Part shown: positions 1 through 64,000 of the stretch, piece by piece
Layout of the letters: each line of letters begins with the position of its first letter
How positions within the stretch are numbered: position 1 is the first letter of the stretch
Origin: Bacteroidales bacterium
GTDB lineage: Bacteria; Bacteroidota; Bacteroidia; Bacteroidales; Muribaculaceae
NCBI GenBank assembly: GCA_015060975.1
Contig: SUXI01000005.1
Coordinates: 55,810 to 119,809 of the forward strand
Length of the DNA: 64,000 nt
Direction of reading: 5' to 3'
Program-made: the position numbers and the translations under genes
Notes under the pieces: generated by a model
Databases searched by the model: none
What the model was told of the DNA's origin: nothing
What the model saw: the letters and a program-made list of their open reading frames with translations, nothing else

Positions 1-850
1 AAGTCGCCACATTGTTTGCCATATCGGCAATCAGCTCCCCGGTGGTCGATGTCTTGGTTTCAAGCTCAATCTGCACAGTCACATCTCCATCCACACGCAC
101 TACTTGCGGCAGGTTAAATGCCACTTGGCGGTCTATCGATGCGCCGTTTACCAATTCATTGTCATAATTTGTGCTTCCCACATGCAATCTGCCGCCATCT
201 GAACGCACAAAATACACTTTTTCAGTCCAGCTCCCTTTGGTTGGAGCGTTACCGTTGTTGGCTACGGTATATGTGAGGTTGATAGCCTCTCCGGGAGTCA
301 CCACACTGTTTCCGCACACAAGGTCGGTTACCACGAGGTCGGGGGTTGGCACTCGTTGCACCATAAATGTTGATGTAGCACTTGTTTCTGAAGCCACTTG
401 CTCTCCATTTTCATCACTTATCACAATATCGTTCAACACGATACTGCAAGTGTCGCCGGCTTGAGCCTCAGCGTCTATCGCAATGGGGAAATACATCAAT
501 ACCCCCGAGTTTCCCAATAACGGTTTGTTGTCATAAGACATTACAAACACTCGATATATATATTCCGAGCCATTAATGGTTCTCACCGATACGCTATGTC
601 CGTCAGAGCGATTGCTCATCACCGGAGCCACATTTTTTGACATAGGATAGGGTAAATCTATATCAAATTGCAATGCGGTTACAGCTCCCGAATTGACAAG
701 AGAGATTGGCACGCTCACATCTTTTCCAGCCGCGCCTTCCACATCGGTGAGCAAGAGCTTGTAATTGTCAATTTGCGCAAAAGAGGTGGCGGTGCACAGC
801 ATCGCTGCGCACACAATCCATAACCTCAAATTTGTTATCATATTTTTCAT
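1..850 (-). CDS. Secreted surface protein, N-terminal part only (gene continues past left edge): signal peptide, cohesin-like module, CARDB-like module
   Basis: Not in ORF track (no stop in window). Own reverse-strand translation from ATG 850-848 stays open to base 1: MKNMITNLRLWIVCAAMLCTATSFAQ (signal peptide); GKDVSVPISLVNSGAVTALQFDIDLP...GDTCSIVLNDIVISDENG (cohesin-like); PDLVVTDLVCGNSVVTPGEAINLTYTVANNGN (CARDB-like). Confidence 0.7.
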   Translation of the reverse strand, partial: MKNMITNLRLWIVCAAMLCTATSFAQIDNYKLLLTDVEGAAGKDVSVPISLVNSGAVTALQFDIDLPYPMSKNVAPVMSNRSDGHSVSVRTINGSEYIYRVFVMSYDNKPLLGNSGVLMYFPIAIDAEAQAGDTCSIVLNDIVISDENGEQVASETSATSTFMVQRVPTPDLVVTDLVCGNSVVTPGEAINLTYTVANNGNAPTKGSWTEKVYFVRSDGGRLHVGSTNYDNELVNGASIDRQVAFNLPQVVRVDGDVTVQIELETKTSTTGELIADMANNVAT

Positions 851-862
851 AATGAAATTCTG

Positions 863-3800
863 TTATTTTTTTAATTTACCGATGAAACAATCCTCTTCGG
901 CTATAACTTTCACAATATATACTTCATCGGTGAGATTTGTGGCAAATGTGTTTAATCCTTGTTTAAATTCCACTTCGCCACTGTTAAATACCAAGCTGCC
1001 CGATGTCGAGTAAACTTCCACATATCCGGTACCTATCGGCTCGGCACATTTCACGATAAGCTTGCCATCGTTCACACTTGCCGTTATCGACCGGTTATCT
1101 TTCAATAATGAAGATACCGACGATAAATCATTCGACACTTTTGCTGTGATTTCGTTGGCATTGGCATCGGCACATTTTATCGATGTAGGCACACCATAAT
1201 TCGACATAGTGAATAACACCGTTTCCCCGGCAGGGATAACCTCACCGGTGGGCGAGAATATCACTATGCGCACACCTCCATTGACGTCACGAGTCGATAT
1301 TTGGAAATCGGTCTTGCTCAATTTTTGACGTATTTGAGTTGATGTCACTCCACTCAATGTCACATCTATCGCGGCTACATCTTCGAGAGCGTTAAGCACT
1401 ATCATATTTCCATCGGCAAAGACTGTCGCTCCCGCCAATTTTGCGCCCAACGACATGGGTGTGTTTGTCGCTTTGCTCGAAACGTTTTGGCTTTCAAGCA
1501 CAATATTCACGGTTTTCACCACATCCAAGATATTATATATATCATCGTCGTTCAAGTCGGCGGCGGCGTAGTTAAAGCCGTAATTATAATAATCGCGACT
1601 GCCAAGAAGCTCATTAAGCGTGTGTTGCACATCGAGAACATCGGCAATGGCATCCATGTTGGAGTCACCAGGTTTCCAGCTTATGATAACCGGATATGCC
1701 GACTCGCTTGCCCAAGGATTATTATTAGTGAGCATAAGAAGCTTGTCTTGCTCAAAATCATAATCTCTATAATTTAATCCACCTGCATTGTAACGATAAT
1801 TATCTGTTACATTTGAGTAGTTTATGCTTCCATGCCAAGTGACTCTGCCTGCAGCATCAACATTATAAACATTATAATTTGGATTATAGCCAAAATCGGC
1901 ATTGTTGTGGTCATAAAGCTCAATGGCATGACAAGTGCCAACCATTCGGTCATTAAACTCATTGGCAATTTCGCCTATCATCACTTTCACCGGAGTGAAG
2001 CTGTCCATCGATGCAAATAATCCTTTTGATGTTCTGAATTGGTTGGTGAGATTGAGCGAGGTTATAGAGCGTGGAAGCGCTCCCGAAACACCTGTGAGAC
2101 GGTTATAACCGAGGTTCAACGTTGTGAGCGACGGCAATGAGTTGGCCATTGCTGTCACATCGCCACTCAACAGGTTATTGCTCAAGTTGAGAGTTGAAAG
2201 CAAAGGAAGATTGATCGTGACATTGGTCACATCACCACTCAATCCGTTATTGGCAAGTTCTATCGCAGTGGGCACACCATCAGCATTAAAAGTCACGCCG
2301 GGATAATTTTCGGGGGTGATATTATCACTTGCGATATTCCACTTTTTGCTCCAATTGTCACCTCCAAGGGCATTGTAGAACGCCGCGAGGGCGGTGTGAG
2401 CTTGGGCGTCCATAATAAACGGCTCACAATCTATTGCCGATGAAACCGTGTTGTTATTATCGTTGTCGGCTTCCATTACACGTTGAGCCTCATCGGTTGC
2501 GACAAACAGATATATAATACCTTCATCAACAGCCGGCATCTTGGCGTTGAATGTCACAGTGTAGCTTTCGCCGGGAGCGATATTGCCGTTATGGCTCATT
2601 GTCGCCAACTTGGTGGCGGTTGTGATGTCGGTGGAAGTGAGGCTGTAATATAGCGCGTCGGTCCACGACGACTCGGTTGTCGCCCCTACCCCATTGTTTG
2701 CCACTACTGCAGTAACGGTGAATGGTGCACCGGCATAGGCATATTCGGGAACTTGTGTGAAAATCACATTCAAATCGGGCAACAGACGTCCGGCGAATGT
2801 GTTCACACCGCTTTGCAGACTGTCACAACGTCCATAGGCTGTTACATACCAGTTATATGTATATCCGCTCTCTACATCTATGGCGTGATTTGTGGTGGTG
2901 ACATCTACAACGGTTGTCACCGGAGCTGTGTCTATACCCGAATCCACATCGGCAGTCAATCGTTTCGCTACATATAATCGATAGCTGTTAGCGCCTAATA
3001 TGTTGTTCCACGACAATGTTTGAGTAATAGGATCGACCGACGCGCCGTTTTGCGGTGTCATCGATGTGAAACTCTTCTCACTCACCCGGGTATATACATA
3101 TATCTTATGATTCTTCACCGTAACGGTGTCGCCACCATTGAGCAATGCCAAGTCATATTCCACATAGTCAACCACCTTGTTATGGTTGGTCAAGGTCATC
3201 GATGGCAACATATCTGTTCCGCTTTCAGTATATCCGTTCACCACCATGCCGTTGTGAGGTTTCACTTTCCATGCCACCTTCACGGCGTTATCGGTAGTGA
3301 TGCCCGAGAAGTCGAGCTGTTCGCTTGTGTCGCCCGAACAGATCTCCTCATCGGTATTGTTTAGTGACGTAAAGTCATATTCCACACCATTGAGGGTGAT
3401 TGTGACATTTTCGCCCATCAACGATGACAACAATCCGAGCATCACGTTTTTGTCGGTGGCGGTTGATGTGAATGCGAGTGCTGTATTGGTATTTTCCGAG
3501 GCTTTGAACAATATATGTTTGTTATATTGTTCAAGACGTGCCCGCACGTCATTGACAAGTGTCAACGCAGTAGAATCTATTGCGTCAAACACAAACTCTG
3601 CACTGTCGCGCACCGCCACTTCCACATCACCTCTCACTTCGTCGGTAACGAGGGTTTCAAACAGTTCGGTGAGCGAAATGAAATTGCGGTCGGTGCCTTC
3701 GGGCAATGTTTCATTGAGAGTGAAAAGCCCCTCGATGCCCACATTTACGGTATCGGCGCAAACCGGGCTCCAATGCCCCGAAGAACTTTGCGCGCGAATC

Positions 3801-4495
3801 ACGAGCAAATGCTCTCCCGAAAGTGAATCGGCAGGGATTATGTCGGTATCTACATTTACACCCTCCTCACCCTGGGTGAACGATAGCGGTGTGGCGTTGC
3901 CGTAACCCGGATCGGTGTCCCAGAAGTATTCCACTCGGGTGATATTGTTTCTCACACTGCGTTTAACGGCGACCATACGCTCTACTACCGGCGACCAGCC
4001 GTGAACGGTCTTAGCTCGCACAAACAGGCGGTGCGTGCCGTTTGCCATCGTGTCGGGAACAGCAATGTCGGTATTTATATCCACCTCCTCGCCTTGGGTG
4101 AACGATAGTGGTGTTGCGTTGCCGTAACCCGGATCGGTGTCCCAGAAGTATTCCACTCGGGTGATGTTGTTTCTAACACTGCGTTTAACGGCGACCAGCC
4201 GCTCTACTACCGGCGACCAGCCGTGAGCGGTCTTAGCTCGCACAAACAGGCGGTGCGTGCCGTTTGCCATCGTGTCGGGAACAGCAATGTCGGTATTTAT
4301 ATCCACCTCCTCGCCTTGGGTGAACGATAGCGGTGTGGCGTTGCCGTAACCCGGATCGGAGTCCCAGAAGTATTCCACTCGGGTGATGTCGTTTTCCACC
4401 TGCGCCTCTTGCGCTATGGTTAAAAACGGAATACTCAACATGAGGCAAACAACAATCCGGTGAACGATGGATTGATATTGCTTGCGATTATTCAT
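863..4495 (-). CDS. Large multidomain T9SS-sorted surface protein: 3x YFWDxDPGYGN repeats, CARDB-like, LRR run, dockerin-like pair, T9SS C-terminal domain
   Basis: 1210-aa ORF. Signal peptide (VVCLMLSIPFLTIAQEA); tandem ITRVEYFWDxDPGYGNATPLSFTQGEE modules; CARDB-like LLPDLNVIFTQVPEYAYAGAPFTVTAVVANNG; LRRs (LANNGLSGDVT, LNLSNNLLSGDVT, LNLGYNRLTG); dockerin-like loops GDSNMDAIADVLD and ADLNDDDIYNILD; C-terminal tail YVEVYSTSGSLVFNSGEVEFKQGLNTFATNLTDEVYIVKV. Confidence 0.85.
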   Translation of the reverse strand: MNNRKQYQSIVHRIVVCLMLSIPFLTIAQEAQVENDITRVEYFWDSDPGYGNATPLSFTQGEEVDINTDIAVPDTMANGTHRLFVRAKTAHGWSPVVERLVAVKRSVRNNITRVEYFWDTDPGYGNATPLSFTQGEEVDINTDIAVPDTMANGTHRLFVRAKTVHGWSPVVERMVAVKRSVRNNITRVEYFWDTDPGYGNATPLSFTQGEEGVNVDTDIIPADSLSGEHLLVIRAQSSSGHWSPVCADTVNVGIEGLFTLNETLPEGTDRNFISLTELFETLVTDEVRGDVEVAVRDSAEFVFDAIDSTALTLVNDVRARLEQYNKHILFKASENTNTALAFTSTATDKNVMLGLLSSLMGENVTITLNGVEYDFTSLNNTDEEICSGDTSEQLDFSGITTDNAVKVAWKVKPHNGMVVNGYTESGTDMLPSMTLTNHNKVVDYVEYDLALLNGGDTVTVKNHKIYVYTRVSEKSFTSMTPQNGASVDPITQTLSWNNILGANSYRLYVAKRLTADVDSGIDTAPVTTVVDVTTTNHAIDVESGYTYNWYVTAYGRCDSLQSGVNTFAGRLLPDLNVIFTQVPEYAYAGAPFTVTAVVANNGVGATTESSWTDALYYSLTSTDITTATKLATMSHNGNIAPGESYTVTFNAKMPAVDEGIIYLFVATDEAQRVMEADNDNNNTVSSAIDCEPFIMDAQAHTALAAFYNALGGDNWSKKWNIASDNITPENYPGVTFNADGVPTAIELANNGLSGDVTNVTINLPLLSTLNLSNNLLSGDVTAMANSLPSLTTLNLGYNRLTGVSGALPRSITSLNLTNQFRTSKGLFASMDSFTPVKVMIGEIANEFNDRMVGTCHAIELYDHNNADFGYNPNYNVYNVDAAGRVTWHGSINYSNVTDNYRYNAGGLNYRDYDFEQDKLLMLTNNNPWASESAYPVIISWKPGDSNMDAIADVLDVQHTLNELLGSRDYYNYGFNYAAADLNDDDIYNILDVVKTVNIVLESQNVSSKATNTPMSLGAKLAGATVFADGNMIVLNALEDVAAIDVTLSGVTSTQIRQKLSKTDFQISTRDVNGGVRIVIFSPTGEVIPAGETVLFTMSNYGVPTSIKCADANANEITAKVSNDLSSVSSLLKDNRSITASVNDGKLIVKCAEPIGTGYVEVYSTSGSLVFNSGEVEFKQGLNTFATNLTDEVYIVKVIAEEDCFIGKLKK
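3740..4393 (-). repeat. Tandem coding repeat, 222-bp unit, three copies (4393-4172 and 4171-3950 near-identical; 3949-3740 diverged)
   Basis: Direct comparison of the DNA: the two 222-bp units differ by only a handful of substitutions (4 of 74 residues at protein level); the third copy keeps NNITRVEYFWDTDPGYGNATPLSFTQGEE then diverges. Confidence 0.9.
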
Positions 4496-5579
4496 TTTGA
4501 GTTTTGATATTAAGTTTGATATTTAATTTTCCGTCGGTTGTAACAGCGGGAATGACTGCATTTGAGAAATAAGGATAATACAATGGCAATCCCGATGGCA
4601 CGTATGAGTCGCCGGCGTATGCTCCACAGTCAATGCCGCCCACTCCCGCTCCTTTGGCGGGACTGCCCTCACACAAACGATAATAGCGGTCATCTTCTGT
4701 CGCCCCCTCATTTGCCTCAAACACTAATGTTAAATCGGAGCTGTTCAAGAATGTATTGTTTTGGAAATTTACCATATTGGCATTATCGGCACTTGTGTTA
4801 AATAGATTATTCTCAACAATACAGTCATTATCCGGCAAATAGCAATTGCCGGAATCCGAATTCCTGTGATTCAAGATTATGTTATTTTTAATAGTCGAAC
4901 AATATACGTTATATATACAACAATTACCACTGTCATAATTAATAATGACGTTATTGGTAATTGTGGCGCTTCGCAAATCTCGCACAGAAATTCCTGAACG
5001 ACCTACATTATAATCACTGGAAATGGCATTCATTCCGCTTTTAATGATATTATTTGTTATAACCCAGTTTTTTGTATAGTTGATGTCACTACTGCCACGA
5101 AGCGCCTCACAACTTGTTTCAAAAAAATTGGCGTGGAATGTAACATTGTCAACTTGCTTGTATTTCCCAATTCCCATGGAACTAAATTGTTTAAAATGGT
5201 TGCGCTCAAAGGTGACATTACCGACGTTAAGCGTTCCTCCATCATAAAATGTGCAACCTTCGATTTTTATGCCATACGCATATATATCCACGGGATCTTT
5301 AAACGCAGCACAGATGAATGGCACATCCACATGTAAATAACCGGGTCCCACGATGGTGACACGCTTTGTGATATTCTGCGTACCTGTAATATATGCACCC
5401 GGGTCGAGATAAAGGGTGTCACCCTCTGCCACTCGCTCATCGTTCATAGCGGCATTCACATCAACAAAATCGGCACCCGAAGCGGTGTTGTTGTTAACTC
5501 TCCACGATGCGGCATTGAGGTGCAAGCCGCATGTCATAAACACTGTCGCAAGCAGCGACAAAACAAAAAGCTTTTTCAT
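4488..5579 (-). CDS. Secreted right-handed parallel beta-helix repeat protein
   Basis: 363 aa; signal peptide MKKLFVLSLLATVFMTCGLHLNAA; repeated rungs ITNNIIKSG, ITNNVIINY, IKNNIILNH, VENNLFN typical of the pectate-lyase fold; its stop overlaps the start of 863..4495 by 8 nt. Confidence 0.75.
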   Translation of the reverse strand: MKKLFVLSLLATVFMTCGLHLNAASWRVNNNTASGADFVDVNAAMNDERVAEGDTLYLDPGAYITGTQNITKRVTIVGPGYLHVDVPFICAAFKDPVDIYAYGIKIEGCTFYDGGTLNVGNVTFERNHFKQFSSMGIGKYKQVDNVTFHANFFETSCEALRGSSDINYTKNWVITNNIIKSGMNAISSDYNVGRSGISVRDLRSATITNNVIINYDSGNCCIYNVYCSTIKNNIILNHRNSDSGNCYLPDNDCIVENNLFNTSADNANMVNFQNNTFLNSSDLTLVFEANEGATEDDRYYRLCEGSPAKGAGVGGIDCGAYAGDSYVPSGLPLYYPYFSNAVIPAVTTDGKLNIKLNIKTQNE

Positions 5580-5754
5580 AAATTTATAGTTTTAATTAAA
5601 TTTTTGATAATACAATTCACGATAGGGATTCTATCTTTTATATAATGAAAAATTAAGGTTGGCCGAAAACAAAGTCAGGCCCCCGAAGACAGGGTCGCAA
5701 AATATGTCACCCGGCTCCGGCAGAAACAGTATATGTGATAATGAACGAGAAAAC

Positions 5755-5778
5755 GGCGCACAACGACACGATTGCGCC
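5755..5778 (-). promoter_or_regulatory. GC-rich hairpin in putative long 5' leader of the beta-helix operon (attenuator-like)
   Basis: ggcgca-12 nt-tgcgcc; on the minus strand followed by GTTTTCTCGTT; sits in a locally GC-rich island inside an AT-rich intergenic region. Confidence 0.25.
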
Positions 5779-5819
5779 TTTAAGATTAAAGGTTTTATTT
5801 AATAAAACATCACTAATTA

Positions 5820-5827
5820 CCCCCCCC
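5820..5827. repeat. C8 homopolymer in divergent intergenic region
   Basis: attac + ccccccc + aca read directly; 8 consecutive C. Confidence 0.9.
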
Positions 5828-5910
5828 ACAAGCTTTTACGCACACTTGAACAGGGTGTAAATACTGAATTCATGGTCATTTTCAATGCATTTTATATTAT
5901 AATCACAATG

Positions 5911-5918
5911 CAAAGTTA
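5911..5918 (-). promoter_or_regulatory. Candidate Bacteroides-type -7 box (TAACTTTG on minus strand)
   Basis: caaagtta on plus strand matches TAnnTTTG reverse-complemented; would give a leader of about 325 nt to ATG 5579. Confidence 0.3.
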
Positions 5919-6042
5919 GTGATTCATAACTAAAAACACCAAAATTTTATATTAAATTTTACATAAAGCAATCTGTTTTTCTAAAAAATCTTGATTCCTG
6001 CCCATTATCTCTCTTTCCGACATAAACTTTTTGGCTTTCACT

Positions 6043-6074
6043 TTGCAAATGTAATAAATGCATTACATTTGCAA
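6043..6074 (+). promoter_or_regulatory. Perfect 13-bp inverted repeat (ttgcaaatgtaat N6 attacatttgcaa), probable operator of the adjacent HTH gene
   Basis: Arms 6043-6055 and 6062-6074 are exact reverse complements. The right arm contains TACATTTG (6064-6071, TAnnTTTG match). The element overlaps ATG 6058 and ends 2 nt before ATG 6076. Confidence 0.5.
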
Positions 6075-6075
6075 C

Positions 6076-6432
6076 ATGAGAACTATAATAAGGAGTTCAG
6101 AATTTGATGAGTTTTACAACTCGCTACCTGCAAATGTTCAGAACAAGGTCAAACATCTTCCTACCACAGAGGACATGTTTGTCGATGAGTACGGAGCAAA
6201 AGGTACTGCTTCGCGTGATGAGTTCGATGCGAAGTCTCGTGCCTGGTACTATGCCGAGGTGTTGAAGAATGCCCGCAAATCAGCCGGGATTACCCAGCAA
6301 CAGCTTGCCGACAAGATTGGCAAGAAACGTGAGTATGTGGCTATGCTCGAAAAGGGTGAAACCGATATGCAGTTATCTACATTTATTATGATTTCAGAAG
6401 CTGTCAGCTTGAAATTCGCCTTGACTTACTAA
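6076..6432 (+). CDS. XRE-family HTH protein (HigA-like antitoxin) with an N-terminal stub resembling a RelE/ParE-type toxin
   Basis: ORF track 6058..6432; I prefer ATG 6076 (MRTIIRSS...). HTH: GITQQQLADKIGKKREYVAMLEKGETDMQLSTFIMISEAV. First 27 aa, MRTIIRSSEFDEFYNSLPANVQNKVKH, resemble toxin N-termini. ATG 6175 (MFVDEYGAKG...) is another possible start. Confidence 0.7.
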   Translation: MRTIIRSSEFDEFYNSLPANVQNKVKHLPTTEDMFVDEYGAKGTASRDEFDAKSRAWYYAEVLKNARKSAGITQQQLADKIGKKREYVAMLEKGETDMQLSTFIMISEAVSLKFALTY

Positions 6433-6518
6433 ACAACCCCTTTGGGGTTGCATTTGCTCTTGAAAATTTTTATCTGACACCTATATTATTTACCCTACTT
6501 TCAAGCAAAAAACAACTC

Positions 6519-6563
6519 ATAATTTGCCAAATCGCATAAAAAACACGGCATTTGGCAAATTAT
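6519..6563. repeat. 14-bp perfect inverted repeat (ataatttgccaaat N17 atttggcaaattat) between HTH gene and ATPase gene
   Basis: Arms 6519-6532 and 6550-6563 read as exact reverse complements; could be a terminator stem or an operator. Confidence 0.4.
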
Positions 6564-6578
6564 ATAAATTTTTCTTAT

Positions 6579-6586
6579 TAAATTTG
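6579..6586 (+). promoter_or_regulatory. Candidate -7 box TAAATTTG upstream of ATPase gene
   Basis: TAnnTTTG match ending 23 nt before ATG 6610. Confidence 0.35.
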
Positions 6587-6609
6587 CGCTAAACAAAACA
6601 TCAACAACC

Positions 6610-8025
6610 ATGATAATCGGAAGAGAAGAGGAACAGAAGATATTACGTTCAGCAGTGCAGTCAGAGTATTCAGAATTTATTGCTGTGTATGGTCGCAGAC
6701 GTGTGGGTAAGACATATCTTATCCGCGAAACATTTGGCTATAAGTTCACATTCCAACATACCGGTTTAGCTAAAGGTAACACCAAAGAGCAACTCTTTAG
6801 TTTTGCTATTTCACTACGAGATGCCGGTTATGATGATTGTCCTATTCCTAAATCGTGGTTGGAAGCATTTAGCCTGCTCTCTAATTTTTTGAAAAATTCA
6901 ACCGATGAAAAGAAAGTTATATTCCTCGATGAATTGCCATGGATGGACACATCTCGCTCCAACTTTATTTCTGCATTTGAACACTTTTGGAATGGGTGGG
7001 CATCGGCACGAAAGGATATTGTGTTGATAATTTGTGGCTCGGCTACATCATGGATTATCAATAAAGTGATTAACGACCATGGCGGCTTGCATAATCGTGT
7101 CACTCAGCAAATAGCCTTGCAACCATTTTCTTTGCGGGAGTGCGAAATATTCGCACAAAGTAAAGGACTTGAAATGAGTCGATATCAGATAGCAGAGTGC
7201 TACATGGTGCTTGGTGGAATCCCATTTTATTGGAGCCTGTTGGAAAAAGGATTGAGTCTCGCTCAAAACATTGACAAAATTTTCTTTTCAAAAAATGGCA
7301 AACTTTCCAACGAGTTTAATCAACTATATGCCTCGCTATTCAAATCACCCGAACAATATATAAATATTGTAACCGCATTAGGTAGAAAAAAGGCTGGTAT
7401 AACACGCGAAGAGATTATGACTGCAACCAATCAGCAAAGCAACGGTGCATTGAGCAAGGTGCTCGACGAACTGGAGTATTGTGGATTCATACGCAAATAT
7501 AATGGTTATGGCAAGAAGTGCAAACAGGCAATTTACCAGCTAATCGACAATTATACGCTTTTCTACTTTAAGTTTATTCAGCAAAACCAAAATAACGACG
7601 AGCATTTTTGGTCGGTATCTATCGACTCATCTATGCATCGTGCATGGAGTGGATTGGCTTTCGAGCGTCTATGTATGGCTCATACGCAACAAATCAAAGC
7701 CGGATTAGGCATTGCCGGCGTTCTAAGCAACGTTTATTCCTGGAGAAAAGAAGCTGATGAATATAGCAGTGGTGCACAGATAGATATGCTTATTGATCGT
7801 AACGACCAGATTATCAATCTATGCGAAATGAAATACTCATTAACTGAGTATGCTATAGATGCCGACTATGAAAAGAGCCTTCGCAATAAGAAAGCCATAT
7901 TCATTGACACAACGAAAACTCGTAAAGCTGTTCACTTAACAATGGTAACAACATACGGTGTGCGACGCAACACTCACTCAGGTATCGTTCAAAGCGAAGT
8001 CACTTTAGACGATTTATTCTTATAG
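6610..8025 (+). CDS. AAA-type ATPase of the Arch_ATPase/DUF234 family
   Basis: 471 aa; IGREEEQKILRSAV...FIAVYGRRRVGKTYLIRE (Walker A), VIFLDELPWM (Walker B-like); architecture typical of ATP-binding proteins with C-terminal DUF234. Confidence 0.8.
   Translation: MIIGREEEQKILRSAVQSEYSEFIAVYGRRRVGKTYLIRETFGYKFTFQHTGLAKGNTKEQLFSFAISLRDAGYDDCPIPKSWLEAFSLLSNFLKNSTDEKKVIFLDELPWMDTSRSNFISAFEHFWNGWASARKDIVLIICGSATSWIINKVINDHGGLHNRVTQQIALQPFSLRECEIFAQSKGLEMSRYQIAECYMVLGGIPFYWSLLEKGLSLAQNIDKIFFSKNGKLSNEFNQLYASLFKSPEQYINIVTALGRKKAGITREEIMTATNQQSNGALSKVLDELEYCGFIRKYNGYGKKCKQAIYQLIDNYTLFYFKFIQQNQNNDEHFWSVSIDSSMHRAWSGLAFERLCMAHTQQIKAGLGIAGVLSNVYSWRKEADEYSSGAQIDMLIDRNDQIINLCEMKYSLTEYAIDADYEKSLRNKKAIFIDTTKTRKAVHLTMVTTYGVRRNTHSGIVQSEVTLDDLFL
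6677..6714 (+). repeat. 38-bp exact direct repeat, copy 1 (inside ATPase gene, Walker-A coding segment)
   Basis: ttattgctgtgtatggtcgcagacgtgtgggtaagaca is identical to 8135..8172. Confidence 0.95.
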
Positions 8026-8134
8026 TTTCGTCCCTCATAAAAATTATATTACTGCCCGATAAAACTTTTTTATTAGCTCTCCCCTTGATTGCAAAGCAAT
8101 TAGGGGGGAGTACCACGAAGTGGGGAGGTGGTTA

Positions 8135-8172
8135 TTATTGCTGTGTATGGTCGCAGACGTGTGGGTAAGACA
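8135..8172 (+). repeat. 38-bp exact direct repeat, copy 2 (non-coding, 110 bp after the ATPase stop)
   Basis: Identical to 6677..6714; flanks on both sides are unrelated. Confidence 0.95.
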
Positions 8173-8185
8173 ATACTATAACAAT

Positions 8186-8211
8186 AAGGGCAACCCGTGA
8201 GAGTTGCCCTT
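8186..8211. terminator. Hairpin terminator between convergent ATPase and murQ genes
   Basis: aagggcaac-ccgtgaga-gttgccctt followed by tatcattt; lies between the ends of 6610..8025 (+) and 8241..9062 (-). Confidence 0.45.
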
Positions 8212-8240
8212 TATCATTTATGTTCTTATATCAAATGAGA

Positions 8241-9062
8241 TTATGCTTGTTCGGCGCGGTAGGCGTCGCAGGCGCGTTTTACTTCGCCGTGGAGGAGTAG
8301 AAGGCGTTTTGCTTCTTCATATTCCAAGCCAAGTTCTTCAACAACCATGCGAGTGCCACGGTCAACGAGCTTAGCGTTAGAAAGTTGCATATTCACCATC
8401 TTATTACCTTTCACACGACCCATTTGAATCATAACGGCTGTAGTAATCATGTTACAAATCATTTTTTGACCTGTACCCGATTTCATACGTGAGCTACCTG
8501 TAACGTATTCAGGACCTACAATCATTTCGATAGCGATGTCGGCTGCTTGTGAGATAGGAGCATCGGGGTTAGAAGTGATAGCAGCAGTCAAAATACCTCG
8601 TTCGCGGCAAGCGTTGAGCGCACCAATCACGTATGGAGTAGTACCTGATGCAGCGATACCGATAACGGTGTCTTTTTCGTTGATGTTGAATGCTTCGAGG
8701 TCTTTCCAACCTTGATTAGTGTCATCTTCAGCATTTTCTACCGGATTGCGGAGTGCAACGTCGCCTCCGGCGATAAGACCGATAACCCAAGATGGATCCA
8801 TTCCGTATGTAGGAGGAATTTCAGATGCATCAAGCACACCAAGACGACCTGAAGTACCTGCACCCATATAGAAGATGCGACCACCTTTTTTCATGCGGCT
8901 AACGATACCTGTTACGAGTTTTTCGATTTGAGGAATTGCTTTTTCTACTGCAAAAGCAACTTTTTTATCCTCATTGTTAATATCGGTGAGGAGTTCCAAT
9001 ACCGACTTTTTTTCCAAGTCATTGTAAAGTGAAGGTTGTTCACTGATTTTTACAAATGCCAT
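8241..9062 (-). CDS. murQ: N-acetylmuramic acid 6-phosphate etherase
   Basis: 273 aa; SIS-domain signature GRIFYMGAGTSGRLGVLDASEIPPTYG; length and C-terminal helical tail typical of MurQ. Confidence 0.9.
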   Translation of the reverse strand: MAFVKISEQPSLYNDLEKKSVLELLTDINNEDKKVAFAVEKAIPQIEKLVTGIVSRMKKGGRIFYMGAGTSGRLGVLDASEIPPTYGMDPSWVIGLIAGGDVALRNPVENAEDDTNQGWKDLEAFNINEKDTVIGIAASGTTPYVIGALNACRERGILTAAITSNPDAPISQAADIAIEMIVGPEYVTGSSRMKSGTGQKMICNMITTAVMIQMGRVKGNKMVNMQLSNAKLVDRGTRMVVEELGLEYEEAKRLLLLHGEVKRACDAYRAEQA

Positions 9063-9104
9063 TTTATCTGAATTTTAAATTATTAATTTTTAATTGTGCA
9101 TTAA

Positions 9105-9941
9105 TTAAGCGTGGTAAGCGATGAGGCCTTCCATTGGAGCTTGAAGGATTTTACCGATTTTGCAGTCAACTGCATCGGCTGCCTCTTCAAGAACTTCGCG
9201 ATAGTAGTGAGCGATAGAACCAACGAAGTTGATGCTATAATCTTTATAGTTATCGTAGTTAGCGATGTTGCGCACGAAGAATGCTTTGAATGCATTCAAT
9301 ACTAAGCGGTGAACAGCAGGCTCTTCGATGTTTTGAATGAGGAATGGAGTGATTGAAGCGAGGAAGCGGTTAGCCGGGTGTTCGCGATACACTTTTTGAA
9401 TAATTTTCATACGATCGAGGTCGTATTGAGCGAGGAATTTTTCGCAAAGAGGTTCGGGAAGCTGTTTTTTCAACACGTCGCCAACGAGCAATTTACCGAG
9501 CACAGCACCACTACCTTCGTCACCGAGGATATAACCGAGTGGAGACACATTGTCAACGATTTTTTCGCCATCATAGTAGCAAGAGTTAGAACCGGTACCC
9601 AAGATACAAGCAATACCTGCTTCGTGACCAAAGAGAGCACGAGCAGCAGCGAGAAGGTCGGTATAAACTTCGATTACAGGAGCCGGAACGTGAGCAGCGA
9701 TAGCGCGACACACATTGCCACACACATCTTCGTTGATACAACCTGCACCATAGAAATAGATGCTTTCGAATGTCATACCCTCTACCTCGGGTTTCAACTC
9801 GTTTCCCATACGCTCAGCCATTTCCTCTTCGGTGAGCATGATAGCGTTCATACCCGGAGTGAAGAACTCCTTAACTACTTTTCCATCTTCAACGGCACAC
9901 CATTGGATTTTGGTAGAGCCACAATCTGCAATTAATTTCAT
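9105..9941 (-). CDS. BadF/BadG/BcrA/BcrD-type sugar kinase, MurNAc/GlcNAc kinase (MurK-like)
   Basis: 278 aa; MKLIADCGSTK, ILGTGSNS, GYILGDEGSG motifs of the ASKHA N-acetylhexosamine kinases; directly upstream of murQ, as in the Tannerella murK-murQ arrangement. Confidence 0.7.
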   Translation of the reverse strand: MKLIADCGSTKIQWCAVEDGKVVKEFFTPGMNAIMLTEEEMAERMGNELKPEVEGMTFESIYFYGAGCINEDVCGNVCRAIAAHVPAPVIEVYTDLLAAARALFGHEAGIACILGTGSNSCYYDGEKIVDNVSPLGYILGDEGSGAVLGKLLVGDVLKKQLPEPLCEKFLAQYDLDRMKIIQKVYREHPANRFLASITPFLIQNIEEPAVHRLVLNAFKAFFVRNIANYDNYKDYSINFVGSIAHYYREVLEEAADAVDCKIGKILQAPMEGLIAYHA

Positions 9942-9956
9942 GTCTTATATTTGTTA

Positions 9957-11123
9957 TTATATTTTTATATAGATTTTCTTTTTGTAAAGGTAATACCCTA
10001 TTGACCAGCAAAGAGCGATAAACATAATCGCATAGATGCACGATGCAAGTGTTTTGTCGCCAAGCATCGACACAAGAAATTCATTATATACATATCCTTT
10101 TATAGACAATTCGGCAGTTCCAAACTTAAATGAGCCAAAGATAATGCCTAACACACCACCAAGCACATACAAGAACAAGGGATTGATGCCAAACGCTTCA
10201 AAGAAACGACACCATTTCTTATATCCTTTTATATCAATAATCCAAATAAGCAATGCAAGGAATGTAGAAGCCAATCCACATGTAGCAAGCGCGAATGTTG
10301 GAGTCCAAAGCTTTTTATTGATGGGAATAGCATAATCAAAAAGGAAACCGAGAGTCATCAATATGGCTCCGATAATAAACAAGCGATTTACTCGCATATT
10401 TATATCCTTTACTTCCATCATTTTCATACCTGCCCAAAAGCCAATTAAGACATGAGCAATTGAGGGAATAGTACTTAACAACCCTTCGGGATCGAATGCA
10501 AGTTTTACTCCATCAATAGTATCTTTATACATGTGATCAATACCAAGAACTGCTTGATCGATTACCGACACAATGTTTTGTTCTGAAAACACAAGACCAT
10601 ATTCATCGACCAACAATATCACGCCATAGCCCACCAAAAGAGTTGCAACAGCCCATAATATGTGTTTGCAACGAAGCAATAACACAATTATTGATGCGGC
10701 ACCATAGCATAACGCCAAACGTGGCATAACTCCTAGAATGCGAATTGTGTCGAATGAGTTGGCGGCTTCAAAGAATGATTTACCTCCGGCAATACCATAA
10801 CACAATTTGCTAAACCATGCTATTCCGAGCCCAATGGCAAATATAACAATTGTGCGTTTGATGATTTTGTATAATAACGACCCTGACATTTTAAACTCAA
10901 ACTTGCGCATTGAGATAAATGTAGAGATACCCATTATAAACATAAAGAATGGGAAAATAAGATCGGTAGGAGTTAAACCATTCCAAGGTGCGTGACCAAG
11001 CGGACGATACATATTACTCCATGAACCGGGATTGTTTACAAGTAACATGCCTGCGATGGTAATACCGCGAAGGATATCAAGAGCAAGCATGCGTTGACTT
11101 TGTTTTTTTATAACTTCTGCCAT
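9957..11123 (-). CDS. Polytopic membrane acyltransferase-like protein, heparan-alpha-glucosaminide N-acetyltransferase-like (DUF1624/DUF5009)
   Basis: 388 aa, roughly 10-11 hydrophobic spans; N-terminal LALDILRGITIAGMLLVNNPGSW characteristic of this family. Confidence 0.65.
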   Translation of the reverse strand: MAEVIKKQSQRMLALDILRGITIAGMLLVNNPGSWSNMYRPLGHAPWNGLTPTDLIFPFFMFIMGISTFISMRKFEFKMSGSLLYKIIKRTIVIFAIGLGIAWFSKLCYGIAGGKSFFEAANSFDTIRILGVMPRLALCYGAASIIVLLLRCKHILWAVATLLVGYGVILLVDEYGLVFSEQNIVSVIDQAVLGIDHMYKDTIDGVKLAFDPEGLLSTIPSIAHVLIGFWAGMKMMEVKDINMRVNRLFIIGAILMTLGFLFDYAIPINKKLWTPTFALATCGLASTFLALLIWIIDIKGYKKWCRFFEAFGINPLFLYVLGGVLGIIFGSFKFGTAELSIKGYVYNEFLVSMLGDKTLASCIYAIMFIALCWSIGYYLYKKKIYIKI

Positions 11124-11132
11124 CAGATAAAT

Positions 11133-13931
11133 TTATTTTTTTGATTTAGTACAACTATCAACCAAGTAAGCGATTGACTTATATGGAATACCACTATTAG
11201 TGGTCAACCCTATTTCACAAGTGCGGCTATTAGAATAACCATGAGTAGCACCCGATGCTTCGATTTGTGGACGAAGCTTACGCAATCCATATTTATTCAA
11301 TTCGGGCATCATGAAACCTTTGTCGCCGGCAAATCCACAACAACCTATTTCGGTAGGAATCACTACGTTGCGAGAACACATGCGAGCGAGAGCGATGATT
11401 TTATCGGCAAGTCCCATGCGTCGCAATGAACAAGTAACGTGAACGGCAATTGTTTCGTCGGTTTGTGTAAACGCTAAATTAGGTGCAAGGAATTCATAAA
11501 TAAATTCGGCTGGCTCGTAAAGATGCATTGATTTAATATGATCTCGCATGCGGTGTAAACATGGGCTTTGGTCACAAAGCACAGGATATTTACCATTTTC
11601 CGACGCTTCAAGTAATGCTTTTTCTAGTTCAGCAGTCTTGCGATCGGCAATATCGGGCATACCTTTACTTTCCCAAATCATACCGCAACAAAGTTTCTTC
11701 ATGTTTTTAGGGAAGATAACTTCATATCCGGCTTTATTACATAGTGCAATAATAGTATCAACCAATGTTTCCACTTTTTTGCCTTTTTCACGCGATTGTC
11801 CTAATGTTTGGTTAATACAACTTGGGAAATACACAACTTTGCGTTCGCTTGCTTGCGCTGCAACCTTAGGAGAATAGAATGCGCCGGGGAGTGAAGGAGT
11901 CCACAATGGCACCCCCACTTTGTGCAAAGCACCACCAATTGCATTCACACCACCATCGCCAAGGATTTTTCCGGCAAAGTTGGCCATTGAAAGCACCGGA
12001 CGAAATACTCCGGTGATATTGTGGAGATTTTTAGCCGCAAAATCACCAATCTTATACCCCATGCTACCTTTTGGCAATGATGCTTGACGCAAATCATGAA
12101 TCATCTCACCTGTGTTATTACCCATCGGACATGACATGCTACACAAGCCATCGCCTGCACATGTGGCGTTACCATAAGTTTCGAATTGTTTTTCAAGACG
12201 AGCCAAACGAGCTGAATCTTCGCCTGTTGTTCTCAATCGTGTAATCTCACGTTGAGCCACAATGCGTTGACGAGCTGAGAGCGAGCCTGAATAACCACAT
12301 GACACACAATTCACCTCACAGAATCCACATTCGATACATTTATCGACGTGAGGATTAGTCAATGGCATTGGTTTCAAGCCTTTGATATAACATTCGGGAT
12401 CGTCATTGAAAATTACACCGGGGTTAAGTATATTTTGTGGGTCAAAAAGTTCTTTGACGCGTTTCATCATCGTCCAAGCTTTTGTGCCCCATTCTTTTTC
12501 TACGAAAGGAGCCATGTTGCGACCTGTACCATGTTCGGCTTTCAATGAGCCATCATAGCGATCAACAACAAGACGTTCGACAGCCAACATCAACTCTTTG
12601 TAACGATTAATTTCTTCTTGAGAGTCGAATGACTGTGATATGATAAAGTGATAGTTTCCTTCAAGTGCGTGACCATAGATACAAGCATCGTTGTAGCCAT
12701 TATCTTGAAGTAATTGTTGCAATTCCACAGTAGCCTTTGGAAGGTCCTCGATGTGGAATGCCACGTCCTCAATCAACACTGTTGAGCCAAGAGGACGAGT
12801 ACCGCCAACCGATGGGAAGATACCTGAACGGATTTTCCAATATTCAGAGTATTCTTCAGGTTTGTCGGTAAAGTAAGCCGGTTTGAAGAGGTTAAACGGC
12901 TTGAGAATTTCGAGAATTTCGTTGATATTCTTTTGCAACTCTTCGGGAGTGTCGGCCTTTGTTTCGGTGAGCACAGCAGTGAGCCCTTCGCCTGTTGGGT
13001 CGTTTACTGCCGAGAGTGATTTTTTGTCGAGAAGTTCGGCTCCGAATACCGGACCTTTCTTCATAGCCACCACAGCTTTACAAGCTTCTTCCAAGTCGCT
13101 GAAATAAAGCATAGCACTTGCTGAGCAAGGATAAAGATGAGCAGTGTTTACTGTGATTTCAGAGAGGAATGCCAATGTACCTTCCGAGCCAACGATGCTA
13201 TGAGCGATAATATCGAATGGATCGTCAAATTCGATAAATGGCAATAGATTAAGTCCTGTAACGTTTTTAATGCTATATTTATATTTAATACGCTCTGCAA
13301 GTTCTTTATCGGCTCTGATTTCGTTGCGTATATTCATGATTTCCTCCATGAATTGAGGTTTGTTCATTGCAAAAAGTTTGCGAGAACGGTCATCGCCGGT
13401 GTCAAGCACAGTACCATCGGCAAAAACCAAACGTACTGACTTCAAAATCTTGTCACTATTAGCGTGAGTGCCACAGTTCATACCCGAAGCATTGTTCACT
13501 ACAATACCACCCACCATAGCCGAGTTTTTAGAGGCGGGGTCGGGAGAGAACATACGACCATAGGGTTTTAGGTAGTCATTTACACGACTACCTATAATCC
13601 CGGGTTGTAGTTTTATTGTTTCGGCACCGGGACCAATTTCATAGCCTTCCCAGTGCTTACCTGCCACAATCAAAATTGAGTCACTAATGGCTTGCCCCGA
13701 AAGGCTTGTTCCTGCCGCACGGAATGTCACGGGTAAATTATGTTTAGATGCAATCGAAAGCAGTTTCGACACCTCTTCTTCATTATTTGAACGAATCACA
13801 ATTTGAGGTATCATGCGGTAAAAACCGGCATCGGTACCCCATGCGAGGAGACGAAGATCATCGGTATAAATACGATCTTTTGATACTATACCTTTTATGT
13901 CTTTTAAAAACTCTTTATAAGCAAGTTCCAT
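11133..13931 (-). CDS. FAD-binding plus Fe-S (CCG-domain) 2-hydroxyacid dehydrogenase, Dld-II-type putative D-lactate dehydrogenase
   Basis: 932 aa; FAD PCMH-type domain (VTFRAAGTSLSGQA); two 4Fe-4S motifs (CIECGFCEVNCVSCG, CAGDGLCSMSCPMG); two CCG motifs (CCGMIWESKG, CCGFAGDKG). Substrate is inferred from context only. Confidence 0.75.
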   Translation of the reverse strand: MELAYKEFLKDIKGIVSKDRIYTDDLRLLAWGTDAGFYRMIPQIVIRSNNEEEVSKLLSIASKHNLPVTFRAAGTSLSGQAISDSILIVAGKHWEGYEIGPGAETIKLQPGIIGSRVNDYLKPYGRMFSPDPASKNSAMVGGIVVNNASGMNCGTHANSDKILKSVRLVFADGTVLDTGDDRSRKLFAMNKPQFMEEIMNIRNEIRADKELAERIKYKYSIKNVTGLNLLPFIEFDDPFDIIAHSIVGSEGTLAFLSEITVNTAHLYPCSASAMLYFSDLEEACKAVVAMKKGPVFGAELLDKKSLSAVNDPTGEGLTAVLTETKADTPEELQKNINEILEILKPFNLFKPAYFTDKPEEYSEYWKIRSGIFPSVGGTRPLGSTVLIEDVAFHIEDLPKATVELQQLLQDNGYNDACIYGHALEGNYHFIISQSFDSQEEINRYKELMLAVERLVVDRYDGSLKAEHGTGRNMAPFVEKEWGTKAWTMMKRVKELFDPQNILNPGVIFNDDPECYIKGLKPMPLTNPHVDKCIECGFCEVNCVSCGYSGSLSARQRIVAQREITRLRTTGEDSARLARLEKQFETYGNATCAGDGLCSMSCPMGNNTGEMIHDLRQASLPKGSMGYKIGDFAAKNLHNITGVFRPVLSMANFAGKILGDGGVNAIGGALHKVGVPLWTPSLPGAFYSPKVAAQASERKVVYFPSCINQTLGQSREKGKKVETLVDTIIALCNKAGYEVIFPKNMKKLCCGMIWESKGMPDIADRKTAELEKALLEASENGKYPVLCDQSPCLHRMRDHIKSMHLYEPAEFIYEFLAPNLAFTQTDETIAVHVTCSLRRMGLADKIIALARMCSRNVVIPTEIGCCGFAGDKGFMMPELNKYGLRKLRPQIEASGATHGYSNSRTCEIGLTTNSGIPYKSIAYLVDSCTKSKK

Positions 13932-13954
13932 AGTGATTATATAATTATGTCTTT

Positions 13955-15205
13955 TTAATTGTAGAGATAATATTTAGCCGATTTGGCTTTAAAAGCTTCA
14001 ACATCTTTGTTCCAATAGTCAATGATGTCGGCTACTTTATAATTCTTAGAGAATTTGACGCGAATTTGGTCGGTACCACAAACTTTGTCAAACATGTTCC
14101 AACGGTTGCCCAATGTGCCTTGACCATCTTCGTCGAGGAGGCGTTTGTCGGGGTACATTTCGGCCAAAATTTCCATTGCATGGAATTGAACCATAGTCAA
14201 TTCACAATCAAGCACATCGGTCACATAAAGTTGAACGCCTTGAAGGTTCTCTCCTTTACCCACGCTATAATAAGGTTTGATGTGAATTGGACGGAAGTCA
14301 ATACCTTTAAGATTCAACGCATTCAATCGTTTGCAGAATTCATTTGCATCAATCCATGAAGCACAAATCAATTGGAATGGCATTGTATAACCTACACCAA
14401 TTGAAACGAAATACAATTCACCGATAATACCTGTTGTGGGGTAATAAATAGCCGATTGTGGATATGGTTGATGTGGCGATGGGAGAATCCAAGGCATACC
14501 TGTTTGATCGAATGTCATATAACGATGCCAGCCGGTCATAGGCACAACTGTCAATTTCGTTTTCTTTCCATCTTTCAACATGCCATCATTGAGCATCAAA
14601 GCAAGCTCACCGGGAGTCAAACCATAAAGATAAGGTATCTTGAATTGGCTCACCAATGAGTAAAAACCATCTTCAACAAGGTTACCTTCAACCTTCAATC
14701 CAGAAAGAGGATTGGGGCGATCGAGTACCATAAACTCCTTGCCGTTTTCGGCACACGCTTCCATACACAATCCCATTGTGCTGATGAATGTGAATGAACG
14801 ACAGCCATTGTCTTGAATGTCATAAACAAGCACATCAACATCTTTAAGCATTTCGGCCGATGGTTTCTTGTTTTTACCATATAAAGAATATACGGTAACA
14901 CCTGTTGCCGCATCGGTGTAAGTATCAACCTTTTCACCTGCGGGGATATCGCCACGCACACCATGTTCGGGGCTATAAAGAGCTTTAAGCTCTACACCCG
15001 GAGCATTGGCAATAATGTCGATTGTTGACACAAGATTATTGTCAACACCACTGGGATTGGTAATCAACCCCACACGTTTGCCTTTCAACTGCTCAAAACC
15101 ACCATCACGAAGTGTTTCCACTCCGGGTTTTACTTGAGCAGAAGCTGCCATTGCCACAAAAGCGGCAATGGCGAGCACTGATATTTTTTTCAACAATGAA
15201 ATCAT
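13955..15205 (-). CDS. namZ: DUF1343 family exo-beta-N-acetylmuramidase
   Basis: 416 aa; signal peptide; GKRVGLITNPSGV, VLVYDIQDNGCRSFTF and LDRPNPL motifs of DUF1343 (YbbC/NamZ). Confidence 0.7.
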   Translation of the reverse strand: MISLLKKISVLAIAAFVAMAASAQVKPGVETLRDGGFEQLKGKRVGLITNPSGVDNNLVSTIDIIANAPGVELKALYSPEHGVRGDIPAGEKVDTYTDAATGVTVYSLYGKNKKPSAEMLKDVDVLVYDIQDNGCRSFTFISTMGLCMEACAENGKEFMVLDRPNPLSGLKVEGNLVEDGFYSLVSQFKIPYLYGLTPGELALMLNDGMLKDGKKTKLTVVPMTGWHRYMTFDQTGMPWILPSPHQPYPQSAIYYPTTGIIGELYFVSIGVGYTMPFQLICASWIDANEFCKRLNALNLKGIDFRPIHIKPYYSVGKGENLQGVQLYVTDVLDCELTMVQFHAMEILAEMYPDKRLLDEDGQGTLGNRWNMFDKVCGTDQIRVKFSKNYKVADIIDYWNKDVEAFKAKSAKYYLYN

Positions 15206-15206
15206 G

Positions 15207-16574
15207 TTATTTCTTTTCTTCTACTTGTTTTGCTCCATATTTAGGGTCGATGTGCTTGCGCACAAGAGCTGTTACAGCCCATGTGGCAAAGTTACAAGCA
15301 AGTACCCACCAGAAGAAGTTGATATATGAGTTACCCAACATTTCCTCTTTGATATAACCGGCTGCCATACCCGGAAGCATCATACCAAGAGCCATGAATG
15401 CTGTACAAATTGCATAGTGTGATGTTTTGTAAGGACCATCAGCAAAATACATCATATAAAGCATAAATGCGGTGAAACCGAATCCGTAGGCAAATTGTTC
15501 AAGAACGATAGCGCTAAAGATTATAGCTTTACCACCAATTTCAGCGTATGAAGGTTGCACGTTAGATAGGATGATATATGCCACACAGTTGAGTGAAGTA
15601 GCAAGAGCCATTGGCCAGATCCATTTTTTAAGACCACCTTTAGATGCAACAATACCTCCGATGATACCACCGACAGTAAGACCAATGATAGCAAGCGTAC
15701 CATATGCAAAACCTACTTCGGTTTGAGTCATGCCAAGACCTCCTGCTTCACGAGCTGCAAGAAGGAATGGTTGACAAAGTTTAACTACTTGAGCTTCAGG
15801 GAGACGATAAAGAAGCATGAATAACATTGCAAGAACAACGTGTTTCTTTTGGAAGAAAGTAACAAATGAACCTGAGAACTCTTTAACAATGTCACCAACA
15901 CTTTTCTTCTTAGAATCTTCTCCACCAACTGCCTTATCAGCTGCAGGAGCCGGAAGAATGAACGCATGGTAAAGTGATACAACCGCAAAGAATGCAGCAC
16001 AAATTATTACTGTGTATTTCCAACCAAGAGCTACATCTCCGGTTTGAGTTTGGAGAAGTCCGGCAAGGATAACAAGACCACCTTGACCAAACACATTGGC
16101 ACAACGATAGAATGTAGAACGAATACCTACGAACATACTTTGCTCTGATGTGTTAAGTGCAATCATATAGAAGCCGTCAGAAGCGATGTCGTGAGTTGCA
16201 GAACAGAATGCAGTAATAAAATAGAAAAATAAGCATAACATAAATGCACTTACAGGAAGCCCATTTGCAATTTCTTCCTTATTAGGTAATGGTAGAGTAA
16301 ATGCAATTGCGGCAAGACCAATAGCCACACATATTTGCATTGTCACAGTCCACCAACGTTTTGTGCGAATAATATCAACAATTGGTCCCCAGAATGGTTT
16401 AATTACCCAAGGTAAGTACAACCAACCGGTGTAAAGAGTGGCGTCGGTTTCCGACATGCCAAGTTGAGTAAAGAGAACCATTGTCACCATATTGATGAAA
16501 ATAAATGGAATCCCTTGTGCAAAGTAGAGCGTAGGAATCCACGCCCAAGGGTTGCGTTTTGTTGCTTTAGCCAT
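15207..16574 (-). CDS. ampG: AmpG-family muropeptide MFS permease
   Basis: 455 aa, about 12-14 TM spans; N-terminus NPWAWIPTLYFAQGIPFIFINMV typical of AmpG; 1-nt gap to namZ. Confidence 0.8.
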   Translation of the reverse strand: MAKATKRNPWAWIPTLYFAQGIPFIFINMVTMVLFTQLGMSETDATLYTGWLYLPWVIKPFWGPIVDIIRTKRWWTVTMQICVAIGLAAIAFTLPLPNKEEIANGLPVSAFMLCLFFYFITAFCSATHDIASDGFYMIALNTSEQSMFVGIRSTFYRCANVFGQGGLVILAGLLQTQTGDVALGWKYTVIICAAFFAVVSLYHAFILPAPAADKAVGGEDSKKKSVGDIVKEFSGSFVTFFQKKHVVLAMLFMLLYRLPEAQVVKLCQPFLLAAREAGGLGMTQTEVGFAYGTLAIIGLTVGGIIGGIVASKGGLKKWIWPMALATSLNCVAYIILSNVQPSYAEIGGKAIIFSAIVLEQFAYGFGFTAFMLYMMYFADGPYKTSHYAICTAFMALGMMLPGMAAGYIKEEMLGNSYINFFWWVLACNFATWAVTALVRKHIDPKYGAKQVEEKK

Positions 16575-16597
16575 TTTCTTATTTTTTTATTTAGTTA

Positions 16598-17914
16598 TTA
16601 ATATAATTCTTTAATTTCAGCATCAACAAAGTAGTGCAGAAGGATTTCTTTGTAGTCATAACCTTTAGCTCCCATTACGGCAGCACCGATTTGGCAAAGC
16701 CCCACACCATGTCCCCACCCTGCACCTTTGAGGGTGAAAGTCGAGGGAAATCCGTTTGCATCATTTTCACCTTTTTCCACCACGAAAGCCGAGCTGTAGA
16801 GATGAGAAGGAGAAAGTGTGCGACGAATTTCAAGTTCTTTACCAATAGTAAGAGTTTTGTTTGTACCTACAATTTTGAGTTTATAAAGTCGGCCTGAAGT
16901 ACCACGAGCGATGGGCACAAGGTCAACGATATTTCCATAATCCATACCTGAGCGTTCTTTCACCAATTTAGAAATTTCTTCTTGAGTGTAAGTAACTTCC
17001 CAGCGATAGAAGTCGGTAGTTTCTTGGTCGTAGTTATTTAGAACTTGTGAAAGGATTTCTGCATCAGAGGTATTACAATGAGCTTCGGGACGAGTCAAAA
17101 TCCATTCACGAGCATTTTCTTCAATAGTCAAGTCGGGGAAATCTGTTTCATTTTCACCATCACGACGTGCTGCAAGGTAATCATAGTGAATAGGTTCCCA
17201 GCAGTTTTCAAATTCTTCATAAACGCCACCACAGCATTTAGAGAAACGAGCGTCGCAAAGATTTTCACCGTCCATCAACACTTGTCCGCGAGTTGCTTCG
17301 ATAGCTTTGGCTACTTGAGGAGTAGATGCACGGGTGATTCCTTGATAACGTTGACAGTGGTCGTCGGCACACACATCGAAATTGATGTGATCTTCGCGGT
17401 CATACCACTTAATCATTTCATCATCAGATGTTTTTTCAACAGCCGAGTATTGTTCACCTGCGTCAACGATACGTTTATTTTTGTCGATTTGAGCCAATAA
17501 CCAGCTACGCGAAATCACGGCATGAGCCTTAAGCAATTCAAGTGAAGCGGTTGCACTCATTTCTGAAGAAATAACGCTCAACAAATAATCTTCAACACCT
17601 AATATATTAACAGGTGTGATTTTACCGTTTTCGACGATAAGTTTGAGCGCGCCTTTGAAACGTTGGTTTTCTTTACGTTCCCAGTGGAAGTTTACCCCAA
17701 TGGTCACATCTTCAAGCCAAAAGGAAACTTCATCGTTTGCTGGTTCAAAAAACAGTTCGGTATATTCTTTATTGTTCCAAATAATAGATTTACCATCGGT
17801 GGTAGCCACTTGGCTACCACTGACAGTATTATCTGAAACATGGAAATCACCGTCGAGGATAAATTTAACCTCTGCGGCACTCATGATGCCGACCTTAATT
17901 TTGGGTTCTTCCAT
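16598..17914 (-). CDS. SpoIID/LytB-domain protein (lytic-transglycosylase-like), no recognisable signal peptide
   Basis: 438 aa; DDHCQRYQG and GWGHGVGLCQIGAAVMA-type motifs of the SpoIID family; N-terminus MEEPKIKVGIMSAAEVKF is not hydrophobic. Confidence 0.75.
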   Translation of the reverse strand: MEEPKIKVGIMSAAEVKFILDGDFHVSDNTVSGSQVATTDGKSIIWNNKEYTELFFEPANDEVSFWLEDVTIGVNFHWERKENQRFKGALKLIVENGKITPVNILGVEDYLLSVISSEMSATASLELLKAHAVISRSWLLAQIDKNKRIVDAGEQYSAVEKTSDDEMIKWYDREDHINFDVCADDHCQRYQGITRASTPQVAKAIEATRGQVLMDGENLCDARFSKCCGGVYEEFENCWEPIHYDYLAARRDGENETDFPDLTIEENAREWILTRPEAHCNTSDAEILSQVLNNYDQETTDFYRWEVTYTQEEISKLVKERSGMDYGNIVDLVPIARGTSGRLYKLKIVGTNKTLTIGKELEIRRTLSPSHLYSSAFVVEKGENDANGFPSTFTLKGAGWGHGVGLCQIGAAVMGAKGYDYKEILLHYFVDAEIKELY

Positions 17915-17926
17915 TAGTTTGTGTTA

Positions 17927-18841
17927 TTACTTAATGTTGTTAACAATTTCTTCAACGTCTTCTTTTGCAAGACAAAGTTCGTTGAATACTACTTTAACTA
18001 ATTCAGCATCAAGCTTATTGAAGTCTTTTTCAAGAGGAGTGATAAACACGCCACCCATATCAACAGAAGCAGGGCTGAGAAGCATTTTGTCGTCACCTTC
18101 AGTGCCATAGAACGATGGACGGTGTTGTTTGCGAGGAATAACCACAAGACGCACACCGGCAGGAGTTGCATAGCAAAGAAGATTCATCATTGGTTCTTTT
18201 TCACCTTCGGGAACAGGGATTGCATCGTAAAGACGAGCAAACAAGCGTTCACCTGCTTGAGGATCGTTAGAATCAATTACAAACACATTGAGTGGGAGTG
18301 AATCGCACACTGCAAGCACTGCATCACCATCGGTAGCAACAGTTTTAAGTTCTGCTCCGTCAAGAGCATCACCTATTGTGAGGAAGTCGCTATTACCTGC
18401 TTGGAAGTGCATATGGTCGGGAGCCGAAGCACCACATTTAGGACCATTGTAGAACACAGTGTAACCGTCAAGATCCTTCGCAAGGCTCATCATGTCGGCA
18501 ATGCGACCTTTGATGAGTTGGTCAACGTGTCCCATATCGGGGATAGTCAAGTGACGAGGGAAGATAGGGAATGGGTTGATAAGGATAATATAACCATTGC
18601 CCCACTCTATGCCACGTTGCACAGAAGGACGATTTTCGGCACAAAGGAAACATTTTCGTTCTTTGAGCGATTTAGCATCAACCTTAGCCGATGATGAAAC
18701 GATGCGTGCAGGGTTGAATTGCACTTTGATTTTCATTCCATCAACGTCGAGTTCTTTTACCTTAACGCCTTTGAGCGCTGCAAAGTTATCAGCGGCAGTT
18801 TGCCATTCGGCAAGCTGCTCGCCAATAAATTTGTTTACCAT
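17927..18841 (-). CDS. HIT-superfamily (GalT/Ap4A-phosphorylase branch) nucleotidyltransferase/phosphorylase-like protein, DUF4922-like
   Basis: ORF track start 18910 overlaps the upstream gene by 43 nt; I prefer ATG 18841 (MVNKFIGEQ). HxHxQ-type motif APDHMHFQAG; CFLC...NPFPIFPRHLTI upstream of it. Confidence 0.6.
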   Translation of the reverse strand: MVNKFIGEQLAEWQTAADNFAALKGVKVKELDVDGMKIKVQFNPARIVSSSAKVDAKSLKERKCFLCAENRPSVQRGIEWGNGYIILINPFPIFPRHLTIPDMGHVDQLIKGRIADMMSLAKDLDGYTVFYNGPKCGASAPDHMHFQAGNSDFLTIGDALDGAELKTVATDGDAVLAVCDSLPLNVFVIDSNDPQAGERLFARLYDAIPVPEGEKEPMMNLLCYATPAGVRLVVIPRKQHRPSFYGTEGDDKMLLSPASVDMGGVFITPLEKDFNKLDAELVKVVFNELCLAKEDVEEIVNNIK

Positions 18842-18867
18842 TTCAGTATTAACCACGGTCGTAGGAA

Positions 18868-20328
18868 TTATTTGTTTTTGTTTAATTCTACACGAGCTTG
18901 AAGTTCCCAAGTACGGATGCGGTCCTTGTAAAGGTTGTTAGCATTAGTCTTGTTGATATCCAAAGCGTGGTCAGAGTTATCTTCCCAACGACGGCAGTAA
19001 TAAACTACGTCATAAACACGGCCTATTTGATAATGACGAGAGAATGCAAGACCGAGTGCATAGTCTTCACCATAACTTGTGTTAGGCACATTGATTTCAC
19101 GAAGCATTGGAGTATAGAATGCACGTGGAGCACCAAGACCATTGATACGAAGTGCATTATTGCGACCATTTTCAGGAGTCCATTCTTTGTGGTCGATTAC
19201 ACCGGGAGGAATCATTTGCATATTGATGTCGGTAAGCATATAAGTACCTACTACCATTGAGCAATTTTGTTCGTAGAATGCTGCAACCATCTTAGCAAGA
19301 GTATTTTCATCAGAGTAAACGTCGTCTGAGTCAAGTTGAACAGCGAATTTACCACATTTAGGGTGATTTACACCTGCGTTCCAGCAACCACCGATACCGA
19401 GGTCATCACGTTCTGGAATGATGTGGATAAGACGTTCGTCATCTTTGAATTCATCGATTGCTTCAGTTGTACCATCTGTACTACCATTGTCGATAATGAT
19501 GAGGTTGAATTTGAAATCAGTTTTTTGAGTAAGAACACTCTTGATAGCATCACGAACTGTGCGAACACGGTTACGAACAGGAATGATAACTGATGCTTCA
19601 TATTCAAAGTCACCTTGGTTGAAGTTAATTTCTTCAAATTTTGGTTCAAGATAACCGCCGATTTTTTTGAGGTGGTCGGTACAAGCTTGTTCCATTTCAA
19701 TTTGCACACCACGATTTTTGGGGTCTACATAGCTAAAGTGAGATTCACCTTCAGTAGCTACAGGAAGAGCAATTTCAGTGTAAAGATATTCATTAATATG
19801 AACAAGGTCGCCTTGACGAGACACTTTCAAACGAAGGTCATAAAGACCGGCTGCAGTATATTCAGCATCAATTTCGGCTGCAGCAGCTTTCAATGCTTTA
19901 GTGCAGAAGAATAGAACTGAACCAAAGTTGAAATCATCGCGAAGTGAACCGAATTGATAGTCAATTACAGGAGCGTTAGATTTTTTACCTTCAACAACTT
20001 GATAGTTGTCAGCATAAACCATAGCTGCTTTAGAGTCACCGGCAAGACGAACCATGCGTTCGAGAGCCAAATAACCCATTACAAGATTGTTATACTTGGT
20101 ATAAAGAAGTGTGTAATCGCCTTCAGCTGCAGCAGCGATTTTTTTCATGGTAGCTGAGCTGTTAAGAGCATCGATGTTGATAACTTCACAACCTTCTACG
20201 GCAGCGGCGTTAGCATCTGTGGCAAGAAGGAAGATTTTTGTCACTAAAGCATTTTGACGAAGGCCGTCAACAGTTGCTTGCACTTGCTGAGCGTCAGCAT
20301 AAGGGATAAAACAGTTGATAGTTTTCAT
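18868..20328 (-). CDS. Two-domain glycosyltransferase: unassigned N-terminal domain of about 230 aa plus family-2 GT domain
   Basis: 486 aa; GT2 motifs SVIIPVRNRVRTVRDAIKSVLTQ, IIIDNGSTDGT, QLDSDDVY in the C-terminal half. Confidence 0.8.
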   Translation of the reverse strand: MKTINCFIPYADAQQVQATVDGLRQNALVTKIFLLATDANAAAVEGCEVINIDALNSSATMKKIAAAAEGDYTLLYTKYNNLVMGYLALERMVRLAGDSKAAMVYADNYQVVEGKKSNAPVIDYQFGSLRDDFNFGSVLFFCTKALKAAAAEIDAEYTAAGLYDLRLKVSRQGDLVHINEYLYTEIALPVATEGESHFSYVDPKNRGVQIEMEQACTDHLKKIGGYLEPKFEEINFNQGDFEYEASVIIPVRNRVRTVRDAIKSVLTQKTDFKFNLIIIDNGSTDGTTEAIDEFKDDERLIHIIPERDDLGIGGCWNAGVNHPKCGKFAVQLDSDDVYSDENTLAKMVAAFYEQNCSMVVGTYMLTDINMQMIPPGVIDHKEWTPENGRNNALRINGLGAPRAFYTPMLREINVPNTSYGEDYALGLAFSRHYQIGRVYDVVYYCRRWEDNSDHALDINKTNANNLYKDRIRTWELQARVELNKNK

Positions 20329-20380
20329 TGTAAATGTATTAATAAAATGATTTGTAATTATTTAATATTAATTATTTCGC

Positions 20381-23300
20381 TTATTTTTTCTTTGACTGCT
20401 TGTTTGATTTGACTTTTACGACTCCCGACTCATGATTTTTGAAGAAATCGAGTGTTGCTTTCATCAAATGATTGCGTTGTGATTGGTCGGTAATTGTTTC
20501 GAATGGGAAACCGATTACTACTGTTTGATACATTCCGTTATCGCAAGCCACGCCTCCAATGAGGTTATTTTCGGTATAACGCATTATTGTTGCACCTTTT
20601 TTATCATCGGCAGGATAGAATGAATCGGGCGATTCAACCACATAACATGTATCGTTTAATTCATTATTGAATTTATATTCTCCATTATTAAACTCGCTAA
20701 AACGTGATTGCACGTGATATGCTTCACCTGTGATGCTTGCTTGGCCTGTGCGCCATTTATATCCAAGCACTTCGGCTGCAAATTTTTGATCGGCTTCGAG
20801 TGTCGCTTTATCGGCCAATGAGTTATCCCAAAGGTCGGTTGCCACATATGCGCCTGATACAAACATGTCAGTACCTTCTTTTGCCAATGAACGAATGCGA
20901 TTTTGCAATGCCACAGGGAATGTTTTGTATTTTGTTCCATACGCACCTGTTCCCACTTTTATTTCTTTTTGTTTACCAAGAATAAGGTCAACAATTTCAG
21001 GCTTATCGTTGGCACCGGCAAATGCTTCGGCACTTGACGACACAAATGAATAACCTGCATCGGCAATCGATACCCCATGACAATATACAAAGTCGAAAGT
21101 GTTACCGGCAATCACCTTTGTTTCATAGTTGGCACGACTTGCTCCAAATCCGGCAGCGTCATCGTCCATCCAAGGAATATTGCGACGGAATTCTGTTTGC
21201 TCTCCAATATAGCTTATGTCGTATAGATATGGCACACCATGATCTTTGCGGTCATTAAATCCGGCAATATCACCAGCTTCAAACCAATCGGGAGCTGACA
21301 CACGGGTAAAACCATTTACGATTGTTACTGATTTTGTAGCTTTACCTTTATCGCAGAGAGCAAGCACTTCTGATGGAAAACTTACTCCACCTGCATTTGC
21401 GGCAATAATGCGATAAGAGTGGATTTTATCATCGCTAACGTTTGCGATGTATTCATTTTTGTCAACTTTTGCAATTTCACGGAATTCGCCATCGCCAATT
21501 CGCTCTTCAACGATATAGAATGATGGCATTGCAGTTGCTTCTTGATTGTCTTCGGTTGCTTGCCATGACAAGAGATACTCGCCCTCTCCTTTTTTGTTTA
21601 TGGCAAATGCTTTGATTGGTAATGGTTGCACCACATATGAACGATTGTCGCGATTTGCGATAAATTCAAGCATACCCTTATATATCGAACGGCTAACGGT
21701 GAAACGGAATGACGGGTCAAGACCATATTTCATATCAGCAAAATTTTGGTGAGAAAGCAACTCAAGCAACAATGCCGGCACTTGAGGCACACGAGCCTCA
21801 TAATATGTCTTATCCCACATTGCACGGCGAGTCCAACGTGGTTCATAATTTGCACGGATATCACCTACTATATTTGTGACAATGCTATCGGTCAACATGC
21901 GTGAAGCATATCGAGGAGTGCCATTGGCATATTTGCCTCCATTATCGCTATAATAAATGCTCAATGTGCCAATGATTGAATCATTCATTGTCGTACCTGC
22001 ATCGGTGTGGAACGCAAGCGACAAATCTATAGGGATATTCAATCCTTTGTGATTTGGCAACATTGACGAGCCGCCGGTCAAATAATTCACCCATGCCCCA
22101 CGAGCTTTATAGTCGTCGGTATAGTCATTTACATTGTCCGACGGAGTATAGATTGAATCGGGGACACCAGCCCATTGCATCCAATAGCGAGCTGCTTCAG
22201 TAAATCGTGGATATTCACTTTTCACATACTCATAGTTAATTCTGGGTTCGCCACCCTCTTTAACTTTACGAGCCACATTTCCCATACCTCCACCAATTTT
22301 TACGGCATCGGCAGTTACTACCGATCCTTCTACCACTGAGGTATTGACAAGTTCTATTACCGGAGCGCCTTCACCCTTTGCTTCAAAGTTGAAGTGTCCG
22401 AGATAAATCCATGTGCCACCACCCATTTGTTGATTCACTTTAAACTCCTTCACTCCGCTGCGAGAATAAATGCGATAAGTGGCATCGGGTGCGCTGTTGA
22501 GCAATGTTGCATACGATACATAGACAGCATATCTACCGGCTTTTGGCAAATTCGCAGTCCATGTTGCAGTAGATGCTTTTTCGCCCGGCTTCACAGTTGA
22601 GGCCACTCTCACCTTACCTTCAGCAAACGGATTATCACCATTTTCAAGAACAGCCTTATTATAGGCAAATCCTTTCGCGTCGGCATCGGTCCATGATTGT
22701 GAACCAACATATTCCGCATAAGATGCTTGAGCATATCCACCATCACGGTCAACAATTACCTCGTTGATATTGATGTCGCGTTCACGTGGGCTCATCACAT
22801 ATGCACCAGCATTTTCAAGCATTGGCATTAAGAAAGGCATAACGTAACTTTGTGTGTAAAGGTCTTCAACTGTTTCAAAAATACGTGCACGCTGCCATTC
22901 CCAACGGTTTAGTTTTGGCTCGAAATACCACCCATGGCTTTGCCACATAGCGATATTATTACCATCTAATCCCGAAGGTGCTTCCACGCCCTCAACGGGT
23001 GTGATAAAGCGATTTTCCTCGGTAGGTGCATTAACTTGTTCATAAGAGACTGTTAAATAATCCTCGAGATTGTGTTTTCCAGCATATATAGTTACATCAT
23101 AGTCCTTACATTTATCGCCAACTGTAGCCAATACAGCGCTTTTCATATTTTTGAGAGCTACCGAATCAATCGAATGATAGCCTACCATTTCATTGCATTT
23201 AACTGTTACAACCTTTTTGTTATTATTAATCAAAACCGATACCACCTTAAATGGACCCACATTTGATTGAGCGGGTTGCAATGCATTAAATGCATCAAAC

Positions 23301-23389
23301 ACATTCATTTCCATGGTATTTGCCCATGAAAAAGACGAAACTCCCATTGCAAGCAATAGGATTATATTTCTAAATTTAATACGATTCAC
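20381..23389 (-). CDS. Large secreted protein: amidase-like core interrupted by a golvesin/Xly-type carbohydrate-binding-like module (homologs are often auto-annotated as xanthan lyase)
   Basis: 1002 aa; signal peptide ILLLAMGVSSFSWANT; MWQSHGWY and DLSLAFHTDAG resemble Amidase_3 metal-ligand regions; TWTANLPKAGRYAVYVSY...GGGTWIYLGHFNF resembles the golvesin C-terminal-like domain. Assignment is tentative. Confidence 0.5.
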   Translation of the reverse strand: MNRIKFRNIILLLAMGVSSFSWANTMEMNVFDAFNALQPAQSNVGPFKVVSVLINNNKKVVTVKCNEMVGYHSIDSVALKNMKSAVLATVGDKCKDYDVTIYAGKHNLEDYLTVSYEQVNAPTEENRFITPVEGVEAPSGLDGNNIAMWQSHGWYFEPKLNRWEWQRARIFETVEDLYTQSYVMPFLMPMLENAGAYVMSPRERDININEVIVDRDGGYAQASYAEYVGSQSWTDADAKGFAYNKAVLENGDNPFAEGKVRVASTVKPGEKASTATWTANLPKAGRYAVYVSYATLLNSAPDATYRIYSRSGVKEFKVNQQMGGGTWIYLGHFNFEAKGEGAPVIELVNTSVVEGSVVTADAVKIGGGMGNVARKVKEGGEPRINYEYVKSEYPRFTEAARYWMQWAGVPDSIYTPSDNVNDYTDDYKARGAWVNYLTGGSSMLPNHKGLNIPIDLSLAFHTDAGTTMNDSIIGTLSIYYSDNGGKYANGTPRYASRMLTDSIVTNIVGDIRANYEPRWTRRAMWDKTYYEARVPQVPALLLELLSHQNFADMKYGLDPSFRFTVSRSIYKGMLEFIANRDNRSYVVQPLPIKAFAINKKGEGEYLLSWQATEDNQEATAMPSFYIVEERIGDGEFREIAKVDKNEYIANVSDDKIHSYRIIAANAGGVSFPSEVLALCDKGKATKSVTIVNGFTRVSAPDWFEAGDIAGFNDRKDHGVPYLYDISYIGEQTEFRRNIPWMDDDAAGFGASRANYETKVIAGNTFDFVYCHGVSIADAGYSFVSSSAEAFAGANDKPEIVDLILGKQKEIKVGTGAYGTKYKTFPVALQNRIRSLAKEGTDMFVSGAYVATDLWDNSLADKATLEADQKFAAEVLGYKWRTGQASITGEAYHVQSRFSEFNNGEYKFNNELNDTCYVVESPDSFYPADDKKGATIMRYTENNLIGGVACDNGMYQTVVIGFPFETITDQSQRNHLMKATLDFFKNHESGVVKVKSNKQSKKK

Positions 23390-23433
23390 ATTCGGTTTAT
23401 CAGATTGTTAACAGTCCTTACTATGATACTTTA

Positions 23434-23441
23434 CAAAGATA
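23434..23441 (-). promoter_or_regulatory. Candidate -7 box TATCTTTG for the 10-gene operon 23389..8241
   Basis: caaagata on plus strand; 44 nt upstream of ATG 23389; the same 8-mer precedes hisS and other genes in this window. Confidence 0.45.
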
Positions 23442-23566
23442 ATACAAAGATTAAATTAAATCAACATAATTAAGAAAAAAAGGGGTTAAATAAGCATTTT
23501 ATTAATACTTAGCTATTATTATTCACATAATTTCACACTTCACAAATCATATTAAATTTACATAAA

Positions 23567-23598
23567 AGAAGCGCCATTCCTATAGGAACAGCGCTTCT
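23567..23598 (-). terminator. Rho-independent terminator after amidase gene 23620..26124
   Basis: agaagcgc...gcgcttct stem with inner ttccta/taggaa pairing; on the minus strand followed by TTTTAT. Confidence 0.6.
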
Positions 23599-23619
23599 TA
23601 AATTATTCGACTTTATTTA

Positions 23620-26124
23620 CTATCGAGAGATTGATATTCGGCGAGAGATTGTTGTGTCATCAGCGATAACTTTTATCACATACACACCTTGAGGCACATC
23701 TTCAACATTTATTTTTGACAAGCCATTTACCTCCATTATCTTTGCGCCTCTAATATTGTACAATTCAATTGCATTGATAGCAAAAGGAGCTTCAACATTT
23801 ACAATATCATTTGCAGGAACAGGATAGATATTAACCGCATTTTTCGCATCAGCAATTACTCCTTCAACACCATCAGCTTTACGTTGAACATATAGGTCAT
23901 CAATAAAGATTTCACCTTTTTGGGTTATCGGACTTGTCACTTGTACAATTTTAATATGACTAAAGTTATAGTCATAACCTTCTTCGAGTTCGGTTAATAC
24001 CACTTCATGGTATTCCCATCCACGGAAGTTAAGATCACACAATTTAACATATTTTGTATCTGTACCTTGAGTTACACCTACCCACAATTCATGGTTATTA
24101 AAGTCACCATAAACATGGAGGCCAAGCTTATCACCTTTGGCAAAAGTACGAGCAATAGTATCAGGAGCAACATAATTCCATACAACAACTCCGTTGCGAT
24201 TATCAGAGAAGCTATATCCTAATTTATTTGATTTTTTATCAAACAAATATTTTGCAGAAGAAATTGCATTTGATGGTTTTGATGCCACATTGACTGTTGC
24301 ATCAACATCATAAGCAAATAAGCCCGAAACATTAAATCCTTCCAACATTTCACCTTCTTTAATCCCTGCTTCATTTTTAGCTGTGAAATTTATTTTTTGG
24401 TCAACATTCATTGGTAGATTTTCCTTATCACGCAATTCACCAGAAATTGACACTGTATAATTTTCTCCAATAGTCAGATCATCATTCAATACAACAATAG
24501 CGTTACCAAATCCATTTGACAATCGATTAAATTTAGTACTGCGTGTATTTATTGATAATGACTTATTTTTAGAGTCATATACTTTAATTAAATCAGCAAA
24601 GTTTGAATAATCAATCAAATTATCAAAACGGAATTCAAATGTTGGAGCTTCAAAATGCACTGCGCCACCCTCTGCCGGATAGTTATCAATCATTTCAAGA
24701 CGGTTTCGACTTTGTGTCAAAAATTTAAATTGCAATTGTTCTTGCATATTTGGAGACGCATAATAAGTATCAGTCGTCTTAGCTTCGGTTGATACTGTCA
24801 CAGTATATTCTGTACCAATTTCAAGAGAAAGAGTTGGAATAAATTTCACTTTGTGATAAGAGTTACTATATTCAAAATACCCCTCTACTGCAGGAGAAAT
24901 TGAGAATGCCTTTTCAAATGCTTCTTGGTCAACATCAAAATTAAATTCAAAATTAATAGTAGAAGCACAGCTTACGGCTGAATCTGGTTTTTCTGTTGTA
25001 TTTGGTCCAAATGATAAGATTTTCAATGGTTCCTCACGCTTAAGCGTAACAGGAGCATCTTTATATGTAACTTTATCAGCTACAACCGACACTTTATATT
25101 CTTCGGTATAATAATTATCGTGAGAAACTTTCACTGTATATACACCTGGAGTAATATTACGGAATACATAAACCCCATTATAATCATTATCGGTTACACG
25201 ATGTTGTACCACATTACCACTTGCATCAAGCAATTCCACTTTCGCACCATTTATTGCAGCGAATGCATCACGACCAAAATAATGGTAATTTGTTTCGTAT
25301 GTAAACTCACGAAGATTATGATTATCATAAACTACACCTGCAATGTTACCGGTCACAAAACGGTCTTCTGTATCAAAATGAATCATAAGCGATTTTGCAA
25401 AATACCATGCTTCAAGCCAATTGTAGTCATCATTCATTAAACGGTGTGCTTGTGGACGGTGTTCATGCATACCACCTTCTGAAAGCATACCTACACCATG
25501 AAGATTGCGCAATACCCCAAGGCTATAACCAAGCAAATCAACGTCAGCTGTTACACGTCCTGCCGATACGGTATCAACTTGACCTCTATAATTAATCCAA
25601 TTTGAATAAACGCTTGTATTGAACACGCTATTAACCACTTCACTAAGCGCCTTGTTTTCGGGTTTATATGTAGTCAATTGACCTGTTCTGTCATCATACT
25701 TACCACCTTTATGATAAATCATTAATGGATAGTTAACTCCTTCGCCGGCATTTGAGTGAATAGAGAAGAAGCAATCAGCACCTAAATTGTTAGCCATATA
25801 AGCGCGTGTTGTCAAACTTGGCTCATCGGGAATACCATCACCATCAATCTCATTATAAGTATTATGAGTACGAGTTATATGTGCATCTACTCCTAGAGAA
25901 TCAAGTATTGCTTTCAGATAAAGACCTTTTACAAGATTACTCTTTGACTCCCAATATCCTGCCTCTGAATTTTGCTCGTATGGATAAATATGAATAGGAC
26001 GGTCGTCACCATCATAGCCACCATGACCAGGGTCAATCACAACGGTCAAATCACTCATTTTCTTTGCTTCAACAGCAGTTGTCGCCACTAAAGCCGCTAA
26101 TATGATAAATAATATACGTTTCAT
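23620..26124 (-). CDS. T9SS-sorted N-acetylmuramoyl-L-alanine amidase (Amidase_3) with CarboxypepD_reg-like and Ig-like domains
   Basis: 834 aa; signal peptide; VVIDPGHGGYDGDDRP and FFSIHSNAG amidase motifs; C-terminal tail VNIYPVPANDIVNVEA...GVYVIKVIADDTTISRRISI. Confidence 0.8.
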   Translation of the reverse strand: MKRILFIILAALVATTAVEAKKMSDLTVVIDPGHGGYDGDDRPIHIYPYEQNSEAGYWESKSNLVKGLYLKAILDSLGVDAHITRTHNTYNEIDGDGIPDEPSLTTRAYMANNLGADCFFSIHSNAGEGVNYPLMIYHKGGKYDDRTGQLTTYKPENKALSEVVNSVFNTSVYSNWINYRGQVDTVSAGRVTADVDLLGYSLGVLRNLHGVGMLSEGGMHEHRPQAHRLMNDDYNWLEAWYFAKSLMIHFDTEDRFVTGNIAGVVYDNHNLREFTYETNYHYFGRDAFAAINGAKVELLDASGNVVQHRVTDNDYNGVYVFRNITPGVYTVKVSHDNYYTEEYKVSVVADKVTYKDAPVTLKREEPLKILSFGPNTTEKPDSAVSCASTINFEFNFDVDQEAFEKAFSISPAVEGYFEYSNSYHKVKFIPTLSLEIGTEYTVTVSTEAKTTDTYYASPNMQEQLQFKFLTQSRNRLEMIDNYPAEGGAVHFEAPTFEFRFDNLIDYSNFADLIKVYDSKNKSLSINTRSTKFNRLSNGFGNAIVVLNDDLTIGENYTVSISGELRDKENLPMNVDQKINFTAKNEAGIKEGEMLEGFNVSGLFAYDVDATVNVASKPSNAISSAKYLFDKKSNKLGYSFSDNRNGVVVWNYVAPDTIARTFAKGDKLGLHVYGDFNNHELWVGVTQGTDTKYVKLCDLNFRGWEYHEVVLTELEEGYDYNFSHIKIVQVTSPITQKGEIFIDDLYVQRKADGVEGVIADAKNAVNIYPVPANDIVNVEAPFAINAIELYNIRGAKIMEVNGLSKINVEDVPQGVYVIKVIADDTTISRRISISR

Positions 26125-26126
26125 AA

Positions 26127-26981
26127 TTATTCGTTGATTAGAATGTTCATAATGTACATTTCTCCATCTTCGGTTGTATAGACAATCTTATCTGCTATTG
26201 CAGTAAGACCATCAACACGCACGCTATCGTCAGTGAGCGTAGTCACTTTACCTGTAGCGACCTCGATTGCTATAATTTTAGCACTTGTTATTACATAACC
26301 ATCATCTTTAGTGCTTAATGCAACCACAAATTTATCTCCTACCCAACATGGGAAATCGCCACGACTCGCAAGATTTTTTGCTTGTGTTCCATCTACATTA
26401 GATACAAACAATCCCGAATAAACCTCACTAAACACAAGTTTTGTCGCAGACGGAGAAACTGATGGCCACAAATAACGATAACCATATTCAATAGGATTAA
26501 TTTCCTTTTTAACACCATTTATAGAGATTTCCATTGCTTGCTTCTTTGCGAAAGCATAAGCGTATGTATCTCCTACAAGAGATGGTGTATTAACCATATC
26601 TTTTGAATGTTTCATCAATTGAGTTTTGGCTTTTGACGCAAAGCTATAACGCTTTACATCATTTTGCGAAATCCCGTCTTCTTTAATCGCCGTTCTATAA
26701 ACGACCTCATTTCCATCGGCTGTAAATCGGGGATTAAAACCGGCTTTGGGAGTTTCGTCGATCACACTCACCTCATTAGTTAACAAGTTTAAAGACTTCA
26801 ATCCGGTATAATCCTCTGATGTAAAGAGAACAACCTTTCCATTAGGACTCAATGTTGGGTGATGAGCATCGCATCCAACATCAACTTTTTTTGTGTAAAC
26901 GGCAGTAATATCAGCTGCACTCATTGAAGCGCAAACGCCTAAAGCCGCCGCCAAAATAAAAGTTCTTGTTTTCATTTTCAT
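26127..26981 (-). CDS. TolB-like (PD40/WD40-like) beta-propeller protein, exported
   Basis: 284 aa; signal peptide; PD40-type repeats HPTLSPNGKVVLFTSE, FNPRFTADGNEVVY, LWPSVSPSATKLVFSE. Confidence 0.7.
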   Translation of the reverse strand: MKMKTRTFILAAALGVCASMSAADITAVYTKKVDVGCDAHHPTLSPNGKVVLFTSEDYTGLKSLNLLTNEVSVIDETPKAGFNPRFTADGNEVVYRTAIKEDGISQNDVKRYSFASKAKTQLMKHSKDMVNTPSLVGDTYAYAFAKKQAMEISINGVKKEINPIEYGYRYLWPSVSPSATKLVFSEVYSGLFVSNVDGTQAKNLASRGDFPCWVGDKFVVALSTKDDGYVITSAKIIAIEVATGKVTTLTDDSVRVDGLTAIADKIVYTTEDGEMYIMNILINE

Positions 26982-26995
26982 TTATTATTTAGTTA

Positions 26996-29410
26996 TTAAT
27001 GTTTTACAACCACTTTCTTCAATTCTGAAGTTCCACCTACATAAATGCGAGCAAAGTAAACGCCATCGGCAATTTCACTTACATTTATCACATTTCCATT
27101 AGCTTTTGCTATAATAGTACCATTCATAGAGACAAGCTCAACACAATCTATGAGTCCATCAGCATTAGCGATAAGATACTCCGAAGCCGGATTAGGATAA
27201 ACAGTAACGCTGGTCATTGACTCTATATTTTCAATTCCCGCCGCACCATCTTTAATATAGTTAATATTATCTAACTTAAATTCGCCAATACGACTCATCA
27301 AACTTGGAGTTTGCACAACTTTCACACCGGCTAATTGATATTCTTTTTCACCTTCAAGCATAGTCAAAGGCACTTCAATATAACGCCATCCAAGAAAATC
27401 CATTTGCCCCAATGGTATATATTTAACATCCTCAGGGGCTATAACTTCAAGATATGCTTCATTTGCGGTAAGATCCCCAAATACATGTACACCTACAGCA
27501 TCATTACATGTTAATTTTGTTTCAGCAAGAGCTGAGCTTGACAACAACATTTCGCTACCCTCTGTTGCAGGGAATTCGTATGCAATATTCATACATGATA
27601 CACCAAACAATTTATTTGTTTTGTCTGCACTGATTGTCGCAGATGTCACATCTACCGAACCTTGCTCATTAAGAGTATAGATAGTAACATCTTCCATACC
27701 TTCAATTAGGCTATCTGTTTTTTCTACACCGGCATCAACCGCAGTAAATTTCACCACCACACTATCTTGCAAAGGAATACCATCTTTATCAGAGATTTCT
27801 TTTGAAAGTGTCATTTTATATTCACTGCCTACAGTCAAATCTTTAGTAAAAGGAATGCGGAAAAATCCATATTCACCACCATTTTTACTATAAGTCATTT
27901 TGCGTGTATTCAATTTCACTGCCACTCCCTCTGAATCAACAATTTCTATTTGCTTCAAAATAGGAGTCACATTTGGCAACTTATCAAAACGCACCTCTAT
28001 TGCCGGATTGTCGAAATGCACTTCTTCTCCATCTTTAGGGAATTGACCAAGAATAGACATATAATTGCGGTCGGCAGTAAAGAATGACATTTCAAACGGA
28101 GCTGTCATCGCCATGCCGCCGGCATGTTTTGCATCTGTAGATATGCCAACTGTATATATTGTACTTGTTTGATAAGTTTGTGATGGAGTGAACACCATGC
28201 GAAGATTATTTTTTTCCCAAGTGATTTCTCCGGGTATCTCGGGGGTAATTGAAAATGCCGCTTCAACACTTGCTGTATCCATATCCCAGTTAAAATCCAA
28301 AACTATAGGAATATTACAAAGCACCCCTGCTTCACCTTCTTTCCATTGCGGAGTATATGCTTCAACAACAGGTGGAGTATTGCGTATTTTATTCATTTTG
28401 AAGTTCATGAATGAAATCTCGTCAGCAACGACCTCAACCATAGCTGTTGATTCGTAATGGCGATTTCCATTCACCTTCAACATATATTTACCTGGTTCGA
28501 CCTTGCGGAATGCATATATTCCATTAAATACCATATCACTTATAGTTTCTTGCAATTTTGTCGTACCGGTTTCATCCCACAAAGAAACATACGCTGTATC
28601 AACAGTTTCCAATTGGTCATCTCCAATCATTTTAAAATCTCCTATACGAGGAAAGCGAGAATCATTCAATCGACCGGCAATTGCTCCGTATGGAACACCT
28701 GGAAGACCAAATTGATCATCAATAGCTTTACGGAAGTTCCAAGCCTCAATCCATTTATAATCAAGACTCATCAAACGATAAGTTTCCGGAATATAATCAT
28801 GGAAGGAACCTTCTGAAAGAGCCCCCGGAATAGTGAGTTTACGCAATACACCATATCCTTGGGTACCCCAAGTAGGCTGAAACGACCAGTCTCCACGCAC
28901 ATTAGGATTTGTTGAGGTCCATATAGTTGCGTCATTCTTCAATAAATTTACCGCTATATTATTTGACCACACCTTAGCATCGGGATAAACCGGAGCATTA
29001 TCATATCCCCTAAAGAATATTATCGGGAAGTTTACGCGATTTGATGTCCCTGTCGCATTTGAGTGTATCGAAAGGAACAAATCAGAACCGGCGGCATTAG
29101 CCAATTTCCCAATGGTTTCCAAGCCAAGGTCATCGGCACTTGTATTAGTCACACGCGACATTACAACTTTCACGCCGAGGTCTTGCAACATATCACGCAA
29201 GAAGAAACCTTTGTGCATATTAGAGTTTGACTCCCAAAAGCCCGAAGTATCACCCAACTCGTATGGATAAATCACCACATTACGGTCATTTGATTGGTCA
29301 TGACCACCATGACCGGGATTTATATATATAATGAGGTCACTATAATCTGTTGCAAAGGCTGAAACAGATGTCATTGCCGCAACTATTAAAGTTTTAAATA
29401 TCTTTTTCAT
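26996..29410 (-). CDS. T9SS-sorted N-acetylmuramoyl-L-alanine amidase, paralog of 23620..26124
   Basis: 804 aa; IYINPGHGGHDQSNDRN, FLSIHSNATG; same domain order as the 834-aa protein; tail VTVYPNPASEYLIANA...GVYFARIYVGGTSELKKVVV. Confidence 0.8.
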   Translation of the reverse strand: MKKIFKTLIVAAMTSVSAFATDYSDLIIYINPGHGGHDQSNDRNVVIYPYELGDTSGFWESNSNMHKGFFLRDMLQDLGVKVVMSRVTNTSADDLGLETIGKLANAAGSDLFLSIHSNATGTSNRVNFPIIFFRGYDNAPVYPDAKVWSNNIAVNLLKNDATIWTSTNPNVRGDWSFQPTWGTQGYGVLRKLTIPGALSEGSFHDYIPETYRLMSLDYKWIEAWNFRKAIDDQFGLPGVPYGAIAGRLNDSRFPRIGDFKMIGDDQLETVDTAYVSLWDETGTTKLQETISDMVFNGIYAFRKVEPGKYMLKVNGNRHYESTAMVEVVADEISFMNFKMNKIRNTPPVVEAYTPQWKEGEAGVLCNIPIVLDFNWDMDTASVEAAFSITPEIPGEITWEKNNLRMVFTPSQTYQTSTIYTVGISTDAKHAGGMAMTAPFEMSFFTADRNYMSILGQFPKDGEEVHFDNPAIEVRFDKLPNVTPILKQIEIVDSEGVAVKLNTRKMTYSKNGGEYGFFRIPFTKDLTVGSEYKMTLSKEISDKDGIPLQDSVVVKFTAVDAGVEKTDSLIEGMEDVTIYTLNEQGSVDVTSATISADKTNKLFGVSCMNIAYEFPATEGSEMLLSSSALAETKLTCNDAVGVHVFGDLTANEAYLEVIAPEDVKYIPLGQMDFLGWRYIEVPLTMLEGEKEYQLAGVKVVQTPSLMSRIGEFKLDNINYIKDGAAGIENIESMTSVTVYPNPASEYLIANADGLIDCVELVSMNGTIIAKANGNVINVSEIADGVYFARIYVGGTSELKKVVVKH

Positions 29411-29427
29411 ATCTTGTGTCCTCCTTA

Positions 29428-30321
29428 TTATTTAAGTTTGATATTCATTTGATATAGACGTCCATCTATTGTAGCATAAACGATTTTACCCGCTCCAAAC
29501 GATGCTGTTGGATTCATTGTCATAGATTCGGGTTTTGTCAACGCTTGCAATTGAGAACCATCGGCATTTAAAAGCACAATTTGCGATGAACGATAATTAT
29601 GCCCGTCATTTGTCGCATTCATTGCCACTATATGATTATTTCCAAACCACACCGGAGCTTCATAATTTCCGGGAGTTGAAATAACGTTTCCATTGAGGTC
29701 GGTAATTACAATTCCGAAACCTGCGGCGAAAAACATCACCTTTGTTCCATCGGGAGATAGTGAAGACCATATATAACCGGCACTATTTTCAATTGGAGTA
29801 TATGATTTTTCCACACCGTTTTTAGCGATAATCAAAGATGTTCCTTCCGTTCTCACACGAGTAGCCTTATTATCGGTCACGAGCAGTTTCCCATCAACGA
29901 TAGTAGCAAATCCTTTAGCTGTAGCTACCGGACTGCTCACTATTCTACCTTGCTTGGATACATCCATTGTTTTGCGTGATGCTATGTCATATTTCTTAAC
30001 TTGACGCATATTACGATTATTTTGCAATGTTTGAGTCACAAAATAAATTTCCTTGCCATCGGGAGAAAATGACGCATCAAGACCGGCTCTTTTTTCAGAG
30101 CTCACTTTCACTACAACATTGTCATTAAAATCATACAACCGTAAACCGGTATAATCACATTCTGTGAATAACAATTGCGAGCCATCGGCACTAAGCACCG
30201 GATTGTGCATTTCACTCTCTACACCTTTTAGCAGAGGTACCACCGACTCCACATCTGCGATTTGCGCATTCATCGTTGCGATGCCTGCAAATGCAATAAC
30301 AGAGAGAAAAAGTTTTTTCAT
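29428..30321 (-). CDS. TolB-like beta-propeller protein, paralog of 26127..26981
   Basis: 297 aa; signal peptide; NPVLSADGSQLLFTE, LDASFSPDGKEIYF, IWSSLSPDGTKVMF. Confidence 0.7.
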   Translation of the reverse strand: MKKLFLSVIAFAGIATMNAQIADVESVVPLLKGVESEMHNPVLSADGSQLLFTECDYTGLRLYDFNDNVVVKVSSEKRAGLDASFSPDGKEIYFVTQTLQNNRNMRQVKKYDIASRKTMDVSKQGRIVSSPVATAKGFATIVDGKLLVTDNKATRVRTEGTSLIIAKNGVEKSYTPIENSAGYIWSSLSPDGTKVMFFAAGFGIVITDLNGNVISTPGNYEAPVWFGNNHIVAMNATNDGHNYRSSQIVLLNADGSQLQALTKPESMTMNPTASFGAGKIVYATIDGRLYQMNIKLK

Positions 30322-30387
30322 ATCAAACTGGTATTATTAAGTTATTTTATGTTAGTATATAATTAATCCAATTAAAACATTATCGTA

Positions 30388-30395
30388 CAAAGATA
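30388..30395 (-). promoter_or_regulatory. Candidate -7 box TATCTTTG for the propeller/amidase unit
   Basis: caaagata on plus strand, 67 nt upstream of ATG 30321, just downstream (minus sense) of terminator 30453..30481. Confidence 0.45.
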
Positions 30396-30452
30396 GTAAT
30401 AATATTTAATATGATAGTTTCTAAATATAGAAATTTTGAATATAAAAAAATA

Positions 30453-30481
30453 CCGGGTGACACTATTTTGTCATCACCCGG
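30453..30481 (-). terminator. Rho-independent terminator after 30508..33042
   Basis: ccgggtga-13 nt-tcacccgg; on the minus strand followed by TATTTTTTTATA. Confidence 0.65.
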
Positions 30482-30507
30482 ACTAAAATATTAAAATTAT
30501 ATATTAC

Positions 30508-33042
30508 TTATTTCACGATTAATTTTGATGTTGCTGCGCCCGCATCAGTTTCCACATTTACCATATAAATACCAGCCGGCAAAGCTGTAACATCGACAGT
30601 CACACTATTGTCATTACATTCTTTTGACACAACAATGGCACCCGACACCGAATAAACATCAACTTTATTGATTAACTGAGACGATGTAACGGTGAATGAG
30701 CCGCCGGCAACAGGATTAGGATAAATCTTCACTCCACTACCCTCGCCTATTGCAATATTTTCAACCGAAGCATAATTACTATATTCGGCACTAAATTCAC
30801 TCACTTTGATTGATTGTTCTCCTTTGTTTGCCGCATTCGCGTCTATTACAAAACGAATATATTGCAAAGTAATGGGGTAAAGAATTAAATCGTTAGGATT
30901 GCCAAGTGCCGAAATAGGGAGTTCAACACGGTGAGTTGTGCCGGCTGCAAATACATCGCCTGTTGTTGGCAACACTTCTACCGTATTCACCTTTACATGC
31001 TTAGGCGTACGCAAATCAACCAACAAACTCTTTATATTTATTGATGGAGTAAATTCCACCCACAACTTTTCGGGAAGCGAATAGTATTGAACTTCTTTCG
31101 CCATTTGAATATAAGGAGAACGAGGAGAACCGTATGTAAATGAAATCGTTCCATCTTCGGCAAGTGCGCCCTTGGTGATGCCCGAAGAGCCTTTGATTGT
31201 CCATCCTGTCATATCACTTGCCGATATAATTGGAGCTTTGGCTATCTCGACTGTCACTGTTGTCGTATCGACAAAATCACCTACAAGTCCCGAAATTTTT
31301 GTTTTACCCTCTTTATAACCACGCAACACTCCGTTTTCATCAATATCAGCCACTGCCGGGTCTTCAACGGTCCATATAATTGATGCGGGATTATAATTAT
31401 ATACAATCTCACCTATTTGAGCGGGAACCTCCATTGTATATTCGCGAGTCGCATCAATGAGTATCGGTTTCACTCGCATAGAGATTTCGGCATCCACTAC
31501 ATCTATTTTTTTCGTAACACTAACTCCATTATATGTAGCTGTCAATTCGCTTTCACAAGCTTTTCCACCTGCTATAAATCGCATTCCATCGCATTTGCCA
31601 AGCGAATCGGGACATGATAACGTAAAACCTTGTAAATTTTTATCTATCAAATCACCATATTTATTATACGCAAGAACCACCGGTTGGAAATCGGCATATA
31701 TAGGAGCTTTCAACTCATATTCTTCAAATTCAAGACGAGTAATCTCATTATCTTGAGGTGCAATTGAGTAAAAAAACCAACCATTAGCAACCGCACGAGG
31801 GGTACCCTCAGTAGTTTTATTAATTACCTGTCCCTCTACCATCATTTGAGCCGAACCACCTGCATCCATATTCATAATATTGGTACACCCAAAATATTTC
31901 ATAATATCGCACATTACGAGTGTATTACACCCTGCCGACTTTCCATAAACCGGGTCGCCTGACATATCAATAACCACATTTACAAGTGTTTTGCGATCTG
32001 CAGTTGTTCCGTATGCAGTGCGCGAATATGTTTTTGAATTATAATCATCAATTGAGTTAAGGCTTGTCAAAACACCATCGACCATAACAACGCCATTGCC
32101 ACCTATAAGTTGCTCAATTTCGGGGACTGATCCATCAGGCAATTCCCAATACAAGTCTATTGTAACGACATCGCCAGCTGTCAATTTAGCCAAAGCATCT
32201 TTATTCACTCCACGTCCCATAAGACACAAATCATAATCGCCAAGCGTTCCGGCTCCGGCATCGATTTTCACCTCTTGAACCGTACATTGCATAGGGCGAC
32301 CAACCATCCAAGTATTACCATCGTTTATTTTAAGATAAACTTCGGTTGACACATTTTCAACACGCTGCATTCGTTGTTGTCCATTAGACGAGGTATATTG
32401 ATCAGCAGGAATAAAACTTTTATCACGCCCAAAGAAATGGTTATATAACCCCACCTCATTATCTCGCACAAGTTTATTGGTTTGTTGAATAACCAATGAA
32501 CCGATTTTTTCATTAGTAACCGAACCTTTATAATACATGAAATCAATCACCATTTCTTTTGTCGGAGTTATTGCAACACAACCCGGAGAACCGTTGTTAT
32601 GCCCCCACCAGTCGGCATGAGCATTTGTTTCGGTTATAATTTCTCCATTACGCACATTCCCATTAAATGTCGCTCCGACAAGGAATTCAGCCCATGGGTA
32701 TTGTGACGACACGCACCAAAAGTTACCATTGGCACCTGCCAACGGGCGCTTTTCATCACTCATATAACGGTTATATGCATTCGCCAATTTTTCCGTTTTG
32801 CCCAACTGTTCACCACCTTGAAACGTTTCCACTCTGTTATATGGATTAGTCAAATCCATCGTAATCATATTCACATTGAGAGGAAAATCGGGAATGCGCA
32901 ATCTTTTATAATTAACGCCCGGTCCCAAATCCCGATCAATCAACACATCAGTGCGATAATTTGTCCCTTGAATAGGAATTGAGCCAGCTGTCGCCGAAGA
33001 TGTGACAAGCATTGCCGCCACATAAATAAAAAACTTTCTCAT
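30508..33042 (-). CDS. T9SS-sorted phosphodiester glycosidase family protein (NAGPA/DUF2233-like) with Big_2-like domain
   Basis: 844 aa; signal peptide; GANGNFW and NMDAGGSAQMM core motifs; Ig-like TVEDPAVADIDENGVLRGYKEGKTKISG; tail VKIYPNPVAGGSFTV...GIYMVNVETDAGAATSKLIVK. Confidence 0.7.
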   Translation of the reverse strand: MRKFFIYVAAMLVTSSATAGSIPIQGTNYRTDVLIDRDLGPGVNYKRLRIPDFPLNVNMITMDLTNPYNRVETFQGGEQLGKTEKLANAYNRYMSDEKRPLAGANGNFWCVSSQYPWAEFLVGATFNGNVRNGEIITETNAHADWWGHNNGSPGCVAITPTKEMVIDFMYYKGSVTNEKIGSLVIQQTNKLVRDNEVGLYNHFFGRDKSFIPADQYTSSNGQQRMQRVENVSTEVYLKINDGNTWMVGRPMQCTVQEVKIDAGAGTLGDYDLCLMGRGVNKDALAKLTAGDVVTIDLYWELPDGSVPEIEQLIGGNGVVMVDGVLTSLNSIDDYNSKTYSRTAYGTTADRKTLVNVVIDMSGDPVYGKSAGCNTLVMCDIMKYFGCTNIMNMDAGGSAQMMVEGQVINKTTEGTPRAVANGWFFYSIAPQDNEITRLEFEEYELKAPIYADFQPVVLAYNKYGDLIDKNLQGFTLSCPDSLGKCDGMRFIAGGKACESELTATYNGVSVTKKIDVVDAEISMRVKPILIDATREYTMEVPAQIGEIVYNYNPASIIWTVEDPAVADIDENGVLRGYKEGKTKISGLVGDFVDTTTVTVEIAKAPIISASDMTGWTIKGSSGITKGALAEDGTISFTYGSPRSPYIQMAKEVQYYSLPEKLWVEFTPSINIKSLLVDLRTPKHVKVNTVEVLPTTGDVFAAGTTHRVELPISALGNPNDLILYPITLQYIRFVIDANAANKGEQSIKVSEFSAEYSNYASVENIAIGEGSGVKIYPNPVAGGSFTVTSSQLINKVDVYSVSGAIVVSKECNDNSVTVDVTALPAGIYMVNVETDAGAATSKLIVK

Positions 33043-33056
33043 GATATTATTATATA

Positions 33057-35597
33057 TTATTTTACAATTAATTTCATTGTTTTAATTCCGCAATCAGTTT
33101 CTACCGTTGCAATATATACCCCCGAATTTAATGCAGAGGCATCAACCCACATTTGTTTTCCGCATCCGGCTTGCGACAAAACCTGCATACCACTAATAGT
33201 GAAAACCGAGAAGCGGGTTATATTCATTAATGATGACACATTAAATTGCCCGTTGGCAATCGTATTTTGATTTATACTAACATCGGCATCTCCATTCACT
33301 ACGATCCTTTCTATTGAAGAATAATCATTATATTCAGCCGAAATTTCACTCACCTTTATTGTTTGTTCTCCTTTATAAGCGGCATTAGCTTCAATCATAA
33401 AACGGATATAGTGCAATGAAATGGGATAGAGTATCAAATCTTCAGGTTCACCAAGCGCTGAAATAGGCAATTCTATGCGAGATGTCACACCCGCAGCAAA
33501 CACATCTCCCTCGGCAGGTTCCACTTCTACCGTATTAATTTTGGTGTGTTGCGCACTTCGCATATCAAAAATAACGCTCTTCACATTAAAAGACGGAGTA
33601 AATTCAAGCCACAATTTATCGGGAAGCGAATAATATTGAATATCCTTAGCCATTTGTATATATGGCGCGCGAGGAGACCCGTATGTAAATGACAACATTC
33701 CATCTTCAGCCAACGCTCCCTTGGTAATTCCCGAAGATCCTTTTATTGTCCATCCTGTCATATCGCTTGCAGCCATAAATGCGGCGTTTGCTATTTCAAC
33801 TGTCACTGTTGTCGTATCAACAAAATCGCCAATTTTACCTATCACCATTGAGCTGCCCTCTTTCATACCACGAAGCACCCCATGTTCATCTATCGACACG
33901 ACATCGGTGTTTTCTATTGTCCATTCGATAGATGCCGGATTATAAACATAAACCTCGTCACCTATTGTGGCTGTCACCTCCATCGCATACTCGCGAAAGG
34001 CATCAATAAGAATTGGCTTAATGCGAATAGCAAGTTCCGATGCCACCACATTCATTGCTTTTGACACACTCACACCATTAAACGATGCTGTCAACAACCC
34101 TTCACCGGCAATGCCTCCGGCTGTAAACTCAGTACCATCACATGCCCCTAACGATGCGTCACAACTCAATGTATAACCTTTAAAATCATTATCCACCACA
34201 TCACCATATTGATTATAAGCAACGATTGTGGGTGAATAAGATGCGTAGGTAGGAGCTTGAAGATACAAGTCTTTAAATTCCAATCTTGTAATCGTTTCAT
34301 CTTTTGGGGCTATCGAATAAAGGAACCACCCATTAGCCACCGAGCGGGGAGTTGCTTCGGTTGTTTTGTTTATTACCTCTCCGCCAATCATCATTTGAGC
34401 CGAGCCGCCGGCATCAACATTACAAAGGTTGGCGCAACCATAATGGCGTGCTATTTGACACATCACTCGAGTATTACAGCCTGCCGATGTTCCATATTTC
34501 GGGTCACCCGATTTATCAATAACAATTATATACAACGTTTTACCATCGGCGCTTGAGCCGTAGGCACAACGTGAATACACTTGCGAATTATATGTTTCAT
34601 CGTCGTTTCGTCCGGTCATTTCGCCATTTGTCATCACAATAGCATTACCACCTATAAGCTGCTCAATTACAGGAGTTTTTCCATCTACCGTACTCCACCC
34701 GTAATTGATTGTCACTTGATCTCCTATAGCGAGATTTGCCAATGCGTCTTTATTTGCACCACGACCCACCACGCAAAGGTCGTAATCGCCAAGCGTGCCG
34801 GTTCCGGCATCGGTTTTCACATCACCTACAGTGCAAGTCATTGGCTCCCCCGCCATCCACTTTTGCCCTTCGTTAATAGTGAGATAAACCTCGGTCGCCA
34901 CCCCCTCAACAAGTTGGAAATGACGTGTCCCGTTAGCGTCTTTATAACCATCGGCACACATAAACGTCTTTGAACGACCGTAATAGCTATTATATAACCC
35001 TATCTCATTGTCACGAACAATTTTATTAACTTGAATAATCTCCGGTTGACCTATTTTCTCATTTATAACATAACCCTTATAATTCATTGATTCGATATAA
35101 AGGTTCTTCGACACATCAACGGCAATAACCCCGGTACGAGCCGGACCGCCATCCCATTGGTCGGAATATGCGTTTGTTTCGGTGATGATTTGCCCGTTGC
35201 GAAGATTTCCATTATAAGTAGCGCCAATCAACAAATCACTGTGAGGTTGTTGCGACGACACGCACCAAAAATTACCATTCGCACCGGCGATAGGACGTTT
35301 TTCATCGCTCATATATCGGTTATATGCCGATGCCAGTTTTTCGGTTTTATATAATGTTTCAGAAGCTTGAAATGTTTCTATACGGTTATACGGATTATTC
35401 ATATCCATCTGCAAGATATTCACATTTAACGGATAATCGGGAATACGCAATCGATAATGATGAATACCCGGACCTAAATCCAGACTTTCTATTACATCAA
35501 CATGATAATTATTATCATTTATCAAAATCGTGTCAACTTGTGCCAATGCATTGAATCCCATTGCAAGAAGCATCATTGAAAGTAGTCTTTTTCTCAT
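33057..35597 (-). CDS. T9SS-sorted phosphodiester glycosidase family protein, paralog of 30508..33042
   Basis: 846 aa; colinear with the 844-aa protein (GANGNFW, NVDAGGSAQMM, SDMTGWTIKGSSGITKGALAEDG block shared); C-terminal tail ...GVYIATVETDCGIKTMKLIVK. Confidence 0.7.
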   Translation of the reverse strand: MRKRLLSMMLLAMGFNALAQVDTILINDNNYHVDVIESLDLGPGIHHYRLRIPDYPLNVNILQMDMNNPYNRIETFQASETLYKTEKLASAYNRYMSDEKRPIAGANGNFWCVSSQQPHSDLLIGATYNGNLRNGQIITETNAYSDQWDGGPARTGVIAVDVSKNLYIESMNYKGYVINEKIGQPEIIQVNKIVRDNEIGLYNSYYGRSKTFMCADGYKDANGTRHFQLVEGVATEVYLTINEGQKWMAGEPMTCTVGDVKTDAGTGTLGDYDLCVVGRGANKDALANLAIGDQVTINYGWSTVDGKTPVIEQLIGGNAIVMTNGEMTGRNDDETYNSQVYSRCAYGSSADGKTLYIIVIDKSGDPKYGTSAGCNTRVMCQIARHYGCANLCNVDAGGSAQMMIGGEVINKTTEATPRSVANGWFLYSIAPKDETITRLEFKDLYLQAPTYASYSPTIVAYNQYGDVVDNDFKGYTLSCDASLGACDGTEFTAGGIAGEGLLTASFNGVSVSKAMNVVASELAIRIKPILIDAFREYAMEVTATIGDEVYVYNPASIEWTIENTDVVSIDEHGVLRGMKEGSSMVIGKIGDFVDTTTVTVEIANAAFMAASDMTGWTIKGSSGITKGALAEDGMLSFTYGSPRAPYIQMAKDIQYYSLPDKLWLEFTPSFNVKSVIFDMRSAQHTKINTVEVEPAEGDVFAAGVTSRIELPISALGEPEDLILYPISLHYIRFMIEANAAYKGEQTIKVSEISAEYNDYSSIERIVVNGDADVSINQNTIANGQFNVSSLMNITRFSVFTISGMQVLSQAGCGKQMWVDASALNSGVYIATVETDCGIKTMKLIVK

Positions 35598-35622
35598 AAT
35601 GGTAATTTTTTAGGTTATTTTA

Positions 35623-35630
35623 CAAAGGTA
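35623..35630 (-). promoter_or_regulatory. Candidate fixed -7 box TACCTTTG proximal to 35597
   Basis: caaaggta on plus strand, 25 nt upstream of ATG 35597. Confidence 0.35.
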
Positions 35631-35685
35631 ACAAAATAATCGAAATGAAATATTGATTATTGCGTTTTTTCAACTTTTGCTATCA

Positions 35686-35713
35686 ATTAAAGGAGTTCAG
35701 ATTAAAGGAGTTC
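35686..35713 (+). repeat. Two tandem copies of attaaaggagttc (15-bp period)
   Basis: 35686-35698 and 35701-35713 are identical, separated by ag; located in the divergent intergenic region. Confidence 0.85.
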
Positions 35714-35759
35714 TTATTGTCACTGCTTAATTCAATACTTAAAAAATCTGAATAAATCA

Positions 35760-35934
35760 TTTGGTAAGAGAGTGGCAATTTTCACAAAGATAGTGAAAAT
35801 CAATGAAATAACGAGCTCTTTCTGTTAACAAGATGCAATATAATGACTTTTACTTGCAACAAAAATCATCAACGATATTCCATAAAACACTGTCAATCAA
35901 CATTATACAGAATGAATGCCACTCTCTTACCAAA
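35760..35934. repeat. 175-bp element bounded by perfect 18-bp inverted repeats (tttggtaagagagtggca / tgccactctcttaccaaa); candidate invertible promoter or MITE
   Basis: Arms 35760-35777 and 35917-35934 are exact reverse complements; 139-bp core contains a TATCTTTG -7 box and an 8-bp hairpin (35778-35800). Confidence 0.85.
35785..35792 (-). promoter_or_regulatory. -7 box TATCTTTG inside the IR-bounded element, currently facing the minus-strand glycosidase genes
   Basis: caaagata on plus strand; the same 8-mer occurs at five other -7-like positions (23434, 30388, 40300, 41041, 51145). Confidence 0.4.
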
Positions 35935-36005
35935 AGAAGATAGCTAAATCTTAACATAATATATTAAATATCAATCACTTACAAACTAATACGTCATGTA
36001 GAATT

Positions 36006-36626
36006 ATGAAAAAACTATTTTTATCATTATTTGTGTCGGCTGTTGCCACAACTGCCATGGCAACCTATGATTACTCCGACATGAGGTCGCGAAGCTCATA
36101 TATAAATATAGGCTTCGGTTATAACACGTTTGAGATGGGAGACTTCCCCGAAATCAAAAGCAACTACGGCGGTACTTTCACTGTAGGAAACAGCTATTAC
36201 TTCCACAAGAAACCTATTGGCGGGCACTTCTTGATAGGGTTGGATGCCACTTGGTGCGACTTGAACTTTGCCGAATATGATTTGATTTACATAGGCAAAC
36301 AAGAGAATTTCAACTACGAGCTTTATCAAGCTACTGCCGCTATGCAAGTGGGTCCCTCGATCACCTATCAGGCTAATCCAAATTTCAAGATTCATGGATA
36401 TTTCCGATATGCACCGGGATATTCCGTTATGATGCTCGACGACGATTATTATGGAGGATTCTCATCGGCATTTGTGGGAGGCGGTGCCATCGCATTCAAA
36501 GCCATAGGAGTGGGTATTGAAGCCCGATTTGGCGAATGTGAATATTCGGCATTTGATGGCGGAATGAAAAACTTACCCTCCGCCTCATCAAATGGCTATA
36601 GGGCATATATTTCTTTTAGATTCTAA
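36006..36626 (+). CDS. Small outer-membrane beta-barrel protein
   Basis: 206 aa; signal peptide MKKLFLSLFVSAVATTAMA; alternating hydrophobic pattern; C-terminal ...RAYISFRF with terminal Phe. Confidence 0.6.
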   Translation: MKKLFLSLFVSAVATTAMATYDYSDMRSRSSYINIGFGYNTFEMGDFPEIKSNYGGTFTVGNSYYFHKKPIGGHFLIGLDATWCDLNFAEYDLIYIGKQENFNYELYQATAAMQVGPSITYQANPNFKIHGYFRYAPGYSVMMLDDDYYGGFSSAFVGGGAIAFKAIGVGIEARFGECEYSAFDGGMKNLPSASSNGYRAYISFRF

Positions 36627-36647
36627 CCTTTATAAACATTATTATAT

Positions 36648-37118
36648 ATGAAAAAAATACTTGTTGCGATAGCAGTGATAACAGCTATTGTATGTTTCAA
36701 TAGTTGTGAAGAGAACTATTTTGAATTACCCACAACCCATACTAACTTCATTGACAGTACTAAATCACAACGTGAATGGCTTATTGAATTTTACAACTTT
36801 TATAATGGTGACGAATGGATCAACAATGAAAACTGGTGTTCACCCTACCCTTTAAACACATGGTATGGCATTGAAACCGACTCAAACGGCTATGTTACAG
36901 CCATCCGCCTCCCAAATAATAACTTAAACAGAAATGATTACAAACAGTTCAACTTTAATCAGGTTCCATATCTTCGCATTCTTGATTTAAGCAATAATGG
37001 CTTAGTGTTTACTTCCCTTCCTAATAATCTTGAATATTTAGACATTAGTGGAAATAAATGTACTTACATAAATCTCGGTGGTACAAGATTAACAAATCTC
37101 AAATATTTCGATAATTGA
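36648..37118 (+). CDS. Leucine-rich-repeat lipoprotein, N-terminal fragment (probably the 5' part of a frameshifted gene)
   Basis: 156 aa; lipoprotein signal ...VCFNSC; LRR cap WYGIETDSNGYVTAIRLPNNNL; LDLSNNGL, LDISGNK; stops 4 nt before the next LRR ORF. Confidence 0.65.
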   Translation: MKKILVAIAVITAIVCFNSCEENYFELPTTHTNFIDSTKSQREWLIEFYNFYNGDEWINNENWCSPYPLNTWYGIETDSNGYVTAIRLPNNNLNRNDYKQFNFNQVPYLRILDLSNNGLVFTSLPNNLEYLDISGNKCTYINLGGTRLTNLKYFDN

Positions 37119-37122
37119 TTTA

Positions 37123-38127
37123 TTGTTTATCCACGATTTACCAAATCTTGAAACGCTTAAATTAGACAATATAAAATACAATGGTATTTCCCTTCACGGT
37201 CACACTTGCCCCAAACTAAAATTAAAACATTTAGATATAAGCCACAACAATGGAGATGGCTCCGGCTCAATTTTCATTACCGGTTGGGATAGCCTCCAAT
37301 CTTTAGATGTAAGCAATGTAACTGCCGATAATATCGGCAGTTATGCAGCAAGGAATCTAAAAAAGCTCAAGTGCAATAATATAATAGTATCAAATCTCAT
37401 ACTTGCAGGAAATGAAAATCTTAATTTTTGTAATATCGTAGATACTATAGACATCAGCAACTCAAAAATTAGTTCTGCTTCAATAAGACGAGCTCCTATA
37501 ACATCTTACATTAATGCAAATAATACATCTCTGCGTTATATACAGATATATGCTTGTTCTAATTTGCGCAGAATTAGTCTTAAAAACAGCCATATAAAAG
37601 GAGAATCAAGCGCAGTTAATTGTTCTAACAGCCCATTGTTAGAAACTATAGATATGCGTAATGCCAAATCTGATGGAACATCATTTGATATAGATGACAT
37701 TTGTCATCTCAAGAATATATATTGTGAAAATGCAATTGGTTTTAGATTTGTTTTTAGAGGGAATATGAAACAAATGAATATTACCGAAGATTTAAAAAAT
37801 TGCAATGTAACATTTTACGGAAAATGTGATACATTAAACATATCCAATTACAATGAAAACACTTTGTTAATCAATGACTGTAATTATTTAGATGTTTATA
37901 ATAGCAAAATTGGATTTAATAAATTGAATACGGTTAATAAGAAAGCTAATTTTGCGAACAGCGTCTGCGACAACTTGGTGTATAACAACTTTGCAAATGG
38001 TTGTTACCTGAATTTTGAAAACACTATACTAAATCAAATAAACGGTAATGCCGATGCCGAGCCAGTCAACGCCAATTGCTCGTTCTATCAAAGTTATACT
38101 GAATGGTATAACCACTTCCCCCGATAA
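37123..38127 (+). CDS. Leucine-rich-repeat protein, C-terminal fragment (TTG start in ORF track, no signal peptide)
   Basis: 334 aa; LPNLETLKLDN, LKHLDISHNNG, LQSLDVSN repeats. Frame +1 relative to 36648..37118 and already open from 37093. Confidence 0.6.
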   Translation: MFIHDLPNLETLKLDNIKYNGISLHGHTCPKLKLKHLDISHNNGDGSGSIFITGWDSLQSLDVSNVTADNIGSYAARNLKKLKCNNIIVSNLILAGNENLNFCNIVDTIDISNSKISSASIRRAPITSYINANNTSLRYIQIYACSNLRRISLKNSHIKGESSAVNCSNSPLLETIDMRNAKSDGTSFDIDDICHLKNIYCENAIGFRFVFRGNMKQMNITEDLKNCNVTFYGKCDTLNISNYNENTLLINDCNYLDVYNSKIGFNKLNTVNKKANFANSVCDNLVYNNFANGCYLNFENTILNQINGNADAEPVNANCSFYQSYTEWYNHFPR

Positions 38128-38150
38128 TAACATCACAAAACCACAAAAAA

Positions 38151-38187
38151 CAGATGCTGTGCAGATTTTCAATTTGCACAGCATCTG
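38151..38187. terminator. Bidirectional terminator between convergent LRR and OMP genes
   Basis: cagatgctgtgca-11 nt-tgcacagcatctg (13-bp perfect stem) flanked by A6 and T6. Confidence 0.7.
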
Positions 38188-38271
38188 TTTTTTGTTTGAT
38201 TTATGCTATAAAAATGTTATTGCCCTATAAAATTGGAAACGCAATAAATAGTAGGCAATTGCCGATGGTAA

Positions 38272-38889
38272 TTAAAACAAATATGCCAATCTAATATTCC
38301 ACGAACGGTTTTTTGCGCTGAAATCGTCAAGTTTGGCGGTTTTAACACTATATGTCACTCCCCAATTGTGGCTTGCCGAGAGTTGCCATTTCTTAAATAG
38401 CTCAACCCCTATTCCGGCTTGTAATCCCACTTCACCACCGGCATATTCAAGGGCGTCAATATTTCCATGACCGGCAAGGAGCGTAAAAGATGGACCGCCA
38501 AATACAAATGGTGCGCAATATTCTTCAAAGCCATTAAGACGCGTGAATTTGAATCGCAAATTTACAGGTATTTCAACACAATGCAAATAGGCTCGTTCTG
38601 TGCCATACCCATCAGATGCCCATACCTCTTTTTCGCCAAGATGCAATGTCGCACCTCGCTGTGAATACATCAGTCCAAAGTCAAGACCAAAACCAACACC
38701 GGGGAACATCAATTCAGAGAATCCGCCTACCGAATATCCCATCTCACTATCCACCGTAATTAAATCTTGAGAGAATTTGAGGTCATTCATACTTGCTCCG
38801 GCAATTACCCCATAGCGAAGTTGTGCATGTGTAATAGTTGCCCCCCAAAAGGCACTCATCACAATTATTGCTGTCAAAAACTTTCTCAT
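38272..38889 (-). CDS. Small outer-membrane beta-barrel (porin-family) protein
   Basis: 205 aa; signal peptide; ends ...NIRLAYLF; 15 nt downstream of hisS, so probably co-transcribed with it. Confidence 0.6.
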   Translation of the reverse strand: MRKFLTAIIVMSAFWGATITHAQLRYGVIAGASMNDLKFSQDLITVDSEMGYSVGGFSELMFPGVGFGLDFGLMYSQRGATLHLGEKEVWASDGYGTERAYLHCVEIPVNLRFKFTRLNGFEEYCAPFVFGGPSFTLLAGHGNIDALEYAGGEVGLQAGIGVELFKKWQLSASHNWGVTYSVKTAKLDDFSAKNRSWNIRLAYLF

Positions 38890-38904
38890 CGCAATATTTT
38901 GATT

Positions 38905-40269
38905 TTATTTCTTTATGATTTCTATTGCTTCTTCAACACTCACAAGCGACTGCTCACCTGTAACCATATTTTTAAGCATCATTTTATTTTGAGTCATTTC
39001 GGTCTCTCCCACTATTGCCACAAAAGGAATTGCCAATGCGTCGGCATAACCCATTTGTTTTTTCATTTTAGCGGCATCGGGATAAATTTCGGCGGCAATT
39101 CCGGCATTGCGCAACTCCTTGAGCATCTTCATTGAAGTCCCTGCCTCGGCTACGCCAAAATTCACAAACATCACCCGGGTTGAGTCTTTTGCTTCATCAG
39201 GATATAAATCAAGAGCATTAAGCACGTCATAAATGCGGTCGGCACCAAATGAGATACCCACGCCCGATACTCCAGAAAGCCCAAACACACCTGTCAAGTT
39301 ATCATAACGACCTCCACCTGTGATGCTGCCTATAACAACATCTTGCGCTTTAACCTCAATGATTGTTCCGGTGTAGTAGTTTAATCCGCGCGCCAACGAC
39401 ACATCTAGATCGAGCGTTGCACGCAATCCTAACACCTCGACACCCGAAACCACTTCACGCAATTCTTTCACTCCAAGTGCTCCGATCTCAGATGTGGCAA
39501 GTAATGATTCGAGTTGCTCCAAACGCTCGCTGATAGAGCCGTCAATAGCAAGTATAGGTTGTAATGTGACAATTGCCTCATCACTCAATCCTCGTTCACG
39601 CAATTCGGCATTTACGTTGTCGATACCTATTTTATCGATTTTGTCTATTGCCACCGTGATGTCGATAATCTTTTCGGGAGCGCCAATCAACTCGGCAATA
39701 CCGGCAAGCACCTTGCGATTATTGAGCTTGATTGTGATATTGATTTTCAATCGGCTGAACACTTCATCAACCAATTGCAACAATTCTATCTCATTAACCA
39801 ACGAATCACTGCCAACAATATCGGCATCGCATTGATAAAACTCGCGATAACGACCTTTTTGGGGACGATCGGCACGCCACACTGGTTGAATTTGGAATCG
39901 TTTAAAGGGGAATTGCAACTCATTACGATGCTGCACCACATAGCGTGCAAAAGGCACTGTCAAGTCATAACGCAACCCCTTTTCGCATATCTGAGATGTT
40001 AGATGCACATAATCATCATTTTCAACAAGCGCTTTATCAGCTCCTCTTAAAAAATCACCCGAATTAAGTATTTTGAACAACAATTTATCACCTTCTTCGC
40101 CATATTTACCCATCAAGGTTGACAGATTCTCCATGGCAGGAGTTTCTATTTGTTTAAAACCATAAAGTTTAAACACTTCACGAATCGTGTCAAAAATATA
40201 GTTACGACGAGCCATTTCTATAGGCGAAAAGTCGCGTGTTCCCTTTGGAATTGACGGTTTTTGTGCCAT
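38905..40269 (-). CDS. hisS: Histidine--tRNA ligase
   Basis: 454 aa; KGTRDFSP, class II aaRS motifs ([30 protein letters not shown]), C-terminal anticodon-binding domain. Confidence 0.95.
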
Positions 40270-40299
40270 TATTATTTTCTACAATTAAATTTTATCGTG

Positions 40300-40307
40300 C
40301 AAAGATA
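40300..40307 (-). promoter_or_regulatory. Candidate -7 box TATCTTTG upstream of hisS
   Basis: caaagata on plus strand, 30 nt upstream of ATG 40269. Confidence 0.45.
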
Positions 40308-40322
40308 CGAAAATAATTGAGG

Positions 40323-41000
40323 TTAATCACGTCGTCCCATAAATATTAGCACATAATATATTAATGTAGCAAGAGAGCCAAGAGCGGCTACAACGTAGGT
40401 ATATGCCGCACTTTTAAGCGCATCTTTTGCATATTCATGTGTTGCTCCGTTTGTGATATTGGCTGAATTGAGCCAAGCCAAAGCACGGCGAGAGGCGTCG
40501 ATTTCAACCGGCAGTGTCACAAAACTAAACAAAGTAGTTATTGCAAACAACACAATTCCGGCAAGCAAAAGTCCGGGGAACGAATTTACCATTATAATAC
40601 CTCCAAGCAACAACCACGGAGTTATTTTTGATGCAAAACTAACCGCCGGCACCATTTTCGACCTCATTGTGAGCCAAGCGTATGCTCGGGCATCTTGCAC
40701 TGCGTGACCACATTCGTGGGCCGCCACTGCCGCCGCGGCAATACTATTACTTCCATACACAGCTTCACTTAAATTCACTGTTTTATCCAATGGATTATAA
40801 TGGTCGGTCAATCGTCCATTAACCTGCGTCACCTTCACATCATACAGTCCACTTTGCGAAAGCATTTGTTGAGCTACATCGCAACCTCGCATGCCATTTG
40901 GCAACGGTATTTGTGAATATTTTTCAAATTTACTATTCAATCGAGCTTGAACTATATAGCTCGCAAGGGCGATAAGCCCAAAAATCACATAAATTGACAT
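40323..41000 (-). CDS. Membrane zinc metallopeptidase (YugP/Zn_peptidase_2 family)
   Basis: 225 aa; HECGHAVQ zinc motif; N- and C-terminal TM helices. Confidence 0.8.
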   Translation of the reverse strand: MSIYVIFGLIALASYIVQARLNSKFEKYSQIPLPNGMRGCDVAQQMLSQSGLYDVKVTQVNGRLTDHYNPLDKTVNLSEAVYGSNSIAAAAVAAHECGHAVQDARAYAWLTMRSKMVPAVSFASKITPWLLLGGIIMVNSFPGLLLAGIVLFAITTLFSFVTLPVEIDASRRALAWLNSANITNGATHEYAKDALKSAAYTYVVAALGSLATLIYYVLIFMGRRD

Positions 41001-41040
41001 AATCTAAAAATTTATAGTTATTAATTAACCTATATAATTA

Positions 41041-41048
41041 CAAAGATA
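41041..41048 (-). promoter_or_regulatory. Candidate -7 box TATCTTTG upstream of the zinc metallopeptidase gene
   Basis: caaagata on plus strand, 40 nt upstream of ATG 41000. Confidence 0.45.
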
Positions 41049-41229
41049 ATGCCAACCATATTTATATGGAAATTATGTAATACTTTTTTGGAACTTTTGG
41101 CAATTGTTGAATCCAAATAGAATATACGATAGAACATAAAAACCAATTAGACCTACGCATTTTTGGGCGATTTGATTGTAAATACAAGAATTGTTGCTAA
41201 CTTTACATTTTCAAAAAACACAAAGAAAA

Positions 41230-41682
41230 ATGATATTAGGAGAAATAACCGATTTAGCTAAAATTACCACTGGAAATGAATTACTCAATGAAGCAATTCG
41301 TTGGGTCGCCAACCATTACAAAGACAAATTTGAAAAAGGCACTCTCCTTCTTAACGACGAAGGTTCACTCAAAGTAAACCGCGAGGAAGTAGCTATGCTT
41401 CCCCAAGGGAAACAAATGCTTGAAGTTCACCGTAAATTCATCGACATTCATGTGCCATTATCAGAAGAAGAAACAATAGGATGGGCTTCTACCCAACGTT
41501 TAAGAAACATCACCAAAGAATACGATGACGAAAATGATATAATGTTTTTTGGAGATGAGCCACAAAGCTATATTACAGTAAAGCCCGGACAATGTGTAAT
41601 CTTTTTTCCCGAAGACGCTCATGCGCCAAATATAGGGGTGGGATTGCATCGAAAATATTGCGTCAAAATTGTCATTGATTAA
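41230..41682 (+). CDS. YhcH/YjgK/YiaL (DUF386) family protein
   Basis: ORF track begins at TTG 41191; ATG 41230 (MILGEITDLAK) preferred. HRKFIDIHVPLSEEETIGW and FFPEDAHAPN are typical of the family. Confidence 0.7.
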   Translation: MILGEITDLAKITTGNELLNEAIRWVANHYKDKFEKGTLLLNDEGSLKVNREEVAMLPQGKQMLEVHRKFIDIHVPLSEEETIGWASTQRLRNITKEYDDENDIMFFGDEPQSYITVKPGQCVIFFPEDAHAPNIGVGLHRKYCVKIVID

Positions 41683-41715
41683 ACCTATGACTTTTTATCG
41701 GGTCTATATTGCATT

Positions 41716-42477
41716 ATGAAATCATTTTTTTTATCAATAGTAATTTTAGTTTCAATTATAGGGCAGAGTGCCACAGCCACAACGTTTAATGACGAGCAAC
41801 TCCATTACAAAATCATGTATAAATGGGGGCTGATTAACAAAAAGGCCGGTACTGCCGCATTAACACTAAAAAATAAAGGGCTAAACTATAAGACTCAGCT
41901 TGTGGCAAAATCAGAACCTTGGGCTGATAGGTTTTATATGGTGCGCGACACCCTTAACGGTCTAATCATAAAAGACGGTTTTATACCCACTTTCTACGAA
42001 AAAATAGCACATGAGGGTGGTGATTTCAAACACGATATTGTAAAATACTCCCGAAATGGCAACAATGTCATAGGCTATTGTACCCGCATCAAACAAAAAG
42101 AAGACGATGTAAAAGCATCTAAAAAAGAACATATTATTTCAGCCACAGGAACTACCGTTGACATGCTAAGTGTATTTTATTACATGAGGTCGCTCAACTA
42201 CGATAAGATGAAAAGTGGTGATGTAATAAAATTAAACATATTCTCGGGTAAACGCAAGGAGTTACTCACAATTAAATATCGTGGGACAAAGAATGTTTCA
42301 TACGACAAAAAGTCTTACAATTGTTATCATATAAGTTTCACATTCACGTCTGATGGCAATAAAAAAACATCTGATGACATGGACGCATGGATTTCATCTG
42401 ACATTCGGCGCATTCCGGTAAAACTTGAAGGCTCATTGCCTGTAGGAAAAGTTCAATGCTTCTATACAGGGGGATAA
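41716..42477 (+). CDS. DUF3108 domain protein, exported
   Basis: 253 aa; signal peptide; LHYKIMYKWGLINKKAGTAALTL start typical of DUF3108. Confidence 0.55.
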   Translation: MKSFFLSIVILVSIIGQSATATTFNDEQLHYKIMYKWGLINKKAGTAALTLKNKGLNYKTQLVAKSEPWADRFYMVRDTLNGLIIKDGFIPTFYEKIAHEGGDFKHDIVKYSRNGNNVIGYCTRIKQKEDDVKASKKEHIISATGTTVDMLSVFYYMRSLNYDKMKSGDVIKLNIFSGKRKELLTIKYRGTKNVSYDKKSYNCYHISFTFTSDGNKKTSDDMDAWISSDIRRIPVKLEGSLPVGKVQCFYTGG

Positions 42478-42495
42478 CCCATTAATAAATTAAAC

Positions 42496-44073
42496 ATGAC
42501 CAATAGATTTATAACATTTTTTTGCTGCATCAATTGTCTGCTATTAATCTCTTGCGACTTCAGAAAATCAACCGATAATAACAGCGAAAGCATACCCGAT
42601 TCAGCAATAGTCACTAAATCAAAAACGATTGAACATCATCCCGACACCGTTTTTTCATCGGTTAAGAAGTTAAAAACAATCAAAGTTGACACTTTTCTAA
42701 GAGATGTCAATGGGAAAATTGAAGACTTTAACAACAAATATGCCTCGGTCGATGGCATTCTCACTTTTCGTGGGGATCCGTCTCGTGAAACCTCATTCAC
42801 AGGCAAAGTAAAAGGGAAACCATCAAAAGTAATTGTCGATTGGGTTTTCCACACCGGAGAAGGAGTAACACCTCGATGGGGAGGGGGCTCGGGATGGACA
42901 GGTCAACCATTATATGTAAATTGGACCGACAAACAGGTTAAACGCATAAAAGCGTCGGCTTCAAAACACTTATATCCCGAATTCTCAAATCAAGAAATAA
43001 TTATAGGGTCTCTTGCCGGTAAAGTTTTTTTCATTGATTTCAATACAGGAAAGGCTTCTCGCAAGCCCTACAATGTCAAGAATCCGATAAAAGGTACAGC
43101 GTCAATAGATCCATCGATGAACGGCAATATTTTTGTGGGACAAGGCATTCCCGACTCCCGTCCATTTGGCGCAATCGTATTTAATCTATATAACCACAAA
43201 GAGATTTCATTTTTTAAAGAAGACCGCAATGCATGGCGAGCATGGGGCGCATACGATTCTTCTCCAATCGCCGTTGGTCAATTTATTTTCCGTCCCGGAG
43301 AAAATGGCACAATATATAAACTATACAGCGATGGAGATAGTATTATAACACATTCAACACTTCGCTATAGAAACGGCAAAGGTGGTGGTGGCATTGAATC
43401 ATCAATGGCTATTCATCGCAATTATGGATATTTCGCCGATAATGAAGGCTTTATAATTTGCATCAACCTCAACAATCTAAAACCAGTGTGGGTACATCAT
43501 AATTATGACGATACCGACGCAACAATTGTTGCAACCGAAGAAAACGGCGTTCCATTTATTTACACCGGATGTGAAATAGATTCACAAGGACCCAATGGAT
43601 TCTGCTGGTTTACCAAACTAAACGGTTTGACAGGAGAAGTTGTGTGGAGTACAAAAATTGAAGGAAAATGCCTTAACGTTGGGGAGAAGAAAATTGAAGG
43701 AGGAATGTTTTCCACCCCCCTTATTGGTCATGGAGACTGCGAAGGTTTGATTTTTTCTAACTTCTGCGTTCATAAACCAGGTTATCTTGGCGAGTTTATC
43801 GCCTTTGACCGTAACAATGGAGAAATCATATACCGCAACAAATTAAAACAATATTCATGGACATCTCCCATTGCATTATATAACGAACAAAACGAAATGT
43901 TTGTGTTTACAGGCGACACTTCGGGCAATGTATATCTGTTCCAAGGAAAAACCGGTGATTTGCTTCACACCTCGCATATAGGAAACAATTTTGAATCCTC
44001 CCCTATAGTAATTGGCAATAAAGTAATATGCGGTTCACGTGGAACACAAATATATAAAATGTCGGTAGAATAA
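42496..44073 (+). CDS. PQQ-like (BamB-like) beta-propeller repeat lipoprotein
   Basis: 525 aa; lipobox LLISC; repeated G.V.W-type blades (LKPVWVHH, GEVVWSTK, GEIIYRNK). Confidence 0.55.
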   Translation: MTNRFITFFCCINCLLLISCDFRKSTDNNSESIPDSAIVTKSKTIEHHPDTVFSSVKKLKTIKVDTFLRDVNGKIEDFNNKYASVDGILTFRGDPSRETSFTGKVKGKPSKVIVDWVFHTGEGVTPRWGGGSGWTGQPLYVNWTDKQVKRIKASASKHLYPEFSNQEIIIGSLAGKVFFIDFNTGKASRKPYNVKNPIKGTASIDPSMNGNIFVGQGIPDSRPFGAIVFNLYNHKEISFFKEDRNAWRAWGAYDSSPIAVGQFIFRPGENGTIYKLYSDGDSIITHSTLRYRNGKGGGGIESSMAIHRNYGYFADNEGFIICINLNNLKPVWVHHNYDDTDATIVATEENGVPFIYTGCEIDSQGPNGFCWFTKLNGLTGEVVWSTKIEGKCLNVGEKKIEGGMFSTPLIGHGDCEGLIFSNFCVHKPGYLGEFIAFDRNNGEIIYRNKLKQYSWTSPIALYNEQNEMFVFTGDTSGNVYLFQGKTGDLLHTSHIGNNFESSPIVIGNKVICGSRGTQIYKMSVE

Positions 44074-44091
44074 ATTATAAAAACCATATAC

Positions 44092-44991
44092 ATGAAACGA
44101 CTAATATTTACAATATTTTTGGCACTGGCTATTGCTATTCCTTATTCCCATGCAAAGCTAAATGCCATTAACGGAAAAGTTAAAGATGGGTATAATTTTT
44201 GGTTATATGAACCTGAAACAAAACATGAACCCGAGTTAAATGCCACCATCGACAGTACTGCAATCAACGACAGCACCGGTTTGATTATTGACACCATATC
44301 TCACAAAAAACCGCTTGTGATATTTTTGCATGGTCGAAGCCTTTGTGGCAATAACTTGAATAAGGTTCTCAGATATGGCACAATTGCAGCCGTGAAAGGA
44401 GGTCGAAAGATAGATGCATATATCGTTGCGCCACAAAACCCGGGCTCATTTTGGAAACCCGAAAAGATAATGAATGTAGTGGATTGGGTATCGGAAAGAC
44501 ACCCTATTGATTCCACTCGCATTTATGTATTAGGCATGAGCTTAGGCGGATATGGAACAATCGACCTCGTTGCTACATATCCCCACCGCATTGCAGCCGC
44601 AATGGCTCTTTGTGGAGGTGGCTCACGCAAAGATTTAAGCGGACTTAATGAAGTGCCTTTATGGATTATCCATGGCACTGCCGACCGTGCTGTTTCTGTC
44701 AATGAATCACGCAAAGTAAAAAACAAAATGAAAGAAGCCGGCGAAACGCCATTACTTCGTTACGATGAATGGACCGGAGTCAATCATGGAGCTTTAGCTC
44801 GACTTTTTTACCTCGATAAAACATACCAATGGCTATTTAAGCACACTCTCAATAATCGCACTGTTGACAAATCAATTACAATAACACAAAGCGACACCAA
44901 GAATGCATATAAAGGGTTCAAACATCGTTCATCGTCAAAAAACAAATCAAAAGCAAAAAAGAAATCAAAAAGAAGCACTAAGAAGAAGTAG
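44092..44991 (+). CDS. Secreted alpha/beta-hydrolase (esterase/peptidase S9-like) with polybasic C-terminal tail
   Basis: 299 aa; signal peptide; nucleophile elbow GMSLGG; IHGTADRAV; tail SSSKNKSKAKKKSKRSTKKK. Confidence 0.65.
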   Translation: MKRLIFTIFLALAIAIPYSHAKLNAINGKVKDGYNFWLYEPETKHEPELNATIDSTAINDSTGLIIDTISHKKPLVIFLHGRSLCGNNLNKVLRYGTIAAVKGGRKIDAYIVAPQNPGSFWKPEKIMNVVDWVSERHPIDSTRIYVLGMSLGGYGTIDLVATYPHRIAAAMALCGGGSRKDLSGLNEVPLWIIHGTADRAVSVNESRKVKNKMKEAGETPLLRYDEWTGVNHGALARLFYLDKTYQWLFKHTLNNRTVDKSITITQSDTKNAYKGFKHRSSSKNKSKAKKKSKRSTKKK

Positions 44992-45012
44992 TAGGAATAA
45001 TTAATAAAACAC

Positions 45013-45047
45013 AAAGGCTTGATTGAAAAATAATCAATCAAGCCTTT
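45013..45047. terminator. Bidirectional terminator between convergent hydrolase and pgeF genes
   Basis: aaaggcttgattga-7 nt-tcaatcaagccttt (14-bp perfect stem); overlaps the pgeF stop codon. Confidence 0.6.
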
Positions 45048-45778
45048 ATCATTGCTATAGTGAGTGTGCGGCCTGAATTTATTCCTAATCTCCGAGCCGA
45101 GAAAAATTTTGCAGGATTACAACGTGAACAATCGGTTGGCATTGCAATATTTTCATCAAGAACTCCAAATTCAACAAGTGCTTGACGGCATGCTTGTGGC
45201 AAATCAATATGACAACGCTCACCATACCCATGTAATATTACTTGAGAATTGTTAAATCCATTCTTCACAAACTGCTCAACAACCTCATTTCCCACCTCAA
45301 AACAATCGCCACATATACATGGTCCCATTGCAACTTTTATTCGTTTTACATCAGCGCCACAATCAATCATTTTTTCGATAGTTTTAGAAGCTATACGCCC
45401 CACAGTTCCCTTCCAACCCGAATGTGCAACTGCAACCACATGAGCCTCATCATCAACAAAAACAAGTGGCACACAATCGGCCGTGTTGATTGCTATCGCA
45501 ACGCCGGAAAGTGTTGTTACAAGGGCATCTATATCCTCTAATCGTTCGGCACTAAAAGGGATTGAGTCAACGACTGCAACATTAAGCGAATGTGTTTGGC
45601 GAGGAATAATAAGTGCCTCTCGACCAATGCCAAGTTCATCACATAACAACGACCGAGACGCTTCAACATGCATCATATCGTCGCCCGTGTAATGACAAGC
45701 ATTGAATCCACTATAATTATCATTCTCAATAATACAACCCCGGCATGTGCTCACCGCCACCATGCCGGGGATAGTCAT
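45038..45778 (-). CDS. pgeF: Peptidoglycan editing factor / laccase-domain protein (YfiH family)
   Basis: ORF track start 45838 overlaps obg; ATG 45778 (MTIPGMVAV) preferred. RQTHS, ADCVP, HSGWKGT, CICGDCFEVG motifs of YfiH/PgeF. Confidence 0.8.
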   Translation of the reverse strand: MTIPGMVAVSTCRGCIIENDNYSGFNACHYTGDDMMHVEASRSLLCDELGIGREALIIPRQTHSLNVAVVDSIPFSAERLEDIDALVTTLSGVAIAINTADCVPLVFVDDEAHVVAVAHSGWKGTVGRIASKTIEKMIDCGADVKRIKVAMGPCICGDCFEVGNEVVEQFVKNGFNNSQVILHGYGERCHIDLPQACRQALVEFGVLDENIAMPTDCSRCNPAKFFSARRLGINSGRTLTIAMIKA

Positions 45779-45797
45779 TAAATAGATATGAGATATA

Positions 45798-46994
45798 TTA
45801 TTTCTGGGGTTCATCTTCTTCGTATTCAACCCAATCAAACTCTACATCCTCATCCCAATCATCTCCCTCATAGAAAAATTCTTCTTCATCTTCTTCAATA
45901 GCCATAGGCTCATTCTCAAAGATAAATTCATCTTCTTCACGCACACGATGATGACCATCAAGGGGACGATGAGTGATTGTAGCCGGCTCTATTCGATTAT
46001 TTTCATCGGTTATTGCATCCCAAAGTAAATCTTTCAATTCGGTAACACCCGTTCCCGTAACCGAAGAAAGGAACACATGTGGAATATCTTGTGGCAAATC
46101 CTTTTCCATTTCTGCCATAAGTTCATCATCAAGCATATCACTTTTTGAGATTGCAAGCACACGATGTTTATCTTCCAGCTCAGGATTAAATTTAATCAAC
46201 TCGTCAAGAAGAATTTCATATTCCCGTTTAATATCATCGGCATCGGCAGGAATCATGAACAGCAACACAGCATTGCGTTCGATATGACGAAGGAACCGCA
46301 AACCTAACCCTCTACCCTCACTTGCACCTTCAATAATTCCCGGAATATCTGCCATCACAAACGAACGATTATCGCGATATGACACAATTCCAAGTTGTGG
46401 TTCCATTGTAGTAAATGGATAATCAGCAATTTTTGGTCGTGCGGCCGACAATGATGATAACAATGTTGACTTTCCCGCATTAGGAAAACCAACCAAACCG
46501 ACATCACCCAATAATTTAAGCTCCATAATCACTGTTTTTTCTATCGCAGGCTCTCCCGGTTGGGCATAACGAGGAGTGCGATTTGTCGCACTCTTGAAAT
46601 GCCAGTTCCCGAGACCTCCTCTACCTCCACGAAGCAATTTTATTTCTTCGTCATGGTCAACAACCTCACAAAGATATTCACCTGTTTCGGCATCAAATAC
46701 CACGGTACCGCATGGCACTTCGAGTATCACATCATCACCATCTTTACCAAAACTGCGTCCCCCTGATCCACTCTGACCATTACCGGCAAAGACATGGCGA
46801 CGATAACGCAAAGGCAACAATGTCCACATATTTTTATTCCCCTTTAAAATGATATGACCGCCTCGGCCTCCATCACCTCCATCGGGTCCCCCTTTAGGCA
46901 CATATTTTGCACGATAGAAGTGTCGAGAGCCTGCTCCACCTTTACCGGAGCGACAAAGTATTTTAACGTAATCAATAAAATTAGAATCTGCCAT
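45798..46994 (-). CDS. obg: GTPase Obg/CgtA with acidic C-terminal extension
   Basis: 398 aa; glycine-rich Obg fold [16 protein letters not shown]; G1 GFPNAGKST; DIPGIIEGA; C-terminal E/D-rich tail. Confidence 0.95.
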
Positions 46995-47010
46995 AAAATG
47001 TTGTTTTTCG

Positions 47011-48063
47011 TTATTTGATTAAATCATTATGGTGGCGCATGAGATCTTGGGCCTGTTTGAAGTCGTTTGGCGAGCCCACATCAATCCATGTGCCATTAAT
47101 AGGATAATAAACAACCTTCAATCCCTTATCAATAGCCTGCTCTATTAAATCGGTTGCATCAGTGCGACTGTCACTTGGCACCGTGTCGAGCAACTTATTA
47201 GAGAAGATATAGATGCCGGCATTAGCATAATAAGAGTATGATGGTTTTTCTTCAATACCTTTTACCGTTACACTGTCGGTAGTCAATATAGCATAAGGAA
47301 CCGACACGACATAAGGAATTGCCGCAATCGTCACATCGGCTTGTTCTTCAATATGTCGCATATACATTTCCTCAAACGAAATTGTTGTCAATAAATCAGA
47401 GTTCATTACAAGAGTGTTACCCTCTTTGTCGCGAGGCACAAGCGAAGCAGCCCCTATCGTGCCTAATGGTTGCGTTTCGGTCACACACTTCACTTTAACT
47501 CCTGCGATAGGTGTTGCAAAATGTTTATGAATTTGTTCGGCAAGATATCGAGTGGTAACAGTTATATCATTTATGCCTACCAAAGATAAAGCCTCTATAT
47601 TGTAATCAATGATTGCTTTCCCACCTATCTCAAGTAACGGTTTTGGGGTGTTAAGAGTTAATGGACGAAGTCTCTCACCTTTTCCTCCTGCCATAAGTAT
47701 TGCACTTAATGGCAACACCGACTTTGTTTTGGTGAGATCATAAATATGTTTAATCGTACCATCTTCATTGAGATGAGGCAAAATTCCAATACCTGTCATG
47801 CGACACTTGCGCATCAAATTGACATCAACATTTTTTGTTTTAATGGCCTTAAAATTGCGATGCATAGCCTCTTTAACGGCCGCCGAAAGCGAAACTCCGG
47901 CGAGCAATGCACGACGCACATCACCGTCGGTCAATGTCCCGGTCATCACACCACATTCATTTGTAACGAGCAACACCATTTGCTTACCCGACAAGGCATT
48001 TAACTGTCGAAGAGCTTCTAAAATCGTAGCATTTTCGGTTATTATATATTTATTCATAACCAT
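47011..48063 (-). CDS. CBS-domain sugar-phosphate nucleotidyltransferase (PtmE-like architecture)
   Basis: 350 aa; tandem CBS region then [27 protein letters not shown]-transferase motif; start overlaps the upstream stop (TAATG). Confidence 0.75.
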
Positions 48064-48794
48064 TATTTATTTTTTGACAATTCAGTCATTACCAATTCCG
48101 CAATCATCCAATCCATAGGAGTGTCAAGATCTATACTCCTTTCTCGCGGCATTACACATGGAACTTTGCGAGAAAATTCGCCCATTGTCATTGACCGAAT
48201 CGATTGTGGATTTATCACATATACCGCCCCATTATATTCCCACACTTTGGGAGCATCTTGACGTCGTGTAATCTTTCCATCTCCTTTACTCACATGAAGA
48301 AACCCGGTGGCAGAATCAATCTCAAAACAATTATAATAAGGATTTGTTGCAGTTTCTACTACACTAACCACCATATCAATTTCAGGAGAATACAATCCCA
48401 ATGCTCGCTTCACATCATCTGTGTTTCTCATTGGCGATGTAGGTTGCAATAAAACCACATTATCATACTGAATACCAACGTCATCGGCATAATCCATAGC
48501 ATCAATAATAACTTCACGAGAGCCGGCGGTGTCAGTTGCTAAACTTGCCGGACGCATATATGGAACAGTCAAACCTGTTTGGTTTACAACTTGTGCGATT
48601 TCCTCATCATCGGTTGATACTATAATATGGCTATCGTCGGTCAATGCACGCGCAACAGCGATTGAATAATGAATCAATGGCACCCCTGCAAGTTCTTTGA
48701 TATTCTTGCGAGGTATGCCCTTGCTTCCTCCTCGTGCCGGGATTATATATAACGATTTATTCTCTTTCATCAATCGATTAACCCATTTAATCAT
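48063..48794 (-). CDS. Acylneuraminate (nonulosonate) cytidylyltransferase family, CMP-NulO synthetase
   Basis: 243 aa; IIPARGGSKGIPRKNI hallmark, LLQPTSPMR. Confidence 0.8.
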   Translation of the reverse strand: MIKWVNRLMKENKSLYIIPARGGSKGIPRKNIKELAGVPLIHYSIAVARALTDDSHIIVSTDDEEIAQVVNQTGLTVPYMRPASLATDTAGSREVIIDAMDYADDVGIQYDNVVLLQPTSPMRNTDDVKRALGLYSPEIDMVVSVVETATNPYYNCFEIDSATGFLHVSKGDGKITRRQDAPKVWEYNGAVYVINPQSIRSMTMGEFSRKVPCVMPRERSIDLDTPMDWMIAELVMTELSKNK

Positions 48795-48807
48795 CTCTAC
48801 GACAATA

Positions 48808-48815
48808 CAAAAATA
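48808..48815 (-). promoter_or_regulatory. Candidate -7 box TATTTTTG upstream of the cytidylyltransferase gene
   Basis: caaaaata on plus strand, 13 nt upstream of ATG 48794. Confidence 0.35.
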
Positions 48816-49322
48816 CTACAAATAATCATTATTTGCACACTCTCACTAATGTTTTTTGTCCTAAAATCACAATTTATTTTTTACATTGTTACCTTATAAC
48901 ACCTATAAATTTACATTTGTGCTGTTTTATAATTATCTTTTTCACAATCACAGTTTTTAAAATCGCACAGAACAAAGCTAATAAAGCGTTTATTTATCAA
49001 AAAAAATAAATATATTGATTTATATTTCATACCACTTTACACCATACAAATTTACTAATTTTCAACAAATTACATTTCTGAAATCAGTAACTATATTTAT
49101 ATTTCACATAGATATACATAACTTTCTCGTTCAGATATAGTACTTTTGCATAGTAAAAAAGCAATTGGTCTAAAACAAGACAGACATTGTTTATAGGTTA
49201 TATTTTTAAGGTTAGTATTTAATGTTGTATAGTGCATTTCTTGTATTTGCCACAACAAAAAAAAGATTTTAAATTGTGTTTTATATTTAGGTTTGTTTTA
49301 CTTGGTTATCCAAGTGATAAAA

Positions 49323-49348
49323 ATAGCCACCCTGTGAAGGATGGCTAT
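49323..49348 (-). terminator. Terminator after 49371..50228
   Basis: atagcca..tggctat stem flanked by an A-run and a T-run (aaaaatagccaccctgtgaaggatggctattttttt). Confidence 0.55.
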
Positions 49349-49370
49349 TTTTTTATATCTTCATCGACAA

Positions 49371-50228
49371 TTATATCTCGCACAAATTTTTACGAGGAAA
49401 TGCGTCAATAAAACTGCCGGGAGTTGAGTTATAAATATTCACACCTTTTGCTTCGGCATATCTTTGTATGCTATGATATGCTTTAAATGCCAAATAAAAG
49501 CTATATATTATTTGATGCAAAGGATATTTCAAATAATCCACTTTTATGCGTTTCTCCTCTTTTTCATCTTCTTTATAGAAATGTGGCTGAATTGAAACTA
49601 CCTCATTTCGTTCATTTACAGATAATGTTTTTGTCCAAGAATGGTCGGCTCCAGTTATATACACGTTTCCATAGCCCATTTTAATCGCAATCATTATAGA
49701 AGGGATAAGCACATTTCGTGGACGTGGCATTCCCCTGCCCGAAGAGTATGCCCAATCTTTGAGCCAATCAAATCCTTCAACTGCCAAGAAATTAAAATAC
49801 TCTATTTTAACATGAGGATTCTCTATATCAAAACCGTGTTCTTTTGCCTCAAATGGCACAAACAATGTCATTTGCCAACAAATTTTTGTAAAATTCTCAC
49901 GCAATCTCATCACATTCACGTCATTTACCGCCACAAAGAAATGAGGGTCGGCAAGGACATAATATCGTGGCTTCAGTTTCCAAAATTGAGGTGCGTTAGC
50001 CGCAAAATTCACCGACAAAGTGGGCATTGCATTTAATATAACAGCACTTTCTTCAATAGTTTCATTGAGCGAGGGACCATTCCCCATTATTATAATTGAT
50101 TCATTACTATTGGCTACTTTTTTGATTGTTGATTTATGCGACTTCAATAATAGCTTTGCTATACTTTTCAATGAATCGCATGCGTTTGTTGCCATGCTGC
50201 CAAGATTATTAAAGGCTGTTTTCGTCAT
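49371..50228 (-). CDS. Putative nonulosonic-acid (sialyl-type) transferase, GT42 / DUF115 (MptE/Maf)-like
   Basis: 285 aa; IIIMGNGPSLNE resembles the IIAGNGPSL start of Campylobacter Cst sialyltransferases and DUF115 proteins; later IKMGYGNVYITGADHSW resembles their LGYKEIYLSGID region. Assignment from memory, needs an HMM. Confidence 0.45.
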   Translation of the reverse strand: MTKTAFNNLGSMATNACDSLKSIAKLLLKSHKSTIKKVANSNESIIIMGNGPSLNETIEESAVILNAMPTLSVNFAANAPQFWKLKPRYYVLADPHFFVAVNDVNVMRLRENFTKICWQMTLFVPFEAKEHGFDIENPHVKIEYFNFLAVEGFDWLKDWAYSSGRGMPRPRNVLIPSIMIAIKMGYGNVYITGADHSWTKTLSVNERNEVVSIQPHFYKEDEKEEKRIKVDYLKYPLHQIIYSFYLAFKAYHSIQRYAEAKGVNIYNSTPGSFIDAFPRKNLCEI

Positions 50229-51114
50229 AATTATGAGTTAACAAATATTCTACAACACTATTTGGTGTCCAATCAATAATCCGGTTTATTGCATCAGAAT
50301 TAAAAGTCAATGTCTGTGTCAAATGTAACATTTTTTGAGTTGTAATTGGTGCCGAATAGCCAATTTTATCCCCTATTCTTGCTGCAAATCTAACTAACGA
50401 CATTGGTATTGTGTAAATTCGCTTATTTCCCATGCGATAAGCCAATGCCTCAGCAAAATCGTAAACTGATGGGTTTACACCGTCGGTTATATTATATATG
50501 CCACCAAATGATGATATTTTCCTGACCACAATAGATACATCAGTTGCATGAATCATGCTTCGATGAGACTCATTGTCTTTTATATGAAAATAATATCCAC
50601 GATATATGCCATTGACCATCGACCGCAACAATCCTTTCATTCGAGATCCCACAATCAATGGAGGACGAAGTATCGTCAATGTAACAGAGTGAGACTCACA
50701 CCACTTTTTTAAAAACTGCTCAGCATTGTATTTTGATTTACCATACTCGGTCTTGGGGTTAACAGACGTTGATTCATCATAATTCTCTCCACATTCCTTT
50801 CCATATACTTGCACCGAAGAGATAAAGACCAATTCACGTGGTGGGTTATGTTCCAATCCTCTACATAAATTAACTGTTCCTTGATGATTTACCGACTCGG
50901 CTTTTTCAGGACGTTGGTCACCTGCAGCATGAACTACCAAATCAAATTTGCGAGTAAACTCAGGCACACACATCGACAAATCACACACAATTTCATTGCG
51001 TGTATTCAGCCCTAATGTGGTCACATCACAATCTTCAAATTCTCGACAAAGATACCGTCCGAGGAATCCGCATGACCCGGTAATTAATACTATTTGTTTT
51101 TTGCGTTCCGTAAT
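50209..51114 (-). CDS. NAD-dependent epimerase/dehydratase (SDR) with no canonical start codon upstream of its Rossmann motif
   Basis: ORF track starts at GTG 51024, but the frame is open to stop TAG 51129-51127 and reads KKNTITERKKQIVLITGSCGFLGRYL. The GxxGxxG motif therefore lies upstream of the tracked start. Only ATT (51114) and ATA (51093) are candidate starts; the end coordinate given is the ATT option. Confidence 0.6.
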   Translation of the reverse strand: MTERKKQIVLITGSCGFLGRYLCREFEDCDVTTLGLNTRNEIVCDLSMCVPEFTRKFDLVVHAAGDQRPEKAESVNHQGTVNLCRGLEHNPPRELVFISSVQVYGKECGENYDESTSVNPKTEYGKSKYNAEQFLKKWCESHSVTLTILRPPLIVGSRMKGLLRSMVNGIYRGYYFHIKDNESHRSMIHATDVSIVVRKISSFGGIYNITDGVNPSVYDFAEALAYRMGNKRIYTIPMSLVRFAARIGDKIGYSAPITTQKMLHLTQTLTFNSDAINRIIDWTPNSVVEYLLTHNYDENSL

Positions 51115-51869
51115 TGTGTTTTTTTTCTAAAACTTTTCAAAGTACAAAGATACCGTTTTAATAGCAAAAACACATTAACATTACATGAATTTTCTTTTAA
51201 TGCCCGATATTTTTCACGATTATTTGTGAAAATGCGGTGATACAATCTTGTTGACAGCCCCCCTACCGACATTGTCACCATATCAAGTGGCAAATACTCT
51301 CCACACAAGTCATTAACCACCATAAGCCGCAGAAACATATCAAAATCGGCTCCTATCAAATAGTCCTCTTTATAAAATCCATACCTATAAAACAAATCTC
51401 GGCGCATATACAACGACGGATGAGGCGGCGCTATACCTTGAAGCAGTTTTTCTTTTGCAAAATCATCTGACGAATAATATCTAACTATTTTTCCATCTAA
51501 CGTGCGATATTTAACATCTCCATATAAAAAAGGAGCGTTGGTAGAACCAAATTTAGCTACAACCTGCTCCACCACATCACACGACGAAAACACATCATTT
51601 CCATGAAGCAATCCCACTACATCACCCGTAGCCATAGCAATGCCTTTGTTAATTGCGCTATAAACTCCGGAATCTGGATCGCTCATATACTTAATGATAT
51701 GCGGATATTGATGAGTGTATCTTTTTATAATATCAATAGACCCATCGCTACTTGCTCCATCGATTATTATATATTCTATATTTTTATATGATTGCCACAA
51801 CACACTCTTTATCGTAGTTTCAAGCGTTGAAGCATTATTGCGTGTAGCTGTTATTATCGAAACTTTCAT
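51090..51869 (-). CDS. Family-2 glycosyltransferase
   Basis: ORF track start 51944; ATG 51869 (MKVSIITATRNN) preferred, giving an ATGA overlap with the upstream stop. IIIDGASSDGS and DAVY-type GT2 motifs. Confidence 0.8.
   Translation of the reverse strand: MKVSIITATRNNASTLETTIKSVLWQSYKNIEYIIIDGASSDGSIDIIKRYTHQYPHIIKYMSDPDSGVYSAINKGIAMATGDVVGLLHGNDVFSSCDVVEQVVAKFGSTNAPFLYGDVKYRTLDGKIVRYYSSDDFAKEKLLQGIAPPHPSLYMRRDLFYRYGFYKEDYLIGADFDMFLRLMVVNDLCGEYLPLDMVTMSVGGLSTRLYHRIFTNNREKYRALKENSCNVNVFLLLKRYLCTLKSFRKKTQLRNAKNK
51145..51152 (-). promoter_or_regulatory. Candidate internal -7 box TATCTTTG inside the GT2 3' end, upstream of the epimerase N-terminus
   Basis: caaagata on plus strand, 30 nt upstream of ATT 51114. 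Confidence 0.3.
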
Positions 51870-53293
51870 GCTCCACTCCATTTTTGAAATATACAAACCA
51901 TTACCAATGCAACCACAAGCATCATGCCATAACAAATCATCCATTGTTTAAACCTCAAATGATTGCGCCATGAAGCCAAAACATATACCGCGCATGGAAT
52001 AAGAACCGATAGGATTGGCAAAGTATAACGAGAAACCGTTCCGGCAAACAAATATGCGGGCAACAACCACACCAAAGCACCCCACACCGCAAACCGACGT
52101 AACAAAACAGGAGATTGTCGCATCAAAAACAAAAAATAATATAATATTAATCCTCCAACCACATACCAAGGATATGACACATGAGCATAAGCTAATGTAT
52201 ATCCAAAATGGATATCATCGCCAAAGCCCCACGGTAATGGAATAAGATATTGCACTGCTCCCGATAATGGCAATAACAACACTTTTTGCCACCAAGGATA
52301 ATCAAAATATCCTTTTATCAACTCGGTATATATCACATGGTCGCTATCCAGGAAAAAGGAATTATTCATACCATAACCACTCATAATTTTGCCAGTGGTT
52401 TCACTCATTTCTACTTGCATAGAATGAAACACGACCGACACTGCTATCAAACACGCTATGCATATCAATATCATTGCAATACCCAACATTAACTGCCGGC
52501 GACGCCATTTCACCATCAGCATCACACCCATAATGAGCAAAAACAACATATTGTATCGTGTAAAAGACAATAGAACAACTCCCATACTCCACAATATGAG
52601 CATGAGCAATTGCCGGGAACCCGTTTCGGGAAGTTTTGCTAAAGAAGTAAGAGAAAACGCTGTTATCGAAAAAGAAAATATTATTATCGACTCTTTCAAC
52701 AATAATGTACCTGAATTAAGAAAATAACACACCGAAGCAATCAAAATCATCGCACACGACGCAACCCATTGTCCCGAACGACACGTTTCACCTCTCAGCA
52801 CTCGCCACGATATTCCTCCACTCATAATTACCGAAAACAACATCAACAACATGTTAACGACAAGTGGTGATACAATCGTTATACCAGTCATCCTCCACAG
52901 CCACGAAACCAACAATCCATATCCATGATTTTTTATATCTGTTGCCCCTCCAATCGATGAATCCATAGCATAGAGGGCATCATTAAAAAAACGAGCAGCA
53001 TCTGAGTTTAATAATATTGGATTAACGGTGGTACCTCCACTAATAGTTGTATATAAATGCACATTTGAAATAATTCCCAACGCAAGAATCATTGTTGCAA
53101 TTAACAAAGTCCATTTCCCTGCTTCGCTATACCATGGAACTACCCGATACACAAAAAAAACTACAACCCATACCCCTATCAGAGCCGTCAACGTGAGAAA
53201 AAAATCAGCACCGGGCATTAATATCAATGCCAATGACACTAGTAATATATATCCTATTTGAGCGCACTCAAATGTATTTATTTTAATAGACAT
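51866..53293 (-). CDS. Polytopic membrane protein, Wzy/O-antigen-polymerase-like
   Basis: 475 aa, about 12 hydrophobic spans with one larger loop; first gene of the glycan unit. Family assignment by topology and context only. Confidence 0.5.
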   Translation of the reverse strand: MSIKINTFECAQIGYILLVSLALILMPGADFFLTLTALIGVWVVVFFVYRVVPWYSEAGKWTLLIATMILALGIISNVHLYTTISGGTTVNPILLNSDAARFFNDALYAMDSSIGGATDIKNHGYGLLVSWLWRMTGITIVSPLVVNMLLMLFSVIMSGGISWRVLRGETCRSGQWVASCAMILIASVCYFLNSGTLLLKESIIIFSFSITAFSLTSLAKLPETGSRQLLMLILWSMGVVLLSFTRYNMLFLLIMGVMLMVKWRRRQLMLGIAMILICIACLIAVSVVFHSMQVEMSETTGKIMSGYGMNNSFFLDSDHVIYTELIKGYFDYPWWQKVLLLPLSGAVQYLIPLPWGFGDDIHFGYTLAYAHVSYPWYVVGGLILYYFLFLMRQSPVLLRRFAVWGALVWLLPAYLFAGTVSRYTLPILSVLIPCAVYVLASWRNHLRFKQWMICYGMMLVVALVMVCIFQKWSGA

Positions 53294-53297
53294 GATG

Positions 53298-53305
53298 CAA
53301 ACTTA
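53298..53305 (-). promoter_or_regulatory. Candidate -7 box TAAGTTTG ending 4 nt before ATG 53293
   Basis: caaactta on plus strand. Confidence 0.3.
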
Positions 53306-53348
53306 GTTATTTTTAGCCAATTTAGCCAAATTATACACACAATTTTCT

Positions 53349-53356
53349 TAATTTTG
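53349..53356 (+). promoter_or_regulatory. Candidate -7 box TAATTTTG ending 4 nt before ATG 53361
   Basis: taattttg read directly. Confidence 0.3.
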
Positions 53357-53360
53357 CATT

Positions 53361-54203
53361 ATGAATCAGTCATCGGTTATAAAAATTAATATTGATGAAG
53401 TGTTGAGGCAACGGCTTCCTCACCATTATCGTTTTATCCCACGTTTTTTAATCAGATGGCTTGAAATAATAATCTGCCAAGAACAATTAAACGAGTTGCT
53501 GAGCAATAATTATGGGAAGAAAGATGCCGATTTTTGTCGTGGAGTAATTAATGATTTAAATATATCCCTCAAAATAAATGGAGAAAACAATCTACCTCCT
53601 CGAGAAAAACGTCGGGTAGTAATTGTTTCCAATCATCCATTGGGTGGGCTTGATGGCATCGCACTCATCGATTTCATCAACCAACAATATGGAGGCAAAC
53701 TTCACTTTGTGGTCAACGACCTGCTTATGGCAGTAAAACCACTTAACGGAGTGTTTCTTCCCATTAACAAACATGGCAAACAAAGTCGTCTTTCCATGCA
53801 AGCCATCGAAGATGCTTTTGCCGGCGATGATCCCATATTGATTTTCCCCGCAGGATTGGTATCTCGTCAAGGTGAAAATGGTGTTATCGCCGACCTGAAG
53901 TGGCAAAAAATGTTTGTTGCCAAAAGCATCAAATATCATCGTGATATAATTCCTTTATATTTTGATGGTGAAAATTCACCATTTTTTTATAATTTTGCAA
54001 AATTAAGGGCAAAATTAAATATCAAGTTCAATATTGAAATGATACTTTTGCCCCGTGAGATCTTCCGATGCAAAAATTCAACATTGACAATTTCAATCGG
54101 AGCTCCCATCTCTTGGCAATCTCTCGTTTGTAAGGAAAATCATGACTTACAGCTAATTGCCAATGATATTAAGCGATTTGTTTATAACTTGAACCAAATT
54201 TAA
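53361..54203 (+). CDS. glsA: Lysophospholipid (PlsC-type) acyltransferase, O-acyltransferase of the glycine-lipid pathway (GlsA/OlsA-like)
   Basis: 280 aa; HX4D motif in VIVSNHPLGGLDG, FPAGLVSR; abuts the N-acyltransferase gene (stop 54203, next ATG 54204). Confidence 0.6.
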   Translation: MNQSSVIKINIDEVLRQRLPHHYRFIPRFLIRWLEIIICQEQLNELLSNNYGKKDADFCRGVINDLNISLKINGENNLPPREKRRVVIVSNHPLGGLDGIALIDFINQQYGGKLHFVVNDLLMAVKPLNGVFLPINKHGKQSRLSMQAIEDAFAGDDPILIFPAGLVSRQGENGVIADLKWQKMFVAKSIKYHRDIIPLYFDGENSPFFYNFAKLRAKLNIKFNIEMILLPREIFRCKNSTLTISIGAPISWQSLVCKENHDLQLIANDIKRFVYNLNQI

Positions 54204-55148
54204 ATGACATCACAATCTACAATAAAACATAAAATCATTGACGCCATTCCCTCCCACATCATTGAAGCGGAATTGACAAAAGACAGATTTCTTCGTCACA
54301 CAAACAAAGGTGGCAATGATATATACATCGTTGATGCTTTCAATGCGCCAAACACATTGAAAGAAATTGGTCGATTGAGAGAAATAGCCTTTCGCTCTGC
54401 CGGGGGGGGCACAGGTAAAGATTGTGATATTGATGAGTTTGACACAATGAATCCACCTTGTCAACAACTCATAGTGTGGGATCCAGATGCCCGATTGATA
54501 TTAGGGGGGTATCGATTTATAATTGGTCGCAACATAAATTTTGAGAATGGAATACCGCACATAGCGACTTCACACATGTTTAAGTTTTCCCCCCGATTTA
54601 TTGAGGAATATCTACCCTATACCCTTGAACTTGGTCGATCTTTTGTAAGACTCGAATATCAATCATCTCGAGAAGGGGCTAAAGCTCTTTACGCACTTGA
54701 CAACCTATGGGACGGACTTGGAGCTTTAACAGTTGTTTATCCCGAGTTAAAATATCTATTTGGGAAAGTTACGATGTATCCCAACTATTCGGTGAATTGC
54801 CGCAACATGATTTTATATTTCCTCAATAAGCATTTTCCCGACAATGAGGCACTGGTTACACCAATAAAGCCTCTCAACACTCACACCGATAGCGACGCCA
54901 TGAAAACTCTTTTCACAGGTAGCTGTTTCAAAGAAGATTACAAGATTCTAAACAAAGCCATTCGTGACTGCGGTTATAATATTCCACCTCTTGTCAATGC
55001 CTATATGAGTTTATCTCCAACGATGAAAATGTTTGGCACTGCCATCAACGATGAATTTGGTGATGTTGAAGAAAGTGGCATATTCTTTGCGATAGATGAG
55101 ATTTTTGAAGAAAAGAAACAACGCCACATTGGAACCTATAAAAATTAA
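54204..55148 (+). CDS. glsB: GNAT-fold hemolysin-like N-acyltransferase (GlsB/OlsB-like)
   Basis: 314 aa; LRHTNKGGNDIYIV, LRE(I)AFR, ELGRSFVRLEYQSS typical of OlsB-like N-acyl amino-acid synthases. Confidence 0.6.
   Translation: MTSQSTIKHKIIDAIPSHIIEAELTKDRFLRHTNKGGNDIYIVDAFNAPNTLKEIGRLREIAFRSAGGGTGKDCDIDEFDTMNPPCQQLIVWDPDARLILGGYRFIIGRNINFENGIPHIATSHMFKFSPRFIEEYLPYTLELGRSFVRLEYQSSREGAKALYALDNLWDGLGALTVVYPELKYLFGKVTMYPNYSVNCRNMILYFLNKHFPDNEALVTPIKPLNTHTDSDAMKTLFTGSCFKEDYKILNKAIRDCGYNIPPLVNAYMSLSPTMKMFGTAINDEFGDVEESGIFFAIDEIFEEKKQRHIGTYKN
54402..54409 (+). repeat. G8 homopolymer inside the glsB-like coding sequence (codes AGGG)
   Basis: ctgc c gggggggg c acagg read directly. Confidence 0.9.
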
Positions 55149-55200
55149 GTCCCCAAATTCACAACACACAAATTTGTTGTTGATAAACAAATAATTTGAT

Positions 55201-55208
55201 TATATTTG
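55201..55208 (+). promoter_or_regulatory. Candidate -7 box TATATTTG upstream of folP
   Basis: 28 nt upstream of GTG 55237. Confidence 0.4.
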
Positions 55209-55236
55209 TGATATCAAAAGTTTTCAATATTGAAAA

Positions 55237-56082
55237 GTGAGAAAGTTTAAACCATTTTCATTAAACATAAAAGGGAGATTAGTGGAGTTTAAGCGTCCCC
55301 AAGTAATGGGGATTCTAAATATTACACCCGATTCGTTTTACAGCGATTCACGTTCTTTTGATATCGACACAATTAATCATCGCATTGACACAATGCTTGC
55401 CGAGGGAGTGGATATTATCGACATTGGAGCTTATTCTTCCCGTCCTGGAGCCAATGAGGTTACATCGCAAGAGGAAATGGACCGATTGGAAAAAGGTATG
55501 AATCTGTTGCGAAAAAAAAATGTTTCAGTTCCCATTTCGGTTGACACGTTTCGTGCCGATGTCGCTCAATTTGCCATTGAAACACTTGGAGCCAATATTA
55601 TCAACGACATTTCGGCTGGACGTCTTGACGATAAAATGATTCCCACCATAAGCAGTCTCAAAGTGCCATATATAGCAATGCACACACGCGGCACTCCCTC
55701 AACAATGAGCAATCTAACGAATTACAACAATATAACCGCCGATGTGATTTTAGAGTTATCACAACAAATAAATCGTCTCACTCTTGCCGGTGTTAATGAC
55801 ATAATCATCGATCCGGGATTTGGCTTTGCCAAAACACTTGAGCAAAACTTTGAATTGCTTCAAAATCTTGAATCGCTTCACGAATTAGGTTATCCATTGC
55901 TTGTGGGAATTTCTCGCAAATCAATGATATATAAAGCACTCGAGACGTCTGCCGACAACGCACTAAACGGCACCACTGTCGCAAATACCATAGCCCTACA
56001 AGCCGGAGCTGCAATATTGCGAGTACATGACGTGAAAGAAGCAACCGAAGCAATTAAAATAGTTGAAATGACAAACAATTAA
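55237..56082 (+). CDS. folP: Dihydropteroate synthase
   Basis: 281 aa; MGILNITPDSFY, DIGAYSSRPGA, IINDIS, DPGFGFAK, GISRKS motifs. Confidence 0.9.
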   Translation: MRKFKPFSLNIKGRLVEFKRPQVMGILNITPDSFYSDSRSFDIDTINHRIDTMLAEGVDIIDIGAYSSRPGANEVTSQEEMDRLEKGMNLLRKKNVSVPISVDTFRADVAQFAIETLGANIINDISAGRLDDKMIPTISSLKVPYIAMHTRGTPSTMSNLTNYNNITADVILELSQQINRLTLAGVNDIIIDPGFGFAKTLEQNFELLQNLESLHELGYPLLVGISRKSMIYKALETSADNALNGTTVANTIALQAGAAILRVHDVKEATEAIKIVEMTNN

Positions 56083-56100
56083 CCCACATACAACATAAAT

Positions 56101-56880
56101 ATGGAAATTTTTGGAATAAAAGACGCTCTCGACATTATATTAGTTGCCATGATGCTGTATTATCTTTTCCGACTTATGAAAGAATCGGGAACCATTAATA
56201 TCTTTTATGGTGTAATGGCTTTTATTGTAGTGTGGGCTATCGCCTCGCAAATGCTTGAAATGAAGCTCACAGGCACAATATTGGATAAGTTTATGAATAT
56301 AGGATTATTGGTATTGGTAATTTTATTTCAAGATCAAATAAAACGTTTTCTCGTTGAATTAGGGTCACAAAAACGTTGGCGATTTCTGCGTAACATATTT
56401 CAGCATAAAACAAATGTCAACAATAACGATGTGCAACAATGGATTATGGCAGTTGTATATGCGTGTATGAACTTCTCCAAAAGCAAAACCGGTGCGCTCA
56501 TTGTGATTCAACAAGATATTCCACTTGAGAATTATGAAAACACCGGCGACATAATTGATGCACAAATAAATTCCCGCCTAATCGAAAATATTTTTTTCAA
56601 GAACTCGCCATTACACGACGGCGCAATGATTATTGCTAATGGTCGCATCAAAGCTGCCGGATGTATTTTGCCTGTAAGCCACGACACGTCCATTCCTCGA
56701 TCTCTCGGACTGCGTCACCGCTCGGCATTAGGCATCTCACAAGCCACCGATGCCATAGCCATTATTGTGTCGGAAGAATCAGGCAACATATCAATTGCCT
56801 ATAAAGGAAAATTCAACATGAAACTATCATCTACCGACCTCGAACAACGCTTAACACGATTGGTTGCAAACAACAACTAA
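56101..56880 (+). CDS. cdaA: Diadenylate cyclase (membrane-anchored DisA_N/DAC domain)
   Basis: 259 aa; three N-terminal TM helices; TGALIVI, SPLHDGAMII, GLRHRSALGISQATDAIAIIVSEESG. Confidence 0.85.
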   Translation: MEIFGIKDALDIILVAMMLYYLFRLMKESGTINIFYGVMAFIVVWAIASQMLEMKLTGTILDKFMNIGLLVLVILFQDQIKRFLVELGSQKRWRFLRNIFQHKTNVNNNDVQQWIMAVVYACMNFSKSKTGALIVIQQDIPLENYENTGDIIDAQINSRLIENIFFKNSPLHDGAMIIANGRIKAAGCILPVSHDTSIPRSLGLRHRSALGISQATDAIAIIVSEESGNISIAYKGKFNMKLSSTDLEQRLTRLVANNN

Positions 56881-56899
56881 CACACATATTGTATCTTAT

Positions 56900-58618
56900 A
56901 TGTCATTCACAACAAATATTTTTGACAAAAAAGCAATCGCACTCATTATTGTGTGTATCGCCACTCTATTTTTATTTCTTGGGATAAAACATTTCCACAC
57001 CAAAGGTGAACCTCGCGAAGCACTTGTAGCTCAAGCTATGATTAATGACCAAAATTGGATTCTTCCTATAACAAACGGTGTTGACATTGCATATAAACCG
57101 CCATTGTTTCATTGGTCGATAGCGTGCATATCGTCGGTTGTAGGCGAGGTTAACGAATATACCTCTCGAATGCCTTCGGCTATAGCCACAACCATCATGG
57201 TGTTAATGGGATATTATTTCTTTCGCAAGCGACGCGGCTCTCAAATTGCATTTTTGGCAATGCTTATAACTCTTACTAATTTTGAAGTGCATCGTGCGGC
57301 AACCAATTGCCGTGTTGACATGCTGTTAGCCGCAATGATGGTAATGGCGTTGTTTTTTCTTTATCGGTGGTATGAAAAAAAACTCCGAGGTGCGCCATGG
57401 CTGGCAATACTTTGTTTAAGTGGAGCATTTTTAACCAAAGGTCCTGTGGGAGTATTGCTCCCATGCACTGTCATTGGAGCATTAGCTTGGATTAGAGGCA
57501 TAGGATTTATTCGTTCACTCTTGTCTATGGTTGCGGTAGTTCTTTGTGCATGTATCATTCCTTCAGTATGGTATTATGCGGCATGGCTACAAGGGGGCAA
57601 TAAATTCTCTCAACTTGTATATGAAGAAAACGTATTGCGACTTTTAGGAAAAATGACATATTCTTCTCATGAAAATCCATGGACTTATAATGTCACAACA
57701 CTAATTGCCGGATTTGTCCCATATACCCTACTTGCTTTGCTATCTATTTTCACTCTTAAATATACTCGAATAAGCAACAAGCCTCGTCAATGGTGGACCC
57801 GATTTGTGAACTACATTAAAACAATGGACGACACTCGCTTATTCTCCTTACTGTGCATTATAATAATGTTTGTTTTTTATTGCATTCCCAAAAGCAAACG
57901 AAGCGTATATCTATTACCCATATACCCATTTATCGCTTATTATCTGGCCGAATACATTTTATATTTAGTAAACAATCGTCCAAAATCGGTAAAATGGTTT
58001 AATGGCACACTTGCTGTTTTGAGCATATTTTTAACCTTCGTTATTTTCATTATTGCATCAGGAGTTATACCCGATTCCATTTTTAATGGCAAACGTGCCG
58101 ATGAAAATACAGCAATGCTCAACGCCATTGAAAACATGCCGTTATGGAGCTATATCATTATAATACTACCACTAATTTCCGGAATAATTTATTTTTCTTA
58201 TAAGAAAAAATTTTGCGACTATCAATTGGCTTGTTGCGGTGGCATTATGACTGCTATCATATATATAACCCTTAATGGCGCCATATTACCTGCCGTATTA
58301 AACATTAAATCCGACAAGCCACAGGCCGAAAAGATTGCCCAACTGGCTCCCGAAGGAACAGTTTATTCATTCTTTGCGAAAAACGTTGAAGGGAACTTGC
58401 TCCACCCTTTTACAATAAATTTCTATATAGGCAATCGAATGGTGCCATTTGAAAGCAAAATGCCCTCTAATGGTTATGTTGTCATTGGTGAAGATGATTT
58501 CAACTCATTTGTAACCAAATTCGGACAAACATACTGTATTTCTCAACTTGCCGACTCTCGTTATCGCAGTTGCGACTCTCGCAAATATACCCATATATAT
58601 TTCTTTGCCAAGAAATAG
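56900..58618 (+). CDS. ArnT/PMT-like family-39 glycosyltransferase (polytopic membrane)
   Basis: ORF track start 56864 overlaps cdaA; ATG 56900 preferred. KGEPREALVAQAMI...YKPPLFHW N-terminal loop typical of GT39/ArnT-like enzymes; more than 10 TM spans. Confidence 0.7.
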   Translation: MSFTTNIFDKKAIALIIVCIATLFLFLGIKHFHTKGEPREALVAQAMINDQNWILPITNGVDIAYKPPLFHWSIACISSVVGEVNEYTSRMPSAIATTIMVLMGYYFFRKRRGSQIAFLAMLITLTNFEVHRAATNCRVDMLLAAMMVMALFFLYRWYEKKLRGAPWLAILCLSGAFLTKGPVGVLLPCTVIGALAWIRGIGFIRSLLSMVAVVLCACIIPSVWYYAAWLQGGNKFSQLVYEENVLRLLGKMTYSSHENPWTYNVTTLIAGFVPYTLLALLSIFTLKYTRISNKPRQWWTRFVNYIKTMDDTRLFSLLCIIIMFVFYCIPKSKRSVYLLPIYPFIAYYLAEYILYLVNNRPKSVKWFNGTLAVLSIFLTFVIFIIASGVIPDSIFNGKRADENTAMLNAIENMPLWSYIIIILPLISGIIYFSYKKKFCDYQLACCGGIMTAIIYITLNGAILPAVLNIKSDKPQAEKIAQLAPEGTVYSFFAKNVEGNLLHPFTINFYIGNRMVPFESKMPSNGYVVIGEDDFNSFVTKFGQTYCISQLADSRYRSCDSRKYTHIYFFAKK

Positions 58619-58635
58619 TGCGATATTAATAACAA

Positions 58636-58669
58636 AATGCGAGCACCAACCTTAGTCGATGCTCGCATT
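58636..58669. terminator. Hairpin between convergent GT39 and typA genes
   Basis: aatgcgagca-14 nt-tgctcgcatt (10-bp perfect stem). Confidence 0.5.
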
Positions 58670-58691
58670 TATCTCATATTATTCATTTTGA

Positions 58692-60491
58692 TTATACTTT
58701 ATTAGCGCGTTTACGCTCGATTTCATCGAGGATTATTTTGCGTAAGCGAATGTGGTGAGGTGTTACCTCTACATATTCATCTTCCTTGATATATTCGAGT
58801 GCTTCTTCAAGACTAAACACTACCGGAGGAATGATACGCGCCTTGTCGTCGGCTCCCGATGCACGCATATTGGTCAATTTCTTCGACTTGGTCACGTTCA
58901 CCACTATATCATTATCCTTGGCGTTCTCCCCTACCACTTGTCCGGCATAAACCTCCTCTTGTGGGAAGATGAAGAAACGGCCGCGATCTTGCAACTTATC
59001 GATAGCGTAGGCATATGCTGTGCCGGCTTCCATAGCGATGAGCGAACCATTTGTGCGACGCTCGATATCACCTTTCCATGGTTGATATTCGTGGAAACGG
59101 TGAGCCATAATAGCCTCTCCTGCCGATGCGGTCAATACATTATTACGCAAACCGATGATACCTCGCGATGGAATGTGGAATTCCATGTGTACACGGTCGT
59201 TTTGTGCTGTCATCGACACCATTTCACCCTTGCGACGAGTCACCATATCGATGATTTTGCTTGAGTACTCCTCTGTGACGTTGATTGTGAGCAATTCAAC
59301 AGGCTCACACTTCTTGCCGTCTATTTCTTTAACAATAACTTGTGGTTGTCCCACTTGCAATTCATATCCTTCGCGACGCATTGTCTCAATCAACACCGAG
59401 AGGTGAAGCACTCCACGCCCAAACACGGTCCACACATCTTCGTGGTCGGCTTTTGACACACGCAATGCCAAGTTGCGGTCGAGTTCCTTTTCAAGACGGT
59501 CGGCAATGTGACGCGAGGTCACAAACTTACCATCTTTGCCAAAGAACGGACTATCGTTGATTGTGAAAGTCATTGACATCGTAGGCTCATCGATTGCGAT
59601 GCGTGGAAGTGGTTCGGGATTGTTAAAGTCGGCCACCGTGTCGCCAATTTCAAACCCTTCAATACCCACAAGCGCACAAATATCGCCACTCTTCACACTC
59701 TCCACCTTCTTGCGAGCCATACCCTCGAATGTGTGGAGCTCTTTGATACGTTGACGCACCACCGTGCCATCTTTCTTGCAGAGAGCGATATCCATATTCT
59801 CACGCAATTCGCCACGATGCACACGACCTATGGCAATGCGTCCCACATAGTTAGAGAAATCGAGCGAAGTGATAAGCATTTGCGCATCACCCTCAATCAC
59901 CTCAGGTTCGGGAATGTGTTCAATGATAGCATCAAGCAATGGAAGGATATTTTCGGTAGGCTTGTTCCAATCAGTACTCATCCAACCTTGCTTTGCCGAA
60001 CCATAGATTGTTGGGAAATCGAGTTGTTCCTCAGTCGCATCAAGATTAAACATGAGGTCAAACACCATCTCTTGCACCTCATCGGGGCGGCAGTTAGGCT
60101 TGTCAACCTTATTGATAACCACCACAGGTTTCAACCCCATTTGAATCGCCTTTTGAAGCACAAAACGTGTTTGAGGCATTGGACCCTCAAAAGCGTCAAC
60201 CAATAGCAGACAGCCATCGGCCATATTCAACACACGTTCCACCTCGCCACCAAAGTCGGCGTGTCCCGGAGTATCAATAATATTTATCTTATAACCTTTG
60301 TAATCGATCGACACGTTTTTAGACAGGATAGTAATTCCACGTTCACGCTCAAGGTCATTATTATCAAGAATCAATTCACCTGCATTTTGATTTTCGCGGA
60401 ACAGGTTACCCGCAAGCAACATCTTATCAACCACAGTAGTTTTCCCGTGGTCAACGTGCGCAATAATAGCAATATTTCTAATCTTCTGCAT
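58692..60491 (-). CDS. typA: Translational GTPase TypA/BipA
   Basis: ORF track start 60524 lies in the promoter; ATG 60491 ([19 protein letters not shown]) preferred. [19 protein letters not shown]. Confidence 0.95.
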
Positions 60492-60521
60492 AAACCGGCA
60501 GTTAAAATTCATTTCAATCTG

Positions 60522-60529
60522 CAAAGTTA
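60522..60529 (-). promoter_or_regulatory. Candidate -7 box TAACTTTG upstream of typA
   Basis: caaagtta on plus strand, 30 nt upstream of ATG 60491. Confidence 0.4.
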
Positions 60530-60762
60530 CACAAATCTCCCCACAACTCCCCTATTTACCTCAAAGAAAGTTACAAATAATATTTCAATAAATCAACTTC
60601 GTTCGTTGCTGTGCTGGGTTCTTAAAAAATATTTATTAGGTGGGGTGATGTGGGGATTTTAGTTAAATTATTTGTAATCCTTCCAAATAAATTAAACCCA
60701 TATAAACTTATATAGTCAAAGGTTTGTAATATTTAATTATTAACCACTAAATGATTATTGAA

Positions 60763-61206
60763 ATGAAGAAATTTTTAGGTATTTTTTTAGCGATAGCATT
60801 GATTTCGACTATCGGCTTTGTGGCGTTTGCCGACAGAAATATTTCGTCAAATGAACTCCCCAACGAGGCTAAGGCGTTTATCAACAAGCATTATGCAGGT
60901 ACTACAATCTATGAATGTGAGATTGATGACATGGAGTATAATGTGGAGTTGAGTAATGGCGTTGACCTTGAGTTTAATCGCAATGGCAAGTTGGTAAAAA
61001 TCGAGGCCGACCATGGTGCAATTGCTCAATCGGTATTAAAAGCTATTCTTCCCGCCAAAGCAATGCAACATCTCACATCGCAGGGTCTTGCCGACCGTGT
61101 TGATGATGTGGAATTCCGTCGCAACAGTATCGTTGTAGATATCAACAACTCTCGCGACCACGAAATACGTTTCAATCTCGATGGTTCATTAAAAGGTCGC
61201 CGTTAA
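60763..61206 (+). CDS. PepSY-like (DUF2874) exported protein
   Basis: ATG 60763 (MKKFLGIFLAIALIS) preferred over 60751; LPNEAKAFINKHYAG...EYNVELSNGVDLEFNRNGKLVKIE repeated twice in degenerate form. Confidence 0.55.
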   Translation: MKKFLGIFLAIALISTIGFVAFADRNISSNELPNEAKAFINKHYAGTTIYECEIDDMEYNVELSNGVDLEFNRNGKLVKIEADHGAIAQSVLKAILPAKAMQHLTSQGLADRVDDVEFRRNSIVVDINNSRDHEIRFNLDGSLKGRR

Positions 61207-61248
61207 GACTATAAACGAAACTAAGCAGTAAAACAATATATTACCCAC

Positions 61249-61292
61249 GAAGTTGTGTCATAATACCGGTATTATGGCATAACTTCTTTTTT
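61249..61292 (+). terminator. Rho-independent terminator after 60763..61206
   Basis: gaagttgtgtcataatacc/ggtattatggcataacttc long imperfect stem followed by TTTTTT. Confidence 0.65.
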
Positions 61293-61334
61293 GCATCTAA
61301 CACCCAATCCCTTGCAAACTCATTAACGAATTAT

Positions 61335-61342
61335 TAATTTTG
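61335..61342 (+). promoter_or_regulatory. Candidate -7 box TAATTTTG upstream of the endonuclease-I-like gene
   Basis: 39 nt upstream of ATG 61382; overlaps the TTG used as start by the ORF track. Confidence 0.4.
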
Positions 61343-61381
61343 CATCAAAGACAACTCTATAACACTTTTTTTAAAGCAACC

Positions 61382-62386
61382 ATGAGAAGATATTTTGTTT
61401 ATCTGTTTTTAGTATTGCTATTCCGCATCCCTGCCACAGCGCAAAACGGATTTGTGGGAAAATGCGGAGCCGAATTAAAAAAGCACCTCCATGAGAATTT
61501 CCAACCCAAAACAATCGTCCCGACAGACAATATATGGAGCGTTTTTCGTCAATGCGACATAAATGCCGATGGCACTGTTCTTGACCGCTATTCATCGCAA
61601 CTCGTTCCATTCCCCACCGACAGCATTTCTTCTCCCGACAACACAACCATCGACTATGTCACCGACCTTTCTTGGTGGGGAACCCGCATCAACGAATCAA
61701 TAAAGACCGATTTATACAACATTTTGCCGTGCAATATCGATGTTCCCATGCACAAATGCGACTATATGCCGGGAGAAATAACCGACACTATTTATTCTAA
61801 TGGTATATGGGCTACAGGATGGGGGTATATCGATGAATATCGAATCAACTTATATGTACCGCCAAAAGGTTATGAGGGGGACTTTGCACGCATTATAATG
61901 TATATGGCAACCATTCATCACGCCGAACACTGGAGCGGCCAAGGGGTCAACTTCTTTCTCGATGGAGCCTACCCCACCCTCAATGGTTATTCAAAAAGCC
62001 TGCTACTGAAATGGCACAATCAAGACACTGTGAGCGATATTGAGATTTTGCGTAATAACATTATAGAAACAGTTCAAGGCAACAGGAATCCGTTTGTGGA
62101 TTATCCCTATCTCGCCGATTACATTTGGGGCGAGAAATCCACTCAACCATACATTCCCGAAACGCCTCGCGAAAAAATTCCGTTACGCTCCACCTACTCA
62201 ATTTCAACCGACAAAAACATCGACCTATATTCACCATATATCCCCGATGATGTGAATTGGACAATTAACGGCACTATCGTTGAAACAGAGAGCATACCCA
62301 CCCGGCAGCTTGGCGTGGGTACTCATGAATTAAGATATGAATCAACAAAAGTTAAAGGTAAACTTAAAATAAATATAACCGAATAA
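61382..62386 (+). CDS. Endonuclease I (Endonuclease_1) family homolog with substituted catalytic residues, secreted
   Basis: ATG 61382 (MRRYFVYLFLVLLFRIPATAQ). Family hallmarks GDFARIIMYMAT, LLKWHNQDTVSDIEILRNNIIETVQGNRNPFVDYP. The usual N-R-E-H-x-x-P-x-SW and DLHHL motifs read TIDYVTDLSWWG and DLYNIL. Confidence 0.6.
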   Translation: MRRYFVYLFLVLLFRIPATAQNGFVGKCGAELKKHLHENFQPKTIVPTDNIWSVFRQCDINADGTVLDRYSSQLVPFPTDSISSPDNTTIDYVTDLSWWGTRINESIKTDLYNILPCNIDVPMHKCDYMPGEITDTIYSNGIWATGWGYIDEYRINLYVPPKGYEGDFARIIMYMATIHHAEHWSGQGVNFFLDGAYPTLNGYSKSLLLKWHNQDTVSDIEILRNNIIETVQGNRNPFVDYPYLADYIWGEKSTQPYIPETPREKIPLRSTYSISTDKNIDLYSPYIPDDVNWTINGTIVETESIPTRQLGVGTHELRYESTKVKGKLKINITE

Positions 62387-62388
62387 TC

Positions 62389-63063
62389 ATGAAATCTATA
62401 TATCGCATATTAACGGGAATAATCACATTTCTATATTTCATATCACTGCAATCTTGCAACGACAACGACGAGCCTATTTCGTCGGGATTAAGGCCTTCGC
62501 TCAGCAATGATTCCACCGAGATTATCGTAGGAGAGTGCGACACTTTACATGTTTTAGACGCAAAAGCGATAATATCGGCTACGGCTCACGATACAACAAT
62601 TATAGATATCAAGACCGCAGGATTGAATATTTTTATAACAGCTCTCAAAGAAGGAAAAACAATCGTTGACATTCTTGCCGACGGTACCCGATTGCAATGT
62701 GCGGTTAAAGTGAGTGAACGTCCTATCCCTCCCTACGATTTTTCTAAGGAACTGAGCGATAATCGATGTCGTTTCTCTTCTCAATCTCTAACGTTATACT
62801 ACGACACTCCCGGTAATATTTTTTCGATATGGGATAATCGTAAAATAGAGATTATCAACTTAGATTCATTGCATCATATACTTTTCGATGCTAAAGAAAA
62901 TATCACAACCAACGGGCAACAGCTATCCCCGACATTAACAATAAACAACATTGAAATTCCAATTTCCGAAGCCACCGTTGAAGAACATTCAACTCGTGGC
63001 ACTTGGTTTAACATTTTGACAAAATCACACGAAAGAATAGTTATCGCTATAACCAATTTATAA
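62389..63063 (+). CDS. Lipoprotein with Big_2-like Ig domain, function unknown
   Basis: 224 aa; lipobox SLQSC; TEIIVGECDTLHVL...ITALKEGKTIVDILADG resembles Big_2; starts 3 nt after the previous stop. Confidence 0.45.
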   Translation: MKSIYRILTGIITFLYFISLQSCNDNDEPISSGLRPSLSNDSTEIIVGECDTLHVLDAKAIISATAHDTTIIDIKTAGLNIFITALKEGKTIVDILADGTRLQCAVKVSERPIPPYDFSKELSDNRCRFSSQSLTLYYDTPGNIFSIWDNRKIEIINLDSLHHILFDAKENITTNGQQLSPTLTINNIEIPISEATVEEHSTRGTWFNILTKSHERIVIAITNL

Positions 63064-63075
63064 CCACCTATAAAT

Positions 63076-63116
63076 AAACATGAGGGTGAGCTTTCGCAAG
63101 CCCCACCCTCATGTTT
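63076..63116. terminator. Bidirectional terminator between convergent genes
   Basis: aaacatgagggtg-15 nt-caccctcatgttt (13-bp perfect stem). Confidence 0.6.
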
Positions 63117-63129
63117 TAGCTCAATTACT

Positions 63130-64000
63130 TTATTTTTTTATCAAAATATTTGATTTGCCTAATGCATTGATGATATACAATCCCTTAGGAATATCGTCAA
63201 TATTAATGGTGGCAGTGGATGAATTTACATCTACCGTCTTCACCTCATATCCATCTATCGCAAAAACTTTTACAGTTCCTATTACTTGAGGTGCGACAAT
63301 AGTAAAATATGTTTCAGCCGGATTAGGATATATATTAAATATTGATTGACTCACAACATTTTCTATTCCGGTAAACACCCCGACAAAATTAGTTTCTCCA
63401 CCCGAAGTAGTATAATTTATTAATGGGTTGGTATCGGCATAATTTGCATTTACTATAAAATTCCATTTCACCAATTCGCCATCAATTGGGGCATTATCAC
63501 CATCATCATCATTTACATCAACATTATCACGTTCTTTCCATTTTACTATTTGCTGTGAAATCGTATTGGTGTTTGTTTTATCTGAAATGATTTTATCAAT
63601 TAATGCATCTCTCGCCGCACCAAAATCGTATGTACCCGGAATTGTTGCAGGAGTAACAATTTCTCCATCTTCATTGTATGTAGCTTCAATAAGCACATAG
63701 CCATCCTTATCGGGAGTCAAACCGGTACAATTTTCACCTGTATTTTCATCAATAGGATCATATAGATAAAAACTATCCACCGTTTTCACCTCACCCTTGC
63801 CTTTATCAACTGTGATTGTATAATTTGTCACAGGGTCAACACTTGCCGGTTTCTCAACATCCATATAAATATAATAATATTGGAAATCGGTATCAGGCTT
63901 ATTATCTCCATCAGTGTCTTTTTTAACAACGTATGTTTCTTTATAAATCTGAGTCGTTGCCTGCGGATTTTTAGGAATATACGCATTTGCCGCCACATAT
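63130..64000 (-). CDS. T9SS-sorted surface protein, C-terminal part (gene probably continues past the right edge)
   Basis: Frame is open to base 64000; the GTG at 63996 is probably just the first start-like codon in the window. Tail IFNIYPNPAETYFTIVAPQVIGTVKVFAIDGYEV...GLYIINALGKSNILIKK is a T9SS C-terminal domain. Confidence 0.6.
   Translation of the reverse strand, partial: YVAANAYIPKNPQATTQIYKETYVVKKDTDGDNKPDTDFQYYYIYMDVEKPASVDPVTNYTITVDKGKGEVKTVDSFYLYDPIDENTGENCTGLTPDKDGYVLIEATYNEDGEIVTPATIPGTYDFGAARDALIDKIISDKTNTNTISQQIVKWKERDNVDVNDDDGDNAPIDGELVKWNFIVNANYADTNPLINYTTSGGETNFVGVFTGIENVVSQSIFNIYPNPAETYFTIVAPQVIGTVKVFAIDGYEVKTVDVNSSTATINIDDIPKGLYIINALGKSNILIKK

Follow-up and report, generated by a model that had tools for sequence, protein, structure and literature searches.

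The window, by which we mean the whole 64,000-nt stretch of DNA analysed, carries at 8241..35597 a row of 16 minus-strand ORFs (g1 to g16, numbered by ascending position) arranged in three units. Genes within a unit are mostly 1–52 nt apart. The only two long intergenic gaps at the locus, 30322-30507 and 23390-23619, each contain a strong minus-strand hairpin followed by a U-run: one at 30450..30483, closing unit 1 (−16.9 kcal/mol, z −3.97), and one at 23566..23599, closing unit 2 (−23.4 kcal/mol, z −6.25), a stability that none of 200 shuffles reaches in either case. After each hairpin stands a minus-strand TATCTTTG box, at 30388..30395 for unit 2 and at 23434..23441 for unit 3, the MurNAc operon. 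The promoter region of unit 1 (35623..35792, minus strand) reads with two TAnnTTTG boxes, TATCTTTG at 35785-35792, upstream of the first gene and found in the motif count, and TACCTTTG at 35623-35630. From the known promoter consensus we take TAnnTTTG boxes to be Bacteroidetes −7 elements. The window contains 13 copies of the TATCTTTG octamer (expected, 3.4), a count reached in 0 of 100 shuffles. Each unit is headed by a Bacteroidetes-type TATCTTTG box and the two hairpins are real terminators; ORFs, hairpin folding and motif counts all agree with the first-pass annotation, which had described 16 minus-strand genes in three units separated by two terminators, each followed by TATCTTTG.

Unit 1 consists of two genes on the minus strand, g16 (33057..35597, 846 aa) and g15 (30508..33042, 844 aa), each encoding a signal peptide, a NAGPA-like phosphodiester glycosidase domain (Pfam NAGPA, 58.8 and 57.5 bits, respectively), Big_2 and a T9SS type A tail (TIGR04183, 32.4 and 56 bits; cutoff 23). 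The g15 tail also matches Por_Secre_tail (Pfam, 50 bits); one of the two NAGPA tails lies under the Pfam cutoff yet passes TIGR04183. The proteins are 61% identical, and g15 aligns with the bacterial DUF2233 structure 3OHG over the D-x-GGS active-site motif. Both carry DAGGS at the position of the DGGGS motif that is essential in human NAGPA (PMC13474241). They thus resemble the NAGPA ‘uncovering enzyme’ and 3OHG in scoring above the PF09992 cutoff and in keeping the active-site Asp and GGS, and differ from them as bacterial proteins of about 845 aa with Big_2 domains, T9SS tails and the DAGGS variant. The sole characterised activity of the family is the uncovering of GlcNAc-1-P-Man (PMC13474241), and in the literature we found no established physiological substrate for a bacterial NAGPA/DUF2233 member; the ‘polymer stripping’ role given to these enzymes in the first-pass annotation is speculative.

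Unit 2 comprises two minus-strand pairs, each of a PD40/TolB-like β-propeller (Pfam PD40, as first annotated) and an Amidase_3 protein: g14 (29428..30321, 297 aa) with g13 (26996..29410, 804 aa), and g12 (26127..26981, 284 aa) with g11 (23620..26124, 834 aa). Both propellers have signal peptides; they share 29% identity, g14 lacks a T9SS tail and its TolB matches are weak. In g13, Pfam and TIGRFAM models delineate Amidase_3, a CarboxypepD_reg-like domain, two Big_5 domains, a β-sandwich and a T9SS type A tail, and g11 has the same accessory domains and tail; the two are 30% identical over their full length, with Amidase_3 scores of 51 and 52 bits, and g11 is an old paralog of g13. The N-terminal domain of the g13 AF2 model (pLDDT 86.4) matches Amidase_3 structures, with TMt 0.82–0.87 for LytH, CwlV and AmiC2 versus 0.43–0.72 for Escherichia coli AmiA, AmiB and AmiC. 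Its metal-binding and catalytic positions H34, E60, H116 and E200 show no variation in 48 homologs, and in solved amidases the first three correspond to the PGHGG, E and SIHxNA motifs. Signal peptides are present on all exported proteins of the cluster, and the claim of four T9SS-tailed proteins holds, TIGR04183 being above cutoff in 4/4 (two Amidase_3, two NAGPA). By sequence, we found no similarity between the C-terminal accessory regions of the amidases and those of the NAGPA proteins.

Unit 3, also on the minus strand, opens with g10 (20381..23389), a 1002-aa exported protein with a CBM-like Golvesin_C domain (Pfam) and, by inspection, a signal peptide. It is an ortholog of Tanf_08345, the first gene of the Tannerella forsythia operon (48% identity; annotated ‘xanthan lyase’), and in the PDB it matches only a xanthan lyase, in its C-terminal module; the label ‘amidase-like’ first given to it is not supported, as its Amidase_3 score of 17.4 bits falls short of the 27-bit cutoff and the hit was lost in profile tests. 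There follow g9 (18868..20328; GT2, 84 bits), a GT2 glycosyltransferase of the cytoplasm whose N-terminal half is uncharacterised, orthologous to Tanf_08350 and one of the cluster's most strongly conserved proteins; g8 (17927..18910; 220 bits), a HIT/GDP-galactose-phosphorylase-like DUF4922 protein orthologous to Tanf_08355; and g7 (16598..17914; 164 bits), a putative SpoIID/LytB-like lytic transglycosylase orthologous to Tanf_08360. A search of g7 for a signal peptide showed no obvious one, so the protein is a poor fit for a periplasmic glycan-cutting role. The AmpG-family MFS permease g6 (15207..16574; TIGR00901, 153 bits against a cutoff of 350) is an ortholog of Tanf_08365, the T. forsythia importer of GlcNAc-MurNAc and GlcNAc-anhMurNAc (PMC7670621).

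The NamZ1-type exo-β-N-acetylmuramidase g5 (GH171; 13955..15205; NamZ_N 267 and NamZ_C 137 bits) has a signal peptide, scores 520 bits to Bacteroides fragilis NamZ1 (4K05) and shares 56% identity with its counterpart at the T. forsythia NamZ1 locus. Downstream lies g4 (11133..13931), a fusion of an FAD-linked oxidase with a 4Fe-4S/CCG region and a candidate D-lactate dehydrogenase, with NamZ on one side and MurT on the other in 51 of 64 eligible related metagenome loci. For g3 (9957..11123), the earlier reading as an HGSNAT-like acyltransferase gives way to orthology with the MurNAc transporter MurT, a NagX/HGSNAT-like membrane protein: its NagX-like score of 133 bits is below cutoff, over 70 residues it shares 73% identity with the T. 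forsythia gene after NamZ1, and its operon position is the same in Bacteroides. The unit ends with g2 (9105..9941), a MurNAc kinase of MurK type (T. forsythia MurK, 8OQW/8OW9, scores 313 bits and its paralog K1058 226), and g1 (8241..9062), which is MurQ, the etherase for MurNAc-6-phosphate (TIGR00274 equivalog, 313 bits; cutoff 302). With g10 and g3 as the exceptions, HMMs back nearly all of the original family calls.

The T. forsythia operon Tanf_08345-08385 has the same order of ‘xanthan lyase’ protein, GT2, DUF4922, LytB/SpoIID, AmpG, NamZ1, MurT, MurK and MurQ, with 46–69% identity over the covered genes g10 to g5 (given as seven). It yields one transcript and enables growth on both muropeptides and intact peptidoglycan (PMC5388701, PMC7670621). 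The window differs in the additional FAD/Fe-S dehydrogenase gene g4 between NamZ and MurT, in its T9SS amidase and NAGPA units and in having neither SusC/SusD nor K1058. In T. forsythia, K1058 lies upstream of the operon in divergent orientation (a K1058-type kinase is likewise just upstream in most Muribaculaceae), followed by two SusC/SusD pairs, and T9SS amidase or NAGPA genes are absent within 10 kb. As first annotated, the window ORFs include no SusC/SusD pair, nor does the window encode another outer-membrane importer, a SusC-sized TonB receptor (its ORFs of at least 900 aa are g4, g10 and a CARDB/LRR protein only) or a K1058-type kinase. In the Bacteroides locus examined, no exported enzymes occupy the front-end position.

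Other systems share parts of this arrangement. In the Bacteroidota, the secreted chitinase of Flavobacterium johnsoniae and its utilisation locus couple a T9SS enzyme to uptake genes. There, as here, a T9SS-exported depolymerase stands beside genes for product import and catabolism, but here the substrate would be bacterial wall, SusC/SusD is absent and MurNAc salvage lies downstream. In the Bacillus engulfment pair SpoIIP/SpoIID, the amidase must strip stem peptides before the SpoIID-type lytic transglycosylase can cut the glycan, and the window enzymes are proposed to act in the same order, although that pair acts on the cell's own septal wall in sporulation and the SpoIID-like g7 lacks a visible signal peptide. 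The amiE-nagZ-namZ / murQRP genes of Bacillus subtilis likewise place a secreted amidase and exo-glycosidases, which take peptidoglycan apart, beside the genes for MurNAc uptake and for MurQ (10.1101/2021.12.02.470905, PMC8054146), but this Gram-positive system uses PTS uptake and an AmiE from another family, and has no T9SS, phosphodiester glycosidase or propeller partner.

Neighbourhoods were compared across 80 GTDB species loci with 40–84% amidase identity, mostly labelled Muribaculaceae or unclassified Bacteroidales. A PD40 homolog adjoins the amidase in 79/80, and NAGPA lies upstream of the amidases in 46/55, down to 40% amidase identity. The MurNAc operon adjoins the exported module in 32/53 loci, including two in which it is inverted yet still adjacent; in the other 21/53 the module lies away from the operon, with no conserved replacement found beside it. 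Where both flanks are covered, all three units occur together in 14/37. The expectation that the units are conserved together in relatives holds for many species. A K1058-type kinase directly follows the last amidase in 36/61 loci, among them 5 of the 21 with the operon elsewhere; K1058 is a MurNAc-binding enzyme, its Km being about 30 µM (PMC10465942). In many species the exported module directly follows nuoL/M/N genes, so some of the conservation may reflect gene order inherited within one family. Exported proteins evolve fastest (median identity 45–50%, versus 75–86% for GT2 and MurQ).

The coupling had been proposed as undescribed. Judged by sequence, the inner ten-gene unit is already known, corresponding gene for gene to the T. 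forsythia scavenging operon plus the D-lactate-dehydrogenase-like g4. The new part is the front end, NAGPA-T9SS genes followed by pairs of PD40 propeller and Amidase_3-T9SS genes; the searchable literature yielded no account that links the MurNAc route to T9SS amidases or to enzymes of NAGPA type. The locus is a lineage-specific form of a known scavenging system with a new front end. The biochemical logic of joining amidase and NamZ is stronger than first argued: T. forsythia NamZ1 works on glycans free of peptides and liberates next to nothing from whole sacculi (10.1101/2021.12.02.470905). Prior action of an amidase is therefore required, and which amidase plays this part in T. forsythia is not yet identified (PMC7670621).

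In this Muribaculaceae gut bacterium, amidases and phosphodiester glycosidases beside a MurNAc operon suggest feeding on the walls of other bacteria, and on balance we favour a Muribaculaceae-type peptidoglycan-scavenging locus, in which a known MurNAc salvage operon of the inner membrane and cytoplasm is joined to lineage-specific, surface-exported wall-degrading enzymes. In a plausible mechanism, the amidases would remove stem peptides from foreign peptidoglycan (sacculi, debris, muropeptides) to leave denuded glycan, and the NAGPA-like enzymes may take off GlcNAc-1-phosphate-linked polymers that shield the wall. The PD40 propeller, one per amidase and without a T9SS tail, probably acts on the amidase in periplasmic transit as inhibitor, chaperone or activator; the g10, GT2 and DUF4922 proteins would have putative roles. 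Denuded glycan or short fragments would pass the outer membrane by a route encoded outside the window and be cleaved by NamZ1 to GlcNAc-MurNAc, perhaps with the SpoIID/LytB-like enzyme. Disaccharides would then enter through AmpG and MurNAc through MurT, MurK would phosphorylate MurNAc, MurQ would yield GlcNAc-6-P and D-lactate, and the FAD/Fe-S dehydrogenase would oxidise the D-lactate.

Several observations speak against scavenging: the separate promoter boxes and intervening terminators, which bear on co-regulation; the missing operon adjacency in 21/53 loci; the lack of an outer-membrane importer and of a g7 signal peptide; and the absence from the window of the K1058-type kinase, which in most relatives stands between the units. 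Some of these would also fit a weapon or niche-clearing module, whose surface amidases, with or without NAGPA, lyse or weaken Gram-positive neighbours, operon proximity being inherited order without metabolic coupling. Its own promoter boxes and terminators, its detachment from the operon, its synteny with unrelated nuo genes, the rapid evolution expected of proteins facing other organisms and PD40 partners resembling effector/immunity-style cognate pairs agree with this idea. We nevertheless consider it unlikely: a MurNAc-binding kinase stays on the module even with the operon elsewhere, adjacency outlasts inversion in at least two loci, the substrates that NamZ1 requires are exactly amidase products, and killing and feeding are compatible.

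Somewhat less probable again is that the substrates of the NAGPA-like enzymes are not bacterial walls but host- or diet-derived GlcNAc-1-phosphodiester glycans (such as capped mannose-6-phosphate glycans or phosphoglycans), with the amidases as mere neighbours. The family's one characterised activity, the separate NAGPA transcription unit, the 9/55 loci without NAGPA upstream of the amidases and the dissimilar accessory regions point that way, against the shared T9SS targeting and the position of NAGPA directly upstream of the PD40-amidase pairs in 46/55 loci. We give least credence to enzymes serving the cell's own envelope, by recapture of its shed muropeptides or by surface or vesicle remodelling, even though recycling classically involves AmpG, MurK and MurQ, Amidase_3 proteins are the division amidases of many Gram-negative bacteria and the g13 fold matches AmiA, AmiB and AmiC. 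T9SS type A tails carry proteins beyond the outer membrane, at a distance from the cell's own sacculus. The orthologous T. forsythia operon serves exogenous peptidoglycan (PMC7670621), and by the TMt values above the g13 amidase domain fits the non-division amidases better.

The cluster comprises 16 consecutive co-directional genes, as the first-pass annotation had proposed: an ORF listing returns 16 minus-strand ORFs from 8241 to 35597. Spacing within units is tight, and long gaps occur only at 23390–23619 and 30322–30507. The two hairpin terminators proposed to split the cluster into three units were both recovered, each with a U-run and each then followed by a TATCTTTG box; the hairpin at 23566–23599 has a predicted stability of −23.4 kcal/mol (z −6.3) and that at 30450–30483 of −16.9 kcal/mol (z −4.0), with 0 of 200 shuffles as stable in either case. 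A third copy of TATCTTTG, which we take to match the Bacteroidetes −7 promoter consensus TAnnTTTG, lies upstream of the cluster's first gene, and the window contains 13 copies of the octamer versus 3.4 expected. The outermost unit (g16–g15) encodes two NAGPA proteins, the second (g14–g11) two propeller–amidase pairs and the third (g10–g1) a MurNAc operon, whose closely packed genes have a single TATCTTTG box upstream. An extra box at 10136–10143 (minus strand), within murT and about 195 nt upstream of murK, could serve as an internal promoter for murK–murQ.

Pfam and NCBIfam searches of the window proteins bear out most of the family calls made for this inner unit. The MurQ call for g1 reaches equivalog level (TIGR00274, 313 bits; cutoff 302), and g2, a BadF-type kinase, is of the MurK type, scoring 313 bits to the MurK structures of Tannerella forsythia versus 226 bits to the paralogous kinase K1058. 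The NamZ domains of g5, which has a signal peptide by inspection, were matched as well, with a NamZ1-type score of 520 bits to B. fragilis 4K05, and the AmpG (g6), SpoIID/LytB-like (g7, 16598–17914), DUF4922 (g8) and GT2 (g9, 18868–20328) assignments were upheld. The label of HGSNAT-like acyltransferase for g3 was not; this NagX/HGSNAT-like membrane protein is instead an ortholog of the MurT transporter. Over its first 70 residues it shares 73% identity with the gene after NamZ1 in T. forsythia; that gene likewise has only a weak HGSNAT match.

These genes closely follow the peptidoglycan-scavenging operon of T. forsythia (Tanf_08345–08385), which runs ‘xanthan lyase’, two ‘glycosyltransferases’, lytB, ampG, ybbC/namZ1, murT, murK and murQ and forms one transcript under GppX regulation (PMC5388701); its AmpG, NamZ1, MurT, MurK and MurQ have been characterised (PMC7670621, PMC10465942, bioRxiv 10.1101/2021.12.02.470905). 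Gene order on the two T. forsythia contigs compared here (L087 and L088) is the same as in the window, with 46–69% identity to g10–g5 by tblastn, and the window operon has one gene more, g4. On gene order and similarity, we assign the inner unit to the already known T. forsythia-type MurNAc/peptidoglycan scavenging operon. In many related operons (L093, L094, L102, L110, L113, L118, L126 and others), two tandem AmpG-like permeases replace the window's one.

The additional protein, g4, has FAD_binding_4 and FAD-oxidase_C domains fused to a 4Fe-4S/CCG domain (Pfam) and falls below the curated NCBIfam equivalog cutoffs for GlcD (196 versus 568) and YdiJ (151 versus 1350). The insertion is a lineage feature and no accident, because in 51 of the 64 eligible gut-metagenome loci a g4 homolog is found at this same place, with NamZ on one side and MurT on the other. 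Since MurQ releases D-lactate, it is reasonable to infer that g4 acts as a D-lactate dehydrogenase, its D-lactate specificity being suggested by its place beside MurQ-pathway genes. In g7, which starts MEEPKIKVGIMSAAEV and has a T. forsythia ortholog of the same length (438 aa), no signal peptide is recognisable by inspection, and a cytoplasmic location would clash with the assumed lytic transglycosylase role. The GT2 protein g9 reaches 96–100% identity in species whose amidases and g10 are 55–85% identical (loci L007–L022), and its median identity is 75% versus 48% for the amidase, a degree of conservation that points to a strongly constrained cytoplasmic role.

The exported module upstream of the operon (units 1 and 2) is where the locus departs from what is known. 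Two Amidase_3 enzymes and two TolB-like propellers had been claimed for unit 2, and both claims stand. Proteins g11 and g13 score 51 and 52 bits to PF01520 (cutoff 27) and combine the Amidase_3 domain with Ig-like domains, a T9SS tail and signal peptides by inspection; g12 and g14 are PD40/TolB-like, also with signal peptides by inspection. The AF2 model of g13 (pLDDT 86.4) places its N-terminal domain at TMt 0.82–0.87 to LytH, CwlV and AmiC2. Residues H34, E60, H116 and E200 are invariant among 48 homologs, g11 included, and the first three fall on the motifs PGHGG, E and SIHxNA when aligned with solved amidases. On family score, motif conservation and predicted fold, g11 and g13 are putative N-acetylmuramoyl-L-alanine amidases. 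The identical g13 protein was found only on metagenome contigs; its relatives are annotated as Muribaculaceae, and among genomes, Muribaculaceae MAGs of ruminant-gut origin come closest.

Judged by sequence identity, the amidase–propeller pairs are an old duplication: g11 and g13 are 30% identical and g12 and g14 are 29% identical, so each propeller has diverged together with its amidase. Short tail-less amidases (358–411 aa), consisting of the catalytic domain and one beta-sandwich, occur at loci L066, L070, L079, L080 and L083 upstream of the full-length pair, each with its own PD40 partner. Because these tail-less enzymes are also propeller-paired, the propeller seems to be bound to the catalytic domain and not to secretion. 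Sequence searches with the PD40 proteins yield just weak TolB-like matches, and no match to defence systems was found.

Unit 1 encodes the two claimed NAGPA-like glycosidases, for which PF09992 gives 57.5 (g15) and 58.8 (g16) bits (cutoff 25); both carry a Big_2 domain, a T9SS tail and signal peptides by inspection. Their motif, DAGGS, retains the Asp and GGS and alters the second residue of the DGGGS motif that is essential in human NAGPA (PMC13474241), and we regard both as putative NAGPA-type phosphodiester glycosidases. All four predicted T9SS C-terminal domains score above the TIGR04183 cutoff of 23, at 48.5 (g11), 45.4 (g13), 56.4 (g15) and 32.4 (g16), and with tail and signal peptide together these proteins have the features of T9SS type A cargo, a class reported in Muribaculaceae (PMC13404670). 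A common substrate-binding domain in the amidases and NAGPA proteins was also considered and rejected, as BLASTP of the pre-tail regions found nothing.

The description of g10, the first protein of the inner operon, as ‘amidase-like’ did not hold up. Its Amidase_3 Pfam score is 17.4 bits, under the 27-bit cutoff, and Pfam assigns only Golvesin_C to the protein, which has a signal peptide by inspection. Its family profile searched against the PDB retrieved no amidase, only the CBM-like C-terminal module of xanthan lyase, and hhalign to the T9SS amidase family gave a probability of 0.2%. The ‘xanthan lyase’ annotation arises because this CBM-like module is common to the g10 family and xanthan lyase. 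An AF2 model from a 20-sequence alignment (mean pLDDT 59.9) was too poor to use, with candidate catalytic stretches below 50.

Set beside other lineages, the front end and the core behave differently. The T. forsythia K1058 gene points away from the operon, and two SusC/SusD pairs come after it in its own orientation (L087, L088, 10001–20909); neither a T9SS amidase nor a NAGPA gene is found within 10 kb of that locus. Wall fragments could be imported across the outer membrane by these pairs, which the consulted passages of the T. forsythia papers do not mention. A Bacteroides locus consists of NamZ, an SSF transporter, GT2, DUF4922, SpoIID, MFS, MurT, MurK and a divergent K1058, without g10 and without exported enzymes. 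The salvage core is common across lineages, and the outer-surface part is lineage-dependent. As the first-pass annotation noted, no SusC/SusD pair is present in the 64-kb window, so the locus does not classify as a SusC/SusD-type PUL, and no outer-membrane importer is encoded there. A full-text search, reaching largely outside the subscription literature, returned no description of T9SS amidase or NAGPA enzymes coupled to the MurNAc route, in agreement with the novelty suggested for this arrangement; what is new in the locus is its exported front end, the inner operon being known.

Whether the front end belongs functionally with the operon can be weighed by its conservation. We mapped all 16 window proteins onto 80 GTDB species loci, centred on the amidase (40–84% identity) and representing the best 80 of 460 GTDB amidase relatives. 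Within these best 80 of 460, a PD40 gene adjoins the amidase in 79 of 80. NAGPA is found upstream of the amidases in 46 of 55 loci whose flank is long enough, and in 32 of 53 the g10 operon is a direct neighbour (30 downstream and co-directional, 2 inverted upstream of NAGPA). The proposal that the three units are conserved together thus holds in part: the three units occur together in 14 of the 37 loci covered on both sides, and the operon is not adjacent in 21 of 53. The other two-flank loci carry NAGPA and amidases only (17), amidases and operon only (4) or amidases without NAGPA or operon (2). Where the module stands apart from the operon, no conserved substitute neighbour was found, and downstream genes vary by locus.

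Some of this conservation may be inherited gene order, as the module lies directly after nuoL/M/N in many Muribaculaceae (L019, L057, L066, L071, L079 and L086); we judged these genes upstream of NAGPA to be unrelated synteny. In the window, the module instead adjoins LRR-protein genes and hisS. The separate predicted promoters and terminators of the module and operon units are a further weak point for coupling. A kinase gene argues the other way. Directly after the last amidase gene, 36 of 61 loci from the best 80 of 460 encode a 278-aa kinase of the K1058 type (370 bits against the K1058 structure from T. forsythia). In T. forsythia, the K1058 gene is the immediate upstream neighbour of the scavenging operon, and its product binds MurNAc (Km ~30 µM; PMC10465942). 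The window lacks the K1058-type kinase. Of the operon-linked loci, 27 of 32 have it, as do 5 of the 21 with the operon elsewhere (same best 80 of 460), and the latter link the module to MurNAc metabolism even where the two are not adjacent.

Taken with the biochemistry of the known operon, these observations suggest an order of events. SpoIID-type enzymes are known to act only on denuded glycan. The NamZ1 enzyme of T. forsythia liberates GlcNAc-MurNAc from glycans free of peptide, but hardly any from intact sacculi (10.1101/2021.12.02.470905). Because both need peptide-free glycan, an amidase would be the necessary first step; T. forsythia extracts show amidase activity that has yet to be assigned to an enzyme, and the same holds for the first extracellular attack on intact foreign peptidoglycan in that species (PMC7670621). 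The locus offers candidates for this attack in its surface-exported Amidase_3 enzymes with their own propellers and in its phosphodiester glycosidases. Their signals would place g11 and g13 beyond the outer membrane, with access to foreign wall material alone. There, the T9SS amidases would work at the cell surface, possibly aided by the NAGPA enzymes; wall fragments would pass the outer membrane through a route that the window does not encode, and NamZ would work in the periplasm. Products would be imported by AmpG, which in T. forsythia takes in GlcNAc-MurNAc and GlcNAc-anhMurNAc (PMC7670621), and by MurT. MurK and MurQ would convert MurNAc to GlcNAc-6-P and D-lactate, the latter to be oxidised by g4.

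A more specific role for unit 1 is conceivable but doubtful: g15 and g16 may cut the GlcNAc-1-phosphate-6-MurNAc linkage that ties teichoic acids or other polymers to peptidoglycan. Such a cut would reverse polymer attachment and bare Gram-positive sacculi for the amidases, and the MurNAc-6-phosphate left behind would be a substrate on which MurQ acts directly. We also consider it unlikely that this cut and a second role, with each PD40 propeller as the dedicated periplasmic guard of its amidase, both apply; if they did, abundant gut Muribaculaceae would actively consume other bacteria's walls and modify the gut pool of immune-active muropeptides.

Muribaculaceae are among the commonest mouse gut bacteria and are widespread in other animals. 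If the reading of the locus as a system for harvesting foreign peptidoglycan is right, cell-wall material would count among the nutrients shared in the gut. Since amidases split the peptide from MurNAc, these commensals would also degrade or remodel the muropeptides sensed by host NOD receptors. The same reading would provide the first physiological substrate for bacterial NAGPA homologs.

Several other features surround the cluster. Beside its murQ end, a 471-aa ATPase (6610–8025, plus strand) matches PADLOC PDC-S27, a candidate phage-defence family in PADLOC, at near full length (712 bits, E 1e-214); upstream of it, a small HTH gene (6058–6432, plus strand) has weak matches to defence-associated HTH/control-protein models. 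LRR proteins flank the cluster at 36648–38127, and likely exported proteins include a 1210-aa CARDB/LRR protein (863–4495, minus strand), an Endonuclease_1 protein (61340–62386, plus strand) and a 288-aa protein with a T9SS tail (63130–63996, minus strand). Finally, a sugar-nucleotide/glycosyltransferase run at 47011–53293 (minus strand), comprising NTP_transferase, CTP_transf_3, MptE-like, epimerase and GT2 genes, looks like a surface-glycan biosynthesis cluster and contains several TATCTTTG boxes.
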